This document shows positions 1 through 64,000 of a stretch of DNA of 64,000 nt, one piece after another. The position numbers and the translations under genes were made by a program. The notes under the pieces are model-generated. The model ran no database searches. It was not told where the DNA came from and saw nothing but the letters and a program-made list of their open reading frames with translations. Each line of letters begins with the position of its first letter. The first letter of the stretch is position 1. Origin of the DNA: a virus (taxonomy: Duplodnaviria; Caudoviricetes); IMG/VR virus record IMGVR_UViG_3300027563_000002, positions 46,041 to 110,040 of that record, one strand, 5' to 3'.

Positions 1-952
1 TCACGGTGAGTAGCACAGCCCATTCCAACTTTGATGTTCCTAAAAAGTGCATCCAATCATGTACGCCTTGCTGTAACAGATTGTCATAACGAAGTGCAAC
101 CAGTCGAGTCAGTATCAATTGCACATCACACATGTTCTGACCACCCATGGCCCAGCCGTCAAAGTGTGTGGCAGGATAAACCGCAGGATCACAAAACTCT
201 TTCATTTCCTGATACCATGCCTCGGCACTGGCATGACCATCACCTTGCAACACATTCAAGAACCGTGCGCCACCTTCTTTGGCACCTCGACGGTGTGCCA
301 TAAAATACAAGTTGTTGTATTTGGTTGCTGCAACAGCTTCATCCAATGTAGTAACACCGCAGGCTTTGCTGGCTTTTTTATCATGTATGACCCAGGTAGG
401 AATATCAAGAATCATTCCATAGTCTGCAATGCTGTCTAACCAACGCAACACTGCATCACGTTTTTTCTGGGCAGCATCCAACAACTTTTGATAGTCAGCA
501 GCTGGATCTTTTTTGATTTTTTTACCTTTGGCATTGACCGTTTCGGTTGGGCCTTGCGCAATCAATGCAGCCATTTTGTCTTGCACTCCCTGACTGGTTG
601 GATCACGCCATTCACCTTCCCACAAGCCTTTGGCAATTTGGAATCCACCAGAGTCACCCAGCATGAACGTGCCTGGCTCACGATTGCGAACCATGTCTTC
701 TGACCAGTCTGGCTTGTTTAGGTCTAAGTTGGCATGCCCAGCTGAATACAGGCTCCATCGGTAAGGAAACAATGCCTTTTGACTGTTGAGCCAGTTCATC
801 TGTTCCATGTCAGTTAACCCTTGTGGAAATCTTGCAGGATCCACATACGGCTCGTTGCGTTGCTTGCCCACAAATGTGGCATAGAAACCTGATATGGCCG
901 GCAAGAACACAGCATAGTCAAGTTGTTTGGCGGTTAGATTGTCTTGAGTCAT
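1..952 (-). CDS. TGT-fold guanine transglycosylase, DpdA-like (runs off window edge; absent from ORF track)
   Basis: Hand translation from ATG at 952 (MTQDNLTAKQ...) is open to base 1. It carries TGT-family motifs DSGGFQ (638-655), MILDIP, LNVLQG, GWAMGG and HFLG in the expected order. Confidence 0.8.
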   Translation of the reverse strand, partial: MTQDNLTAKQLDYAVFLPAISGFYATFVGKQRNEPYVDPARFPQGLTDMEQMNWLNSQKALFPYRWSLYSAGHANLDLNKPDWSEDMVRNREPGTFMLGDSGGFQIAKGLWEGEWRDPTSQGVQDKMAALIAQGPTETVNAKGKKIKKDPAADYQKLLDAAQKKRDAVLRWLDSIADYGMILDIPTWVIHDKKASKACGVTTLDEAVAATKYNNLYFMAHRRGAKEGGARFLNVLQGDGHASAEAWYQEMKEFCDPAVYPATHFDGWAMGGQNMCDVQLILTRLVALRYDNLLQQGVHDWMHFLGTSKLEWAVLLTV

Positions 953-1683
953 GTTTGGTAGAAGTTTACTGTGTTAAACAATTTATAGTCTTTTTTATAA
1001 AAACTTTGAAGTTTATGAAAATAATCTGGATTGCCCACGAGTCTTTCATTGATACGGTTTACAATATTTTGTGCGGGCAGAATTTTTTTAGTAATATTAA
1101 ACACATTGTCAGGATCTTGGTCGCTTGTTGTGATCTTAAATGGTGTACCAGTAAACTGTTCCATTATTGTTCCATAATTTTTGGCCAATGTGTGATCACA
1201 CCGTAACCAGATGATCTTGGAATGATCAATACCTTTGATAAATTTACATTGTGGTCGTGTGTGACCATCAAAAACCACAGTGTCAAATATCATATCCCAA
1301 TCAACGTTGTTTATGTGCAGTGGATGGCTTGAATCACCATCATATCCTTGCAGATATTGTGCAAGTCCGGTTATCCATCGATTGATAGGATCTCTAAGTA
1401 TCACAACATACCGGGCATTTTGTAGAGCGGTGTTCAAAGTTGAAACATCAATATCATACACTGTTTCATTATTTTCGCTGAATTTTTGTGTATGGTGGTT
1501 AAAAAAAAATCCCGGTGTATGCTGCTTGATCCAGCTGCTGGCATTTTTGGGAATATTAACCCAAATCAAACATCTCAATGGATCGGGTCTAACAACGCAA
1601 TAGCTGTGCCCATGCTCGGTTGGCATGGACCATGTTGGATCAACATAGTCGACAAATCTAGATGCTTTTGATTTTTTAGACAT
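949..1683 (-). CDS. Sulfotransferase family protein
   Basis: IPKNASS (5'-PSB-like) and ILRDPINRW (3'-PB-like) motifs. Start moved to ATG 1683 to avoid overlap with the clamp gene. Confidence 0.65.
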   Translation of the reverse strand: MSKKSKASRFVDYVDPTWSMPTEHGHSYCVVRPDPLRCLIWVNIPKNASSWIKQHTPGFFFNHHTQKFSENNETVYDIDVSTLNTALQNARYVVILRDPINRWITGLAQYLQGYDGDSSHPLHINNVDWDMIFDTVVFDGHTRPQCKFIKGIDHSKIIWLRCDHTLAKNYGTIMEQFTGTPFKITTSDQDPDNVFNITKKILPAQNIVNRINERLVGNPDYFHKLQSFYKKDYKLFNTVNFYQT

Positions 1684-1684
1684 C

Positions 1685-2407
1685 TCACTTGCTTTGTGCC
1701 AACAAGATGTAGTTGTAAACAGCAATACCAGAATCCACTGTGATCATAGCAGCACCATCATCACTGACGCGAACAGTTTTATCTCCGGTTGATTCCAAGA
1801 TAGCCATAAACTGTGTGGCTGGCCACGACCAGGTGCGTTTCAATTGACCATTTGCGCCTGCATGGAACACAAAATTACCAGCATGTGTGCTATGATCACC
1901 AAAGAGAAACTTCAAGTCACCGTTTTCGGTCCGAGCCTGGAAGTTGGGAGTTTCTGCATTGGCCTGTGCCTGCATACGCAATCTTTGAATAGCAACCACA
2001 GTGGGTTCAAATTCAATGTGCCAGGTCACACCTTTGAACTTGGGTGTTTTGAGTTTGTCGTTCACAATCTCTGCTGTCATGAAACGATATGTGTTACGAA
2101 AGTCTCCCCCAACATTTTCAAACTCAATACCATCTGGAGCACCGGTGGCCTTCTTGGTCAATTTTAACTTGGCATTTTCCTTGTACTCTTGCAGGTTCAA
2201 CAAGATTTTTAACTTGTTCAAGTTGGGCATGCCAAATGTGCCCACAAAGTCTGGATGTGGATTTTTGAATTCGCCTTCCAGTACCACACTCAAATCTTCT
2301 GCCACGCCCACAATGCTTGTGGCTTTGTCGTTGCCGGTGATCTTGACAAGGTCAATGCAACCAAGATCGTGTGTGTGTTCTACCAAGTCTTTAAGATAAT
2401 CTCTCAT
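1685..2407 (-). CDS. DNA polymerase sliding clamp (gp45-like)
   Basis: 240 aa alpha/beta protein near PolB; a clamp loader is also in the window; GGAG RBS upstream. Confidence 0.6.
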   Translation of the reverse strand: MRDYLKDLVEHTHDLGCIDLVKITGNDKATSIVGVAEDLSVVLEGEFKNPHPDFVGTFGMPNLNKLKILLNLQEYKENAKLKLTKKATGAPDGIEFENVGGDFRNTYRFMTAEIVNDKLKTPKFKGVTWHIEFEPTVVAIQRLRMQAQANAETPNFQARTENGDLKFLFGDHSTHAGNFVFHAGANGQLKRTWSWPATQFMAILESTGDKTVRVSDDGAAMITVDSGIAVYNYILLAQSK

Positions 2408-2442
2408 GTTTACTCCTATGTTGTATGATTATATAGATTTTT

Positions 2443-3381
2443 TTACTGATATGCAACTATTTTGGCCAACACCTGGGCGGCTCGAATACTGGTCAATTCG
2501 CCCGAACGTCGCAGACCTATCCAGTGTAGATCACCATGATCATTGTGTTGTTCTACAATTTCAAATCCAATGCTTTGAGCATGACGCAAAATCATGTGTC
2601 CAGGGGTATAGCACATGAAATTTTTTTCTGCCAAAGCCACATTATGTGCCCAGTCACAGTCATTAAAGGTCATGATCAGCACACCCCCTGGTCTAAGTTT
2701 GTTTATCAACTCATTGAGATATTTTTTAATTATATTCAAGGGTTTGAAATTGAAATAGTTGTAGGCCAACACAAATCCAAATTGATTGTCTGCAAACTCA
2801 TGCATGATGGTACCACCTTGCCAATCATTCACAGCATAGCAACGCAGTCGTCGTTGATATGCAGGATGAAATCTTGCCACACAAGGTTCTAGCAATGCCA
2901 AATTGCTATCAACTAGATAAAGAGGATCCAGAGCTACCAAATCGTCAATCAATTTTTCTTGTGCTGGTCGAAATATTAGGCCAGGCCAGCGCCAGTCGGC
3001 CAGGCCACGACATCGACTCATCAAAACATCATAACATTTAGAGTTAGAAATCAATTGCCTGTTCAACACATGTTCATTGCCTTCCAGTCGCATCTCGTTT
3101 TGCCAAAAATTTTCACTTTGAGCCAGCAGCTCAGTTTCTCGCTGAGCAATGGTCTGAGTCAGCAATGTCTGCAGATTGGCCATGCCATGATCAAATTCGG
3201 CCAGACTGCGATGCACAGTTGACAATTTGTTGTCTAAATCTTCCAGATGCTCTGCAAATCTCAATGAATTTTCTTTGATGTGATGGACAAATCCGTCAAT
3301 ATATCTTTTGGTTTCGTTGCTGTGCCCAACATCAAACTGTTGCACTAGATTTTTGAGATGAACAATATCACTCAGTTTCAT
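2443..3381 (-). CDS. Coiled-coil plus class I SAM methyltransferase-like protein
   Basis: FGFVLAYNYFNF and LRPGGVLIMTF resemble class I MTase motifs. Confidence 0.55.
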   Translation of the reverse strand: MKLSDIVHLKNLVQQFDVGHSNETKRYIDGFVHHIKENSLRFAEHLEDLDNKLSTVHRSLAEFDHGMANLQTLLTQTIAQRETELLAQSENFWQNEMRLEGNEHVLNRQLISNSKCYDVLMSRCRGLADWRWPGLIFRPAQEKLIDDLVALDPLYLVDSNLALLEPCVARFHPAYQRRLRCYAVNDWQGGTIMHEFADNQFGFVLAYNYFNFKPLNIIKKYLNELINKLRPGGVLIMTFNDCDWAHNVALAEKNFMCYTPGHMILRHAQSIGFEIVEQHNDHGDLHWIGLRRSGELTSIRAAQVLAKIVAYQ

Positions 3382-6038
3382 TCAAAAGAAAATAAAGAAT
3401 TAAAAGTGTTTTCAGTATTGGTAGCTGAGGCCAAGTCCCAATCCAACACTCCCAACAAGTTGTCAATCTTTTGATCCACCACTGTGGCCTCCATCTCTGC
3501 GTCGTCAAACGGCAAGTCCTTGAACCACTGTGGCAAGTGCATCTCGTCTGTGGGATAGCCAATGCTGGTCCAGCCCAAGGCATTGCTTCTTAACTTGCAC
3601 ACAATGGTCTTCATGCCGTCCACAATCTGCATTGAGTAGTTGTCCGAATTCATTCGTCTCAAGTTGTTCCAGTTCAAGGCCGCCCGTACATGCCCAGGCA
3701 TGTTGGCTTTGCCCAGGCGTTCTTCTTCCCGACCGTACTTGGTCAAGTTGTTCACACGCTTGGGAGAGCCTTTTTCCCAGCCCGGCCGTTCTTTGAATTC
3801 ATACTTGAACTCGCGCACACGTTCAATGATTTCATCGCGACCAGCGCCGGCCAGTGCTTTATTTAGAATTTCCAACAGAAAGTCTTGAATAACTTTGGGT
3901 GTGTCACTGCGTTTTAGATCCAGGCCAGTGGCCTTGGTCTTGCCGATTGCTCCGTTCACATCCAGGCGCTTGTTTTCAATATCAATGGCGTTGACAGCAT
4001 AGCGTTTTTTGGTGATGAACAAGCCACGGTCTGCCACAGTTTCACGACCGGCCTTGATCAATTCGCCCATGTCTCTGGGACAATGAAAAGCACGTTCCAT
4101 AAAGCTCGGAAATGATTCATTCACTTGGTCAGCAATTGAGTCGTACAGCTGGATGCAAATTTCTTTTGACCATGCCATACGACCTTCGGCAACTTCCTGC
4201 TTGAGCACAGGCCAGGCACTGAAGTAGCATGAGTCTGTGTCACCATAGATAACTGCCTTGCCCATATGATCATACTCACCTGTGATGCATTCATTCAGGT
4301 ATGCATCCATGTGCCGGGCAATGCTGCGGCCTGTCAGTGTTGTGCTCTGTCCAATGCGCTTGTCAAAAAATCTGCAGCCAGAATTGAGAATGGCGCCATA
4401 CAGACTGTTCAAGTTAATCTTCTTGACCAGTTGACGTTTGTCCCAGAACGCAATCTCTTTGGCATCCCGGGCATCTTTCTTCTTGGCCTGTAATTCTTGA
4501 CGTTCACGATACCAACGTTCCAGCAGACCTGGAATCACACCTTTCTTTTCGTATGTGAATATGGTTCCATTGGCGCTCAAAATCCAAGGTTGATTAGAGT
4601 CAAACAACATGTACCAAATTTCAGCGCCTGAGTGTACAGTCTCTTCACCTGACTGCCAGTCTATGGTGATCTCTGTGCCACGTTGCTGTTCCATCACTGC
4701 TGTGTATTCCAAACTGGCAAACACACCTTCCCAGGCCGCTGCAAATGAATCACCCCGAGCCATTTTATCTTTGATGTATCGATCAGTCATCACAGGACGC
4801 AGTTGACCAATGATGGTTTCTGGACCCATGTTCAAGGCACGAATCGCTGATGGATACAGACTGTTGATGTCCACTGATCCCACCCACTCGTGCATGCCCT
4901 TGCGTGGATATGCCACATAAGCACCTGCGGCCTGTGTGTCCTCGTCGGTGAGTCGTTGTTGACGATTGGGCACAACCATGCCGCGTTCGTGTGCTTCGTT
5001 GATGATGGCCTGTTCGGTCACGGCCACAGCACCCATGGTGGTGGCCAACAACACAGTATTGGCATGCGCCAGTTCGCTGGCCAGTTCCAGGAAGCGCAGT
5101 TTTTTGTCCAGTTTGTCCAGCAACAAGGTATCTTGCCTGTTGTATTCGATAAAGGTCCTGAAGTATTGGTTGTACAACTGATCCAGTGTGCCTTCAAACT
5201 GTGTCTTGCGCTCACTCAGTTCGTACTCGGCAATGGCATCCAGGCTGTAGCTATGTCGTTCTTCATAGGTGTATTTGCGATACAGTTGCATATAGTCCAT
5301 ATGCACACGACCCACCAGGTCATAGGTTTCGTTTTCAGCACCAAAACGTTCAAACACACGCTTCTTGGGAAACTGCCCCCATAAACAAAATCTGCGTGTG
5401 TCGTCTTTGCTGAGCACTCGAGTGATACGATTCACTGTGTAGGGTATGTCATAGCCTTCTGAGTTCCAACCGCTCAAGATATCTGCATCTTCGATCAGAT
5501 CCAAGAACATCTTCAACATTTCTGTTTCGGATTCACACAGCACAGTGTTCTCAAATTCTCCACAGATCTCACGAGCAGTCTGCTCACTCATATGGCGCGG
5601 CGCCACCACCAGTGTGACCAATTGCTCCAACCAATTCAAATATACCGATATGGCAGTGATGGGATTGAAAGGATCTGACACAGGCGAAAATCCACGCACT
5701 GAATCGAATGCAACTTCAATGTCAAAGAATGCTGTGTGCAAGGTGGGGGCATCTTGGTCCTTGTAGTTTTCTTCAAAGCAACGGAATATGGGATTGATAT
5801 CCGATTCGTAGATCTGTCGACCGCTTTGTGCTCGAACTTCCTTGCGGAACTCTTTGTTGTTGCGTGATGAAAATCTTGACACAGGTGTGCCGTAGATGCT
5901 TTGGAACTTGCCTCGGGGGTCGTCGTAGTAGAACACATAATTGGCAGGATACTCCCGATACTGCCTTTGGCCGTCGCGGCGTTCTACCACGTGAATGCGA
6001 TCATGCTCACGATCAAATAGTGCGTCAATATAACTCAA
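3378..6038 (-). CDS. polB: Family B DNA polymerase (gp43-like)
   Basis: Exo motifs FFDIE, GWNSEGYD, YNRQD; pol motifs DINSLYPS, KINLNSLYG, YGDTDS, KKRY; TTG start. Confidence 0.97.
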   Translation of the reverse strand: MSYIDALFDREHDRIHVVERRDGQRQYREYPANYVFYYDDPRGKFQSIYGTPVSRFSSRNNKEFRKEVRAQSGRQIYESDINPIFRCFEENYKDQDAPTLHTAFFDIEVAFDSVRGFSPVSDPFNPITAISVYLNWLEQLVTLVVAPRHMSEQTAREICGEFENTVLCESETEMLKMFLDLIEDADILSGWNSEGYDIPYTVNRITRVLSKDDTRRFCLWGQFPKKRVFERFGAENETYDLVGRVHMDYMQLYRKYTYEERHSYSLDAIAEYELSERKTQFEGTLDQLYNQYFRTFIEYNRQDTLLLDKLDKKLRFLELASELAHANTVLLATTMGAVAVTEQAIINEAHERGMVVPNRQQRLTDEDTQAAGAYVAYPRKGMHEWVGSVDINSLYPSAIRALNMGPETIIGQLRPVMTDRYIKDKMARGDSFAAAWEGVFASLEYTAVMEQQRGTEITIDWQSGEETVHSGAEIWYMLFDSNQPWILSANGTIFTYEKKGVIPGLLERWYRERQELQAKKKDARDAKEIAFWDKRQLVKKINLNSLYGAILNSGCRFFDKRIGQSTTLTGRSIARHMDAYLNECITGEYDHMGKAVIYGDTDSCYFSAWPVLKQEVAEGRMAWSKEICIQLYDSIADQVNESFPSFMERAFHCPRDMGELIKAGRETVADRGLFITKKRYAVNAIDIENKRLDVNGAIGKTKATGLDLKRSDTPKVIQDFLLEILNKALAGAGRDEIIERVREFKYEFKERPGWEKGSPKRVNNLTKYGREEERLGKANMPGHVRAALNWNNLRRMNSDNYSMQIVDGMKTIVCKLRSNALGWTSIGYPTDEMHLPQWFKDLPFDDAEMEATVVDQKIDNLLGVLDWDLASATNTENTFNSLFSFE

Positions 6039-7063
6039 ACAGAAGTTGCCTTTTCAAAAAAATTATCAAAGAAGTTTGCGTTGTTGTACGCAGTTTTCCA
6101 AGATTTCAATAACTGACGATTATGTTGACTTTGATTATACAATGTTTTTGAATCAAAGTCAATGCTGTCCTCAACTAAGATTTGTAATAATTGTTGTTGC
6201 CGTTGTTGCCAAGGCAAATCATCAATTTTGTCAATGGCCGAATCAAACTCAAACCCAAGTGCTCGCAATTTGGCTATCCCATGTTTTTGTAAAAACAATA
6301 AAGATATGGTTGGAAATTGTATTGAGCGCAGAGATTTTTCAGTAAAGCACCACCGATTGGTATCATCTTCGAGCGCATAAGTTTCAAGCACCAGTGAGTA
6401 TTTAGAATCCAGTATCAACGGTGATAGATTGTGAATTTCAGTAAAATTTCTGTAAGGAACAATGGATCGAAGTTCTTGGTAGGCTTTTTCAAAATGGGGT
6501 AACTGATCAAGTTGATATTTGTAATGTATAAAATCAAACAACTCTGTACCGGTCAGATTGCTATAATCAGACAGTTGCTTCATCAGAACACTCACATACC
6601 CTTTGTCTAGTAGATTGTGATGATGTAAAAAATAAAACCAACTTTGTCTTGTTGAGCATACACGTTGTATGAAACAGTTGTATAATTTTGAAGGGGGTGA
6701 CACAATATCAATATTGTCACTGTATGACGCATGTATGCCTAACAGTTTAGGGTAACTAAAAAACTCAATACATGACAAGTTATTAAATTCAATAATGCTA
6801 TCAGTAACAACCAATACTTTCTTACCATGCTGATGGCAGTGTTGATTTATGTTTTTCCAATGTTCATAATTGCCAATTATATCAGACAGCACCATGTACA
6901 CAATCACTGTGCTGTTGATATGTTGTACGTTGGTAGGTGATAGATTGAGAGTAAACTTTATTTTATTTTTATCACAAAATTCTTTTATGTGATTGTATAG
7001 TTTAGCCCGTTGATCACGACAATTATGTTGATCAACACTGTCAATTTCTAATTGATTAAACAA
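6035..7063 (-). CDS. AT-rich hypothetical protein, possible glycosyltransferase-like
   Basis: 342 aa ORF with SLVLET...FTEKS motif; TTG start after GGAG. Confidence 0.5.
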   Translation of the reverse strand: MFNQLEIDSVDQHNCRDQRAKLYNHIKEFCDKNKIKFTLNLSPTNVQHINSTVIVYMVLSDIIGNYEHWKNINQHCHQHGKKVLVVTDSIIEFNNLSCIEFFSYPKLLGIHASYSDNIDIVSPPSKLYNCFIQRVCSTRQSWFYFLHHHNLLDKGYVSVLMKQLSDYSNLTGTELFDFIHYKYQLDQLPHFEKAYQELRSIVPYRNFTEIHNLSPLILDSKYSLVLETYALEDDTNRWCFTEKSLRSIQFPTISLLFLQKHGIAKLRALGFEFDSAIDKIDDLPWQQRQQQLLQILVEDSIDFDSKTLYNQSQHNRQLLKSWKTAYNNANFFDNFFEKATSV

Positions 7064-7132
7064 ATCTTTCTCCGTTTGTGACCGGTGCGGTCTTGATACA
7101 TGCTGCTTAAGGCAGCGACTCTTTGCTATTTA
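7064..7132 (-). promoter_or_regulatory. Structured leader: TAAATA box, two hairpins and RBS
   Basis: Minus strand reads TAAATA (7132-7127), GCTGC-CTTAA-GCAGC, GACCG-CAC-CGGTC, GGAG, then TTG. Confidence 0.5.
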
Positions 7133-7137
7133 CATCG

Positions 7138-8214
7138 TTAATTTGGATTATCTAAAATTCCATGAAACCAAACACCAGGTAATTTTTGCACGGCAAGGAT
7201 TTTTTCCTTAGCTAGTGCGTAATCTGGATGTGATGAATCAAACACATTGTGTTCATTGAATTCTTCTGCAGACCAGGTCCCCCAGTTTGTTACTTTTGCA
7301 TATTCAATTCGATCAACATCATAGCTTTTGCAAAAATCATAAAATTGCTGTATTTCTTGATAGTTACGATTTTGTACCACCATTCTGGTCCTAAAATCAA
7401 ACCCCAATTCGTGTTTTTTGTTTTGTAAAAATTCCATGGCAGAAATCAACTGCTGCCAGGTACCACCTCTTCTGACCACTTGATAAGTTTCTGCGGTAGC
7501 GGCATCAATTGAAATTACCACGTGTTGTATAGCTGATTCTAAATGGGATATTCTGTGCCAATTTTTTTTTGCCAACAACCCGTTTGATTGTATGCATAGT
7601 TGAAAATTTGGCAAACGATTTAAATCAATTGTAGACAACAGATTTATCAGCAATGGGCTGGCAAATACTTCTCCAGAGCCACTGGTATGCACTACAATTT
7701 TTTTATCAGTTGGCTGAGAAAATAAGTTTTCAGTAATTATTTTACCTAATCGTTCTTGTTTTTTGATCTGACCGGGGTTTGGTTTTATAATGCCGGTCCT
7801 GCAACTGGGACAACTGAGATTGCAAACACTATCTCCCTGTATAGATATCCAATGCGGGATTTCAAACAAGTTAGAATCAGTAATTAAGTGTTTGACATTG
7901 TCAGGCAAGGTGTCAATGGTATTAAGTTGGTTATTGGCCATAATACCACATTGCTGTTCATTGCAATATTGATAAGAGCCATCAATAATGCTTTGTCTAA
8001 TTCTTTTGGCCATCGGGGACGACAAAATTTCTTCGAGAGTGTTCACGGTCAAATTGCCAACAGTTGATGGCATCCAACCACCGCATCCACAGAGCCTAAC
8101 TTCGCCATTGAGTCCAACTTCGATCATTGTAAACGGAGATAGACAATACTGCCCCAACAAGGCCTTGTTGGGGAAGATTCCTGAACGTGCCTGGCGTATT
8201 GGAATTGTGGTCAA
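7138..8214 (-). CDS. Radical SAM protein with N-terminal SPASM/twitch domain
   Basis: CNLSCPSC (CxxxCxxC), SGE, SIDAA; N-terminal CLSPF..VRLCGC..C..C. Confidence 0.88.
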   Translation of the reverse strand: MTTIPIRQARSGIFPNKALLGQYCLSPFTMIEVGLNGEVRLCGCGGWMPSTVGNLTVNTLEEILSSPMAKRIRQSIIDGSYQYCNEQQCGIMANNQLNTIDTLPDNVKHLITDSNLFEIPHWISIQGDSVCNLSCPSCRTGIIKPNPGQIKKQERLGKIITENLFSQPTDKKIVVHTSGSGEVFASPLLINLLSTIDLNRLPNFQLCIQSNGLLAKKNWHRISHLESAIQHVVISIDAATAETYQVVRRGGTWQQLISAMEFLQNKKHELGFDFRTRMVVQNRNYQEIQQFYDFCKSYDVDRIEYAKVTNWGTWSAEEFNEHNVFDSSHPDYALAKEKILAVQKLPGVWFHGILDNPN

Positions 8215-8471
8215 ATAGTCTTGCCTACTGTTTCAAGTATGGTTTCCAACAGCTCTTGATCTTGTTTGGTTTTTCCAAATTCGGCCTTGTGTGCCACACG
8301 AATGGCTTTTTTCAACACAGCCGGTTTGATTTCCAACTCTTCTGCAATGGCCCGGATGGTGTCGGTCAGGCCACCTTGCAAGGTATCAATCTCGTGCATC
8401 ACAGCCATGCCTTCATTGATGATTTGGGTGAGTTTGATCTTTTGGTCGCCGTTAAAAGTTTTAGTATCCAT
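8211..8471 (-). CDS. Small dsDNA-binding protein (T4 DsbA/GapR-like)
   Basis: 86 aa helical protein, EIDTLQ..DTIRAIAEELEIKPAVLKKAIR pattern. Confidence 0.55.
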   Translation of the reverse strand: MDTKTFNGDQKIKLTQIINEGMAVMHEIDTLQGGLTDTIRAIAEELEIKPAVLKKAIRVAHKAEFGKTKQDQELLETILETVGKTI

Positions 8472-8516
8472 ATGGTTCTCCTATAATGTAAATTATACAT
8501 TATGAAAGTTGAAAGG

Positions 8517-8975
8517 TCAAGTGTTTTTGACTTCAAAATTCTGATAGCGCAAATATCCCCATACCATAAACCAAGCAATAATTGGACTCAAGTACCACAT
8601 GCGATACTGATGTCCAGTTTGGGCAAACAGTTGCTCTCTAGAAACTGCACGGCAAGTCCAGTTATCAAACCAAACATCACCGACCTGTGCTACCACATGA
8701 TATTCACCGTTGTGTGTTTGAACTCGGTGCAGTTGATAGCGATGCAAGATCAACACATTCCATACAAACTGCCAGAATCCGCCACACAACAACCACAATA
8801 CCGTGATTGAATAGTCATCACAATCACCCCTCATGACATTGTCTTGACTACGCATAACAAACCAGTAGTCAGTAAAAAAACTTCTGGGATCAGCAGTGTA
8901 TTGGAATTGACTGTTGACTGTAGAAATGGCTTGATCCAGGGTCATAATGTTGATTCTCATTTGATTAATGCTCAC
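8517..8975 (-). CDS. Transglutaminase-like cysteine proteinase (BTLCP/C93-like)
   Basis: GDCDDYS, HVVA, FDN catalytic triad pattern; start uncertain. Confidence 0.7.
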   Translation of the reverse strand: MSINQMRINIMTLDQAISTVNSQFQYTADPRSFFTDYWFVMRSQDNVMRGDCDDYSITVLWLLCGGFWQFVWNVLILHRYQLHRVQTHNGEYHVVAQVGDVWFDNWTCRAVSREQLFAQTGHQYRMWYLSPIIAWFMVWGYLRYQNFEVKNT

Positions 8976-9047
8976 TTCAAGCCTTGCGGTAGCGAATCGC
9001 TCAGCCTGCCCAGCAGCCGGGCCACACGGTCCTAAGGTAGGTGTGAT
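8970..9047 (-). ncRNA. Candidate structured RNA/DNA element
   Basis: GC-rich stretch with adjacent stems CACAC/GTGTG, GCCCGG/CTGGGC and AGCG/CGCT; family not recognised. Confidence 0.3.
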
Positions 9048-9967
9048 CGGTTGAGTGATTCATTCAGTCCTTGAATCACACGTTGTATTTGTTTTAATCG
9101 TTGATAATGTTGTTCAGATTCGCGCCCGCGATAGTAAGCACTGCCTTCGGCGTAGTTGTAATCGGGATCACGGCGTTGCTCAGCATCAGCCACCAGTTCA
9201 TCAATGTTGGGGTATCGGGCAGTCAAATCACGACGATGTTTTTCGGCATCATGTGCGGGAGGTGTGTATGGTTGGCGTCTTGCATCTGCACGTGCCAGGC
9301 CCCGCTCTCTTTTGGCAATGGTCTGATCGGCTGCTGCAACTGCGGCAGGATCGTTACGGTCAAAGAATCGGTTTGTCTGAGCCATGGCCCTGCTCATGGT
9401 GGCTTTTTTACCATAGTCGCCTAGGCTGACTTCCGCCACACCTCGTTTTCGTGAGTTAACATAGGCTTTGTATTCTTTTTGTGCCGCTTGATGCACTGCA
9501 TGATTTGTAGTGAAATCTTTATACTTGTCGCCCTGCTTCAATACCCATGTGGCAAAGTCAAACCACTTGACCCCGGTATCATTATTTGCCTCCGCCACAC
9601 CTTGCTCCGGCAATACGCCTTTAGGACCTGCCATTGGTTTTGTTTGAATTTGCTTCTTAATTAAATCGTGCTTGTCTTGGTCAGGTCCAGCAGATGCCAT
9701 TATATCATCAAAGTCTCGGGTGGCAACACGCAACCTCTCCATGTCTTTGTTAGTCCATTGACGATCTTTCTTGCTGCCTTCCGCCATGCCTCGATCGGTA
9801 CTTTCGCCACCGCCATCTCCACCGCCTTCACCAGATTCACCACTGCCATAGTAACCATAACCTGGAAAGAAGTATCCACCCATTGCCCTTGAAGATTTTT
9901 TCTTTCTATTTTTCTTTGCCTCTTCAACACCTGGTTTTTTATTATTGAATAAATCGTTGATGATCAT
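9032..9967 (-). CDS. Putative head-internal modular protein
   Basis: Short modules separated by GVEE, GMAE, GVAE, GVAE and LNE. Confidence 0.65.
   Translation of the reverse strand: MIINDLFNNKKPGVEEAKKNRKKKSSRAMGGYFFPGYGYYGSGESGEGGGDGGGESTDRGMAEGSKKDRQWTNKDMERLRVATRDFDDIMASAGPDQDKHDLIKKQIQTKPMAGPKGVLPEQGVAEANNDTGVKWFDFATWVLKQGDKYKDFTTNHAVHQAAQKEYKAYVNSRKRGVAEVSLGDYGKKATMSRAMAQTNRFFDRNDPAAVAAADQTIAKRERGLARADARRQPYTPPAHDAEKHRRDLTARYPNIDELVADAEQRRDPDYNYAEGSAYYRGRESEQHYQRLKQIQRVIQGLNESLNRSHLP
9431..9442 (-). repeat. GVAE junction repeat GGTGTGGCGGAA
   Basis: Exact GGTGTGGCGGA copies at 9431, 9590, 13869 and 38008; variants at 9779, 13152, 13563, 14052, 17252, 25791, 25977, 36977, 37187, 37393. 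Confidence 0.85.
9590..9601 (-). repeat. GVAE junction repeat GGTGTGGCGGAG
   Basis: Seen directly in sequence. Confidence 0.85.
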
Positions 9968-9969
9968 GA

Positions 9970-10902
9970 TTATCGTTCTTCTATGTAATCTGTGTCGGAG
10001 TTGCGTTGCTGTGCTTGGCGACGAGCTTGAAACAACTTCACGGCTATACCAGCATCATCCAGGCTGCGAAAGCGACTGGGCAATGTCTTGCCACCACGAC
10101 GCAGTTCATATCCTTGATCATCATCGCCACAACATTCCAAGGCCACACCGTCGGCCATTTCAAATGTGGCCACAGGCGCCTGTGGTGCGCCAAGTTTGTT
10201 GGCCACATCCAGTTCAGCAGCATGTGCCACTTCGGTATCGCCAGGATCTGACGGACCTTGCATGGCAGCAGGATCTGTATCTATTTCTTCATTCAAATCC
10301 AATTCACTGTGTGGGAAAGCCATGTAACTGTTGCCATTCTCATCACCAGCACGTATTACAAATACCCCAGCATCATCATCACCGGACTCGTCTTGACCAA
10401 TTTCCCAGCCCATTGCTGCCAAGGTGTCCTGTGCCTTGGCCATTTGTTGTTCTGTGCCGTTCCACCATTGCGCAGCTAGTTGACGCAGAATTTCTTCCTC
10501 ATCAGGCTCACGGTCGTCTCCACCAGGCAACGCAAATTCATCAAGATCTTCTTCGGCCTTGCCCTTTTGTACAGCGTCAACTGCTTTGTCTTTCAAGTCA
10601 CGGTCAACATGCACCTTCTTTTCCAACCGGTCCAGATATGTTGTGAGGTCTCGTTTGACCTTGCTGATCATGTCTTCTTCAATCTCGGCCATGGCTTCTT
10701 CCAGTGCAGTACGCTTGGGCTCCACGGAGTCGCCGACCATGTAGCCATCCATGGGATGAGCAGGGTCTGTTTTTGAGCCCAACGCACGAATGTTACGAGG
10801 CTTGAACAGTGCAGGCAACTGTGGTACCTTTTGTTGTGCTGGACTCAATCGGCCTTCCACTGTGGCCAGTCGGTCTAAGATTGATCTGATGTCGTTGCTC
10901 AT
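9970..10902 (-). CDS. Acidic putative head-internal/core protein
   Basis: Start MSNDIRSILDRLATVE; LEE/IEE/LDE/LNE sites; ends DYIEER. Confidence 0.6.
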   Translation of the reverse strand: MSNDIRSILDRLATVEGRLSPAQQKVPQLPALFKPRNIRALGSKTDPAHPMDGYMVGDSVEPKRTALEEAMAEIEEDMISKVKRDLTTYLDRLEKKVHVDRDLKDKAVDAVQKGKAEEDLDEFALPGGDDREPDEEEILRQLAAQWWNGTEQQMAKAQDTLAAMGWEIGQDESGDDDAGVFVIRAGDENGNSYMAFPHSELDLNEEIDTDPAAMQGPSDPGDTEVAHAAELDVANKLGAPQAPVATFEMADGVALECCGDDDQGYELRRGGKTLPSRFRSLDDAGIAVKLFQARRQAQQRNSDTDYIEER

Positions 10903-11339
10903 GCTCGTTGGTCTTTCAGATAACTGCGCAGTTGCCATTGATACTTGCCGTGTTGACCCAGGCGTCCTGCCACGAAGTCAGCAATGCCCTGTTGGTTTTC
11001 TTGTTCAGCAGCAGCAAAGCATTGGTTCAGTAGGTCGATCATTTGTTGGGTGTTGGCCAGCAGTTCTTCGATCATGAGTCGGGCACGTGGGATACGGCTT
11101 TGTTCATTAATCACAGTGAGTTCGGCAAAACGTTCCATGCTGCCGGGAGCGTATTCGTCAAGATATCTAATGTATTCTGCTGTTTGATCTAGTGCACCAT
11201 AGGCGTCTTCGTAGATTTCCTGGAAAAAATTATGCAGTTCGCTGAAGTCAGGACCTTCCACATTCCAATGAAATTGGTGTGCTTTGAGGTAGTAGACAAA
11301 ATTAGTTGCCAATAGAGTTTTTAAATTGTCCGCGAGCAT
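10899..11339 (-). CDS. dps: Dps ferritin-like DNA protection protein
   Basis: KAHQFHWNVEGPDFSELH and D..AE..R ferroxidase signature. Confidence 0.93.
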   Translation of the reverse strand: MLADNLKTLLATNFVYYLKAHQFHWNVEGPDFSELHNFFQEIYEDAYGALDQTAEYIRYLDEYAPGSMERFAELTVINEQSRIPRARLMIEELLANTQQMIDLLNQCFAAAEQENQQGIADFVAGRLGQHGKYQWQLRSYLKDQRA

Positions 11340-11520
11340 GTTTGTTCCTTTTATATTCCTTGGGCGTGTTAGGCGTAGGATCTAATGCAGTCGTATATTT
11401 ACCTGTCAGCAAGGAACCGCCAGATCTTGATTGCATGCCTAATGCTGACTCAACAGGGGCAATACCGCCTGCTGTTGTGGCGCCCACTGACGCCGATTCC
11501 ACAATTTCATGGGCTCTCAT
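11302..11520 (-). CDS. Small putative virion protein
   Basis: Starts MRAHEIVE (capsid-targeting-like). Confidence 0.55.
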   Translation of the reverse strand: MRAHEIVESASVGATTAGGIAPVESALGMQSRSGGSLLTGKYTTALDPTPNTPKEYKRNKHARGQFKNSIGN

Positions 11521-11803
11521 GCCATATCTCCAGTATGTTGTCTTTCCAAATACGTGCTGGACCATGGACCACACGTATATTTCGAACTTTGAGTCCAGCC
11601 CCACTGCTGGTGATCAATTGGTACTCAATGGGGTACTGCCCAGGAGCGGCTCGCACAACAAATTCTTCTTCTAAGTAAGTATTTTGCCAAATCCATGTTC
11701 TTTCAGTAAACAGTTCTTCATTGACAAACAGTCGATACACAGGAGGTTCTTTGCTCCATTTGCAGTAAACATCACAAAGAACTGTTATATCATAGGTGTG
11801 CAT
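11507..11803 (-). CDS. Hypothetical protein
   Basis: ORF tiled in operon. Confidence 0.6.
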   Translation of the reverse strand: MHTYDITVLCDVYCKWSKEPPVYRLFVNEELFTERTWIWQNTYLEEEFVVRAAPGQYPIEYQLITSSGAGLKVRNIRVVHGPARIWKDNILEIWHESP

Positions 11804-11811
11804 ATCAAATC

Positions 11812-12975
11812 TCAGTGGAACATCAGGAATTGATTGGCCACGTCCAGTCGGCTGGCACCTAAATCACCGTGTCCTGCAGGGAATACCACAACGTTCCATT
11901 TGGGAGCAGGACCTTCGGGTATGCGATTCATCTCGTCATATGTGATCACAGTGTTGGGATCAATATTGTACTTGGCACCCAAGTCTTGACGGAACTGCTG
12001 CCAGGCTCCTGCGCTCTTTACTTGTGTGCGGCCTTTTTCATCTTTCACATACTTGCCCTTGGCATCGGTCACAAACAAGTCACGGAACATGTCCTTGGGC
12101 AAGGTCACAGCGTCTTTCACATGCCGGCCAGCATCACGCTGTAGTTGAACTGTTTTGACTTCACGGCTCTTGGCACCTGGTGAGAACTGTTTGACCACGT
12201 TGTTGGGTGTGTCAGGGTCTGTTACTATTTCGCCCATCTTGGTGTAGAAATAGAATTTTACATCAGGATTGTTCCGGGCCACATCCATCATCAAGTTGTA
12301 GTATTCTTTTGAAAAGAAGTCACCAGCGTCATGTATGCGCACCAACAGCTTGATGCCATTCTTGCTGGCCAATGCAGCGGCTTTTTTGACTTCACCGTCA
12401 AACTTTGCCATGTAGTCTGAAGGATGATTAACCAAGAAGTTCAAGGCCTGTGCCGCGCTCATTGAGCTGGCTGGGAACATCACATAGCCGCCTTTTCTGG
12501 CATAGCAGTAGGTTTGGCATTCGCCAGCACCTGGGCAGGTGATCACTTCCACAAACTCACCGGTTTCTTCATCTACCACAATGCCACTCAAGGCCGGCAG
12601 GGTCAAGTCATATGTGATGGCGCCTTCTTGTTTGCTCTTGGCCATTTTGGCATTGGTGCCCAGAATCTGTCTTGGCGGCTGCATGATCTGACTTTTCAGA
12701 TCCGCCAGATCCCACTCTGTGCCACCGTCGTCTCGAGTGATGGCCTTGATATTGCTGCCGTGTATGATGGGCTTGAACTTGTCAGCCTTGGTCTTGGTGC
12801 CAGTCTTGATACGAGTGGCATAGTCTTGCATGTCTTGTTTTGACATCGCACGTTGAGGCGCATCCAGTTTGAGTGCTTCGTCTGTGGCGCCTTGTTCCAC
12901 ATTCAGTACTTTGATGGGAAATCCACCCAGGGTTGGGCCGCGTTCGGCAGCTTCTACAATTTGTTGTATTCTCAT
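11812..12975 (-). CDS. Phage GP88-like (radical-SAM-related) protein with capsid-targeting-like N-terminus
   Basis: CPGAGECQTYCYA, RIHDAGDF, FYFYTK; starts MRIQQIVE. Confidence 0.65.
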   Translation of the reverse strand: MRIQQIVEAAERGPTLGGFPIKVLNVEQGATDEALKLDAPQRAMSKQDMQDYATRIKTGTKTKADKFKPIIHGSNIKAITRDDGGTEWDLADLKSQIMQPPRQILGTNAKMAKSKQEGAITYDLTLPALSGIVVDEETGEFVEVITCPGAGECQTYCYARKGGYVMFPASSMSAAQALNFLVNHPSDYMAKFDGEVKKAAALASKNGIKLLVRIHDAGDFFSKEYYNLMMDVARNNPDVKFYFYTKMGEIVTDPDTPNNVVKQFSPGAKSREVKTVQLQRDAGRHVKDAVTLPKDMFRDLFVTDAKGKYVKDEKGRTQVKSAGAWQQFRQDLGAKYNIDPNTVITYDEMNRIPEGPAPKWNVVVFPAGHGDLGASRLDVANQFLMFH

Positions 12976-15938
12976 TTTCTTTTGGCCTTTGCTCTGCCGG
13001 CTTTCATGTTGGCCAGCCAGTGGGCCATGCGTTGCTTTTCACCTGATGAATTCTTTGCTGTTTTACGCAGACTGCTGACTGACGCTTTGGTATCGACTCC
13101 CGAGCGTTTGGCCAGGCCTTTGCGTCCAGGATTCTTACCGTCAGCAAAGTTTTCCGCTACACCTTGCTGTATTGTGCTTAGTCTAGCAAGTTCTTGTTCG
13201 CCTTCAGGAGTCAAAAACCAATAGCCGTCAGCATCTACAATCCATCCAGCATCATATAAACTGTCATACACTCTGCTTTGAGCACGACTTAGGCTTTGAC
13301 TATCTTCTTGAAATCCCAATCCATGATCATTTGCAACTTCAATAGCTTTGAGTAGCAAGGCCTTGCCATAACCTTTACCGCGCACATCATCAGTCACTTC
13401 TGCCTGATTGTGTACGTCATCAGTTTCGGGATCTCTAAAAAATGAAAAATGCCCAACATTTTTTCCATCAGCGATTGCAGTGACAGTAAAACTACTTTGA
13501 TAATTGTCAGTAGATGCTGTTTGGAATTGTACTGTCGAAGCGTCAGCTTCATGAACCTGGTCTTCCGCCACGTCTTGCTTGTTGGACCAAAGCAATTGGC
13601 CTTCTTCTTGTGCTATGAGGTGTATGTTGTATCCTGGATGGGTGGGTTGTATGTCATAGTTGTCAAAGTGAGAAGATAATTTTTGTAATATTCTCACCAC
13701 GCCAAGATACTGATCACCCACAAGATCATCAGGTACCACTACCAAGATATCAGTGTCACTGTTTTTACGATGTTTGCCTGTGGCACGACTGCCATGGAAC
13801 CAAATTTCTTGTGCTATGGGCATGACTTTGAGTATGGCATCAACCACTGGCTGACCTGGTTGTTTGCCCTCCGCCACACCTTGTTTCAAATAGCCCCATT
13901 CGTCCTTGCTTGTACGATCACGCCTGGCAATGTCTCTGCCTTTTAGTTGATCTTCTCTGCGCTTGTCGCCCGCGGCACGTAGTTTAGCAACCTTGCCATC
14001 ATCTTTATTAGCAAGACGACCTGCGGTATTGACCATGGCATTGCTTTCGCCTGCCGCCACACTTTCTTTGACCACAGCAGGCACTGTTTCGTCACCCAGC
14101 AGGTTCAACAAAAATGTTCTGTGATGTCCGTCTTGCAAGTGATATGAGCCATCTGGCAGGGCAGACACTGTGATGGGATTCTTTTGTACAAATTGTCGTA
14201 GGCGTTGTTGGGCAGCAGGATCGGCCTTTAGCGCATCCACCAGTTCGCGCATGCTCATGTCTGGAGACACCTGCATGCCAGCAGCATGAGTCAACACATC
14301 TGCTGCTTGTTCTATATTGACGCCTTGTGTGCCAATGGCACCATTGGCCCGGCGCACATTGGCAATGGGAAAATTCTCAATGTCTTCACGCAAGTTCACA
14401 GTCTTCATCAACAGACCAGGCTCGCCATTGCGACCTGTGTTCAAGGCCAGCTTGTTGGCTTCCCGGCCAGTCTGTCCAGGTTTGATATCCACACTCAAGG
14501 CCATGGCATACTGTGGCATGGCAGCTTCACGCTTGTTCTTGGGAATATATCCTGATGCACCTTCGCCCAAGGCCGGCAATTCAAAATGTTCAGGATGACT
14601 GTTGGCCCAGTCACGCATGATGATGCCTGCTCGTGCATTGGCATCATTTTCCCAACGTGATCCAGTTTCGCCCGCGTCGTCAGGCAAGCCGTTGTATTGT
14701 TGATTTTGACTGCAATGCACCAGTTCATGTGCCACAGTGCGCAACACATCCAGGATATGACGATTGGGCATGCTGACATTGAGTGTGTGGCTGTCAGGAT
14801 CGTAACGACCAAAACTGTGATTGCGTGTGCTCCATTCAGGATCGTTGTGCAAATGAATTTTGGGCATGGGATCAATGCCCAGTTCTGTGGCAGTGTGTTG
14901 AATAAACTCCTGTACCAGATTGGTTTCAGGAGAGGAATCTTCTAAAAATTGTTTGGTGCTGGCAGCCACGCCATCTTCTGAACTGTAGGGCTGACCTTGA
15001 TGCCCTTCTTCAACTCCGCCAGTCCAGGGCTTGACAGGAGTTCGAGCTATCTTTTGAATTTTTTCTTGGCGTTCAGCTTCGCGCTGTTTTTTTACTTTTT
15101 CGTATTCATAGGGACTGCGAAATACTTCTTGTTTCGATGTTTTGGCATCAGCATCAACGGCTGCTCGCATGTCTGCCCAACTGGCTTCGTCAACTTCTGT
15201 GCCATAGCCATAACGAAATGGCCTTGCAGGAGTTTCACGCAGGCTGAGTTCTCGATCTTGTTGTGCGGTCATGGCATCTTTGAGCAACTTGATGCAACCA
15301 CTGTTGCGCAACAACTTGAAAGAGATATTTTCACAACCAAATTCGCCTTGTTGTTCAAGACCGCTTTGGCGCATGGTCTTGATCTTGTTCCACAGTGTGC
15401 TGATGGTTTTTAAATTGTGTGACTTGACGGCGGCATGTATTCTGGCATCCAGGTCTGCTGTTTTGTCACGCACACAGGTGTCATCTATCTGAGCACGTTT
15501 GCGCTGTGGTACTTGACGCCACTCTGAATCCTGGATTGAGTAAATGCCTTGGCTGTGATGTGGCTGATCTGCAGACTGCACATACAGTTCTACATCAGCG
15601 CCACCAATCCGTATGTTGTGCTCGTTGTTGTACTGATACTTCTTGGCTGTGAACAATTCCTGGTACACAGGATTGTCGGGCATTTCTACCACAAGATGCA
15701 GATCAATGTCTGAATTTTTTGTATAGGAGTAGGCTGCGTTTGAGCCTGATATGGTGATGTCTTGGATGTTGAGATTGTCAACACCCAAGAATTCTTGAAA
15801 GTCTGCTGCAATGGTCAGTAGCTTTTCACGCACTTCGGGCAGCAAGTGCTCGTCTCGCCCCCAAATTCTGGGGTTGAGACGGCGGTGAAATTTTACTGCG
15901 TCGCCAAGATTGTAGGAGTCCAACTCATGAATGTTCAT
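12972..15938 (-). CDS. Polyvalent multi-module protein (NTase, HExxH metalloprotease, ParB-like, MNT NTase, GNAT)
   Basis: GSNAAYSYTKNSDIDL; AHELVH; DGHHR; HGSRATGKHRKNSDTDIL; RGKGYGKALL; modules joined by xVAE/GVEE. Confidence 0.8.
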   Translation of the reverse strand: MNIHELDSYNLGDAVKFHRRLNPRIWGRDEHLLPEVREKLLTIAADFQEFLGVDNLNIQDITISGSNAAYSYTKNSDIDLHLVVEMPDNPVYQELFTAKKYQYNNEHNIRIGGADVELYVQSADQPHHSQGIYSIQDSEWRQVPQRKRAQIDDTCVRDKTADLDARIHAAVKSHNLKTISTLWNKIKTMRQSGLEQQGEFGCENISFKLLRNSGCIKLLKDAMTAQQDRELSLRETPARPFRYGYGTEVDEASWADMRAAVDADAKTSKQEVFRSPYEYEKVKKQREAERQEKIQKIARTPVKPWTGGVEEGHQGQPYSSEDGVAASTKQFLEDSSPETNLVQEFIQHTATELGIDPMPKIHLHNDPEWSTRNHSFGRYDPDSHTLNVSMPNRHILDVLRTVAHELVHCSQNQQYNGLPDDAGETGSRWENDANARAGIIMRDWANSHPEHFELPALGEGASGYIPKNKREAAMPQYAMALSVDIKPGQTGREANKLALNTGRNGEPGLLMKTVNLREDIENFPIANVRRANGAIGTQGVNIEQAADVLTHAAGMQVSPDMSMRELVDALKADPAAQQRLRQFVQKNPITVSALPDGSYHLQDGHHRTFLLNLLGDETVPAVVKESVAAGESNAMVNTAGRLANKDDGKVAKLRAAGDKRREDQLKGRDIARRDRTSKDEWGYLKQGVAEGKQPGQPVVDAILKVMPIAQEIWFHGSRATGKHRKNSDTDILVVVPDDLVGDQYLGVVRILQKLSSHFDNYDIQPTHPGYNIHLIAQEEGQLLWSNKQDVAEDQVHEADASTVQFQTASTDNYQSSFTVTAIADGKNVGHFSFFRDPETDDVHNQAEVTDDVRGKGYGKALLLKAIEVANDHGLGFQEDSQSLSRAQSRVYDSLYDAGWIVDADGYWFLTPEGEQELARLSTIQQGVAENFADGKNPGRKGLAKRSGVDTKASVSSLRKTAKNSSGEKQRMAHWLANMKAGRAKAKRK
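13869..13880 (-). repeat. GVAE junction repeat GGTGTGGCGGAG
   Basis: Seen directly; precedes the MNT module. Confidence 0.85.
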
Positions 15939-15944
15939 AAGTTG

Positions 15945-15950
15945 TATTTA
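15945..15950 (-). promoter_or_regulatory. Late promoter box TAAATA
   Basis: Hexamer recurs upstream of many genes; resembles T4 late TATAAATA; 6 nt from ATG. Confidence 0.7.
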
Positions 15951-15953
15951 CCG

Positions 15954-16880
15954 TTACACTGCGGCAGCGGCTTTCTTGCTCTTTTTGCTTGATGCCATTA
16001 CCACAGGTTCGGCTGTGGGCACTGGATCAACAGCCAGTTCATGTGCTGTGGCAGGCAGCTCAACAGCCGGCGCCGCAACAATATTGGGCTCAAACATCAC
16101 TTTGAGATCCTTGTACAGTTGCTCGTGTGTGTTGTAGTCAAATGTGTATGAGCCCACATGACGCAACAAAATGCGCTTGTCCACATACACTTTGCCGCCC
16201 AGATCACGCCAGTTTTCACAGAATGTCCAGTCTTCCGAGTAGTAGCGATTTTCGCGCACAGCAGTATCAAAATAGGTTTTCATGTAGGGATTCAGTTCTG
16301 CAGGCAGACCAATGTCGTTGTTGAAAGGTCTAGTGGCAGGATGCTCATTCAATTTCTCAAACACATCACGCTTGATCAACAAGAAGCCTGTGCCTGTTTT
16401 TGTGACTTCAATCAGCTTGCCATCCGGTTCGTCGGGCTGTCCAGGAATGCCGTTCACACACCATTTGACTGGCAGACTCTTCATGGGATACAATCCACCG
16501 ATCACGTCTTTTTGTGCATCCAGCATGACCAACAGGTGCCAGGGTTCCCAGCCAATGTCAGCGTCAATAAACATCAAGTGTGTGCTTTCTTTGTTGTGCA
16601 AGAACTTGGCAGTAAGAGTGTTTCTGGCACGTGATATCAAGCTCTCATTGGTCATGGTTTCCACTGTCCAGTCAATGTTCAGTTGACGGCACATGTTGGC
16701 CCATTTGATATAGCTCATGAAACACTGTTCGGTCAACTGTCCACCATAACAAGGCATACAGATATGCACTCGTGTGGTACGCAAATAGTCAATATTTACT
16801 TGTATGTTGTTCTGATTTGTTTGTACAGGATCAGTTGGGGGTACAGTAGTAGGCACTGCATCAGCTTGGGTGTCAGACAT
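15954..16880 (-). CDS. GT-A fold glycosyltransferase-like protein
   Basis: MPCYGG, SRARN, MFIDAD (DxD), GTGFLLI, SEDWTFC. Confidence 0.75.
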   Translation of the reverse strand: MSDTQADAVPTTVPPTDPVQTNQNNIQVNIDYLRTTRVHICMPCYGGQLTEQCFMSYIKWANMCRQLNIDWTVETMTNESLISRARNTLTAKFLHNKESTHLMFIDADIGWEPWHLLVMLDAQKDVIGGLYPMKSLPVKWCVNGIPGQPDEPDGKLIEVTKTGTGFLLIKRDVFEKLNEHPATRPFNNDIGLPAELNPYMKTYFDTAVRENRYYSEDWTFCENWRDLGGKVYVDKRILLRHVGSYTFDYNTHEQLYKDLKVMFEPNIVAAPAVELPATAHELAVDPVPTAEPVVMASSKKSKKAAAAV

Positions 16881-16904
16881 GGGTTCTCCGTTAAAATGTG
16901 CTAG

Positions 16905-16910
16905 TATTTA
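16905..16910 (-). promoter_or_regulatory. Late promoter box TAAATA
   Basis: Intergenic, upstream of GGAG RBS. Confidence 0.65.
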
Positions 16911-16936
16911 AAGATTATAACAGAGGGTGTTATTTT

Positions 16937-17848
16937 TTACGACCGACGTTCTTCCACATAGTCTTCATAAGTGGCAGCCCAGCCTTGGTTTTCGTTTGTT
17001 TTGGGTTGACTACGAGCAATACTTATAGTGTATCCTTGCAGTCCTTTTTTGGATAATATGTTGTCCACAAATTCTACGGCTTCTTGAGAAGTGCTAAACT
17101 TGTTTCCAAGATCAAGGTGTTTAGTATCATTACCAATTTTTACAATAGCTATAAAATTGGGTCTGGCAATTTCCTGTGCGCCTAAAGCGCCAGCGGCAGC
17201 CATGCCCGCGGCAGCAGTTGTGCCTTGAAGGAATCCTCTGCGGCTGATGTCTTCTGCCACGCCGCCAATGTTCTGATCAAATATACGCACAATATCCTGT
17301 GCGCCTGCTGGATCTTTTTGCGTTGAAGGATACAGGCTCATTACCAGAGCCATACGCCGTTTGGGAGTCAGCTGAGGCCAAGCTGCACGAATTTGAGAGG
17401 CTGATGTAAATGCGCCAGGTCCAAATTCTATTGTGGGCAAATACGCCATGTAGGCATGTTTGCCAAATGGTTCCAGTCGCTTGGCACCCAACAACGGCTG
17501 CAAATAACTAGCAGATCCGTCTTTTTTTACACCGCCAGCATGTGGAGGGTTAGCAGCATCTTTTTCTGACCGTACAAAGATAATTGTGTCACGATCGGGG
17601 TTGTATTGACTGGTAATTTCCATGGCCTGAAAAGGTGACTTGACCTGCACAAAGTGTCCAGGTTCTACACCTGCAGCATAGGCAATCTTTTGTTTTTCTG
17701 AGATATCAAAAGGCCTGTCACTTTTGTCATTGGTAGCAGCCACATACACTTCGGCATCAGGAAAAGCTCGTTGTGCCGATTGATACAGGGCCAAGTGTCC
17801 TGGATGAAAAGGGTGAAAACCCCCGGGCATGATTACTACAGTTGTCAT
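16937..17848 (-). CDS. Cytidyltransferase-like (HxGH) protein with C-terminal Tat-signal module
   Basis: PGGFHPFHPGH; GGVAE followed by DISRRGFL. Confidence 0.75.
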   Translation of the reverse strand: MTTVVIMPGGFHPFHPGHLALYQSAQRAFPDAEVYVAATNDKSDRPFDISEKQKIAYAAGVEPGHFVQVKSPFQAMEITSQYNPDRDTIIFVRSEKDAANPPHAGGVKKDGSASYLQPLLGAKRLEPFGKHAYMAYLPTIEFGPGAFTSASQIRAAWPQLTPKRRMALVMSLYPSTQKDPAGAQDIVRIFDQNIGGVAEDISRRGFLQGTTAAAGMAAAGALGAQEIARPNFIAIVKIGNDTKHLDLGNKFSTSQEAVEFVDNILSKKGLQGYTISIARSQPKTNENQGWAATYEDYVEERRS

Positions 17849-17854
17849 AAACTG

Positions 17855-17860
17855 TATTTA
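17855..17860 (-). promoter_or_regulatory. Late promoter box TAAATA
   Basis: 6 nt upstream of ATG 17848. Confidence 0.7.
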
Positions 17861-17863
17861 GCG

Positions 17864-18310
17864 TCACATGTTTTCCAGCAACCACAGATAAAAAGGTGTA
17901 GAAAATTCAAAACTGATTGTGCCATTGCAACCAGCTGTGCCAAAAAATTGATCTGATATTTCGGTCCGTGTGCCATTGAAATTGTGATGATATACCGACT
18001 TTTCGTAAATCACCTGATCAATATTGATGCCATCAACGGTGACATTAGATATTGTCAATGTGGCATCTTTGACAATATTTCCTGTTTCGTCAACCTCAGT
18101 ATGATCAGCAGTTTTGCCTGACATCACAATTTGAAGGCTGTGAGAACTGTCATCATCGGCCAGCTCATGTTCAACATGACATAGACCTTCAACATTAGTA
18201 TTGGTATAGAATATTTTGCCATCTAATAGAACTTGCACACCCAATGATGCCTGAGCATCTGAGGTGTTGATATCGAACTCAATTTTGATTTTGTCCATTT
18301 TGTCTTTCAA
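17864..18310 (-). CDS. Hypothetical protein
   Basis: 148 aa beta-rich ORF. Confidence 0.6.
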   Translation of the reverse strand: MKDKMDKIKIEFDINTSDAQASLGVQVLLDGKIFYTNTNVEGLCHVEHELADDDSSHSLQIVMSGKTADHTEVDETGNIVKDATLTISNVTVDGINIDQVIYEKSVYHHNFNGTRTEISDQFFGTAGCNGTISFEFSTPFYLWLLENM

Positions 18311-18669
18311 TAAGTTATAGTAACAGCGTTGATGGTACCGCCCGAAAAGCCTTCAACTCGCACTCGCATCCAGGTAAAATTACCAGTCACAGTGGCAGGA
18401 TGGTAATCAGTCAATGGAATGGTACTGCCGTCGCCATACACAAATGTTTCAAACCAATTGGCTTCTGCAGGATTGTCATCCAAACAGGCTTCCAGATACA
18501 TGATACCTTCAAATTCTGCCACAGAAAAAAGCACAGTTTGTACACTGCCGCGTCCGCGATAGTAGTTGGCGGCGGTGACAGGATCACTGGACCAGTCTTG
18601 GCTAGAACCGTCATAGTTGCCCGCGGGCGTACCATAAACGGTGGTACCAAGAATGATTTGTGTGGTCAT
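18307..18669 (-). CDS. Hypothetical beta-sandwich protein (possibly structural)
   Basis: 120 aa ORF, GNFTWMRV. Confidence 0.6.
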   Translation of the reverse strand: MTTQIILGTTVYGTPAGNYDGSSQDWSSDPVTAANYYRGRGSVQTVLFSVAEFEGIMYLEACLDDNPAEANWFETFVYGDGSTIPLTDYHPATVTGNFTWMRVRVEGFSGGTINAVTITY

Positions 18670-18833
18670 TAAGCCTTGTCCGCTTCCACAACAACACCTG
18701 CACCAGCCAGCTCTTCAGCTACTGATTGCAATGCAGCCACAATATCAGCAGTAGCAATTTCGCCACCAGCATCGTCATCTCGGATCAATTTTGATAGTTT
18801 GATCACAACTATTTCTTCGTGAATTTTTGCCAT
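18669..18833 (-). CDS. Small hypothetical protein (54 aa; not in ORF track)
   Basis: MAKIHEEIVVIKLSKLIRDDD...EADKA fills the gap; TAAATA at 18841-18846. Confidence 0.7.
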   Translation of the reverse strand: MAKIHEEIVVIKLSKLIRDDDAGGEIATADIVAALQSVAEELAGAGVVVEADKA

Positions 18834-18839
18834 AGTGTA

Positions 18840-19538
18840 CTATTTAGTCGTTTCAATGGCCATGGTCTTTCTTACAATACCCGGCATCACCAGACTCAGC
18901 ATGGTGCCTTCGTTGGGATGATCATGATCCACAAAATAATGGGCTCGAGAGTAGTTGCGGTTTAGAACATAACCAGACGACATGCCAATGGTCAACCATG
19001 CCATCAATGAGCCACAAGGCTGCAGGGTATCTTTTCTTGAGTTCAAAAAATTGGCCAGCATGAGCCGTTGATCATAGGTGTATTTGCGTTCTCTAAAATA
19101 AGTTCTGTACGCATACTTTGATTCCTGCAACTGCACCACACCCACTGGGAGAGAAATTACTGCTTGTCGTACCAGTCGAACCCTGACTCCATCGTTGTCT
19201 AAGTGGATCAATCGATCAGCCAGACCGCGGTGATTGATGTATATACTCACAGTGTTGAAACTGACCACAGTTTTGAACGGTACAGTTTCACTCAACAATA
19301 CCTCACGAGTTTCGCGCAGGGCAGTTTCTTTGGTAATGCTCCAGGCCCGATCAGTCCATCGATCATTCTCAGCCCAGTATTTGGCATTACGGATGGCTGC
19401 TTCAAATCTACCAGGCTCTAAGTTCCGCAGGCAAGCGGCCTCAGAAATGTTGATGGTTATGCACCACTCGTACTGATTGTAGTACAAACTGCTGCGATGA
19501 TCCAGCTCAACTTTATACAACAATGATTCCGTCGGCAT
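18840..19538 (-). CDS. Hypothetical protein
   Basis: 232 aa ORF. Confidence 0.6.
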   Translation of the reverse strand: MPTESLLYKVELDHRSSLYYNQYEWCITINISEAACLRNLEPGRFEAAIRNAKYWAENDRWTDRAWSITKETALRETREVLLSETVPFKTVVSFNTVSIYINHRGLADRLIHLDNDGVRVRLVRQAVISLPVGVVQLQESKYAYRTYFRERKYTYDQRLMLANFLNSRKDTLQPCGSLMAWLTIGMSSGYVLNRNYSRAHYFVDHDHPNEGTMLSLVMPGIVRKTMAIETTK

Positions 19539-21768
19539 TTACAGTGCTCACTTTGTCAAGTTCGATATCAAATTCCACAGCATCCGCCGCCATCACAGCA
19601 GTGATCACACAGTTCTCCAAGCGATCAAACAGCATCCGCTTGCTGAGTGGCACACGTATCAGTTCGTCAATCTTGCGGCTTAAAGGACGTGCGCCCATTT
19701 TTGAGTCGTAGCCTTTGTCTGCCAAGTGGTCAATCACCGGCTCGGTCAATACCAGTCTGATGTTTTTTGTTGTCATGCTGGCCTTGAGCTCGTCCACAAA
19801 CTTCAACACAATCTTCTTGATGGCCAAGGTGTCCAGTTTGTCAAACTTGCAGATACGATCAATACGATTGCGCAGTTCTGGACGGAAGAACTCTTTCATG
19901 GCACGATCTTCTTCACCGGTCTTTTCCATGTTGCCAAAACCAATGTTGTTGGCATCGTTGGCCTGTGCGCCCAGGTTAGACGTCATGATGATGATACAGT
20001 TTTTGACATCTACTCGTTTGCCGTTGGCTGACGTGATATGCCCTTCATCCAGCATCTGCAACAGGATGTTGGTCACATCGCCATGCGCTTTTTCGATCTC
20101 GTCAAACAAGATGATAGCATAGGGATTTTTGCTGATGTCAGAGATCAACTTGCCGCCACCTATGTTGCCATCTTCAAAGCCCACATATCCAGGAGGTGCG
20201 CCAATCAGACTCGACACCGTGTGCTTTTCCTGATACTCACTCATGTCATAGCGCAACAGTTTCATTTCCAAGTGTTCGCTCAGCAGTTTGGCCAGTTCAG
20301 TTTTGCCTGTTCCTGTGGGGCCCAAGAACAAGAAACTGCTGATGGGACGTCGAGCATTGCCAATGCCAGCAAAGTTGATGTACACACGTTCCAGCACCGC
20401 ATCTACCGCTGAATCTTGTCCGTACAGTTTCTGCTTGATATTGCTTTCAAGATCCACAATTTTTGCACTGCGTTCATTTTGCAATCGATCCACAGGCACA
20501 CCGGCCACACGTGATACCTGTGCTTGAATCATTTCTTTTGTGACAGTGACGGTGCCAGCATCTTTCACACGCTCACGTGCGCATGACGCATCCAACAGGT
20601 CAATGGCTTTGTCGGGATTCTTTCTATCGTGAATGTAGCGATTGGCCAGTTCCACTGAAGCCATAATAGCATCAGTGTCGATCATGACATCATGGAATTT
20701 TTCCAGTCTTGGACTCAGGCCAATGAGAATTTTTTCTGTAGTTTCAGTATCAGGCTCATCAATTGAAATACGGTAGAAACGGCGCATCAGCGCACGGTCT
20801 TTCTCAAATGATTCGTAGTACTCTTCCCATGTGGTTGATGCAATCACTTTCAATTGTCCTTTGGTGATTGCAGGTTTCAGCATGTTGGCAAAGTCCAATG
20901 AACTTTGTGACCCTGCACCAGCACCTTTCATGGTGTGTGCTTCGTCAATGAACAAGATACAGTTCTTTTTGGTTTCTAGGGCAGCAATCACGGCCTTGAA
21001 CTTTTCTTCAAACTCACCGCGATACTTTGATCCTGCCAGCAGTGATCCAACTTCAAGACCCCATACTTCGTGGTCTTGTATAAATTTGGGCACACGTCCA
21101 GCCACAATTTCCTGTGCCAAGCCATCCACAATGCAGGTCTTGCCCACACCAGGGTCGCCTACCATCAGCACATTGGCCTTGAAGCGCCGCGCCATCACGG
21201 TGATCATTTCGTGCAGTTCTGTCTGGCGCCCAATTAGTGGTTCCAGCTGATCTGCCTGGGCCTGGGCTGTCAAGTTGGTGCAGTATTCATTGAGTATGTC
21301 ATTGGCCTGATTAGTGTTCATTTTGACTGAGTCAGCCGCTATGTAGTTCTTGCTGTAGAACTCAGAAAACTCAGTTTTCTTCACACCATATTTGAGCAAA
21401 AAATAGTGTGCATGACTGTTGGTCTCGGCCATGATGCTTAGGTACAAATCCAACGTGGTCAAGGTTCTGCGCCCGGTGAACATGACCTGCACATTGGCAC
21501 GATTGAACAGGCGTTCTAGAGTTTGTGTTTTGCGTGGCTGCACTTCGTCACCGGCCTGGACCAGGTTCTTCAAACTGTCAAGATATGCATCAACTTCTTG
21601 GTCCAATTGTTCAACTTCCGCACCAAAACGGTCCAGGGTCTTTTTAAATGCTGCATGCCGGATCAGACTCAACAGCAGGTGTTCTGTGATCACATACTCG
21701 TGATGTTTGTCTCGTGCAATTTTGACTGCTTGATCTACAATATATTCGATTTCGGGATTGTTTTGCAT
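19513..21768 (-). CDS. clpA: Clp protease ATP-binding subunit ClpA
   Basis: Clp-N (EHLLL), Walker A GDPGVGKT and GPTGTGKT, FIDEAH, FDEIEKAH, GARPL; no ClpB-type middle domain. Confidence 0.93.
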   Translation of the reverse strand: MQNNPEIEYIVDQAVKIARDKHHEYVITEHLLLSLIRHAAFKKTLDRFGAEVEQLDQEVDAYLDSLKNLVQAGDEVQPRKTQTLERLFNRANVQVMFTGRRTLTTLDLYLSIMAETNSHAHYFLLKYGVKKTEFSEFYSKNYIAADSVKMNTNQANDILNEYCTNLTAQAQADQLEPLIGRQTELHEMITVMARRFKANVLMVGDPGVGKTCIVDGLAQEIVAGRVPKFIQDHEVWGLEVGSLLAGSKYRGEFEEKFKAVIAALETKKNCILFIDEAHTMKGAGAGSQSSLDFANMLKPAITKGQLKVIASTTWEEYYESFEKDRALMRRFYRISIDEPDTETTEKILIGLSPRLEKFHDVMIDTDAIMASVELANRYIHDRKNPDKAIDLLDASCARERVKDAGTVTVTKEMIQAQVSRVAGVPVDRLQNERSAKIVDLESNIKQKLYGQDSAVDAVLERVYINFAGIGNARRPISSFLFLGPTGTGKTELAKLLSEHLEMKLLRYDMSEYQEKHTVSSLIGAPPGYVGFEDGNIGGGKLISDISKNPYAIILFDEIEKAHGDVTNILLQMLDEGHITSANGKRVDVKNCIIIMTSNLGAQANDANNIGFGNMEKTGEEDRAMKEFFRPELRNRIDRICKFDKLDTLAIKKIVLKFVDELKASMTTKNIRLVLTEPVIDHLADKGYDSKMGARPLSRKIDELIRVPLSKRMLFDRLENCVITAVMAADAVEFDIELDKVSTVNADGIIVV

Positions 21769-21844
21769 CGGGGTCCTTGAGTTGTCCTATGGATTATTAT
21801 ATGAGATTTTGTTATCGACCGCAACCTTGGCTGAGTCAAAATAT

Positions 21845-22612
21845 TTATTTGTGTTGTGTTTGAATGGCCGCCAGCAATTCAGGTGAAATCGAATCTGGCA
21901 CAAAGGCCTGCACTCGCACCAGAATGTCACCGGTTGCGCCGGCTCGATTGGACAATCCTCGACCCCGGAGTCTCAAGGTCACACCAGGCTGACTTCTGGC
22001 AGGTATATTGGCACTCAGCACACTGCCAGTGATGGTGGTGATGTGCAATTCGGTTCCCAGTATCATATCCCAAATGCTCACACGAGTTTCGATTATCAAA
22101 TTGAGATCTTGACGTTGCCACGTTCGGTCTGGTTGCACTCGATACTGTATCACAAGGTCTGAGCCGCCGGGACCAATGCCTTCATAATGCACATTGTCCC
22201 CGTCATTGATACCCAGTGGTATTTCAATTTCCACAGCACTTGTGCCTTGCGCAGTGCCCAGGCTCACAGTGCGTCGGCCACCTGTGGCCACATCGTTCAG
22301 TGTGATGGTCAGGGTCATTCTCACATGACCGCGTGGCCGTTGCTGTTGAGCAAACCCATGCCCAAACATGTTGAATATGTCATTGATGTTGACACTGCCG
22401 TTGAATCCTGAAAACTGTGGTCTGGGGTTGTTGTATTCAGCACGTTTTTGCTCATCACCCAGGGTGGCATAGGCTTCTTGAATGGCCTGAAACTTCTGAG
22501 TATCGCCACCTTTGTCAGGATGATGCTGGCTGGCCAGTCGACGAAACGCCCGTTTGATTTCGTCAGCAGTGGCAGTTCTGGGCACGCCTAGTGCGGCGTA
22601 GTAGTCGGTCAT
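21845..22612 (-). CDS. dnaJ: DnaJ-class co-chaperone (CbpA-like, no Zn finger)
   Basis: [11 protein letters not shown] motif, DnaJ C-terminal domain. Confidence 0.9.
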
Positions 22613-22662
22613 AAGAAAGGTCCTGTATGTTTAATTATACAGGACCCAGTGGTGGCAGTCAA

Positions 22663-22890
22663 TTACTTCTTTTCAGGAACTTTGGTGCCTTCAAGTTTCT
22701 TGTGTACTTTGATTTTTTTGCAATCTTGTACTGGTTTTTTAGTTTTTGGGTTTACAATGACTTGACCAGCTTTGTTTTTGAGATCTTTGCAAACTTCTTT
22801 GATTTCTGCGGCTGCATGCCCAAGGTTGGCAAACAACAACAGGCTGAGGCCCAGCGCAATGGGCATGAGTGAGTATAGTCGAGTTTTCAT
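22663..22890 (-). CDS. Small secreted basic protein
   Basis: Signal peptide, two Cys, Lys-rich. Confidence 0.6.
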   Translation of the reverse strand: MKTRLYSLMPIALGLSLLLFANLGHAAAEIKEVCKDLKNKAGQVIVNPKTKKPVQDCKKIKVHKKLEGTKVPEKK

Positions 22891-23012
22891 AAGGGATCCT
22901 TGTTTTTAAACGCAGTCATGATCTTGATCTGAATTCTTTTTGCAAACTCAGGTTGTGGAAAATTCCAACCTATGAAGGCTCCTAGCGCCAACCAAAATAG
23001 TGTTTCTAACAT
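22887..23012 (-). CDS. Small membrane protein (41 aa; not in ORF track)
   Basis: MLETLFWLALGAFIGWNFPQP...; AGGAG RBS; fills the gap. Confidence 0.65.
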   Translation of the reverse strand: MLETLFWLALGAFIGWNFPQPEFAKRIQIKIMTAFKNKDPL

Positions 23013-23024
23013 GATTTATCTCCT

Positions 23025-23462
23025 TTAAATTTCTGGATAGTCAGGCTCAGGTGGTGCTTTTTTACCGCCAAATCCTGTGGTGATGGCTGCAGGAGCAGCG
23101 GGTTCAATTTTTGTGCTGCTTGGTGCAGGTGCAAATGTTACCGCTGGAGCAGAGGTTGGCAACGGTGTACCTGACAGTGTGGGATTCACAGCCGCGCCGG
23201 CCAGTTTTTCTTGTGTGCGACCAAATGCCGCAATACCCAGCACCGCACCCATGGCAATGTGGAACAGGCCTGCACCTTGCAAGGTGAGTGGCTGCCACTG
23301 TGTGATTGAGGTATTTTGAAACATCTGCAACAAAGCCCACAGTACCGGGAACACTGCCATGTCCAGAGTACAGATACCCATGTACATCCATCCCATGGCA
23401 GGGCGCCATTTCTTCTGCATCCAATCTTCGTCTTTCTTTTCTGGTTTTTGTTCTTCTGACAT
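23025..23462 (-). CDS. Holin (GTA 3TM-holin-like)
   Basis: WRPAMGW, two TM segments, G..AFGRT.EK. Confidence 0.75.
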   Translation of the reverse strand: MSEEQKPEKKDEDWMQKKWRPAMGWMYMGICTLDMAVFPVLWALLQMFQNTSITQWQPLTLQGAGLFHIAMGAVLGIAAFGRTQEKLAGAAVNPTLSGTPLPTSAPAVTFAPAPSSTKIEPAAPAAITTGFGGKKAPPEPDYPEI

Positions 23463-23546
23463 GTGGGGCTCCTTTTGAATATTTATGTAGTTTGAGGTCA
23501 GATAACTGCTGTGTAATATTTAGGCACTAGGCATTTAAATAATAGC

Positions 23547-23690
23547 ATGGCCCAATCTACCATTGATCAACTGTACAAATTTCTTTCTAATGTCAAACGT
23601 CCTTGTTTGTTTCTTGTGTCAGTGTTCGGCATGTTTCTAGTGATATCTATCATAGTATTGAGTGCTGTGTGGTTTTACGTTCGCCGTTAG
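23547..23690 (+). CDS. 47 aa single-TM protein (not in ORF track)
   Basis: MAQSTIDQLYKFLSNVKRPCLFLVSVFGMFLVISIIVLSAVWFYVRR; TAAATA at 23536-23541. Confidence 0.6.
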   Translation: MAQSTIDQLYKFLSNVKRPCLFLVSVFGMFLVISIIVLSAVWFYVRR

Positions 23691-23693
23691 GGG

Positions 23694-24518
23694 TCAGTCA
23701 CTGGATTCATTCAATTTTTTCTCGCGTTGACGTTGTTCCAAAAACTCTTGATATTCTTGCAATCGTCGTTGACGTTCAAACCACTCTTGTTTTTCCACTG
23801 CTTCTAGTGTGTCTCTGTATCTGGTGTCAGTTACACCACCCCAGCGACGCTGTGCATCATGGGCAATGTACATGAACATGCCCATCATGGCAAATATCAA
23901 CACAATTGATGCAATGCCCAGGGCAATCTCAAATTGATATTTCTGCATGCGTTGGCGTTTGCGATGAGCTCGTTCAAATTCACGGGCCATGAGCACTTTT
24001 TGTTCTTTGCCCATTTCTTTGGTCATACTTTCAACTTCGGTGAATAGCGCACCCAATTCAGGCGGGCTCTGATAAGTCATGAGTTCGCGCAGTTCCTTGC
24101 CCATGGCCTCAAGTTGCTTTTGCATCATCACACGTTTCAGCGCACGTTTGGCCAGACTGTCACCTCCGGAGTACACTTCTGTTTTTGATCGCTTTTCTTC
24201 ATCTTCCAGCACTGCTAGGCACTTGAAATAGTTGTCGTAGTAGGTGCCCAGGGCATCGCCAATTTCGGTGTAGATATTGGTACTTTCTTCACTGCGTCGG
24301 TTGAGTTCGGTGACACGAGTTTTTTCTTCGTTGAGTTGTTTCACAGCCGCTGGTGGCACAGGCTTGCCATCGTACTTTTTGTGAAACTGATCGTCAAGAT
24401 CTCGAAGCACACCTTTGACATCGCCAGCGGCTGATTTGATGTCCTTGTACAGTTGACATCCTTTTTTCACAGCCGCAACAGCCGTGTTGGCCAAGGCAAA
24501 TAGTGTTAGTGGATCCAT
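23694..24518 (-). CDS. Coiled-coil membrane protein
   Basis: 274 aa with one TM helix near the C-terminus. Confidence 0.65.
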   Translation of the reverse strand: MDPLTLFALANTAVAAVKKGCQLYKDIKSAAGDVKGVLRDLDDQFHKKYDGKPVPPAAVKQLNEEKTRVTELNRRSEESTNIYTEIGDALGTYYDNYFKCLAVLEDEEKRSKTEVYSGGDSLAKRALKRVMMQKQLEAMGKELRELMTYQSPPELGALFTEVESMTKEMGKEQKVLMAREFERAHRKRQRMQKYQFEIALGIASIVLIFAMMGMFMYIAHDAQRRWGGVTDTRYRDTLEAVEKQEWFERQRRLQEYQEFLEQRQREKKLNESSD

Positions 24519-24641
24519 TGTTCGTGCTCATGCCACTACGCTGGTGGCTAGAGTATTTAACGGATCCTGGCGCTAGATTAATGCGCCGTTGTAGATAAAA
24601 GTTAACCTTGCCAGGCGCCGCCGGCAACGTTTATTGCCATA

Positions 24642-25256
24642 TTATACTCCCATAATGTGTAAGGCGTGTTCGTAGTGCCGGATACGATCCTCTAATCCAA
24701 TGTATCCGCCATTGATCTTCTTGGTCATTTTCTTGATGTCGCCAGCATCGGCTTCCACATTCAAGTTGTTTGTTTCCCAGAACCAGCAGGCTGATTGTGC
24801 GGCACCTTCGAATGTGCCCAGGTATTCTGCGGCTTCTTCGGGTGAAATTTCCAAGCTGGCAGCAAAGTTTTCATAGTTACTTCGGCCAGTCAACTGGATA
24901 AGTCCACGTCCGCAGTAGCGATATCCGTCCCCAGAGTGTTCGTCGCCGTTGCCCATGCGTGATGCATACACTCGGTTGGCAATCATTTCTGGCCGTTTGG
25001 CATAGGCATTGGCCAACACATCCGTGGGAAAATATTTGGCAAACACTGTGCGCAGACTGGCGGCTTTGTAGTTCAAGTTTTCTTTGATAAATCGAAATCC
25101 ACCTGACTCATGTGCGCACTGTGCTATGAAGGCAGCAATGCGATGGGGTGTGTTGATTTCATAGTCTGGCAGTAACTGATCCAAGGCTTCATACCAATGC
25201 TCAGCATGGGGGATGCCTGGTACCATTTGTTTTAATTGACCAATTGTTAGTTCCAT
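24642..25256 (-). CDS. Glycoside hydrolase family 19 endolysin
   Basis: AAFIAQCAHESGGF, ENLNY, GRGLIQLTG, INGG..GLEDR. Confidence 0.92.
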   Translation of the reverse strand: MELTIGQLKQMVPGIPHAEHWYEALDQLLPDYEINTPHRIAAFIAQCAHESGGFRFIKENLNYKAASLRTVFAKYFPTDVLANAYAKRPEMIANRVYASRMGNGDEHSGDGYRYCGRGLIQLTGRSNYENFAASLEISPEEAAEYLGTFEGAAQSACWFWETNNLNVEADAGDIKKMTKKINGGYIGLEDRIRHYEHALHIMGV

Positions 25257-25266
25257 GGGTGGCTCC

Positions 25267-25527
25267 TTATTTTATGTTGTTGAATATTTGTTGTTGTTTT
25301 TGATACCATTCAATCCAGGCATCTGTTTTGACCGCACACTCATAGTAGGTGCCATAGTTTATTGTCACAGTTTTGGCAACATCACTTAGTTGAGCATCTT
25401 CGGCAATTTTTTGCAATTGTGGACAACGAGACAATGCAAGGCCACTGGGTGCGTCGGGAAATGTGCTTGTGACAGGTACCACAGTGCCACATCCAGTCAA
25501 CAACAATGATAACAGCAAGACTTTCAT
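25267..25527 (-). CDS. Outer-membrane lipoprotein, o-spanin (Rz1-like)
   Basis: MKVLLLSLLLTGC lipobox, Pro/Cys, adjacent to endolysin. Confidence 0.75.
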   Translation of the reverse strand: MKVLLLSLLLTGCGTVVPVTSTFPDAPSGLALSRCPQLQKIAEDAQLSDVAKTVTINYGTYYECAVKTDAWIEWYQKQQQIFNNIK

Positions 25528-26255
25528 CAGCAGTTCCAACGACGACGGGCTTTGCATATGGCCTTGTCAGGAGTCTTGGCACAACTGATGCTGTGCATTT
25601 TCATTTGTCCACGACTGCGGCTGCAATAACTTTTTCTACGCTTGGATGCCTTACTACCACGTTTGAGTTTTGAGGGTTTGGTAGTCACAGCAGTTTTTAA
25701 TTTTGAGCCAGGATTTTCTCTACGGTAAGCATTCACAGCCTTTTGACTCATGCCTGCAGTACGATCACGCTTGTTGGCTTTTTGCCAATCTTCTGTTACA
25801 CCTTGCTGACTGTACATATCCATTAGTTGTCGAACATAAAAATTATAAAAACCACGACGGCCGTTGTATTCTCTGTTTCCCAGCACAGTTTTTAGTGCGG
25901 CTACAGCATCATTTGATTCTGAACCCTGCATTATTTTTAATGCGTCAGTGACCAGCGAATCAACTTGTTGTGTGTTTTCCGCTATGTCTTGTGATTCCAT
26001 AATGGGCTCTGACGTCACAGCAAAAGCATACAGTTCATCTTCTGTGAGTGTTTCCAAATCCTCCCAGATCACTTCAGCATCCACACCGTTGTGCTCGGCC
26101 AGGCGTTCAATGATTGATTCAATAAGATCAAACTCTTGCTCAAGCTCTGCGCTTTCGTTCTTGGGCTTCTTGCCGGCTTTTTTCATGGCAATGGCAATGG
26201 CCGCTTGCTGCGGATGTGCCGACTTGGCTTCTGTTACAATTTCAGTTATTTTCAT
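25527..26255 (-). CDS. Putative head-internal modular protein with basic Cys-containing C-terminal domain
   Basis: MKITEIVTE; DIAE and GVTE junctions; ends RRKSYCSR...KARRRWNC. Confidence 0.65.
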   Translation of the reverse strand: MKITEIVTEAKSAHPQQAAIAIAMKKAGKKPKNESAELEQEFDLIESIIERLAEHNGVDAEVIWEDLETLTEDELYAFAVTSEPIMESQDIAENTQQVDSLVTDALKIMQGSESNDAVAALKTVLGNREYNGRRGFYNFYVRQLMDMYSQQGVTEDWQKANKRDRTAGMSQKAVNAYRRENPGSKLKTAVTTKPSKLKRGSKASKRRKSYCSRSRGQMKMHSISCAKTPDKAICKARRRWNC

Positions 26256-26698
26256 TTGGGCGCCTCTGCTGCATCATTGATGGCTTTGACAAACTCTCGA
26301 GGAAGTTCGCATTGCGCACCAGGTGCAAATTTTGTATCGTATTTTATCACTTCACGGTCAACATATTTCACAATGTCTTCGCCGCGTGTTCGAATCACCT
26401 GGGTCTTGGTCACAACCCGGGTCTTCACAGTTTCATTGACTTTTTGTGATTCGGCCTTTGCTTCTGCAACTTTTTGTTCCATTTTGGCCACACGCTCGCG
26501 CCATTCCATTTCAATGCTGAGACCACCTCGAAAATACACGCCAGCAACCAACAGTGCGATGCCCAGGACTTGTGTGGGCGTTCGATATTGGGCCAGCAAC
26601 GGCAAAAAAGAAATGGTGGTGGTCACTATGCCGGCCAGCAACAATGCCGTAGTCACAAACAAAATTAAAGATTCGGGTAAGAAGTGCAAGATCCACAT
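26252..26698 (-). CDS. i-spanin (Rz-like)
   Basis: N-terminal TM helices, coiled coil, C-terminal Cys; TAAATA 5 nt upstream of ATG 26698. Confidence 0.7.
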   Translation of the reverse strand: MWILHFLPESLILFVTTALLLAGIVTTTISFLPLLAQYRTPTQVLGIALLVAGVYFRGGLSIEMEWRERVAKMEQKVAEAKAESQKVNETVKTRVVTKTQVIRTRGEDIVKYVDREVIKYDTKFAPGAQCELPREFVKAINDAAEAPK

Positions 26699-26775
26699 GC
26701 TGTTATTTAGTTGCTGTATCAAACATCCGCTGCTGGAAATGCCTGCTGCGGCCGGGCAAAACTATAAGTACAGCT

Positions 26776-27918
26776 ATGAATGTATTGATTTTGACTCCTG
26801 ATCGCACCGGAAGTTCTTTGTTGTTGAATTTGATCACTATCTATATGCAATTTCATGAATATGATCATCCAGTGCTGTCATATTATGATTTAGGCTATGG
26901 ATTGGTCAAATACTATAGTGATGTCTTCAACAATGAAGTTTTAGACAGTGCAAGGCAGTTTGATGATTGTGATCAAACGCTGCCAGAAATACGTGATCTT
27001 TTGAAATCAGTTTATCATTATAAAACCAGCAGACTTAGTTTTGCCACTATTCAACGACGCCAAGACAGTGTGGCTGATCAAATGAAATTTTATCAGTATC
27101 TGAATGAAAATTTTTTTATTATCAGCGCAAGGCGGGAAAATTTATTTGAACACGCATTAAGTTCGTGCATAAAAATTCACACCAAACTCGGTAACGCATC
27201 TGATCCGCATCAAAAATTCAACCTATTTGCAGATGTTTATAAAAACAAAATACTGATCAGTAAAGAAAATATCCACAAACATCTTGACCAGTACCAACAA
27301 TATTTAAAATGGTGCAATGATCATTTTGATATTGGCAGTTATTTTTATTACGATAAAAATATTTCAAACATTGAACAGTACATACTGCAACTCCCAATTT
27401 TTGACAACCAGCGTCAAAAAATTTCTTGGAAAAATAAGTTTGATATTGAATTCAATGAATGGAACAAGGTCAATTATCTGATCAGTGATCTGAGTGGCTT
27501 GAGTCAGCAATTGTTATTGACTAACACTGATACACCACCGTTGACCGATCATGGTGAAAATATACCTAAGTGGCAGTTGTCAGTGACTGAAAATCACAAA
27601 AAGATTGTGTCAAGTCTAAATCAAACAGATGTTGAATTTTTAAAAAAACACGCTAGAAAATTTGTGCAGGCCAACAATAACCTAGATGAATTGATGGACT
27701 ACAAGATACTAGAAAGACCCATGCAGGTCAAACTGCAGACCATGATCGAAAAGAAGCTGAGTATCAAAAACTTTGATCAATGTGTAGAATGGTATAATGA
27801 ATGGGTCACTGCCAACAATTTTGGCCAAATCTATTCAGAGGACACTGCTTATCAATCCGAAATCAACGAACTCAAAAGTTGGCATGCGGCCAATATTTTA
27901 GAATATCATCAGCAATGA
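26776..27918 (+). CDS. Sulfotransferase-like protein (paralog 1)
   Basis: LTPDRTGSSLL and RRENLFEHALS resemble Stf0-type PAPS-binding motifs. Confidence 0.55.
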   Translation: MNVLILTPDRTGSSLLLNLITIYMQFHEYDHPVLSYYDLGYGLVKYYSDVFNNEVLDSARQFDDCDQTLPEIRDLLKSVYHYKTSRLSFATIQRRQDSVADQMKFYQYLNENFFIISARRENLFEHALSSCIKIHTKLGNASDPHQKFNLFADVYKNKILISKENIHKHLDQYQQYLKWCNDHFDIGSYFYYDKNISNIEQYILQLPIFDNQRQKISWKNKFDIEFNEWNKVNYLISDLSGLSQQLLLTNTDTPPLTDHGENIPKWQLSVTENHKKIVSSLNQTDVEFLKKHARKFVQANNNLDELMDYKILERPMQVKLQTMIEKKLSIKNFDQCVEWYNEWVTANNFGQIYSEDTAYQSEINELKSWHAANILEYHQQ

Positions 27919-27928
27919 TACCTACTTA

Positions 27929-29173
27929 ATGAACGTTCTAATTCTCACGCCAGATGCAGTAGGCAGCACTTTATTGCAACGCATGTTGACCATTTACATG
28001 CAATTTCATAATTTTGGCCGTCCTGTTATTAACCTACACGAACTGACCAATGGGCTTGCTAGATACTACAGCCCCGAATTCAATCAAGAATTGGTCAGTA
28101 AACATGCCTTAAAAAAATGGGGATATCATCAGTCACTGGAACAAGTGGTTGAGGTGTTGAGCAGTGTTGATCATTACAAAACATCAAGACTTGCACACTA
28201 CCATATTGTTCAACGCGGGGACTCCCAGGCTCAACAAATTCCATTTTACAATTATCTCAATGAGAATTTTTTCATAATTGCCTGCCGGCGTGAGAACGTG
28301 TTCGAGCATGCTGTTAGCATGACTCTCAATACTGTGACAAAGAAACTCAATGTGTACAATGTGTATGAAAAAGTAGACACTTTTTATGACATGTACAAAT
28401 CCGGGGTGGTATTAGATGCGGCAGTATTTGAGCGTAAGTTGGACGCATACAAGAAATATGTGATCTGGAGCGAACAGCATTTTGATATTGGTGCATATTT
28501 CAATTACGAAAAAGATGTGCCAAGACTTGAACAATACATCCTAAACCTGCCGGTATTTGCTGCACAGAACAATCTTGTGACCTGGGATCAAAATTTTGGG
28601 ATTAGTTTCAATGACTGGAATCAAGTCCACTATATCCGCAGTGACCCGGCTGCACTGACGTGCATGCCCAGTCAGACCAGTGAAAAATTGTTGTTGACCA
28701 TTGCAGACCCAGTGACCGAGTACCAACAACACAGTCGATTCGAAATGCCCGCTGTTAATTCAGCAGCGGACCTGGCGGCCTTGCCCCCGGATGTGGCCGA
28801 AACCTGGGCTAGTGACACAGTCAGTCGCATAGGACTAGTGCCTTTTCTTAACAGAGACTATCAACTAAGACTAAAGAAATATCAAGCTGGCTACGAAAAG
28901 GCGCAGGCCACAATAGAGCAAATGAAGCAATTGGGCATAATATTCACTGGTCCACCCATTAAAAAACAAACCCTAGGTGACAAACACCGAATAATTAAAA
29001 ATTTCGACGAATTGATCCAAGTCTATAATCAATGGCATGAGATCAATCCCGAATTTGGCCAGGCCATGAGCAGTGAAATCATGCAGAGTCAGATATCGCA
29101 AGAATATGACTTTTGGCATTCAATTACTAATTCAGCAGATTCTGCACCTGCTTTGCCACCCAGTCAGCAGTGA
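27929..29173 (+). CDS. Sulfotransferase-like protein (paralog 2)
   Basis: LTPDAVGSTLL and RRENVFEHAVS; clearly homologous to the upstream gene. Confidence 0.55.
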   Translation: MNVLILTPDAVGSTLLQRMLTIYMQFHNFGRPVINLHELTNGLARYYSPEFNQELVSKHALKKWGYHQSLEQVVEVLSSVDHYKTSRLAHYHIVQRGDSQAQQIPFYNYLNENFFIIACRRENVFEHAVSMTLNTVTKKLNVYNVYEKVDTFYDMYKSGVVLDAAVFERKLDAYKKYVIWSEQHFDIGAYFNYEKDVPRLEQYILNLPVFAAQNNLVTWDQNFGISFNDWNQVHYIRSDPAALTCMPSQTSEKLLLTIADPVTEYQQHSRFEMPAVNSAADLAALPPDVAETWASDTVSRIGLVPFLNRDYQLRLKKYQAGYEKAQATIEQMKQLGIIFTGPPIKKQTLGDKHRIIKNFDELIQVYNQWHEINPEFGQAMSSEIMQSQISQEYDFWHSITNSADSAPALPPSQQ

Positions 29174-29990
29174 CTATATCAAAGTGATGCCCGTCACGTG
29201 CTCGATCCAGATATTCCACTCTGATGACATCAGCTAGATACTTGGGATTTTGCTGTAGTATGGTGTAGAATTCCAACAGTTGGTCTATATCTATACCATG
29301 CAGTGTGCGCAGTTCAGCCGCAATAGCAGAAGACAAATCTTGGAATTCTTCAAGAGTTGGCGGCAACAACTGTGGCCAACTGGGATCACGTATTCTTTTC
29401 CAAGCAGCGTCATCAAATGATGTAACAAAGTTGGGAATCACAAGTTCTATTATATTCGAACTGGCACAGTATACGCGAACTTGTTTTCTACAGGAATAAA
29501 AATTTTCAAAATCTTGGAGCATGGTTGATCGGACAAAATGCAATCGTCGATTCAGGTCAGACTGGTTACGGTTGACATTTTCTCTACGATGCGGATAACT
29601 CCACATCAGTACCATGTTGCGTGGTTGTGCCAGGTCATATGCATCACATGCCTGGCGAGCCATCCATTCATTGCTGGCTCCGTCCATGCTTACGTTGATC
29701 ACACGACGCTGACTGTGTTGGCTCAGTACCTGGGACCAGGTGTGCTCAACACAACTGCCAAGGCCCACAGTGAAGCTGTCGCCAATGCACCACACAGCTG
29801 AATTCAAATCCTGAGGCCATTCCTGATCTCGAAATCCTCGGCTGTTGTAGTTGTAATTCACAGGGTGCGGCCATTGACGAAATAAATTTTTGTCCAGGCA
29901 CCTATTAAGACTGTCTATGCCAGAATTAGTAGACTGCTGGTTGACCAATTTTGATATTATTAACTTGCTGATCTCTAATTTGTTATTCAA
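29127..29990 (-). CDS. SGNH/GDSL hydrolase-like protein
   Basis: IGDSFT, GASN, DGHH. Confidence 0.7.
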   Translation of the reverse strand: MNNKLEISKLIISKLVNQQSTNSGIDSLNRCLDKNLFRQWPHPVNYNYNSRGFRDQEWPQDLNSAVWCIGDSFTVGLGSCVEHTWSQVLSQHSQRRVINVSMDGASNEWMARQACDAYDLAQPRNMVLMWSYPHRRENVNRNQSDLNRRLHFVRSTMLQDFENFYSCRKQVRVYCASSNIIELVIPNFVTSFDDAAWKRIRDPSWPQLLPPTLEEFQDLSSAIAAELRTLHGIDIDQLLEFYTILQQNPKYLADVIRVEYLDRARDGHHFDIVTADWVAKQVQNLLN

Positions 29991-30792
29991 GGCCTAGGCT
30001 TTTTCTTATATTGGTCGCAGAGATATTGGTAATGGCTTGATCAAATGATTCCTGCTCAATCTTGTAACCTACGTCTCGACCATATGTGATGTTGACAATG
30101 TTGGGCACCACTTGAATTTCGTACTGTCCTTGATACATCATGTCTAGATCTCTGCGTATATAATTCTTTACTTGATCAATGGCAAATGGATTTGATCCTT
30201 GCCAGCCCTGACAGTCTCTGATTTGTATCACAACTTGTCCGGTTTTGGCAATAGCACGTTCAAATAACGCACGATGGCCCGCATGCCAGGGCTGCCAGCG
30301 GCCCAGCATTTGCACAGTTTCCCGCTGCCAGTCAAACACAGGCCTACGACGATTGTCTAGAATATGCGCAGCAATGAATTCTCCCCATTTTTCACCATGT
30401 TGTTCGGTGATTCTAAAGTCGTAGACTTCGGGAGCAACAAAGGCCCGATTTGTGTCCTCGTAGCGGCCACGGTCAATGGTGTCAACCCATATGGTCCAGT
30501 CGGCTTTGAAGTTGTTGCGCATTTCTACCAAGGGTGCCACAAAGTCACAGATCACATAGTCTGTGTCTGTCATTGCATCTGCTAGACTACGCATACGCAC
30601 ACTTTGACGAATACGCCCGGCGTCGCTGAAATCCCAGTCGTTATGCTCTTTACGCACATCGTCGGCATTGAGCCAGCGCACACGTTTCTTTTCGGCCTGC
30701 AAGTGCTCGAGTATCTGCTGTGCCAGATAAGTTTTGCCTGCACCGGGCAAGCCCATGATCAAAATACGTTGTGTGATTTTTGTGTTACTCAT
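29983..30792 (-). CDS. cysC: Adenylyl-sulfate kinase-like domain fused to HxGH nucleotidyltransferase domain
   Basis: GLPGAGKT, NADDVR, DFSDAGR, FVAP; C-terminal GRWQPWHAGH and ISATNIR. Confidence 0.75.
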   Translation of the reverse strand: MSNTKITQRILIMGLPGAGKTYLAQQILEHLQAEKKRVRWLNADDVRKEHNDWDFSDAGRIRQSVRMRSLADAMTDTDYVICDFVAPLVEMRNNFKADWTIWVDTIDRGRYEDTNRAFVAPEVYDFRITEQHGEKWGEFIAAHILDNRRRPVFDWQRETVQMLGRWQPWHAGHRALFERAIAKTGQVVIQIRDCQGWQGSNPFAIDQVKNYIRRDLDMMYQGQYEIQVVPNIVNITYGRDVGYKIEQESFDQAITNISATNIRKSLGLE

Positions 30793-30795
30793 AAT

Positions 30796-31596
30796 TCAAA
30801 TATTGATGCCAATTTTTTCCAACAATTCTGTGGGGTGCAACTTTTTCCAATGGTTTATCAAATCTAGTTGTGGTTTATTTATGGGAGGAATACCCAGTAT
30901 ATCCACCAATGTGTTGCCATTGCTGTTGACCAAGTCTTGAAGTTTGATCACTGCATCAGCATGGTGTAAAAGTGGTAACATAGCTTGATCTACCAAGGTG
31001 TTTTTGTATAATCCAGCGCCAAAAGGCACTCCGTCCAAGTAGTCAGACAACAGTTTTAATATATCTTGCGTGTACTCTGACTCAAGAATTTCTTTATAAA
31101 TTGGAGCGGGCAGCTGGTGTAGACGCCTTGGACTCACACGAGATGGCCAACCGGAACTCCTTATACCACAGTAATGCATGTTCCATCGGTCAACCAGGTT
31201 TCCATATGATCTTCTTATAAAATTATGTTTGGGATAATTCTGCCACCACAATGATTTTTTATAAAATGCCAAGTCAGCTTGACTGTGGATGTCTGTATAT
31301 AATATTAAACTTTTTGCATGGCATTGAGTAAAAAGAAAATTATTTTCCAATCCCGGATTACAAAAAAAATAAAGACGACCAGCTTGAGTGTCAGCAGATA
31401 ATGTCCGTGAGTTGTTGGGACATGTTTCGGATTTTTTCCAATCACTGTGATTTTTTATATCCCATTGACTGTTGATTATATTTTGCAAAGAATCATCAGA
31501 ATCAAAGGCTGTGTAGAATTTGCCCGACAGTAACAACAGGTGCAGCAATAAAAATCCACCAGACCCACCACTGTAACCAATTTTTATATCTTGCAT
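30796..31596 (-). CDS. AT-rich hypothetical protein
   Basis: 266 aa, N-terminal GGSGG. Confidence 0.55.
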   Translation of the reverse strand: MQDIKIGYSGGSGGFLLLHLLLLSGKFYTAFDSDDSLQNIINSQWDIKNHSDWKKSETCPNNSRTLSADTQAGRLYFFCNPGLENNFLFTQCHAKSLILYTDIHSQADLAFYKKSLWWQNYPKHNFIRRSYGNLVDRWNMHYCGIRSSGWPSRVSPRRLHQLPAPIYKEILESEYTQDILKLLSDYLDGVPFGAGLYKNTLVDQAMLPLLHHADAVIKLQDLVNSNGNTLVDILGIPPINKPQLDLINHWKKLHPTELLEKIGINI

Positions 31597-31608
31597 TTTA
31601 TTTTGAAT

Positions 31609-32268
31609 TTACAGCGGTAAATGTGCCAAAAAGTCATTTGTTTTGGCAGTGACAACACCAGTAAGCTGTAGTGTGACTCTGGCATGATGTCCAGCATTGG
31701 CCGTGCAGTGCGGAATATTGCGCCAGTCAAATGTGGTCACTGAGCCGGCACGCCATTGATTCCAGTGGTGGTTACCATATTCCCAAAACTGTCCTGGCTG
31801 CCAGTCTGTGAGCTGGACGAAAATTCTCATCACACTCTCAGGCGCATCAGGCGCCCATTTGTACAACTTGTCAATGTGCAGATTCCACACCTGTCCTGGA
31901 CGTTGCACATGTATGCGATTCATGCAATCCTCAAGGCCAAATGCGTCACTGATGGCCTGCAGTCGTGGTCCCAGGCGCCAGGACAAGTCTGTAATGACCA
32001 CCTTGGGGTCAACACCCACACGCTCGAGATCATATTCTTCTTCGGCTAATTCGGGTCTGGGAATATACATGCCTTCGCCTTTGAAACCGCGTGTTTCCCA
32101 GGTGGCCGGCTGCGATTCAGACAAAATCTGTTGTAGTTCATCTTGCCAATCAGGCTCAATGTGTCCCAATAAAATAATCACATCATCCCGAGCATCGACC
32201 TGGGCAGGATCAAAATGATAGGTGCTGTTGGCACGTAGTCGATCCCAACTGCTAGATTTTTGTGTCAT
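31609..32268 (-). CDS. Fe(II)/2OG-type cupin oxygenase-like protein
   Basis: HID...H (PHCTAN)...RVTL. Confidence 0.65.
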   Translation of the reverse strand: MTQKSSSWDRLRANSTYHFDPAQVDARDDVIILLGHIEPDWQDELQQILSESQPATWETRGFKGEGMYIPRPELAEEEYDLERVGVDPKVVITDLSWRLGPRLQAISDAFGLEDCMNRIHVQRPGQVWNLHIDKLYKWAPDAPESVMRIFVQLTDWQPGQFWEYGNHHWNQWRAGSVTTFDWRNIPHCTANAGHHARVTLQLTGVVTAKTNDFLAHLPL

Positions 32269-32885
32269 ATTACTGTTACCCTCACGTCTGATTGGCCATA
32301 GTTTTGATAATAATCAACTGGTGGTTTGATATTTAACGTTTTGGCCAACATCACATTGTCCAAAGGATTACAACCAGCTGAGTTCATCATGGCCTTGACA
32401 AGATTTTGATTTTGTTGTTTGATACGTTGAGCCATCACACGTAAATTTTGATAGTACTGTGCATAGTCGGGATAGGTAATGTCAAAGTGTCCGCACTTGA
32501 CCCACCAGCCCAGACAAGCATCGTCGCCACGATGCACCAACACAATGGGTGCATCAGGCCAGGTTCTACGTAAAAAATCCAGATGATCGCAAAATACATG
32601 ACTTTTCACAATACGAATTCCCTGGCCCTGAGAATCAAAAGGTTGATCAAACAGTTGTTCCAGTTGTTCTTTGCTGAGTGTGGTGATATCCTCAGGCAAG
32701 TGCGACTCCATGCCAGGGTCAAAATACGCACCCAGGTGCATGAGATCCATGTCACCGCCAGCATCATGATAATAGGTCCATTCATCTCTGTAGTCTGAAC
32801 GATCAATGTCAGGACTGTAGTAGATGTTTTTGACCACACTGCTCCATTTTGAGCCCGGGGCACCGGCTACGAATATGTATTTCAT
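32265..32885 (-). CDS. P-loop/sulfotransferase-like protein
   Basis: FVAGAPGSKWS, IVKSH, VLVHR. Confidence 0.5.
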   Translation of the reverse strand: MKYIFVAGAPGSKWSSVVKNIYYSPDIDRSDYRDEWTYYHDAGGDMDLMHLGAYFDPGMESHLPEDITTLSKEQLEQLFDQPFDSQGQGIRIVKSHVFCDHLDFLRRTWPDAPIVLVHRGDDACLGWWVKCGHFDITYPDYAQYYQNLRVMAQRIKQQNQNLVKAMMNSAGCNPLDNVMLAKTLNIKPPVDYYQNYGQSDVRVTVI

Positions 32886-33457
32886 AATGAGTTTATCAAG
32901 TCTAGAATGTAGGGTCTTGTGTGGGTATTTACAGCACGTTCTGGATGCCATCCTATGCCCAGTTGGCGATTTGCTTTATGTATCACCAATTCCGCAATGC
33001 CAGCAGAATCTTGTTGTAATACTTCGAATCCTGATGCAAGTCGATCTATGCATATGGTGTGATGACACGTGACTTCAAATGCTGGCAATTGTATGCGTAC
33101 ATTATCATAAGGTTGATCCATCAACCTCACAGTGCCGCCGGATTCTAAGTTTAAAAAGTGGCTGCCTCTACAGATACCAATCAACGGAGTGCGCGATATC
33201 AAACATTGCCGAATCAACCGATGTTCAAACTCATCACGCAAGGGATACACATTGTTACGCCAGGTGTTGAACTTGACTGTGTCATTTCCACCAGTTAACA
33301 CAATCAAATCAAATTCGTCTGTATTGGGCTCTTGACCATGACATGATAGTGGAACAATTTCGCGTCCAGCAAACAAGTCATACCATTCGTGATTTAAGGC
33401 CGCATGCCACGTATCACGTAGCACACGGGTCATTTCCATGCTGATACCTATTTTCAT
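32882..33457 (-). CDS. Class I glutamine amidotransferase (peptidase C26/PuuD-like)
   Basis: LTGGND, GICRG, WHPE triad. Confidence 0.85.
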   Translation of the reverse strand: MKIGISMEMTRVLRDTWHAALNHEWYDLFAGREIVPLSCHGQEPNTDEFDLIVLTGGNDTVKFNTWRNNVYPLRDEFEHRLIRQCLISRTPLIGICRGSHFLNLESGGTVRLMDQPYDNVRIQLPAFEVTCHHTICIDRLASGFEVLQQDSAGIAELVIHKANRQLGIGWHPERAVNTHTRPYILDLINSL

Positions 33458-34413
33458 TCAGGCTTGATTTTTATTGCAAAGGGCTGCCATTGTTGACGCA
33501 ATTTTGTCATGGCAGCACGAATGCCTTGCGGGGTGTGCTCGTCTGGGCTGATAAAAATAAAGTGTTTGGCAAACTGTTCTTTGGCTTCTTTGCTACGAAT
33601 TGCACTCACAAACTCTCGATGATACCAGTCTTGCACATCTTGTGGTGTGCCTTTGGGCAACATCAAGTTCCAGCAAGCATATACATTCAAGCCAGGCACA
33701 TGGTCCTTCATTAGAGGAGTGTTTTCTAATCCAGCAATGGGAACTTCGCTGGCCAAGCCAATTAATTTTAGTTTGCCTGCCTGTACCATTGGTGCGCCCA
33801 CTGCAATAGGGAACACACCAAACTCCTGGTGTTGGCCCATCACATCGATCATTGCCTGCGCTGGTCCCTTGTACATACTAGTTTCTACTGTGTCTTTGGC
33901 AGGTTTTACTCCTGCAACAAAGTATTCAACTGCTAACTTATGTGCTGCTCCGCCCACTGCAAATGAAATGGGACGCTGACCGGCCCGCACTTCTGCTATC
34001 AATTTCTGCGGTGTGTCAATATTGCTGGATGTCCTGGCATAGAATGCCAATGGTGCTTTGCCTATGTTGGCAACACCTTCCCAATCCATTGCGTTGAATT
34101 TAACACTGTTGGCATACCAAATTTCTGCTGTGACAAATGTTGATTGACATGAGGGCATGCCCGCATGATGGCCGTCGGCTGGCAGTTTATCAAAGTGATT
34201 CATGCCAATGTTGCCGTCGGCCCCGGGCTTGTATTCTGGGTGCCATTTAAATGATGGATTCTTTTCTTCTACAATTTTTGCTACAATGCGAAATGCTATT
34301 TCATTTCCTGCGCCCGGTGCGTTCGGAAACACAACAGTTACAGATTTTGTTGGTTGCCATGCCGATGCTGACAAAGTGAATAATGTGAGTAGTACGCCTA
34401 ATATTTTTTTCAT
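33454..34413 (-). CDS. Bug/TctC tripartite tricarboxylate transporter substrate-binding protein
   Basis: Signal peptide, WQPTKSVTVVFP..PG, KPGADG.IG, YKG, PKGTP. Confidence 0.88.
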   Translation of the reverse strand: MKKILGVLLTLFTLSASAWQPTKSVTVVFPNAPGAGNEIAFRIVAKIVEEKNPSFKWHPEYKPGADGNIGMNHFDKLPADGHHAGMPSCQSTFVTAEIWYANSVKFNAMDWEGVANIGKAPLAFYARTSSNIDTPQKLIAEVRAGQRPISFAVGGAAHKLAVEYFVAGVKPAKDTVETSMYKGPAQAMIDVMGQHQEFGVFPIAVGAPMVQAGKLKLIGLASEVPIAGLENTPLMKDHVPGLNVYACWNLMLPKGTPQDVQDWYHREFVSAIRSKEAKEQFAKHFIFISPDEHTPQGIRAAMTKLRQQWQPFAIKIKPE

Positions 34414-34429
34414 CTAATCCTCGTGTGTT

Positions 34430-34454
34430 AAAAAAGGGGAGTGATCGGCTCCCC
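34430..34454 (-). terminator. Rho-independent terminator
   Basis: GGGGAG-CCGATCA-CTCCCC followed by a T run, downstream of the ferritin-like gene. Confidence 0.7.
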
Positions 34455-34461
34455 GTACAAA

Positions 34462-35160
34462 TTACCAACCGTATGCGTCAGCCACTAGTTCTTTACCAGC
34501 AGCGGCAGTGGTAGTGTTCCGGCATGAAATTTCATACAAGTCTCGACGCATTGCAACAACCAGTGTTTCAATGCGAGCTTGCTCTTCAGAAGACTCAACC
34601 AACTTGGCCAAGCTACGAGCACCGATGTTGCTGTGGAAACCTTCGTCTCGGGCAATCTTGCGATATGCGCCAGAGATGAATGAGTCTTCGATGCAGTCAG
34701 CCATGGTGTTCCAAACAGCTTCAGCACGGCCTTCAGCAACCAATTGATAAGCGGCCAATGCAGCAGCGTCGTCCTGTGCGTCATACTTGGCCAACAGACC
34801 AGCACCTTTGGCTGTGGGTCGGGCAGCTTCTTTTGCAATAGCAGCTTCAACATCAACTGGTGAGCCTTGGATGTGTTCAATGACTTCTTTTACCAAACGG
34901 AAGTGAACTGCTTCGTCGTGTGCTTGTTGTGTCAACAACTGTAGCTCAACTGGATCAGCGTCTGCTGGCATGTCGGCGATGGCACGGCTGATTTCAACCA
35001 TGTTCATGCGCTCATTGACCATACGGCCAATAAAGTGATCAACCAATTCTGATTGAGCAGGTTTAGAATCAAAGTATGCTTTCACATTGTGTTGGCTGGC
35101 TTTGAATAGGGCTTGGTTGTCTTGAACCAATTTTTCTACAAACTGTTTTCCTGTAAGCAT
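34462..35160 (-). CDS. Ferritin-like diiron protein
   Basis: E...DEAVH...E...DEGFH paired ExxH motifs. Confidence 0.8.
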   Translation of the reverse strand: MLTGKQFVEKLVQDNQALFKASQHNVKAYFDSKPAQSELVDHFIGRMVNERMNMVEISRAIADMPADADPVELQLLTQQAHDEAVHFRLVKEVIEHIQGSPVDVEAAIAKEAARPTAKGAGLLAKYDAQDDAAALAAYQLVAEGRAEAVWNTMADCIEDSFISGAYRKIARDEGFHSNIGARSLAKLVESSEEQARIETLVVAMRRDLYEISCRNTTTAAAGKELVADAYGW

Positions 35161-35254
35161 GTGGTCTCCTTGGATATATACTTAACTAAAAACAAAGGAA
35201 GCTGCAAATTTTTGCTTTCTTTGTAAAATTATTTATCTAAAATGGAATTTTTTA

Positions 35255-35983
35255 ATGAACACCAAAATTTTTAATCTAATCTGCAAAAATTTGCAGGACT
35301 CTTTTAATTTACCCAAGTACGCCAACATCCAAATCGATGCTGATACTCGGGTACAGGACCTGCCCTGGACTCCTGCAAGATATCGAAAATTCAAAGACGC
35401 TGTAGACAACGAACTGAGTCTGCCTTGTGATTATGTGGGCACTGTACAAGACATTGTGGCAGATTTGAGCGAGCGTTACACCCATCGTTTCTTTGCTGAA
35501 ATGTGGAAGCCCAGAACAGGGGATTATGACTACACTGGTTGGACTCTGGTAGACGAAGTCAATGCTCTCAATCCTGACTCTGTGCTAGATGTGGGCTGTG
35601 GATATCATCCTTTCAAGGGTCGCATACACAATCTTGTGGGCATAGATCCTTACAATAACTGCGCAGATTATGAAGTAGACATCTTGGATTACAAAGTGCG
35701 AGCCCAATCTCATGATGTGATCTTGGCTCTGGGATCAATCAATTTCAACTCACGTGACGAGATTGAACAGCGTTTTGCTCACTGTGTGGGACTGTTAAAG
35801 ACTGGAGGCAAGTTTTATCTACGTGCCAATCCAGGGATTGCACATCGCAGCGGTCCTTATGTGGATGTGTTTGCGTGGAGTTTTGAAGTTGTGAACCAGT
35901 TTGCAGAAATATACAACCTACGCCTGGACACTTTCAAACAAGATACCAATGATCGCTTGTATTTTGTCTATACCAAGTTGTAA
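35255..35983 (+). CDS. Class I SAM methyltransferase with ACP-like N-terminal domain
   Basis: VLDVGCG, GID, LLKTGG. Confidence 0.8.
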   Translation: MNTKIFNLICKNLQDSFNLPKYANIQIDADTRVQDLPWTPARYRKFKDAVDNELSLPCDYVGTVQDIVADLSERYTHRFFAEMWKPRTGDYDYTGWTLVDEVNALNPDSVLDVGCGYHPFKGRIHNLVGIDPYNNCADYEVDILDYKVRAQSHDVILALGSINFNSRDEIEQRFAHCVGLLKTGGKFYLRANPGIAHRSGPYVDVFAWSFEVVNQFAEIYNLRLDTFKQDTNDRLYFVYTKL

Positions 35984-36621
35984 CTGCTGATCAATTCAAA
36001 AGCGGCTTGATGCGCAGTTTCCAAGGGATGCTGGCCTGGATCGCTGATGGCAAAACAATTTTGGCGGCACCATTCAAGAAAATTTTTGTTGTCAAATGTG
36101 ACCACATGTGGCTGAATGTGAGTTTGCAACAATTCTATAGCTGAATTGTAATGATAGCATTTTTCAAACAACAAATCATCCAAGCATGTGATGATCATGC
36201 GATGACCGCCAGATATCACAGCATCTATCACGGATTTTATTGTGATCAAATCAGTCAGTTTGTCTAGATATTGTGAATGAAAATGCTTGTAGTAGTAGGC
36301 AGCTTCGCTAGACGTATCTGTGGGACAAACGGTTTTCCAATGTCCTGAAAATCTGCCTTCTCGGTCATAATCAAACCTGTCCATGTAGGTCCAATTGATC
36401 ACGTACACGTTTGGTGCCTGATCGTGACCCACTTGTTGCAGCACCGACTCGGCAATGCGCAGGTTGCCGATGCCAGGAAATGCATGACACTGATACTCCA
36501 GACCATGATGCTGGGCCAACAAGCTGGGCCAGGTGTGTTGGCTGTGTTGATTTACAAATTCACCAGCGTCTGGTAAATCACTGCCAAAGGTAAAACTACA
36601 ACCAAAACTTTTTAACATCAT
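35968..36621 (-). CDS. SGNH-like protein
   Basis: FGCSFT, GIGN, QHP. Confidence 0.6.
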   Translation of the reverse strand: MMLKSFGCSFTFGSDLPDAGEFVNQHSQHTWPSLLAQHHGLEYQCHAFPGIGNLRIAESVLQQVGHDQAPNVYVINWTYMDRFDYDREGRFSGHWKTVCPTDTSSEAAYYYKHFHSQYLDKLTDLITIKSVIDAVISGGHRMIITCLDDLLFEKCYHYNSAIELLQTHIQPHVVTFDNKNFLEWCRQNCFAISDPGQHPLETAHQAAFELISSYNLV

Positions 36622-36652
36622 GCAGATATGTATCTGCTGCGGCCTGCGGAGA

Positions 36653-37213
36653 TTATTTTCCTGCTACTGCCAGGCCGGCGCCTTTGTTGAAACTGGGGCT
36701 CCAGGAATTGGCTTGGCGTAGGCCTTTCCTCTTGCTCCACTCATATCCGGCTCGGTGTCCCGAACAGTCTTTGGTGCATTCGGATCCTAAGAAGCTGAGT
36801 TCTCTCAGCTGATCGCGTGTCCACTTGTCAGGAATCACGCCGTGTTTGGCCACGAACTTGTCATGCAATTGCCGGCCGGTAATGCCGTGGTCACGAGCAA
36901 TGGTCTGCATCATGTGATCAATTGCACTGTAGCTTTTGGGATTGTCAAGATCTTTTTCCAAATCTTCCACTGCACCTTCCGCCACTGTGTTTGTTTTGAC
37001 TTTTTTGCCTTGTACCGCAGTGGTCCGGTTGGGTTCATCTGCGCTGTCTGGTCTGGCACTGGGCATGAACTGATTTATGGTTTTTTGAGTGAGTGGTCCC
37101 AGCACACCATCAACGTCTAAATTTGCGTTGAATCGGTCATTCAACATTTTCTGTATGCGGCGAATCGATTGTTTTTTATCGTCACCTTCCGCAACAAACT
37201 CTTGTGCTCTCAT
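36653..37213 (-). CDS. Putative head-internal modular protein with peptidoglycan-binding-like module
   Basis: MRAQEFVAE; IQKML..LDVDGVLGPLT; TVAE and LRE junctions. Confidence 0.7.
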   Translation of the reverse strand: MRAQEFVAEGDDKKQSIRRIQKMLNDRFNANLDVDGVLGPLTQKTINQFMPSARPDSADEPNRTTAVQGKKVKTNTVAEGAVEDLEKDLDNPKSYSAIDHMMQTIARDHGITGRQLHDKFVAKHGVIPDKWTRDQLRELSFLGSECTKDCSGHRAGYEWSKRKGLRQANSWSPSFNKGAGLAVAGK

Positions 37214-38409
37214 TTTCTTGGTGGTTGAACTGCTGTGGGCACGTTTCGGTACACACGTTTGGCAGGATCGTACACAGTTTTCATGGGACCCAGTCCGGCC
37301 AGCTTTTTGACTCTAGCAACCATGGCATCGTATTCATCATCGTAGTCAACTTCTTCGGGGTCACGGTAGTCCGCGCCCTTTTGTTGCTCACCTTCTGCCA
37401 TGCCTGGTTGTTGTGCACCACGAATGGCCTGCAACAACGCCCTAGCAACCACACGGTCTTTTTCTTTTTCTTCTTCAGGCAACTGAGCATAGTTTTGTTT
37501 CATCAACTGTGCTCGCTGTTGAAGTTTGGCTTCTAGTTTGCCGGCTGCGGCCAACTTTGCTGTGTCGTCAAACTGTTTGGGATCTTGTACAAATGCCTGT
37601 GCAGTGGTATTCCATCCTTTGTGGATGGCATCACTTATGGCTTCAATGTCTGTCACACCTTGATCGATCATCTGTTTGGCATAGGCAGCTGACTTCAAGT
37701 TGGCCTGCCAGCCAAATGTGTTGCCTGGTGTGCTACGACCGTAGCCGTATGCTTGATCCAATGCTGTATCACTTATGGTGGCCAACTGTTGTACACTGAG
37801 TGGCTGACCGGCATTTTCTCCCACACTGCGGCGGAAAAGTTTGGCATCATTAGCATCGTGTTTGCCGCGTTCTAGACCTTTTTCCCACTCGTCGTATTTG
37901 CGAGCTTGTTTTGTGGCACTGTAAGGATTGTCCTTGATAGTTTTGCGTTCTTGGTATGCGCGGCGGCCAAGTTCGTAAGCCACACCTACTCCAGCCAGTT
38001 CATACTCTTCCGCCACACCTTGTCCCAACACTTGACGAACTAATAGTTCAGGAGCAAAGTCCATATCACCGGCTAGTTCTCTTGCAGCCATCAACACTGC
38101 TTGTTTAGTTGGCTGTAATCTTTTTTCTTCTACATCTCTACGAAGTTTAAAAATAAGAGATTGTGCATCATACCCTAAATCTCTAACACCCTCCTCTACA
38201 CCTTCTGACTTGTTGCCATAGTTGCCAGCACCTTTTTTGCGGCACTGTACCAAGCGTCCGGACGCATAGGCTGAAGGCCACACCTTGGCCGACGCTTTGA
38301 CCTTGTAGTAACAAGCGTCTTTCTTTTCAGCCAGGATCAAGTCTGAGAAACTGATACCGCCGCATTCGGGGCATGGTTGCGGGGCTTCAAAAAGTTCGTC
38401 TATAATCAT
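37210..38409 (-). CDS. Putative head-internal modular polyprotein
   Basis: MIIDELFE; GVEE, GVAE, SVGE, GMAE junctions; RMF-like and RyR-like modules. Confidence 0.7.
   Translation of the reverse strand: MIIDELFEAPQPCPECGGISFSDLILAEKKDACYYKVKASAKVWPSAYASGRLVQCRKKGAGNYGNKSEGVEEGVRDLGYDAQSLIFKLRRDVEEKRLQPTKQAVLMAARELAGDMDFAPELLVRQVLGQGVAEEYELAGVGVAYELGRRAYQERKTIKDNPYSATKQARKYDEWEKGLERGKHDANDAKLFRRSVGENAGQPLSVQQLATISDTALDQAYGYGRSTPGNTFGWQANLKSAAYAKQMIDQGVTDIEAISDAIHKGWNTTAQAFVQDPKQFDDTAKLAAAGKLEAKLQQRAQLMKQNYAQLPEEEKEKDRVVARALLQAIRGAQQPGMAEGEQQKGADYRDPEEVDYDDEYDAMVARVKKLAGLGPMKTVYDPAKRVYRNVPTAVQPPRK
38008..38019 (-). repeat. GVAE junction repeat GGTGTGGCGGAA
   Basis: Seen directly in sequence. 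Confidence 0.85.
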
Positions 38410-38753
38410 TTCTTTTTAGTGGCCACGTTGATGGCCTTTCCTGTACGGTTAGGGTTGGGATCTTGTCTGCGCTTTCTTGCGGCTGCGCTCGCACGACCTT
38501 TTTTGCCCAGTGCATGTGCCTTGGCCTGTGGCAAACACTTGGGCTTGCCTTCTTTTGAACTACCTCTTGCACAGTCTCCACGGATCTTGCCGTCGGGACC
38601 AAAACGCACCCATTTTTCTCGGAACCAGTCTCGAAGATTTTCTTCTATATCCTGCTCGCTGATCTTTTCACAACTGCCTTTGGAATACTCCGTAGTACCA
38701 GGTTTACGGCGATAGCCGTCCCAGCAGGCTTCAAGAATTTCTCGGTATGTCAT
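38406..38753 (-). CDS. Small basic putative head-internal protein
   Basis: MTYREILE; IEE followed by NLRDWFREKWV; TAAATA 7 nt upstream. Confidence 0.65.
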   Translation of the reverse strand: MTYREILEACWDGYRRKPGTTEYSKGSCEKISEQDIEENLRDWFREKWVRFGPDGKIRGDCARGSSKEGKPKCLPQAKAHALGKKGRASAAARKRRQDPNPNRTGKAINVATKKK

Positions 38754-38759
38754 AATTGT

Positions 38760-39335
38760 TTATTTATAACCAATCTTCATGTAGCGTGTGTAGCGAGTTT
38801 CGGGATCTCTCAGTCGGCGTTGACCCCAATACACAGTGGTTTCCAAGGGAAACTTTAGATAAAACACGCCAGCACGTTCGGTTTCAATTCGGGGATCCAC
38901 CAAGTTGTCTCGGCCCTGCATCACTGTAAGTGTGCCTTTAGGCACACGTTGCATCCAGGCGCGACTCATTTCATTGGTACTGGTGTTGATCACTGTGATA
39001 CGTTTGTTGGGATACTCAATTTGTTCAGCACGACCCAGTACCAACTTCAGTCGGCCCGCACGATACAAGGGTTCCAGCAGTTGCCTTGCTGTGGCCAACC
39101 GGCGTGAGTTGATTTCCACCATGATCAGTTGATCAAAATCAATGTTGGCCTGTTGTAAAAATATGCCCAGATTACCGTACCATGAGCCCAGGATATAGAT
39201 ATCGCCGGCACTGCGACCGCCCAGTTCTTTTTTCAGTTGACTGCACAGCCAAGTCTTGCCGGTCACAAGATCTGGAGTAAAACTTCCTGCTAATGTGCTG
39301 GGACTGGCTTCGGCAGTAATTTCATAGTGTCGCAT
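38760..39335 (-). CDS. Methyltransferase-like protein with capsid-targeting-like N-terminus
   Basis: MRHYEITAE; ILGSWYG and VEIN Rossmann motifs. Confidence 0.6.
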   Translation of the reverse strand: MRHYEITAEASPSTLAGSFTPDLVTGKTWLCSQLKKELGGRSAGDIYILGSWYGNLGIFLQQANIDFDQLIMVEINSRRLATARQLLEPLYRAGRLKLVLGRAEQIEYPNKRITVINTSTNEMSRAWMQRVPKGTLTVMQGRDNLVDPRIETERAGVFYLKFPLETTVYWGQRRLRDPETRYTRYMKIGYK

Positions 39336-39343
39336 GGCCGAGT

Positions 39344-39772
39344 TTAATCCGCATTTTTGTTCTTGTCTTTTTCAGTAATGGGACCACCAGTGATCCAGGC
39401 CTTGCATGATCGTGTGCCTGCACACTTGAAGTGCAAAAAATTGCAGTAGCCTAGGTCAGCCAGGTTGATACTGGCATTGGCATCCACCCCAGTGGCATCA
39501 CCACGTATGCCCGCAGCAATACATTCTCTCATGCTGTTGCTCACATCAAATGCCGCACAGTTGCCACACTGCATGGTCCGTGCAGTAGCCACCGAAACAT
39601 TGAAAATCTTGGCACTCTTGGTCCAGTAGTCTTCAGCACGGTCAGGATTGGCAGGACCATAGTGATACTCATCTATGGCTGTTTGACGATTCTTTAGATT
39701 TTCATCTATGTCATGTGTGGCCAAGGGACAGCCGCGCTGCACTGCTTCAATCAAGTTGATATAGTTTCTCAC
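39344..39772 (-). CDS. Cys-rich putative virion protein
   Basis: MRNYINLIE; CGNC..C..C..C. Confidence 0.6.
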   Translation of the reverse strand: MRNYINLIEAVQRGCPLATHDIDENLKNRQTAIDEYHYGPANPDRAEDYWTKSAKIFNVSVATARTMQCGNCAAFDVSNSMRECIAAGIRGDATGVDANASINLADLGYCNFLHFKCAGTRSCKAWITGGPITEKDKNKNAD

Positions 39773-39774
39773 AA

Positions 39775-40362
39775 TTACAAAATTCCAGCAGCTGATTGCA
39801 ATTCACGCATGTCATTTTTGGTATCGTGTATCTGTTTAACTGGCAGGCCAGCGGCAGTGCGCCACTCATTTAGATCTGATTCGTGTGTGCGACGATAATC
39901 CGCAGGAGTCAGTGGCACAGTGCTGGCAAATGCTTCTTCTGAGAATGACTGTGTCCGACCATTGTACCGCATGGTCCAGTCTTCAGATTCGTGCTCTGTG
40001 AGTGTGCCCAGGTCATCAATCAGCTCGGCCACATACTGTGGTGCTGCACTGCGACGACGTATTTCCACATACACTAGATAACGGCTGGGTTTGATTTCGC
40101 CTGGTGAGCGATCAGCATCCAACACAAAGTCATAGCCCTTTTCAAACCAGGCCACCAGGTCCTTGGCAGCTTGTTTGTCACGCACAAAAAAGCTGATCAC
40201 AATGATGTCTTCATCATCGCCCATTTTGCCTGAAAATTCATCCACGTGAATGGTGGGCTTCATCATGCCTTCTAGGTCACGATACTGTAGCCCTTCAAGC
40301 AGCGGGAACGGGCTGGAGGTCTTGTTCGAGGTTTTGTTGTGCATCTTGGGCCTTTGCATCAC
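39775..40362 (-). CDS. Hypothetical protein
   Basis: ORF overlapping its neighbour; start uncertain. Confidence 0.6.
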   Translation of the reverse strand: MMQRPKMHNKTSNKTSSPFPLLEGLQYRDLEGMMKPTIHVDEFSGKMGDDEDIIVISFFVRDKQAAKDLVAWFEKGYDFVLDADRSPGEIKPSRYLVYVEIRRRSAAPQYVAELIDDLGTLTEHESEDWTMRYNGRTQSFSEEAFASTVPLTPADYRRTHESDLNEWRTAAGLPVKQIHDTKNDMRELQSAAGIL

Positions 40363-40906
40363 TTTGTGTGTCTTCTTTGTCTAGATCATTTTCATAGGCT
40401 GCATCTAGTTCACTCAGGTCAATGTCCTGATCTTCCATGTCTATGGCGCCTGTGCGGATCTCACTCATGAGTCGTTTGGGCATGACAATTTCCACCAGCC
40501 ACACAGGTTTTTCAACAATGCGAGCTTTTTTGGTACCAGGAATGTAGTCCGACGGATCATTGATCTGGATGGGAATCTTGATCTTTTGCTTTTTGTATGT
40601 GACCTTGCAATCAAATGGCAGTAGGCGTTTGCCGCCTCGGGGGTCGGGCATCATCTTTTCCGGCCACATGAATGTCACACCCACTGTGTATTTGTTGATA
40701 TCCGGTCCGGCTACTAATTCACCAATTTCCCAGTTCTTGAATGCGTAGATATCCATTTCGTCCAGCACACGCTCAAAGTCCAGCAGCGTGGTTAGACTGC
40801 CATCGCTCATGTAGATATCACGAATGTTGTCGGCCACCTGCCAATAATCTTCGTGATTTTTAAACAGCTCTTTGTCGTTGATGCCGTGGATGTTTTTGCT
40901 TTGCAT
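40295..40906 (-). CDS. Hypothetical protein
   Basis: 203 aa; TAAATA 7 nt upstream. Confidence 0.65.
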   Translation of the reverse strand: MQSKNIHGINDKELFKNHEDYWQVADNIRDIYMSDGSLTTLLDFERVLDEMDIYAFKNWEIGELVAGPDINKYTVGVTFMWPEKMMPDPRGGKRLLPFDCKVTYKKQKIKIPIQINDPSDYIPGTKKARIVEKPVWLVEIVMPKRLMSEIRTGAIDMEDQDIDLSELDAAYENDLDKEDTQSDAKAQDAQQNLEQDLQPVPAA

Positions 40907-40931
40907 GATAGTTTATTTATGGACCCTGTGA

Positions 40932-42473
40932 TCAGTATCCAAATCTTGCCTTGTAGGCCGCGTATTGTGCCTGCATTTGTGCAGTACTTAATACACCAGT
41001 CCAAACTTTGACCATGCCAATATTGCCGGCCGCGCACTCATTGCCGTCACTCTTGCTGTACAGTTTGAGTTGGTTAAATCCGCTGATGGTACTGCTGGTA
41101 TTGGTGTATGTTGGTGTTGATGTGGGCTGGACTGTGGTGCTTGAATATATGTTGCCCACAGTCTTAGTAAATGTCACAAAATCTATGTGCCACACAGTGT
41201 CTCTGGCAGCACTGGTCAAATTAATAGTGACTCCATTAGAGAACCAGGCTTTGGGATAATTTGAATATCCGCCCATGAGCCAGTCTGGGCTTGCGGTATT
41301 GGAGTTTAACAATCGACCGTAATTAGCAGTAGTACCAACATTTAACTTGTAGGCCATCATCACTGTGTATTTTGTGGCAGCACCAATGTTTGGGCCACCA
41401 GTGATATAAGCGGCAATACCGTCGCCACTGAAATAGTTGCTGAATATACCGCCCTGGGTACCGGCCCACGTGATTCTTGCACCTGTGATACTGGTTGATG
41501 ACTGTGACACACTGGCGCTGATGGTATACGTACCTGTGCTGCCAGTGGTACCGGTCAGTTGATTCACGATGTATGTATTAGCTGGAATTGAACCGCCGGT
41601 TATGGTCATACCTGTGGTGACAGTGCCAGTCAAGCCGCTGGCCACTGTGAGTGTTGTGCCTGTACTACTGCCAGTAAATGTTGCCACAGGCAAACTGTAT
41701 GTCAATGTATAAGTGCCGGTGACATCAGTGGTACCTGTTGTGAGAGCAGGCGCCGCTGTGGTTGTTGTGATTGTGCCAGTATTAGTTAATAAATAGTTAT
41801 TCAAAGACATATCCATAAACGGTGCGGCGGTTAATGGTAGTAATGCAACTGTACCCGACACAGCTCTCAGTGTAGTGGTTGGTGCAACAAAATTAGCAGT
41901 ATAAATTCCTGTGCCTTTGATTATGCGGAAGTTTGAAATATATCCGGGCCAATAAGTATTAGCAGCCGCTGTCATGTCACGCCCAATACTGAGAACAGAT
42001 GAACTATCATTGATATTATTGGTATCAGCATAGGTTGAACCTATTTGCGTTCCGTTTTGATATACACTTGTTTGACCACTAACTCTCGAAATAGCAAAAT
42101 GTACCCAAGTAGTCAAGTAACTAGATAGTACACTGCTAAATGTAAAATTACCATTTTCCCAAAAATAAAATGTGCCGCTTTCTATGCTGACTGCAACTGA
42201 TGCAGTTGGGGAGGTACCAACTGAGAATACTCGCGGAAAGGTACCTGCGCCGGTCTGATATTGCCACCATTCAATGGTAAAATCGCCCGTACCAAAGGCC
42301 CAATCAGTGCTGGCCGGTAATGTTAAATATTGGGTCGAACCGTCAAAACTGGCACTGGTTGTTATGCTGGTGCCAACTCGGCCGCCCAATGCGGCAGCAT
42401 CTAGATTGTACACCAGCGTGGCTGGTGCATCAATGCTGTAACTGGATAACAACCCACCCATTATTCCACTCAT
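40932..42473 (-). CDS. Tail/fibre protein with LamG (ConA-like) domains
   Basis: FGTGDFTIEWW, WVHFAISR, GYISNFRI; start MSGIMGG. Confidence 0.8.
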   Translation of the reverse strand: MSGIMGGLLSSYSIDAPATLVYNLDAAALGGRVGTSITTSASFDGSTQYLTLPASTDWAFGTGDFTIEWWQYQTGAGTFPRVFSVGTSPTASVAVSIESGTFYFWENGNFTFSSVLSSYLTTWVHFAISRVSGQTSVYQNGTQIGSTYADTNNINDSSSVLSIGRDMTAAANTYWPGYISNFRIIKGTGIYTANFVAPTTTLRAVSGTVALLPLTAAPFMDMSLNNYLLTNTGTITTTTAAPALTTGTTDVTGTYTLTYSLPVATFTGSSTGTTLTVASGLTGTVTTGMTITGGSIPANTYIVNQLTGTTGSTGTYTISASVSQSSTSITGARITWAGTQGGIFSNYFSGDGIAAYITGGPNIGAATKYTVMMAYKLNVGTTANYGRLLNSNTASPDWLMGGYSNYPKAWFSNGVTINLTSAARDTVWHIDFVTFTKTVGNIYSSTTVQPTSTPTYTNTSSTISGFNQLKLYSKSDGNECAAGNIGMVKVWTGVLSTAQMQAQYAAYKARFGY

Positions 42474-45400
42474 TATGTCAGTCCTGTTCCGTTGATGTAC
42501 CACACTGTGCTTGTGACCTTGACCGCAGTGGCCATGGCATTGGCTGATAGTGTTCTTGTGCCTGTTGAGCCTGTGCCTGCCAGATACAGGGTGTCTGACG
42601 TGATGGCAATGCTGGTGGCGCTTGAAGCCGGTCCGGCAATGAATGTTATGGCAGTGCCTATGGGGTACGCCACTGAACTGTTGGCAGGAATAGTAACTGT
42701 TTGACTGGCACCTGTGATGTAGACCAGTTTGCCAGCATCCACAATGGTCAGTGTACCTGTACCTGTTACAGAACTCACTGGCAGGCCTATGTAACCCACA
42801 CCGTTGGCAGGAGTTGCTGTGGTAGGTGCCAGCACGTTGGCCACAATACCTGTGTTGGCTATGACCAACACGTTGGCATTGCCAGCAGTGCTGAACAGTA
42901 TGTTTGCGCTGATAGTAGGAATACTGATGTTGCTGGTGCCATTGGCGTAGATACCAATCAAGTTACCGCCAGTGACATTGCCTGTGGCCGAGATCAATCC
43001 GCCAGTGCGTAAATTGCCACTCTGAACGTTGCCAGTCACACTGAGTACACCAACAGGTATATTGACATTGCCGGTTCCATTGGGGTTCAGGTTGATGTTG
43101 CCATTGGATGATGTATTGATCCACAATTCGCCTATGTCAACAATGTTACCTGTCAAGCTCAAGTTGCCTGCTGATGTGATGGTTCCTGTTGCAGATACGA
43201 TTCCTGCTGTCAATAAGTTGCCACCGGTGACATTGCCTGTGCCATTAATCAAGCCAGGAGTTGTAATATTACCACCAGCAATGTTTGACGTTACGTTTAG
43301 ATTGCTGACAACATTTGAGCTAAGACTCAGGCCAGCAGCATTTAGATTGCCGCCAGTGACATTGCCAGTGGCACTAACTAACCCACTTGTCAACACATTG
43401 CCACCAGTGATATTTGCTGCACTTGTGATAGTTGATGTTGCTGAAATCAATCCGCCTGTCAATATATTACCACCAGTAACGTTTGCACTTACACTTACTG
43501 TGGTACCTGTATGAGTAGTAGCATTGACATTGGCACCACCCAAAATGTTGCCACCTGTGACATTGCCTGTGGCACTGATTAGGCCGCCTGTGAGTATGTT
43601 GCCAGCTGTGACATTACCAGTCACTACCACGGCATTAGGAGTGACCACAACAACATTGGCTGTGCCACCAGAAGATATATTGACATTTCCGTTGGCTGCT
43701 GGTATGTTGACATTGCTTGTGCCATTTGAATAGTTGCCAACAAACTGTGCGGCAGAAAGACTTCCACCAACTGACACATTACCAGTTATGGTCATTGTTT
43801 CCAGCGTGTTCAGGGCAAAGATTGCGTTCATTGCCTTGACATAGGCACTACTGTTTACACCCAACGTTGTTGTAATACCACCTGCTTGAGTACCAGTTAC
43901 TCTAACTTTTACTGTTTGATTGGTTGAAGGAGTATAAACCAACTTGCTGATTATGTTAAAGTTATGCTGTGCATAATTATAGTTGTAACTATATGCTGTG
44001 GCGAATGATCCGCTATTACCATCTAATGCTGTGTTGGTAGAAGCATCAACCCAATCATACTGAACATATGCATCATTGGAACTTCCACTAAAAGTCCAAC
44101 TTGGAGTAAATGACAACTCATAAGTTGTACCAGCAACCAGTGTGTAAACACCAGTGCTGGTATTGTATGTGACTGAACTACCCACAGATTGGTCTGTTGT
44201 GTTTAGGATCACATCACCAGCACTTGTAAAAGTTTGGTTTGTTCCTGTTCTTGTGGTTGCTATGTAGTTTGTGGCAACGGTGCCAGTAGCAGTGGCTTGA
44301 ACCGCTATGGCAGGATTGACCTGTGTGATTTCAATTGTGGCATAATTAGCACTTACAGAGATTGTATTAACTGTGGTTTGTCTTAGTTCGTATGTGGTGT
44401 TAACACTGGGTGTGACATAGACAGTGGCCACATTGGTTGAACCGATTGCCGCTGAACCAGTTACTACTTCACTGAATCCTTCTATACCAACATAAGCGGC
44501 ATTGGTCACATCATACCATCTAAATGCGCCCCAGGTTGAACTTGAAGTCAATCGTCTAACAATGGCTTCTAATTTATAAGTATTACCGGCTGCCAGTGTC
44601 ACCTGCGAGTTGCTGGTCTTGGTTATGATACTGCCATTGCTGGCATTTGTGGTCTGAAAGTTAACAACGCCATTTAGTCCCACTGATTGGTCAGTGGTGT
44701 TTTGTGCCAGTAGATATGCTCCATTGACATAACCATAAGTTGTTGGCTGACCGTTGACGATAACACTGGTGGCAACCACATTACCAGCAGTGACGTTGCC
44801 GGTGACACTCACTGTGGTTCCTGTCAAGTTGCCCACAAACGAGTTGGCTGTGGTGATATTGCCTGTGGCAGATACTTGACCGGCTGTGAGTATGTTGCCG
44901 CCTGTAACATTAGCTGTGACGCTTACTGTGGTGCCTGTATGTGTGGTTGCATTGACATTGGCACCACCCAAGATGTTGCCACCAGTGATGTTGCCAGTAG
45001 CACTAACAACACCACCAGTTCTTACATTGCCACCTGTGATATTACCAGTTGCGCTGACAACCCCAGTCACAAACGCACCTGTGGTGGCAAATTGCACAAC
45101 GTTTGCAGTTCCGCCCACGCCCACAGTGATGTTGCCACCTGAGCTGACCACTGTGACATTACTTGTGCCAGAGTTGATGTTGGCCACTGAAGTGATCACA
45201 CCAGTCAGTAGTGCGCCATTGCCCAGAATGTAGTTGCCTGTGACATTGCCAGTGGCACTCACTTGACCAGCAGTCACAACATTGCCACCTGTGACGTTGC
45301 CCACTGCACTGATGCCAATGTTGCTGTTCCAGGCCTGGGCGCTGTAGTTGTACAAGAAAGTGGCTTCATTGGTGTTGCCAACCACAAATCCAGCACCGTT

Positions 45401-48400
45401 GGCACTGATGCCTGTGGTGGCGTTGGCCAGGCCAAATACCAAATTAGTCGTGGTAATATTGGTAAGATTGTTGTAGGTCAAGTTGCCTTGAACTTGTAGA
45501 TTACCAGTAACCACACCAGTTCCATTAATGGTCAGCCCACCTGCGGTAACATTGCCCACAGCACTGACATTGCCAGGAGCACTTAAATTACCAGTTTCAT
45601 CAAATTTCCAAAGCTTCACAGTCGCAACATTACCTGAATCAGATTGTGCTTGTAGTATCACCTTGGCAAGATTGTCGCCGGCTCTGTTAACAGCGACAGC
45701 CGCATACTGACTTGCCGCATTGGGATCTACAGTCCACGCTAGTGCCGCAGAACCACTATTACCCTGTCCTTGAACGCTGAATAGCTTTCCAGAGTCTGCA
45801 ATGATCTTAGGATACTGAACGTTTCCGTTATAATCAATTGATACACCAATAGGTAATGTTAAACTACCATCTGTGCCAAATGTCCATTGTGCTGAGTTTC
45901 CATTGGCATTATCGCTACCGATCACAACATTGCCGGTATTAGCCAGTTTTACATACTTGCCGTCATCACCAAAGTATTGGTCAAAATAAGCATTGTTGCC
46001 TGTATCAAGGTGTATGTGTGTGGCAACATCGCCACCACGCACTCGAATATATTGTAAATTGCCCACGCTTTCTGTGCCCGGAGCCAGGTACAGGCCACTG
46101 CCACCCACTTGATCACCAGTGCCTACCACAGCTTGATCGTCGAATGTGACATTGCCTGTGTTGCCACCACCTCCTCCAGCCGCAATCCAAGTTCCTGTGC
46201 CCGACAGCACATTGCTCACATTGCCATCTAGATTGATTGCAGCAACGTTGCCCAGGTTGTCAGCAATGATATTGCCAAACACCTGCAGTCCATCGTGTAC
46301 AGACACCAGGGTTGAGTCATCGCTGGTGATGTTGTTGATCACAAGATTAACAGCTGACAAATTGCCACCTGTGACATTGCCTGTGGCCGAAATCAATCCA
46401 CCTGTTAAGACATTGCCGCTGGTGACATTACCTGTGGTTGATACTGGATTGCTACCTAATGCGGCCAAGTTGGCCACAACGTCGGCATTGCCATATGTGG
46501 CGGCAATGCCAGTCAATTGACTTCCATTACCAATAAAAAAGTTACCAGAGACATTGGCAGTTGTGGTGATATTGGCTGCTGAAACCAGTGCCGACACAAC
46601 ATTACCTGACAAGCTGAGTCCGGTGGCATTTAAATTGCCACCATTGACGTTTGCTGCACTTGTGATAGTTGATGTTGCTGATATCAATCCACCTGTGAGT
46701 ACGTTACCACCAGTTACGTTTGCACTAACTGACACAGTGGTGCCTGTGTGCGTAGTTGCATTGACATTGGCGCCACCCAGAATATTACCACCTGTGATGT
46801 TGCCTGTGGTGCTGACTGGATTTGATCCCAATGCGGCCAAATTGGCCACAACATTGGCGTTGCCATACGTGGCTGCCAATCCAGTCAATTGTGAACCATT
46901 ACCAACAAAATAATTGCCTGTCACATTGCCCACAGCACTGACTTGTCCTGCAGTGGTAAGATTGCCAGTGGCTGTGTTCCCTGTAACATTTAGGCTAGTA
47001 AGAGTACCCACTGAAGTAATATTGGCCTGGGCTGCTGTGGTCACTGTGCCTGCTGTTGTGGCTGTGACTGCACTGCCAACTGCTATGTTTGACACATTGG
47101 CATCAGACACCACAATATTGGCCACCATACCACCATGAATACTACACTGATATTTGTAATTGCCTGTTATGCCATAAGGCACTTTCCAGTACAAGGTGCC
47201 CGCTACCTGACCCTGTGCTGCACTGTCAGCCAGCACTGTGCCTGTGGTGGCCACATGTGACAGGCCTGTGCTGTAGTTGGCACCAGCACTGTCTCTAATC
47301 AAGAATGGATGTCCAGACACATTTAGATTGAATGCCAGTGTCTGACCACTGGAAATATACAACACAGGATTCAGTGTGCTGGTGCCATACTGATCAAAAA
47401 TATACCCAGATGAGCCACTGGCTGTGACATTAAGTCTGGTTATGCCCTGCAGATACAATTCATCTGTGGTCAACCCTGCTGTGTTGAAAGTTGTTATGTT
47501 ACCAAAAGTCAATGAGCCCAGAGCTGAACCATTGCCCACAAAATAACCAGCAGTGACATTGCCTGTGGTTGACACAGGGTTTGTGTCTAATGCAGCCAAA
47601 TTGGCCACAACATTGGCATTGCCATATGTGGCTGCAATACCTGTCAGTTGTGAGCCATTGCCCAGGATGTAATTACCTGTAATATTGCCACTGGCACTGA
47701 GACTTGTGAGAATACCCACTGAGGTGATATTGGCCTGTGCATTTGAAGTAACTGTGCCAGCAGTTGTGGCCGAAGTAGCAGTGCCTGCTGAGGTAGCAAA
47801 TGTGGCGTTGGCCACTGTGCCTGTGACATTGGCTCCGGTGATTGACGTCAAGGCTGCACCATTGCCAATGATGTTGGCGCCGGTGATGTTGCCAGTGCTT
47901 GAGATTGTGCCTGTCACAACCATAGCGTTGGTGCCATAGTCAAATATAAAATTAGTACTGGCACCTGCATTGCCATTGGCGTTGTACAACACCTGAGTGT
48001 TTGAACCAGGCACTGTGAGGTTGCCAGAAATATTGCCAGCAAAAGTACCCACAAAATAACCAGCAGTGGTTATGTTGCCTGTGGTTGATATGGTGTTGGC
48101 TGTGAGATTGCCTGTGTATGTGGGCAAGAAAGCTCCCACATTGGCATTGCCATAGTTGGCAGGCAGCCCAGTCAGCTGTGAGCCATTGCCAAATATATAA
48201 CCAGCAGTGACATTGCCTGTGGTTGATACTGGATTAGAGCCCATTGCTGCCAGGTTGGCCACAACATTGGCATTGCCATAACTTGATGCGGCTATGATAC
48301 CTGTCAGTTGTGAGCCATTGCCCAGGATATAACCACCAGTGACATTGCCAGTGGTTGATACTGTGTTACTTCCAAAATTACTCAGCAATGTGACCACATT

Positions 48401-48865
48401 GCTGTCTCCATACGAAGTACCGCCTGTGACATTTATTGTGGCCACAGCACCATTGGCAGTGACAGTGACACCTGTGCCTGTGAAATTGATTGCTGTGGAA
48501 TTCTGTACCACAATCACTCCATTGGCCAGTACTTCAATATAGTTGGGAATATTGCCAGGAGTGATATTGGGACCAACTTCACTGGTGTTTGCAGTTACAG
48601 ATTGAATTGCAGATGCGGCTGTGTTTGATGGAGGCAGCACTGGCACAACAGGCGCAGTGCCAGCATTAGCAGACTGTCCAGCCCCCGGTCCTGGCGGCAC
48701 AGCAGGCGGCGCCAATTCAGGAGGCCCCACTGGAGTTCTTGCAGAGGCAATTTGTCCAGTCGTGCCCGGCCCTGGTGGCACAGCGGCCGGAGATCGATCC
48801 AGTGGTCTAACTACAGCTGATGTTAAGGTACCAGTATCTACAGGGGTGGGTCCTTGTGTGGCCAT
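42473..48865 (-). CDS. Very long fibre protein (GNVTGG repeats)
   Basis: 2130 aa, G/N/T/A-rich repeats with embedded globular domains. Confidence 0.8.
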   Translation of the reverse strand: MATQGPTPVDTGTLTSAVVRPLDRSPAAVPPGPGTTGQIASARTPVGPPELAPPAVPPGPGAGQSANAGTAPVVPVLPPSNTAASAIQSVTANTSEVGPNITPGNIPNYIEVLANGVIVVQNSTAINFTGTGVTVTANGAVATINVTGGTSYGDSNVVTLLSNFGSNTVSTTGNVTGGYILGNGSQLTGIIAASSYGNANVVANLAAMGSNPVSTTGNVTAGYIFGNGSQLTGLPANYGNANVGAFLPTYTGNLTANTISTTGNITTAGYFVGTFAGNISGNLTVPGSNTQVLYNANGNAGASTNFIFDYGTNAMVVTGTISSTGNITGANIIGNGAALTSITGANVTGTVANATFATSAGTATSATTAGTVTSNAQANITSVGILTSLSASGNITGNYILGNGSQLTGIAATYGNANVVANLAALDTNPVSTTGNVTAGYFVGNGSALGSLTFGNITTFNTAGLTTDELYLQGITRLNVTASGSSGYIFDQYGTSTLNPVLYISSGQTLAFNLNVSGHPFLIRDSAGANYSTGLSHVATTGTVLADSAAQGQVAGTLYWKVPYGITGNYKYQCSIHGGMVANIVVSDANVSNIAVGSAVTATTAGTVTTAAQANITSVGTLTSLNVTGNTATGNLTTAGQVSAVGNVTGNYFVGNGSQLTGLAATYGNANVVANLAALGSNPVSTTGNITGGNILGGANVNATTHTGTTVSVSANVTGGNVLTGGLISATSTITSAANVNGGNLNATGLSLSGNVVSALVSAANITTTANVSGNFFIGNGSQLTGIAATYGNADVVANLAALGSNPVSTTGNVTSGNVLTGGLISATGNVTGGNLSAVNLVINNITSDDSTLVSVHDGLQVFGNIIADNLGNVAAINLDGNVSNVLSGTGTWIAAGGGGGNTGNVTFDDQAVVGTGDQVGGSGLYLAPGTESVGNLQYIRVRGGDVATHIHLDTGNNAYFDQYFGDDGKYVKLANTGNVVIGSDNANGNSAQWTFGTDGSLTLPIGVSIDYNGNVQYPKIIADSGKLFSVQGQGNSGSAALAWTVDPNAASQYAAVAVNRAGDNLAKVILQAQSDSGNVATVKLWKFDETGNLSAPGNVSAVGNVTAGGLTINGTGVVTGNLQVQGNLTYNNLTNITTTNLVFGLANATTGISANGAGFVVGNTNEATFLYNYSAQAWNSNIGISAVGNVTGGNVVTAGQVSATGNVTGNYILGNGALLTGVITSVANINSGTSNVTVVSSGGNITVGVGGTANVVQFATTGAFVTGVVSATGNITGGNVRTGGVVSATGNITGGNILGGANVNATTHTGTTVSVTANVTGGNILTAGQVSATGNITTANSFVGNLTGTTVSVTGNVTAGNVVATSVIVNGQPTTYGYVNGAYLLAQNTTDQSVGLNGVVNFQTTNASNGSIITKTSNSQVTLAAGNTYKLEAIVRRLTSSSTWGAFRWYDVTNAAYVGIEGFSEVVTGSAAIGSTNVATVYVTPSVNTTYELRQTTVNTISVSANYATIEITQVNPAIAVQATATGTVATNYIATTRTGTNQTFTSAGDVILNTTDQSVGSSVTYNTSTGVYTLVAGTTYELSFTPSWTFSGSSNDAYVQYDWVDASTNTALDGNSGSFATAYSYNYNYAQHNFNIISKLVYTPSTNQTVKVRVTGTQAGGITTTLGVNSSAYVKAMNAIFALNTLETMTITGNVSVGGSLSAAQFVGNYSNGTSNVNIPAANGNVNISSGGTANVVVVTPNAVVVTGNVTAGNILTGGLISATGNVTGGNILGGANVNATTHTGTTVSVSANVTGGNILTGGLISATSTITSAANITGGNVLTSGLVSATGNVTGGNLNAAGLSLSSNVVSNLNVTSNIAGGNITTPGLINGTGNVTGGNLLTAGIVSATGTITSAGNLSLTGNIVDIGELWINTSSNGNINLNPNGTGNVNIPVGVLSVTGNVQSGNLRTGGLISATGNVTGGNLIGIYANGTSNISIPTISANILFSTAGNANVLVIANTGIVANVLAPTTATPANGVGYIGLPVSSVTGTGTLTIVDAGKLVYITGASQTVTIPANSSVAYPIGTAITFIAGPASSATSIAITSDTLYLAGTGSTGTRTLSANAMATAVKVTSTVWYINGTGLT

Positions 48866-49042
48866 TTTGTTGTCTTTCAGTTATGATACTGATATTTATC
48901 CGGACCAGGGATCAAACGTATCTAGTCTAGAAAACCGTCACCTGGTCAATATTTAGCAACCAAAACATTGAAAATACCACTCCGTTATTGTCAAATCTTG
49001 CACCGTAAATACCTGGCCCTACAGGGCTTAGGAGAATCACAC

Positions 49043-49777
49043 TTGAGTAGACAAAGAGCACAAAAAGCACAAAAACGTATGAACCTGGAAGTAGCAAACA
49101 CCATAGCCTTTAACTCAGCGCCGCGAACACACACTCGCCGCATTGACTTGATCCCTCGCACACGAAATCAAGAACGCTTGGTCATGGCTTTGCAAGATCC
49201 AGATCAACATATCGTAGTCACAGCAGGACCTGCTGGAACAGGTAAAACGTACCTGGCCATGCTGGCCGCTGTTAAGAATCTAAAAGAAGGAGCATGCGAT
49301 CGAATAGTGCTGACAAGACCCGCAGTGGGTGTGGAGGGAGAGAGTCATGGCTTTCTTCCAGGCAACCTAGTTGCCAAAATGGAACCTTGGACTCGTCCAT
49401 TACTGGACGTCATGCGTGAATACTATAGGCCACAAGAAATCGTGGCCATGATTGAAGATCAGATTCTGGAAATATCTCCTCTGGCATACATGAGAGGCCG
49501 GACCTTCAAAAATTCGTGGATCATCGCAGACGAAATGCAGAATGCAACACCAGCACAGGTCAAGATGCTGATGACACGCATTGGACAAAACTCCAAGATT
49601 GTAATAACAGGAGATGTGGATCAAGCAGACCGTGTTCAGGGCGACAATGGCCTGTACGATCTATGTGCAAAACTGACTCAAACGTCAGTGGCAGGAATTG
49701 CTGTGTGCGAAATGCAAACTCGTGATGTGCAACGCCACAGCATCATTGGGTCAGTGTTGAAACTCTACGCAGTGTAG
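49043..49777 (+). CDS. phoH: PhoH family ATPase
   Basis: GPAGTGKT, RPAV, GFLPG, RGRT, DEMQN, TRIG, GD..Q.D, RH; TTG after GGAG; TAAATA at 49006. Confidence 0.95.
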   Translation: MSRQRAQKAQKRMNLEVANTIAFNSAPRTHTRRIDLIPRTRNQERLVMALQDPDQHIVVTAGPAGTGKTYLAMLAAVKNLKEGACDRIVLTRPAVGVEGESHGFLPGNLVAKMEPWTRPLLDVMREYYRPQEIVAMIEDQILEISPLAYMRGRTFKNSWIIADEMQNATPAQVKMLMTRIGQNSKIVITGDVDQADRVQGDNGLYDLCAKLTQTSVAGIAVCEMQTRDVQRHSIIGSVLKLYAV

Positions 49778-50367
49778 GAGGTGATTATTGCATAGATTTC
49801 CCGCCAATTTTTAACTACAGGGTACGGGCACTCATGATTCATGTTGTGCCCGTGTTCCATTAATATACTCTGCAAACCCAGACGATGTCCTAGGTCCGCA
49901 TTTTCCGGCTTGTCCTCAATCCAGTGGAGTCCTGATCCTGCATAAGGTTCCAAGGCCGAGTCTTTGTCTGCACCTGTAGCCAAACAAGTCACACCTTCGA
50001 ACGCAGTCTTACCAAACAGTTTGCGCAGATTCATTTCACGCAGACGCTTGGCATTGACATCTGTGCTGAGGCTGGTGATGCAGTGAAACACATATCCATG
50101 CTCTTCATGCAGGCGTTTCACATAGAACATGGCATCGCGTAGCGGTGGCAAGAATCCAATGGCAGCTGATTCGTTGAACATGGTGATTAGTTTGCGACCT
50201 TGATCTCGGTCTATACCATAGCGTGTGCCAATGTCGTATTCAAATTGGTAACCGTCTTTTAATACAAATCCGTGTTCTTCCATCCAGATTGAAAATGCAT
50301 ATTCCCAATCAAGCAACACGCCATCTGCGTCAACTAGGATCAGGTTCTTTTTTTGTGTTGACTTCAA
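49765..50367 (-). CDS. HAD-family 5'(3')-deoxyribonucleotidase-like protein
   Basis: DADGVL, ITS, K, IEDKPEN. Confidence 0.85.
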   Translation of the reverse strand: MKSTQKKNLILVDADGVLLDWEYAFSIWMEEHGFVLKDGYQFEYDIGTRYGIDRDQGRKLITMFNESAAIGFLPPLRDAMFYVKRLHEEHGYVFHCITSLSTDVNAKRLREMNLRKLFGKTAFEGVTCLATGADKDSALEPYAGSGLHWIEDKPENADLGHRLGLQSILMEHGHNMNHECPYPVVKNWREIYAIITSYTA

Positions 50368-50632
50368 CTTCGTATCCGTTCTCTTTGAATAATCGTTCTA
50401 TTGTGGCAGCATAATGCTGATGATAATAACCAGCGATTCGGTCAAAATCTCTTGGCACTTGAGTACCTGCCATGTTGGCTTTGACGACTTCTAATTTTTT
50501 GAAGTCAAGTATTACATTGCAAGTTTGATGATCATGCATTTTCAAGTTTTTGGCCACTGTCATGACTTCGTCAATCTTGCCATCAGGTTTGGTCACGTAG
50601 GTCAAAAGTAAATATCTCACGGGATATTGCAC
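50330..50632 (-). CDS. Hypothetical protein
   Basis: ORF tiled in operon. Confidence 0.6.
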   Translation of the reverse strand: MQYPVRYLLLTYVTKPDGKIDEVMTVAKNLKMHDHQTCNVILDFKKLEVVKANMAGTQVPRDFDRIAGYYHQHYAATIERLFKENGYEVEVNTKKEPDPS

Positions 50633-51540
50633 AATTCAACAATGGTTGCACTCAAATTGATTTCTGCGTCAGCCACTGAGTTGTGATTGACCAGGCCCTG
50701 TCGGATGATCACAATTGCTTGATCCTGGCGCTCAGGAGTGGTACCCCACAGTTCCAAATTGTCATACATCCAACGAAACACGTCTTCGGCCTCCTCTGGT
50801 GTGCTGTTTTGACAAATCAGTGAGCGAGCCTGTCTGGTTTGTCCACGCTTGAACAAGTCCACACTGTCCAGTTTCCAATCACCTGCACTTTTGTCTGTGG
50901 CGCTGGGAGCAACCAGGGTGCCGTTGGTGCTGTTTTGTTGCAACAGATTCAGGCATTTTCTCAAGTCAGGATATGTGGCCTTGACATAGGTGTCCAGCAC
51001 GTCCAGATCAAACTGCACATTTTCTGTGACCAGCACTGTGGCAGCACGAGCCGTGAATTCAGTGTGATCTGTTTTGGTGATATGAAAACCTTGCAGTCGG
51101 CTGTGTAATGGGGCAATGATCTTGTGTGGATAGTTGCAGGTCATTATGAATCGCACAGTTCTTGAATAGTCTTCCATCAAGTTGCGCAAGGCTGGCTGTA
51201 CTGACTGATTGTTCATGTAATCAGCTTCGTCGATCAAGACCACTTTGAAGTCACCAAATGGCATGGTTTGACAAAAGTTGATCAATCGATCAATCCACTC
51301 AATCTTGCGACCTTCTTTGGATCCATTCACATACATCACATCATATTCATCCACACCCAATTCATTGATCAACATCTTGGCCAGGGTGGTCTTGCCTGTT
51401 CCGGCAGCACCACTCAACAACAAGTGTGGAATTGATTTGGCTAGAATCCAACTGTCTACTTGTTCACGTTGTGCTTGATCAACAAACACATAACCATCCA
51501 CTGTTCGGGGACGATATTTTTCTACCCATAGCTCTTGCAT
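50617..51540 (-). CDS. Clamp loader AAA+ subunit (gp44/RFC-like)
   Basis: WVEKYRP, GAAGTGKT, IDEAD, SR, PDLR. Confidence 0.93.
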   Translation of the reverse strand: MQELWVEKYRPRTVDGYVFVDQAQREQVDSWILAKSIPHLLLSGAAGTGKTTLAKMLINELGVDEYDVMYVNGSKEGRKIEWIDRLINFCQTMPFGDFKVVLIDEADYMNNQSVQPALRNLMEDYSRTVRFIMTCNYPHKIIAPLHSRLQGFHITKTDHTEFTARAATVLVTENVQFDLDVLDTYVKATYPDLRKCLNLLQQNSTNGTLVAPSATDKSAGDWKLDSVDLFKRGQTRQARSLICQNSTPEEAEDVFRWMYDNLELWGTTPERQDQAIVIIRQGLVNHNSVADAEINLSATIVELCNIP

Positions 51541-51544
51541 TTTG

Positions 51545-51778
51545 TCACCTTGACTTTAAAACTTTCCACATCTGTTGTTGCTCTTGTTCCAACAGCCATT
51601 CTTCTTCACCAGAGAACTGTCCAATTTTGGACAACATCTCGTCCACAGCAAATTTTACACGATACAGGTCTTGTTTGCAAGGCCAGTTTACCCAACCTGT
51701 CATGTGTGGATCAGTTGCGCCATGGTACATGCGTTGGCATTCGTCAATCACCTGATTCACATTCCAATCTTTGGTCAT
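51545..51778 (-). CDS. Hypothetical protein
   Basis: ORF tiled in operon. Confidence 0.55.
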   Translation of the reverse strand: MTKDWNVNQVIDECQRMYHGATDPHMTGWVNWPCKQDLYRVKFAVDEMLSKIGQFSGEEEWLLEQEQQQMWKVLKSR

Positions 51779-52167
51779 CGTTCTTTTCGTTCAACGTGAA
51801 TGGCATCTGAGAATGTGGCATCTGCAGGACGTTCATCTGCACTCATTAGTATGTCTTTGGGATCAATTTTTCTGATGGTTCGTTTACCCCCATCATCTTC
51901 GATATCCAGGCCACGGGTCCAACGCCCATGTGCCACAAGAATCCACTCGCCCACATGCACATCCTGCTGCTCTGGACCAACAGCATAAACCCTGCCCCAC
52001 CTTGGACGGATACCTGAGCTTTTGCCATTGTCATTTAGTAATACAATACCGCCATTTGACAGTCGTTCATCAAAGGTCATGTCCTCCACAAGCACTGAAT
52101 CATTTAGTGCTTGTAACCGGCTGACTCTGTGTGCTGAATATGCTGCCTTCATTAGTCTAGATGCCAT
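51775..52167 (-). CDS. groES: GroES-like co-chaperonin
   Basis: ALNDSVLV, GGIVL, GRVYAVGP, DVHVGE, DIL. Confidence 0.85.
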   Translation of the reverse strand: MASRLMKAAYSAHRVSRLQALNDSVLVEDMTFDERLSNGGIVLLNDNGKSSGIRPRWGRVYAVGPEQQDVHVGEWILVAHGRWTRGLDIEDDGGKRTIRKIDPKDILMSADERPADATFSDAIHVERKER

Positions 52168-52373
52168 TTGTGTGTGGATGCCTGAGTTTGTTGTCGATAA
52201 TGTGTTTGCACAGGCTGGTTCTGCACTGCCACAGGCTGATTGCGATCGTTGATTACTTCGCCGCGAGCATTGACATTCATATTGCCAACAGCTCTGACGT
52301 TTTCATTTTGCAACATCAACTTGCCCATGTCTACCATTTTGCCTTGAGAACTTTTGTATATCATTTGTGTCAT
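52152..52373 (-). CDS. Hypothetical protein
   Basis: AVGNMNVNARG; RBS and TAAATA upstream. Confidence 0.6.
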   Translation of the reverse strand: MTQMIYKSSQGKMVDMGKLMLQNENVRAVGNMNVNARGEVINDRNQPVAVQNQPVQTHYRQQTQASTHKWHLD

Positions 52374-52394
52374 CGGAATCTCCTAAAATTGTAT

Positions 52395-52907
52395 TTAACG
52401 CAGGAACTCTTGTGGGTCTAAATCATAGTACATTGAGTCAATTCTGTGTACTCCCAAGAGGTACAACACATAACTGGCCACCGAGCTGCCACGTCCCACA
52501 CCCCAAATCATGCAGTTGGCATGTAATGTGTCCACAAGATATTTGAGATAGCGTAGCAAATCAAACAAATTGCGTTCCTGGAACAACAGCAATTCTTGAC
52601 CACAGCGTTGTAGTTTGGCATCTGAGTCACACAGGCCTAAAATGTATTCAGCAATGTCCATGTGTCGGTATTCGACGGGCATGTGCCAGGCATTTTGTTT
52701 GATTGTATCAAATTCCGCCACAGTCATGTCTGTGAATGCGTATTCAACTAGTTCAGGTATCTGTTGCAAATATGTCACTGCTGCCGATAAATTCACATCT
52801 GGTTCTACCAGCATACTAGACAACTGTTCCACAGTGCGACCACGCATGATCATGTTCACAAGATCTGTCTCGTTGTAGATGATTTGTCCGTATTGATCAG
52901 TCTTCAT
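52395..52907 (-). CDS. DNA polymerase III alpha (DnaE) palm-like fragment
   Basis: WGVGRGSSVASYVLYLLGVHRID...L..EFLR. Confidence 0.8.
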   Translation of the reverse strand: MKTDQYGQIIYNETDLVNMIMRGRTVEQLSSMLVEPDVNLSAAVTYLQQIPELVEYAFTDMTVAEFDTIKQNAWHMPVEYRHMDIAEYILGLCDSDAKLQRCGQELLLFQERNLFDLLRYLKYLVDTLHANCMIWGVGRGSSVASYVLYLLGVHRIDSMYYDLDPQEFLR

Positions 52908-53499
52908 TTTTTGAAAAATTAGCAAACACCACAGTGTTGGCAGTGGGCTCAGCAGTGTCTTCAGGCCAGGTCAGGCCATACTCAATCCAGGCATTGGGCA
53001 CAACCTTGACCACATTGTCTCCCACATCTCCCACGTCCACAGTATTGTGTTGCACAGTGGACGCATGCCACCAACCTTCCACACGGAATGGTCCAGGCGA
53101 GTCTTCATCCTCGTCGTGTTGATACCAAACTGAGTCACCCAATGCGCTCATGAGGTCTAAACGTGTTACTGCCATGCGTCCTTCCATGATGGCGTTGAGT
53201 TTGTAGTATAGCATCATGCCAATGATTTGGTCTACCGGTTCTTCAGGCAAGGTGGTCACATTGATGCCCATGATCTGCATCATTTCGGCACGTTCTTGCA
53301 GAGCTTGATTGATGAACACAGTGTTGGCCAGTTCGCCATGCATGAACATTTTGAGTCGATCCATAGCAATGTTGGTGTTAACGGCATCCGTGGTCTTGGT
53401 CAGCAGACTCATGCTGATGGAATAACTGTTCAGTTGCAGACGGTCATCATAATAGATGCCGGCCAGGAAGTCTAGATCGTATTGTAGTCTAACGTTCAT
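52897..53499 (-). CDS. Hypothetical protein
   Basis: 200 aa ORF tiled in operon. Confidence 0.6.
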   Translation of the reverse strand: MNVRLQYDLDFLAGIYYDDRLQLNSYSISMSLLTKTTDAVNTNIAMDRLKMFMHGELANTVFINQALQERAEMMQIMGINVTTLPEEPVDQIIGMMLYYKLNAIMEGRMAVTRLDLMSALGDSVWYQHDEDEDSPGPFRVEGWWHASTVQHNTVDVGDVGDNVVKVVPNAWIEYGLTWPEDTAEPTANTVVFANFSKNED

Positions 53500-53732
53500 T
53501 GGATATTGATCTTGTTGTCGAAGTTGGCATCGCCTTGAGCCTTTTGATAGCTCTCTTGCAATTTTTGTTGATACATGTTTTGATAGTTTTCCATGGCCAT
53601 GCGTATTTGGTTACACAAGTGACCATTGCCGGTCCGGGCAGCTATGCCCAGTTTCTTACTGAGTTCGCTGACCTGAGTGCCCAGCTGTTCCAATGTTAGA
53701 TCATCAAGTGAGCCTATTAAAGGATGTTCCAT
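53496..53732 (-). CDS. Hypothetical helical protein
   Basis: 78 aa ORF. Confidence 0.55.
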   Translation of the reverse strand: MEHPLIGSLDDLTLEQLGTQVSELSKKLGIAARTGNGHLCNQIRMAMENYQNMYQQKLQESYQKAQGDANFDNKINIQ

Positions 53733-53776
53733 GTGCTTATTTTACAATGGAAATCTCTGTTAGTCAATCAATTTGA

Positions 53777-55204
53777 TCAACCCCAATTGCCCACACTGGT
53801 CACAGAACTGGTGCCCAAACTGACCAATCTGAAATAACTGCCGGCCAACACAGTGGGAGCACCTCCTGCAATGGCGCTGAATTGAATTTGCGGGGTGAGT
53901 GTGGTGGCAGAATTGGTACGAATCATACCACGCAATACCACTGTGATGTTTTGGTTGGTGTTAGTGCTGGCCGCAGTGACCACTGTAGCAGTGGCGGCTG
54001 TGCCGTAGATTCTGCTGACTGTGCCCAAAATATTGCTGGCAGTGCTGGTGGTTTCGGCAATGTAACTGATACCAGTAAGAGCACTGGTTGAGTTGAACAA
54101 CACACTGAGTGTGCGACTGGTAGCGCCTGCACTTCTAGTGATATAGTACACAGCATCAAACAAATAAGTTTTTGTGGCACTGAGATCAATGGCACCATTG
54201 GCAGTGGAATTGAATACCTGTTGAGCTGTGGCCACATCACTGGCTGTGTAAGGACTGGTCAAAGTGATGAAATGCTGTGCGGCCAGCACGCCTCGATTGG
54301 ATGATGGAGTAAAGTAGGCCACAGCACCATCATATTCCTGGGCACCGTTCAGTGGCACACTTAAATTTGTGCCAGCAGCAAACAGCACCGGAGCCTGGCT
54401 GGCAGTACCTGTTGTGGGATGAACAAATCCGTTGATATTGCCACCTGTGACATTGCCCGACACTGACACTGTGGTACCTGTGTGTGTGGTTGCATTGACA
54501 TTGGCACCACCCAGGATGTTGCCACCTGTGATGTTACCAGAAGAACTGATTGCACCACCGGTCAATAAGTTGCCACCGGTGATGTTGCCAGTCACACTCA
54601 GTGTGGTATAAGTGGCTGATGTGAAATTGGTCAGTGCGCGATTTAGGTCAAATATGGTAATGGTTGTGCCGTTGTTGTAGCTGCCAAATGCAAATTCATA
54701 AGTGCCTGCGGCAGCAAATGTAATAGTGCCTGCTGAATATCCTTGCAGTCCTGAAGTGCCCAGCGACACCTCTGCTGGCAAGGTCACAGTGTAAGCAGGA
54801 TTGGCAATAACGATCTGCAGTTTAAGATAACCGTAACTGCCTGTGGCTGGCCATCCGGAGAAACTCAAAGAAATTGAACCAGTGGTGGTGATGGTTTGAT
54901 AGTGGCCAGATTGATAGTTAACAGCAATAGATCCCGATGTGCCACTCACTGTATTTTTCACTGCACTGAATGCTTGAATTTGAGCAGCATAGATCAAAGC
55001 ATTGCCCATGTTGTTGTTCAAGGTTGTTCCTGACAGCGGAGCCTTCAATAGCACGTTGTTCTGCAGGTCTGTGATTTCAGCAGCCGCGTCTTGAAAGTTT
55101 ACCTTGATATTGGTAAAATTATCTCGAAAACCTTGACTGTTGTTGTCTTGTCCGGCTACTGGATATGATCCATCGATGTTGTTGGGGTTGATAGCACTTG
55201 TCAT
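53777..55204 (-). CDS. Virion structural/fibre protein
   Basis: YPVAGQDNNSQGFRDNF N-terminus; shared fibre repeat. Confidence 0.7.
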   Translation of the reverse strand: MTSAINPNNIDGSYPVAGQDNNSQGFRDNFTNIKVNFQDAAAEITDLQNNVLLKAPLSGTTLNNNMGNALIYAAQIQAFSAVKNTVSGTSGSIAVNYQSGHYQTITTTGSISLSFSGWPATGSYGYLKLQIVIANPAYTVTLPAEVSLGTSGLQGYSAGTITFAAAGTYEFAFGSYNNGTTITIFDLNRALTNFTSATYTTLSVTGNITGGNLLTGGAISSSGNITGGNILGGANVNATTHTGTTVSVSGNVTGGNINGFVHPTTGTASQAPVLFAAGTNLSVPLNGAQEYDGAVAYFTPSSNRGVLAAQHFITLTSPYTASDVATAQQVFNSTANGAIDLSATKTYLFDAVYYITRSAGATSRTLSVLFNSTSALTGISYIAETTSTASNILGTVSRIYGTAATATVVTAASTNTNQNITVVLRGMIRTNSATTLTPQIQFSAIAGGAPTVLAGSYFRLVSLGTSSVTSVGNWG

Positions 55205-55216
55205 TTATGATCCTAA

Positions 55217-58200
55217 TTATTCCAATATATTAGCTTTGGGAAATACCAGATATTTATCCAAACGATCTGTGGGATCGTACATATCCACCGGCACTTCAAA
55301 AGCCATGCTGCCACCATCAAATATGGTTTCTGTTGTGACCACAGTGGGCACCGGCAACCAGCTGATACGTGTGTATGAAGGGCCCGGTGACCCTGGATAA
55401 TACAAATAAGCTGATCGATATTCGTCTCCGCGTGTGACCTGTACATAGTCATTGAGCACAGTTTGCTGGGTCAGTGTCAATGTCACTACGGTGGTCACAG
55501 GATCCACTGAAATGGTCCAGATGGCCATGCGTTGATCTACTGTGCTGAAATCTCCGCCAGGAATGGTCACAGCTTGGTCAAATGTTTCGCCTGTAGCGTC
55601 AAAACCGCTGGTGTCAAAAGGGTGTAGATAATTTTGCCAGGCATCATCAATATTGTTGTAATCTGGATAAGTTTCTTGATTGACAAATATCAAGGTGTTG
55701 CCATCTATAGTACGAATATTGCCGTCTAGACCGCCTAAATTTTCAATATAATCCAAGGTACGCTCGTTCACATCAGCAAAGGCCAAATTGGTGCCTATGT
55801 CAACAGTGCCCAAGAAGATATAACTTGATGTGTCGAATCGATCAAATGTGGTAAGACTGGGATTCGGAGTCCACTGTTGTGTTTCAGTATCCCAGTTACG
55901 ACTCAGTTTGCGATTCAAGATGTATCGATCAACCTTGAAGTCCACGCGATTCAACTGAGTACCAAAATATTCTTGCATGTAGTAGGCAATCTGTGCTGAT
56001 CTATCAGGTTTGGTGTAGCAAATCACCCAGGCTGGAGTGAATCCCAACACTCGACCATTGCTTTGTTTTGAAGTCATCCATAATGGCAGCTTGGTACTGA
56101 TTTGTCCCACAACGTCTATCACTTGATCTCGCATGTTCACAAGACTGTTGGGATAAACAGAATTAATTTCTTTGGTGGGATCTGTAGGATCCGTGATGGC
56201 ATATGGTAGTGTGACAATTTTGTTCACACTTTGTCCTTGATTGTTCACCAGGTTGTCTTGAATTTTACTGTAAACAACTTCGTAGATCACGTTGCCGTCA
56301 GCATCAAGAGCCTGAGCGGTGTTGATTTCTCCCAGCACCAGTTCTTTCCAGTAGTGATTGAGATACAGACTTTCAACATAGCGTGCCTGAGTTTCTGGTG
56401 CTAGACCAAACACATGCTGATACACCACTCGACTGGACAGTCCAAAGTTGGGGTCGTCGGGTCTAAAAATATAATCAGGAACAAAAATTTCTTGATCGGT
56501 CAACAAACTGTCAATCAGCACACGATCATTTTCTGGTGGCATGGCCTGCACTGTGAGATTTTGATATGGTCGGTTGTAGACACGTATGACCTTGACTCGA
56601 AAAGTTCGAAAGGCCGATACCACATCTCGTGCGCCGGTGGCCTGCATCACTGGCACCAGACTGGCACCACTACCACCAAATCCTGCAGTTATGGTTATGG
56701 TTGCTGGAGCAGTATAACCTGCTCCTGAGTTGGCCACAGCGACTGATGTGATAGCACCACCACTGACTGTGACATTGCCAGCTTGTGCGGTGACCGCTGC
56801 GGCACCCACAGGAGAATTGAATTCTATCACTGGAGGACTCACAGAACTGTAGCCGGTACCACCATTGGCCACTGTCACACTCTCAACCTTGTACAGTGTC
56901 TGAGCTGTGTCTAATGCATAGGCATTCACCGTGAATACAAATGTGCTGTCAAATGTGGTTCCGCTAACAGTGGCATTGAGTACCACCGACTGAGTGGCAT
57001 CAAAAGTGGTGGTTCCCATGTCAACTGCAAATGTGTTGAATGACACATCACCCACTATGTCTCCGCTGGGCAGCAGTTGCAGTCCTTGGGGCAATTCATT
57101 GTATGCGCCACTTTTGAGTCTGTAATTCAATTGTCTTCCGCCACGATTGACCGCTTGTACGTTCAACAAACTCACACTGCCATTTTCAATGCTGCCAAGA
57201 TCACTGGCCGTGAGCCAGGTGACTTCGGCATCGATGGCTCCACTCACAGAGAGTATGAACGGATATTGACTGCTGACCACCACTAGTTCAGCTGTGAATG
57301 ATCCCGACGCTGTGGTTAATGACACAGCCGTTGTGCTGTTGAGATTTGTGGCCACAGTAAATTGTGTACTGTTGATCACCTGGAGTACATAATAAATTGT
57401 GGTGTCGCTGGCGCTTAGTCCACCAACAGGGTTGCCAGAAAATTTAATGGCTGTGCCTGTGCCCAGTTGTGCGGTGCTATTGCAAGTGATGAGATTGGTA
57501 CCAAATGTGGTGGCAGTGCATGTGATAGGCGTGCCAATAGGATCCCTTTGTCTCACAGTGATGTAAAAACTGTACTCTACCTGTGTGACGCCCTGATCTG
57601 GCACGTATCCATACAACCATCCAGATTTGGGATCAAGTGTGAGTCCTGGTGGCAATCCTGACCCTTGATTTACCGAAATACTATAACGCAGGTCAACCGT
57701 ATCATAATCGTCGCCTACAAATTGATAGGCATAATAATTGTCTCCACGTACGGTGCCAAGATTGTTGGGCGCAGCGTTGGTCAAAAATGGCGGCCTAACA
57801 GTGGTTTCATCTGCGGTGACCGCGATATTGTCTGTTGTGATTGTGGTGTTGTCACCAGTAAGAGAATCTCTATTGTACACAAAGAAATTGAATGTACGAA
57901 GAGTACTGCTTTTGCCGTCGGTCACTTCCAGAGTGAATTGATAATTCTTGTTTATAGCAGCCACTATAAAATCATAAGGAAACAAATCTTCAGGAGTGAG
58001 ATCATAGCCCACTGGTTGGTTTACATTGGCTGCTGGCTCTATATATCCATACAACAAGCCCTCGGACGACACAGTGACTCCACCAGGCAGTTGTCCTGAC
58101 ACCAGTCTCACAACTTCAGTGTCGCCGGGATCAGTACCAGCTAGAACAAATTGAAAATCTATTAGATCTCCGTCATAGTAGGTACCAATACTGCCTGCTG

Positions 58201-58810
58201 GTGTGACAAAATACGGTATATTGTTGCCGGTCACTGTGAGTGAAAATGTTCGATCTCTTATGCCGTCAAGCACATACACGCCGTTGACATAGTTTTGTGT
58301 GTAACTTCTGATGGTAAATTTGCTGGTTATGTTTTTTGACACTTGTAAAGGCACACCAGAAATGCTGGCCACAGCTTGTGGCACACCTTCAATAAGTCCG
58401 TTGTCGCTGATTTGAATGCCTGGCGGCACACTACCAGCTTGCAATTTGTAAAGCACATGTTGGGTAAACACAGTGTTCATGAGTCCCGTGCCTGTGGTCA
58501 ATACAACAGGAGTGGTGGATCTTTCTGTGGCAGCAATACTGAATTGTGTGCCATTGGGTACCGACAGCACAAAATATCTCACAGTAGAACTGATACCGCC
58601 AAACACAGTGCCCGAAAATATGACATTGAGTCCAGGATAAATGCCCTGGGTGCTGCTGCAAGTGATAAGATTAGTGGTTGCTGAAGTGGCAGTGCATGTG
58701 GGCGCAAAGCTCAAGGGAGGTGTATACGCCAACAAAACTTGTTGATAAAATATGCTTTCTGGTATGGTGCCCAGACTGCCTGCAGGGGTGATCCACTCGG
58801 GTTGTGACAT
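55217..58810 (-). CDS. Baseplate/structural protein with putative Ig-like repeats
   Basis: W.TPAGSLGT and LPPGL.L..SG...G repeats; I.C......G..I.F..G.......Y.V....TQF repeats. Confidence 0.7.
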   Translation of the reverse strand: MSQPEWITPAGSLGTIPESIFYQQVLLAYTPPLSFAPTCTATSATTNLITCSSTQGIYPGLNVIFSGTVFGGISSTVRYFVLSVPNGTQFSIAATERSTTPVVLTTGTGLMNTVFTQHVLYKLQAGSVPPGIQISDNGLIEGVPQAVASISGVPLQVSKNITSKFTIRSYTQNYVNGVYVLDGIRDRTFSLTVTGNNIPYFVTPAGSIGTYYDGDLIDFQFVLAGTDPGDTEVVRLVSGQLPGGVTVSSEGLLYGYIEPAANVNQPVGYDLTPEDLFPYDFIVAAINKNYQFTLEVTDGKSSTLRTFNFFVYNRDSLTGDNTTITTDNIAVTADETTVRPPFLTNAAPNNLGTVRGDNYYAYQFVGDDYDTVDLRYSISVNQGSGLPPGLTLDPKSGWLYGYVPDQGVTQVEYSFYITVRQRDPIGTPITCTATTFGTNLITCNSTAQLGTGTAIKFSGNPVGGLSASDTTIYYVLQVINSTQFTVATNLNSTTAVSLTTASGSFTAELVVVSSQYPFILSVSGAIDAEVTWLTASDLGSIENGSVSLLNVQAVNRGGRQLNYRLKSGAYNELPQGLQLLPSGDIVGDVSFNTFAVDMGTTTFDATQSVVLNATVSGTTFDSTFVFTVNAYALDTAQTLYKVESVTVANGGTGYSSVSPPVIEFNSPVGAAAVTAQAGNVTVSGGAITSVAVANSGAGYTAPATITITAGFGGSGASLVPVMQATGARDVVSAFRTFRVKVIRVYNRPYQNLTVQAMPPENDRVLIDSLLTDQEIFVPDYIFRPDDPNFGLSSRVVYQHVFGLAPETQARYVESLYLNHYWKELVLGEINTAQALDADGNVIYEVVYSKIQDNLVNNQGQSVNKIVTLPYAITDPTDPTKEINSVYPNSLVNMRDQVIDVVGQISTKLPLWMTSKQSNGRVLGFTPAWVICYTKPDRSAQIAYYMQEYFGTQLNRVDFKVDRYILNRKLSRNWDTETQQWTPNPSLTTFDRFDTSSYIFLGTVDIGTNLAFADVNERTLDYIENLGGLDGNIRTIDGNTLIFVNQETYPDYNNIDDAWQNYLHPFDTSGFDATGETFDQAVTIPGGDFSTVDQRMAIWTISVDPVTTVVTLTLTQQTVLNDYVQVTRGDEYRSAYLYYPGSPGPSYTRISWLPVPTVVTTETIFDGGSMAFEVPVDMYDPTDRLDKYLVFPKANILE

Positions 58811-58813
58811 ATT

Positions 58814-61366
58814 TTAAAGTATCACTGCAATAATGATTTTATTGCCTGGTTCAAGATTGGTTTCTAGAGACTTGGCAAACACAGCCTGTGCATAAGAACG
58901 ATCTCGTCCCACGCTGTGTGCAAAACCTGCTTGGCTGCTGGTAACCAGACTGTCACCTTTGGTCACTGGGCCTGTTAGTTTGACCGGAACCTGCCCTCGC
59001 AAGGCCACTGGTATTCCAGCCATACCAGCGTTCATCAAATGAGCCGGTTGGGTAGATATTGCACCAGCCACACGTTCATCGCCTAATTCAGTGGTCACAG
59101 TGATCTGTTTACTACCACCAAATATGACCACGGTACCAGGTTCATAATTGTGATCTGATTCATAATTTTCAGCCAAGTCAGCGTATAGTGCGGTGGTAGC
59201 GGTGGCAAACAAACGATTGAAATAGGTGGCACTGGATCCAATATTGCCCACACCATTGCCGTTGGCATTCACAATGTTGCCTACTGTGACTGTACCAGTT
59301 GATACTGTCAAGTTGCCACCTGTGATGTTGCCAGTCACACTCACTGTGGTACCTGTATGTGTGGTAGCATTGACGTTTGCGCCACCCAGGATGTTGCCAC
59401 CTGTGATGTTGCCAGTCACACTCACTGTGGTACCTGTGTGTGTGGTTGCGTTGACATTGGCTCCACCCAGGATGTTGCCACCTGTGATGTTGCCAGTCAC
59501 ACTCACTGTGGTACCTGTGTGTGTGGTTGCGTTGACATTGGCTCCACCCAGGATGTTGCCACCAGTAATGTTGCCAGTGACCGAAACTGTGGCACCTGTG
59601 TGTGTGGTTGCGTTGACATTGGCTCCACCCAGGATGTTGCCACCAGTGATGTTGCCCACAGCCGAAATAGTAGTTCCTGCTGTCAAAGAAGATGTTAGAG
59701 TCAATGCACTCACAACATTTGAACTCAAACTCAACCCAGTGGCATTCAAGTTACCACCTGTGATATTGCCTGACACTGATACTGTGGTACCTGTGTGTGT
59801 GGTAGCGTTGACATTGGCTCCGCCCAGGATGTTGCCACCAGTGATGTTGCCCGAGGCACTGACTGACACAGCACTCACGCCTGCCAACGAAATTACGTTG
59901 CCGCCAATCACGTTGCCAGTGGCCGATAATAATGAACTTGATAACACACTGCCGGTTGTGGAAATCTGAGCGGCGTTGACGTTGCTGGTCACATTCAATA
60001 TACCGGCAACATTACCACTCAAACTCAACCCAGTGGCATTCAAGTTGCCACCTGTGATGTTGCCCGAAACTGATACTGTGGTACCTGTATGTGTGGTAGC
60101 ATTGACGTTTGCGCCACCCAGGATGTTGCCACCTGTGATGTTGCCAGTCACACTCACTGTGGTACCTGTTAGCCTTGTGGCATTGATGTTGCCACCTGTG
60201 ATGTTGCCAGCAGCTGAAATCAGACCACCTGTTAGATAATTTGCTGCTGTGCTATTGCCTGAACTGGAAATCAATCCGTTGTTCAAAACATTACCACCTG
60301 TGATGTTGCCTGTGGCTGAAATTAAACCACCGGTTCGAATATTGCCTCCAATGACATTGGCCGTGGCAGAAATCACCGTGCCAGTGACTGAATTGGTAGC
60401 ATTCACATTGCCGCCGCCAACATTGCCATTGGCAGTGGTAGTACTGAGGTTGGCTCCAGTGATGTCATTGGTTGCTGTCATTGAGGCAGTTGATACAGTG
60501 CCCAAAGTAATTATATTACCACCGGTGACATTGCCAGCTGCTGAGATGCTGGCACCAGCTGAAATATTGTTACTGGTAATGTTTCCTGTACCACCCAGTG
60601 CATTGCTCACAGTTAAATTGGCAAGTGCGCCAACAGATTGCAACGAACTATTGATAACGTTGGCACTCAAGAGCGAATTTACCAACAAGGCAGCATTGGC
60701 ACTGGGGTCGATCCCGCTCAATAATGCGCCATTGCCCACAAAATAATTGCCAGTGATATTGCCAGTGGCACTTATAACTCCAGTTACATTGACATTTCCT
60801 GTGGAACTGATGCCACCGGCCTGGACCAGTCCAGTTGCAGATAATGCACCTCCGGTGTTGAGATTGGTACCGGTAATGTTGCCTGCTGCTGAAATCAATC
60901 CACCAGTTAATAAATTTCCACCAGTGACATTGCCCACCACTGAAAGATTGGTCAACACTCCCACGCCGGTCAAACTACTCAACAAAACGTTAGCACTCAG
61001 TGTATTGCCTGTGAGTTGTGCAGCAGGCGCACTGGATGTGATCCCAGTCAGTCCTGACCCGTTGCCCACAAAAACTCCATTGGCAGTGATATTACCAGTG
61101 ACTGAAATCACATTTGATGTGACTGTTCCGATCACTGTGAGCCCAGTATTGGCCACAGTCATGACGTTTGAAACACCGGCCACAGCAAATGTTATTGTGG
61201 AACTTTCGTTGACCACAATGTTGCTGTTGCCAGAAGCAATACCGCGTATGCCCCCGGTGTTGTAAAGTTCCGTGAAATTGTTGTTGGTTTTGGTAAACGC
61301 AGTTCTCAGCGGATCTCCAAGCCCGTCGTTGGCAACAGGTCCGATGTTGATGATTTGTTGGGCCAT
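58814..61366 (-). CDS. Tail fibre with gp9/gp10-like N-terminus and intramolecular-chaperone-like C-terminus
   Basis: INIG..ANDG.GDPLR.AF.K.N.NF; YADLAENY...GQVPVK...KGD. Confidence 0.8.
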   Translation of the reverse strand: MAQQIINIGPVANDGLGDPLRTAFTKTNNNFTELYNTGGIRGIASGNSNIVVNESSTITFAVAGVSNVMTVANTGLTVIGTVTSNVISVTGNITANGVFVGNGSGLTGITSSAPAAQLTGNTLSANVLLSSLTGVGVLTNLSVVGNVTGGNLLTGGLISAAGNITGTNLNTGGALSATGLVQAGGISSTGNVNVTGVISATGNITGNYFVGNGALLSGIDPSANAALLVNSLLSANVINSSLQSVGALANLTVSNALGGTGNITSNNISAGASISAAGNVTGGNIITLGTVSTASMTATNDITGANLSTTTANGNVGGGNVNATNSVTGTVISATANVIGGNIRTGGLISATGNITGGNVLNNGLISSSGNSTAANYLTGGLISAAGNITGGNINATRLTGTTVSVTGNITGGNILGGANVNATTHTGTTVSVSGNITGGNLNATGLSLSGNVAGILNVTSNVNAAQISTTGSVLSSSLLSATGNVIGGNVISLAGVSAVSVSASGNITGGNILGGANVNATTHTGTTVSVSGNITGGNLNATGLSLSSNVVSALTLTSSLTAGTTISAVGNITGGNILGGANVNATTHTGATVSVTGNITGGNILGGANVNATTHTGTTVSVTGNITGGNILGGANVNATTHTGTTVSVTGNITGGNILGGANVNATTHTGTTVSVTGNITGGNLTVSTGTVTVGNIVNANGNGVGNIGSSATYFNRLFATATTALYADLAENYESDHNYEPGTVVIFGGSKQITVTTELGDERVAGAISTQPAHLMNAGMAGIPVALRGQVPVKLTGPVTKGDSLVTSSQAGFAHSVGRDRSYAQAVFAKSLETNLEPGNKIIIAVIL
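59330..59655 (-). repeat. Four tandem 81-nt coding repeats (GNITGGNILGGANVNATTHTGTTVSVT)
   Basis: Near-identical 81-nt period seen directly. Confidence 0.85.
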
Positions 61367-61386
61367 TTTTTCTATCCTAGATCCAT

Positions 61387-61438
61387 TATTTACCAGCTGT
61401 GAATCAAGAATTTAATTACCAAAAACACAGGCTAAATA
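61387..61438. promoter_or_regulatory. Divergent late promoter boxes
   Basis: TAAATA on minus strand at 61387-61392 and on plus strand at 61433-61438. Confidence 0.65.
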
Positions 61439-61459
61439 CTGTGAATTGGAGTATTTAGA

Positions 61460-63943
61460 ATGTCATATGTGATCAATAACAGTCGTGGTAATATCATAGC
61501 GGTAGTACCCGATGGCACAGCCAATACCACTGCTGTCAGCTTGACCCTGGTTGGGCGAGCATTGTCAGATTACGGACTGTACGAAAACGAAAACTATGTG
61601 TATCTGTTGGAAAATTTTGCCAATCCCACACCTCCAACTTCGGCCATACTGGGTCAACTGTGGTACAACAGCAGCACAGACACCATCAACACATACAATT
61701 CTGCCAATGCTTGGTCACCGTTGGCCAGCCAAGATTATGTACAGGCCCAAAAAATCAGTCCTGTGTTCACCGGTGTTCCAACTGCGCCCACTGCTGCCGC
61801 AGGCACAGCTACCGCTCAAATAGCTACCACTGGGTTTGTTGCAAATTCACCTCAAATAAACTCACCTCAATTTTCAGGCACACCCACAGCACCCACAGCG
61901 GTTGCAGGTACAAACAACACTCAACTGGCCACCACTGCGTTTGTTCAAGTAGAAAAAGTCAGTCCTGCTTTTTCAGGCACACCCACAGCACCCACAGCAT
62001 CACCAGGTACTGCCAATACTCAGATTGCCACCACTGCATTTGTGCAAGGAGAAAAAGTCAGTCCTGCTTTTTCAGGCACACCCACAGCACCCACAGCGGT
62101 TGCAGGTACTGCCAATACTCAGATAGCTACCACAGAATTTGTGGCAAACTCACCACAATTTGTAGGTGCACCCACAGCACCCACAGCATCACCAGGTACT
62201 GCCAATACTCAGATTGCCACCACTGCATTTGTGCAAGGAGAAAAATTTAGTCCTGCTTTTTTAGGCATACCCACGGCACCCACGGCACCCACAGCAACTT
62301 CAAACTCGCAAATTGCTACCACTGCGTTTGTGACTAGTTCGCCACAGTTTGTAGGTGTGCCCAGGGCGCCCACCGCTGATTTTGGAACAGACAACACACA
62401 AATTGCCACCACTGCATTTGCACAAGGTATAAAAGACAATACTCAATTGACTGGTGTGCCCACAGCACCCACTGCTGCCACAGGCACAAACAACACACAA
62501 ATTGCCACCACTGCATTTGCACAAGGTATAAAAGACAATACTCAATTGACTGGTGTGCCCACAGCACCCACTGCTGCCACAGGCACAAACAACACACAAA
62601 TTGCCACCACTGCGTTTGTAAATAATGTTGCTGGTTCTCTTGGAACCATGTCCACACAAAATTCCAGTTCAGTGGCCATCACTGGGGGCAGTATCACTGG
62701 CATCACTGCTTTGGCCATTGCAGATGGAGGCACAGGAGCCAGCAATGCCGCAAATGCCAGAACCAATTTAGGCCTTGGCACTATGGCCACGCAAGATAGC
62801 AACAATGTGAATATCTCTGGGGGAGCAATTTTTGGATTGACCACTTTTCTTCCCATAGCATCTGGCGGAACAGGAGCCAATACTGCGCCCAGTGCCAGAA
62901 CCAATTTGGGACTGGGAACCATGTCCACACAAAATGCCAGTTCAGTGGCCATCACTGGGGGCAGTATCACTGGGGGCAGTATCACTGGCATCACTGCTTT
63001 GGCCATTGCAGATGGAGGCACAGGAGCCAGCAATGCCGCAGATGCCAGAACCAATTTGAATCTGGGAACCATGGCCACACAAAATGCCAGTTCAGTGGCC
63101 ATCACTGGAGGAAGCATCACTGGTATCACTGCTTTGGCCATTGCAGATGGAGGCACAGGAGCCAGCAATGCCGCAAATGCCAGAACCAATTTGAATCTGG
63201 GAACCATGGCCACACAAAATGCCAGTTCAGTGGCCATCACTGGAGGAAGCATCACTGGTATCACTGCTTTGGCCATTGCAGATGGAGGCACAGGGGCCGG
63301 CAATGCCGCAGATGCCAGAACCAATTTGGGTCTGGGCTCAATGGCAGTGCAAGACAGCACTAACGTCAACATCACTGGTGGTAGTATCACAGGATTATCG
63401 TCAACCATTCCCATAGCATCAGGTGGTACAGCAGCCAGTACCGCTAGTGGTGCCAGAACAAACTTGGGCCTGGGCTCAATGGCGGTGCAAGACAGCGCCA
63501 ACGTCAACATCACTGGTGGCAGTATCACAGGATTATCATCAACTATTCCCATAGCATCAGGTGGCACAGGAGCCAGCACTGCCGGTGATGCCAGAAACAA
63601 CTTGGGTCTAGCCTCGGGTGCTGTGACCACAGTGGGCACCATGGCCACACAAAACAACAACAACGTCAACATCACTGGCGGTTCGATTACTGGCATAACT
63701 GATCTGGCCATTGCTGATGGGGGTACAGGAGCATCTGATGCTGCCACTGCCAGAACAAATCTGGGTGTTCCCGATGCTGCCACAGTCAGTATTACCGGCG
63801 CAGGAGGACTGACTGGCGGAGGCAATTTGACTGTCAGTAGAACTATTTCTATAGCCAATAACAGCAACGGATATGGCACAAGATATGTGTCAACTGGCAA
63901 CCCCGCAGGCGGTAGCGACGGTGATATTTGGTATCAAATTTAA
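61460..63943 (+). CDS. Tail fibre protein
   Basis: ENF..P...GQLWY; PTAPT..TQIATTAFV repeats; GGTGA..ARTNLGLG repeats; GDIWYQ. Confidence 0.85.
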   Translation: MSYVINNSRGNIIAVVPDGTANTTAVSLTLVGRALSDYGLYENENYVYLLENFANPTPPTSAILGQLWYNSSTDTINTYNSANAWSPLASQDYVQAQKISPVFTGVPTAPTAAAGTATAQIATTGFVANSPQINSPQFSGTPTAPTAVAGTNNTQLATTAFVQVEKVSPAFSGTPTAPTASPGTANTQIATTAFVQGEKVSPAFSGTPTAPTAVAGTANTQIATTEFVANSPQFVGAPTAPTASPGTANTQIATTAFVQGEKFSPAFLGIPTAPTAPTATSNSQIATTAFVTSSPQFVGVPRAPTADFGTDNTQIATTAFAQGIKDNTQLTGVPTAPTAATGTNNTQIATTAFAQGIKDNTQLTGVPTAPTAATGTNNTQIATTAFVNNVAGSLGTMSTQNSSSVAITGGSITGITALAIADGGTGASNAANARTNLGLGTMATQDSNNVNISGGAIFGLTTFLPIASGGTGANTAPSARTNLGLGTMSTQNASSVAITGGSITGGSITGITALAIADGGTGASNAADARTNLNLGTMATQNASSVAITGGSITGITALAIADGGTGASNAANARTNLNLGTMATQNASSVAITGGSITGITALAIADGGTGAGNAADARTNLGLGSMAVQDSTNVNITGGSITGLSSTIPIASGGTAASTASGARTNLGLGSMAVQDSANVNITGGSITGLSSTIPIASGGTGASTAGDARNNLGLASGAVTTVGTMATQNNNNVNITGGSITGITDLAIADGGTGASDAATARTNLGVPDAATVSITGAGGLTGGGNLTVSRTISIANNSNGYGTRYVSTGNPAGGSDGDIWYQI
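61870..62620 (+). repeat. About 99-nt coding repeats (PTAPTA..NTQIATTAF)
   Basis: Near-identical repeats seen directly. Confidence 0.8.
62640..63610 (+). repeat. About 135-nt coding repeats (GTMATQNASSVAITGGSITG..ARTNL)
   Basis: 135-nt period, e.g. 63061 and 63196. Confidence 0.8.
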
Positions 63944-64000
63944 ATGTCAAATATAATTAGAGCAATTGGTTATACTGGGTATCTTCAGAGGTTGGTTATA
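63944..64000 (+). CDS. Start of next gene (partial)
   Basis: ATG immediately after the fibre stop, open to window end. Confidence 0.45.
   Translation, partial: MSNIIRAIGYTGYLQRLVI

Follow-up and report, generated by a model that had tools for sequence, protein, structure and literature searches.

The window is a stretch of 64,000 nucleotides within a 110-kb viral fragment of 32% estimated completeness (CheckV), and six of its genes, all read from the minus strand, encode proteins assembled from modules that meet at hydrophobic-x-Glu sites. The longest of these genes, at 12972-15938, specifies a polyvalent-type protein of 988 aa in which Pfam and PHROG matches (NTP_transf_2/Polbeta, GNAT, ParB-like and the NTase phrog_36119) place several unrelated effector-type domains on one polypeptide, in the order NTase, HExxH zincin-like, ParB-like, a 61-codon insert, MNT-type NTase, GNAT and a conserved basic tail. 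The HExxH module returned weak Pfam matches only (Tox-MPTase3, E 0.046, below the cut-off), and the other five modular genes are without a zincin-like MPTase domain. A GVAE joint at 13152-13163 precedes the basic tail module (12972-13151), and the MNT-type NTase and GNAT modules are separated at 13563-13574 by DVAE, a Gly to Asp variant that retains the GCG codon for Ala; at the equivalent position relatives carry GVAE or GMAE and different downstream modules. Codon-level comparison delimited a 183-bp segment (13869-14063) lying between two direct copies of the joint core, at 14052-14063 and 13869-13880, and a GVEE site at 15006-15017 corresponds to GVAE or GLEE in relatives. The N-terminal core of this protein is kept in relatives while all parts behind it vary, and a megablast search of the gene against cultured phages gave no match. 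AlphaFold, run on the single sequence of residues 600-988, gave a model with a mean pLDDT of 45, which was set aside.

The remaining modular genes are shorter. The gene for a 311-aa protein (9032-9967) has four joints, GVEE at 9920-9931, GMAE at 9779-9790, and GVAE with the exact core at 9590-9601 and 9431-9442, and the N-terminus of its product, MIINDLF, resembles a second leader type found in relatives. In the 303-aa gene (16937-17848) a cytidylyltransferase-like domain is followed by a module resembling a twin-arginine signal, and the GVAE joint at 17252-17263 uses the Ala codon GCA. The 242-aa gene (25527-26255) combines a leader, MKITEIVTE (26229-26255), a DIAE site (25977-25988) and a C-terminal DUF6321 module, and its modules recur in relatives as leader-plus-module genes. 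The 186-aa gene (36653-37213) begins with a T4-type capsid-targeting leader, MRAQEFVAE (37187-37213), and has a TVAE site at 36977-36988; its neighbor at 37210-38409 encodes 399 aa, with the leader MIIDELFE and joints at 38191-38202 (GVEE), 38008-38019 (GVAE, exact core) and 37393-37404 (GMAE), and partial matches to it in other phages start or stop at residues 73, 134 and 339. Both belong to an operon whose first gene (38406-38753) encodes a single Cys-rich CWxGY module of 115 aa (phrog_727). The sole exact T4-late-type box in the window, TATAAATA, lies on the minus strand at 38761-38768, 8 nt before the start at 38753, and shorter TAAATA boxes on the same strand (15945-15950, 17855-17860 and 26704-26709) stand ahead of the other modular operons; boxes of this kind precede modular operons and structural genes. 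The modular build and the placing of module borders at hydrophobic-x-Glu sites, both proposed by an earlier sequence-only reading of this DNA, are borne out, and every position it listed is right, including the variant junctions at 9779, 13152, 13563, 14052, 25977, 36977 and 37187, each of which was found and reads in frame.

An exact 11-mer of the joint occurs four times on the minus strand (9432-9442, 9591-9601, 13870-13880 and 38009-38019), as against 0.02 copies expected from shuffles, and sequences flanking the motif in the contig are unrelated right to its edge. At the peptide level, the whole 110-kb contig has seven occurrences of GVAE (0.68 expected) and four of QGVAE (0.03 expected). 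GCG accounts for 7.8% of Ala codons in the contig and for 15 of the 152 that directly precede Glu, whereas 11 of the 13 junctions taken from the sequence-only reading, some of them chosen by eye, have it (P ~4e-11). That choice lends something to the view that the pattern means nothing more than coincidence, or a small number of linkers duplicated from a recent common ancestor. However, when all G-[V/M]-A-E sites in the contig are taken, a criterion independent of the eye, GCG is found at six of nine (P 1.5e-5), the corresponding P in relatives is about 1e-100, and the flanks are unrelated in 176 junction classes, all of which makes that view exceedingly improbable. For the GVAE joint, then, the earlier claim that junction DNA is conserved beyond what the protein needs was right by a wide margin. 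For two kinds of site, the place in the DNA repeat family that this reading had given them is not supported: GVEE sites have varied codons, the peptide rule being common there with no conservation at the DNA level, and the leader site at 37187 is of a type in which GCG appears in only one of ten leaders. Nor do the modules stand out as AT-richer, their GC of 0.39-0.42 comparing with a mean of 0.46 and an SD of 0.04-0.05 for windows of the same size.

The comparison set comprised 156 related viral loci with a GC of 34-49%, and four near-complete relatives of 343-364 kb. Across these loci GCG is used at 133 of 183 G-[V/M]-A-E sites against a background of 8%, and 94 of the 183 sites share an identical 12-mer. 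The bias at silent sites extends over about 18-21 nt around the core of 12 bases, and includes Gln (CAA, 103:1), Gly (GGT, 142 of 182), Val (GTG, 126 of 153) and the following Gly (GGC, 72 of 89). Variants of the joint are single transitions away from the consensus. The motif is in frame in 105 of its 112 occurrences, and a scan of the whole collection placed a 15-mer in frame, with differing flanks, at 177 of 187 distinct places among the matches listed. The GCG and GCA forms of the 15-mer each had at least 120 matches in that collection, which were used for frame and clustering, and environmental viral contigs often carry the joint. The exceptions (7/112, and 10/187 among the matches listed) are out of frame, antisense or intergenic. 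A special tRNA was rejected as the source of the codon bias, with tRNA-Ala(UGC) the only tRNA for Ala in the phage and other Ala-Glu sites at background, and a Chi-like or genome-wide DNA signal was likewise rejected, with only two to seven clustered copies per ~350-kb genome, nearly all in frame.

It is conceivable that the 15-21-base string has a DNA or RNA function of its own, for example as the target of a nuclease or nickase, as a site for binding or as a pause in translation between modules, and is kept by purifying selection, with shuffling as a side effect. Bias is seen at five or six silent positions together, in phages whose GC ranges from 34 to 49%, and the bias is missing from other candidate protease sites: GCG is at background level at [I/L]-A-E sites and is never used at the scaffold and capsid sites beside the protease gene. 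Since leader and scaffold sites do without GCG, the codon is not needed for cutting. A string with its own function is nevertheless unlikely, given that occurrences outside the reading frame, on the opposite strand or in intergenic DNA are so rare, that its copies are so few and clustered, that it has no secondary structure, and that its variants are those that decay from the consensus would give. Silent-site divergence between orthologs is also about the same within the motif as in its flanks, a weak test in which one set (the MNT-NTase module) has seven sequences, too shallow a sample, and the other includes non-joint sites.

Comparison of relatives reveals module gain, loss and swapping with breakpoints inside the joint, as had been anticipated. 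The upstream flanks of the 176 junction classes fall into 126 families and the downstream flanks into 127, and among 201 junctions only four pairs have both flanks homologous versus 203 (92 + 111) with one homologous flank, or 201 when a slightly different comparison window is used. The residue before the core tracks the upstream module (82% the same) and the residue after it tracks the downstream module (86% the same), while similarity of the core itself is equal across all types of pair. In two related loci (L008 and L009) the 183-bp segment is absent and one copy of the core is left, the one clean repeat-bounded indel that was found, and internal breakpoints of homology are enriched 3.5-6-fold at the joint. 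The conserved basic tail module stands behind ~50 unrelated upstream sequences and always starts directly after x-x-Glu, with mostly V, M, I or L at P3 and P2 free. Many module switches also fall at other hydrophobic-x-Glu sites without DNA conservation, so the consensus DNA is not required for exchange.

The sequence-only reading had proposed an integron-like array, in which a dedicated site-specific recombinase would insert and excise in-frame cassettes at the repeat. In its favor are the direct repeats bounding the modules, the repeat-bounded indel and the very high turnover of partners. Integron cassettes are likewise exchangeable units at a repeated site, but integrons depend on the IntI integrase and on attC sites that fold, and what they mobilize are complete genes lacking promoters; the present system has none of these traits. 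No recombinase had been seen in the window, and our searches agree: PF00589, the tyrosine recombinase profile, had no match in the contig or the four near-complete relatives, although all control genomes matched, and no serine recombinase was found in the contig. The joint is not an inverted repeat, has no hairpin, and together with its local contexts folds no better than shuffles. With exchange seen also at sites that lack the DNA motif, the integron mechanism is very unlikely; of the earlier interpretation, it is the modularity, the DNA joint and the swapping that stand, and the integron mechanism, the AT-richness and the inclusion of GVEE and leader sites that find no support.

The leader of the 186-aa protein is nearly the same as the capsid-targeting sequence of T4 IPIII and has the QEF(I/V)AE core common to IPIII and IPII in the T4 record (MRAQEFVAE in the window, MKTYQEFIAE in T4; the roles of leader positions are treated in PMC9026906), leader-like N-termini are present on the products of 25527-26255 and 37210-38409, and 181 ORFs in related loci start with M-R-A-x-E-F-h-x-E, where h is hydrophobic. 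Portal_T4, Peptidase_S77 (the gp21 family) and Gp23 occur in near-complete relatives as mutual neighbors, Peptidase_S77 scoring above its curated cut-off in three of the four and having no match in the other; the 110-kb fragment, at 32% completeness, has no protease gene. These head genes and T4-like leaders make a T4 gp21-type protease a credible cutter of the modular proteins, and to that extent favor the earlier suggestion of a protease-type site, with cleavage itself a prediction from sequence.

Alternatively, GVAE may be a flexible linker only, in polyvalent proteins that stay intact or that undergo processing by a zincin-like peptidase of their own instead of the head protease. The 988-aa protein has polyvalent domain types and an HExxH module, processing of polyvalent proteins by an embedded metallopeptidase has been proposed (PMC5512222), and two of the six proteins, the 988-aa and 303-aa products of 12972-15938 and 16937-17848, have no N-terminal leader. 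Yet four of the six are without a peptidase domain, Glu is invariant and P3 hydrophobic at dozens of borders that are otherwise unrelated, in line with the gp21 rule, and T4-like leaders are carried by the same module families. Moreover, modules resembling twin-arginine signals start 1-3 residues after a hydrophobic-x-Glu site in 16 of 16 cases, and such modules need a free N-terminus, so a role as linker alone is improbable. There is a wider likeness to polyvalent proteins, large proteins in which NTase, ParB-like, GNAT and zincin-like domains (the last a candidate only in the 988-aa protein) occur in variable order, with predicted delivery alongside the DNA and processing into units (PMC5512222; Iyer et al. 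2017). Here, by contrast, a peptidase is missing from the majority of the modular genes, borders obey the rule of the head protease and one DNA joint is shared; a term search of PMC5512222 found neither linkers nor shuffling.

We therefore favor, with a probability of roughly 0.6, a reading in which the six genes encode capsid-targeted cargo polyproteins of a giant T4-related phage that are cut at hydrophobic-x-Glu sites and exchange modules at the GVAE core. Behind it stand the motif statistics, the combinatorial partners, the single repeat-bounded indel, the T4-type head module of relatives and the T4-like leaders; packaging, cleavage and the mechanism of recombination are what we infer from them. 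The cargo proteins would be produced late in infection, at least some would be taken into the prohead by means of the short N-terminal leader, and a gp21-family head protease would cut after Glu, so that every module would become a small protein or enzyme in its own right and accompany the DNA. The commonest site between modules, (Lys)-Gln-Gly-Val-Ala-Glu-(Gly), would at the same time be a unit of DNA, with 12 core bases and silent bias over ~18-21, inside which exchange takes place between genes and between phages. The likely route is general recombination of the phage, a RecA/UvsX-family gene being present in all four near-complete relatives, or replication slippage on short identity, rather than a dedicated integrase, on the assumption that recombination on 12-21 bases is efficient. 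New joints would start as consensus DNA and later decay by transitions, and it is presumably because of this copying and decay that a rare Ala codon marks the joints. A stronger version, that the core is a selected dual-use element with recombination joint and cut site in the same twelve bases, letting a whole population of giant T4-related phages build capsid-delivered effector polyproteins in many combinations, is tentative and somewhat short of even odds; the system may then do for proteins what gene cassettes do for genes, either integrase-free or with the help of an enzyme that recognizes the core.

If the favored reading holds, large phages diversify their injected proteins through exchange, at a single standard joint, of prefabricated modules that separate themselves, and three themes so far handled separately, T4 capsid targeting with gp21 processing, polyvalent effectors and motif-mediated shuffling, become linked. 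It would also predict the rule by which proteins of an uncultured clade are cut, provide a list of cargo modules that work autonomously (nucleotidyltransferases, acetyltransferase, ParB-like and export-signal modules), and offer a natural template for loading a T4-type head with several proteins encoded by one gene.

The T4 internal proteins IPI, IPII, IPIII and Alt offer the nearest comparison, with a short N-terminal leader that ends in hydrophobic-x-Glu, as in the window (PMC9026906, PMC5694885, PMC3012670), diverse and fast-changing cargo behind a conserved leader, and a gp21-family protease, T4-type portal and capsid protein that the relatives studied here share. In T4, however, each gene encodes one cargo, whereas here many units share one reading frame with predicted internal cut sites, the internal joint, unlike the leader sites, shows conservation of its DNA, and packaging and cutting are predictions. 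Short conserved motifs also act as exchange points in T4-type phages (PMC2839356, PMC4122927, PMC3157838): PeSL cassettes (PMC2839356, PMC4122927) and the conserved glycine-rich motifs in gp38 adhesins (PMC3157838) flank variable segments that are exchanged without a dedicated integrase, and endpoints in a conserved short DNA motif, the mark of such shuffling, are seen here in the 183-bp indel, the segregation of flanking residues and the enrichment of breakpoints. A PeSL is an intergenic element, made up of promoter and terminator, by which entire genes are moved; the motif described here is coding and in frame, and the PeSL anatomy of intergenic early promoter and stem-loop is absent from it. 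In gp38 the motifs belong to the structure of a single protein family, unlike a 12-21-base in-frame joint, and likely protease site, between unrelated modules.

The GVAE joint has no description that we could find in the literature searched, and nothing useful was found there on virion proteomics of cyanophage homologues. Given modules are found both singly behind a leader and within polyproteins, and several of the same modules appear, in other orders, in multi-module proteins from the g16-g17 interval of T4-like cyanomyoviruses such as S-SRM01, ACG-2014f and S-SKS1 (phrog_727, 3477 and 10346), where they are joined not by GVAE but by a different recurring linker, F-S-[N/D]-W-R-[D/E]-[D/E].

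The 12-bp repeat that encodes G-V-A-E between unrelated protein modules (the joint) is a real and strong motif of this contig. Every variant site named in the sequence-only reading was found, in frame, and the exact 11-mer occurs in 4 copies, all on the minus strand, where 0.02 are expected. Among the contig's proteins, GVAE is present 7 times (0.68 expected) and the pentapeptide QGVAE 4 times (0.03 expected), and the flanks of the motif are unrelated in sequence. The proposed enrichment of GCG is borne out, as this codon accounts for 7.8% of the contig's Ala codons versus 11 of the 13 junctions originally chosen (P 4e-11) and 6 of 9 sites collected by the unbiased rule G-[V/M]-A-E (P 1.5e-5). 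The accompanying suggestion that several modules look AT-richer than their flanks did not hold, the named modules deviating by at most about 1.3 SD from the local mean.

The window makes up the final 64 kb of an IMG/VR viral contig that is 110 kb long and has a CheckV completeness of 32%, so the full genome is probably ~340 kb; near-complete relatives measure 343-364 kb, two of them with terminal repeats, and the capsid protein of the relatives is ~65% identical to those of the PA5oct-like, Vibrio 2.275.O and Erwinia SNUABM jumbo phages. In the part of the contig that precedes the window, ARAGORN located 27 tRNA genes in minus-strand arrays (contig 3967-17279). Searches with the 988-aa (12972-15938, minus strand) and 399-aa (37210-38409, minus strand) proteins gathered 156 loci on other viral contigs, with a GC content of 34-49%. 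These loci have 183 distinct G-[V/M]-A-E sites, of which 133 use GCG against a background of 8% and 94 are the identical 12-mer. By site class, GCG use is 73% at G-[V/M]-A-E, 10% at [I/L]-A-E and 4% at other x-A-E sites; Ser/Asp variants, one mutation off, use it at 31-43%, and codons at G-[V/M]-E-E sites are mixed. Codon choice at the joint is also skewed for Gln (CAA 103:1, background 71:29), Gly (GGT 142/182, background 39%), Val (GTG 126/153, background 26%) and the Gly that follows (GGC 72/89, background 32%), with Glu barely enriched (GAA 156/182, background 80%, P 0.03). The commonest variants are single transitions away from the consensus. In the whole viral collection, the scan for frame bias found the longer 15-mer in frame at 177 of 187 distinct places among the matches listed, with differing flanks; at least 37 loci have two or more copies, and occurrences of the synonymous GCA version among the matches listed are all singletons.

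Comparative evidence supports the part of the sequence-only interpretation in which modules would be gained, lost and shuffled at the joint. The 183 sites form 176 classes, with flanks that belong to 126 families on the upstream side and 127 on the downstream side, and across 201 junctions both flanks are kept in 4 pairs, the upstream flank only in 92, and the downstream flank only in 111. The joint is enriched 3.5-6-fold for internal BLAST end points, and partial matches to the 399-aa protein begin or end at residues 73, 134, and 339. A 183-bp segment lies between direct copies of the core at 14052-14063 and 13869-13880 (minus strand), and two relatives (L008 and L009) are without the segment and keep one copy. 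Relatives of the 988-aa protein have in common an NTase and HExxH core, behind which the modules are very different, and the same basic tail ends most of them. The residue preceding the 12-base core segregates with the upstream module (82% agreement against a baseline of 36%) and the residue following it with the downstream module (86% agreement against a baseline of 27%), and similarity of the core is about equal across all pair types. Because each flanking residue tracks its own module and the core is similar throughout, the exchange point is placed inside the core.

The joint also looks like a site for a gp21-family (Peptidase_S77) head protease, for which the predicted cut rule is hydrophobic-x-Glu (h-x-E). 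Backing for the protease-type site first proposed comes from x-x-Glu borders, T4-like leaders and the presence of Peptidase_S77 in relatives, where it scores above the curated cut-off in three of four near-complete genomes and adjoins Portal_T4 and Gp23. About 50 unrelated sequences precede the conserved tail module, always ending so that it follows immediately after x-x-Glu, with P3 mostly V/M/I/L and P2 free; in some cases a leader precedes it directly. Orthologous sites carry GVEE, GVAE or GLEE. In the related loci, 181 ORFs start with M-R-A-x-E-F-h-x-E; the window gene 36653-37213 (minus strand) starts MRAQEFVAE, and T4 IPIII and IPII start MKTYQEFIAE (T4 record). Residues 4 and 7 of the T4 leader serve targeting, and residues 8 and 10 serve cutting (PMC9026906). 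The modules that stand singly after a leader recur inside the window's polyproteins. Furthermore, all 16 twin-arginine-signal-like modules (window 17170-17251, minus strand, and 15 related loci), identified by a weak Pfam TAT_signal match below the cut-off, start 1-3 residues past a predicted cut site, a placement that can be understood only if the cut leaves the N-terminus free; cleavage there would make the module an N-terminal export signal.

The 59-aa basic tail module (window 12972-13151, minus strand) keeps 85-98% identity in dozens of viral contigs, whereas all that lies upstream of it varies. It also forms a small gene right behind a leader, and it may serve as a DNA-binding internal protein or as a second packaging tag. 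Between the portal and an acidic scaffold-like gene, three related loci encode a 72-77-aa protein (L167 7388-7606, L168 11590-11820, L169 11154-11369) with N-termini (MILNELY, MNIFELF, and MLLQEFF) that resemble the second leader type of 9032-9967 and 37210-38409.

One question is why the DNA of the joint is conserved. The need for a cut site is not the cause, because h-A-E leader sites use GCG in just 1 of 10 and the codon is absent from the scaffold and capsid sites next to the protease. A tRNA effect was rejected, as the phage's only tRNA-Ala is tRNA-Ala(UGC), and so was a folded element, as the joint does not fold. Nor is the string a DNA signal in its own right: each genome has few copies, and almost all of them are in frame. 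With these set aside, copy-and-decay is favoured on thin data: exchange inside the core would give birth to new joints with consensus DNA, which would then drift. The transition variants are consistent with copy-and-decay, as are the silent sites of the motif, which differ about as much as those of the flanks in a few orthologous comparisons.

The integron-like mechanism once proposed finds no backing, since no tyrosine recombinase was found in the contig or the four near-complete relatives and no serine recombinase in the contig, in agreement with the remark that none is visible in the window. All four near-complete relatives have a RecA/UvsX-family gene, and exchange of segments at conserved short motifs is known from T4-type phages (PMC2839356, PMC4122927, PMC3157838). 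Modules also switch at h-x-E sites without conserved DNA. The consensus may aid exchange and is not essential to it.

Such joints are unmentioned in two jumbo-phage reviews, and a full-text search on the pentapeptide gave alpha-synuclein papers alone. In its discussion of processing, the polyvalent-protein paper proposes an embedded metallopeptidase (PMC5512222); a term search of that paper returned no mention of linkers or shuffling. Cyanomyoviruses S-SRM01, ACG-2014f, and S-SKS1 (L005, L006, and L007) encode homologous multi-module proteins between the small and large terminase genes, but these have their own recurring linker, F-S-[N/D]-W-R-[D/E]-[D/E], which differs from the window's joint.

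TAAATA boxes lie 11-13 nt ahead of the first genes of modular operons and of structural genes (15945-15950, 17855-17860, 26704-26709, and 38761-38768, all minus strand), one among them being the full box TATAAATA, and 20 of the contig's 59 TAAATA copies are no more than 40 nt from a gene start (P 7e-18). At 11-13 nt from the start codons, the boxes would mean very short mRNA leaders. A 751-aa Clp-type AAA+ protein (19513-21768, minus strand; phrog_4871, E 2e-236) adjoins a gene (21845-22612, minus strand) whose N-terminus is, by eye, DnaJ J-domain-like, and the two would be a phage-encoded chaperone pair amid the modular-gene region. Short Gly/Asn/Ile/Thr repeats abound in the 2130-aa protein of 42473-48865 (minus strand), which dominates the peptide k-mer statistics of the contig and probably belongs to the virion, as a fibre or in another role. 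Inside the minus-strand block, two plus-strand tandem genes (26776-27918 and 27929-29173) have near-identical N-termini (MNVLILTPD) and are probably paralogues.
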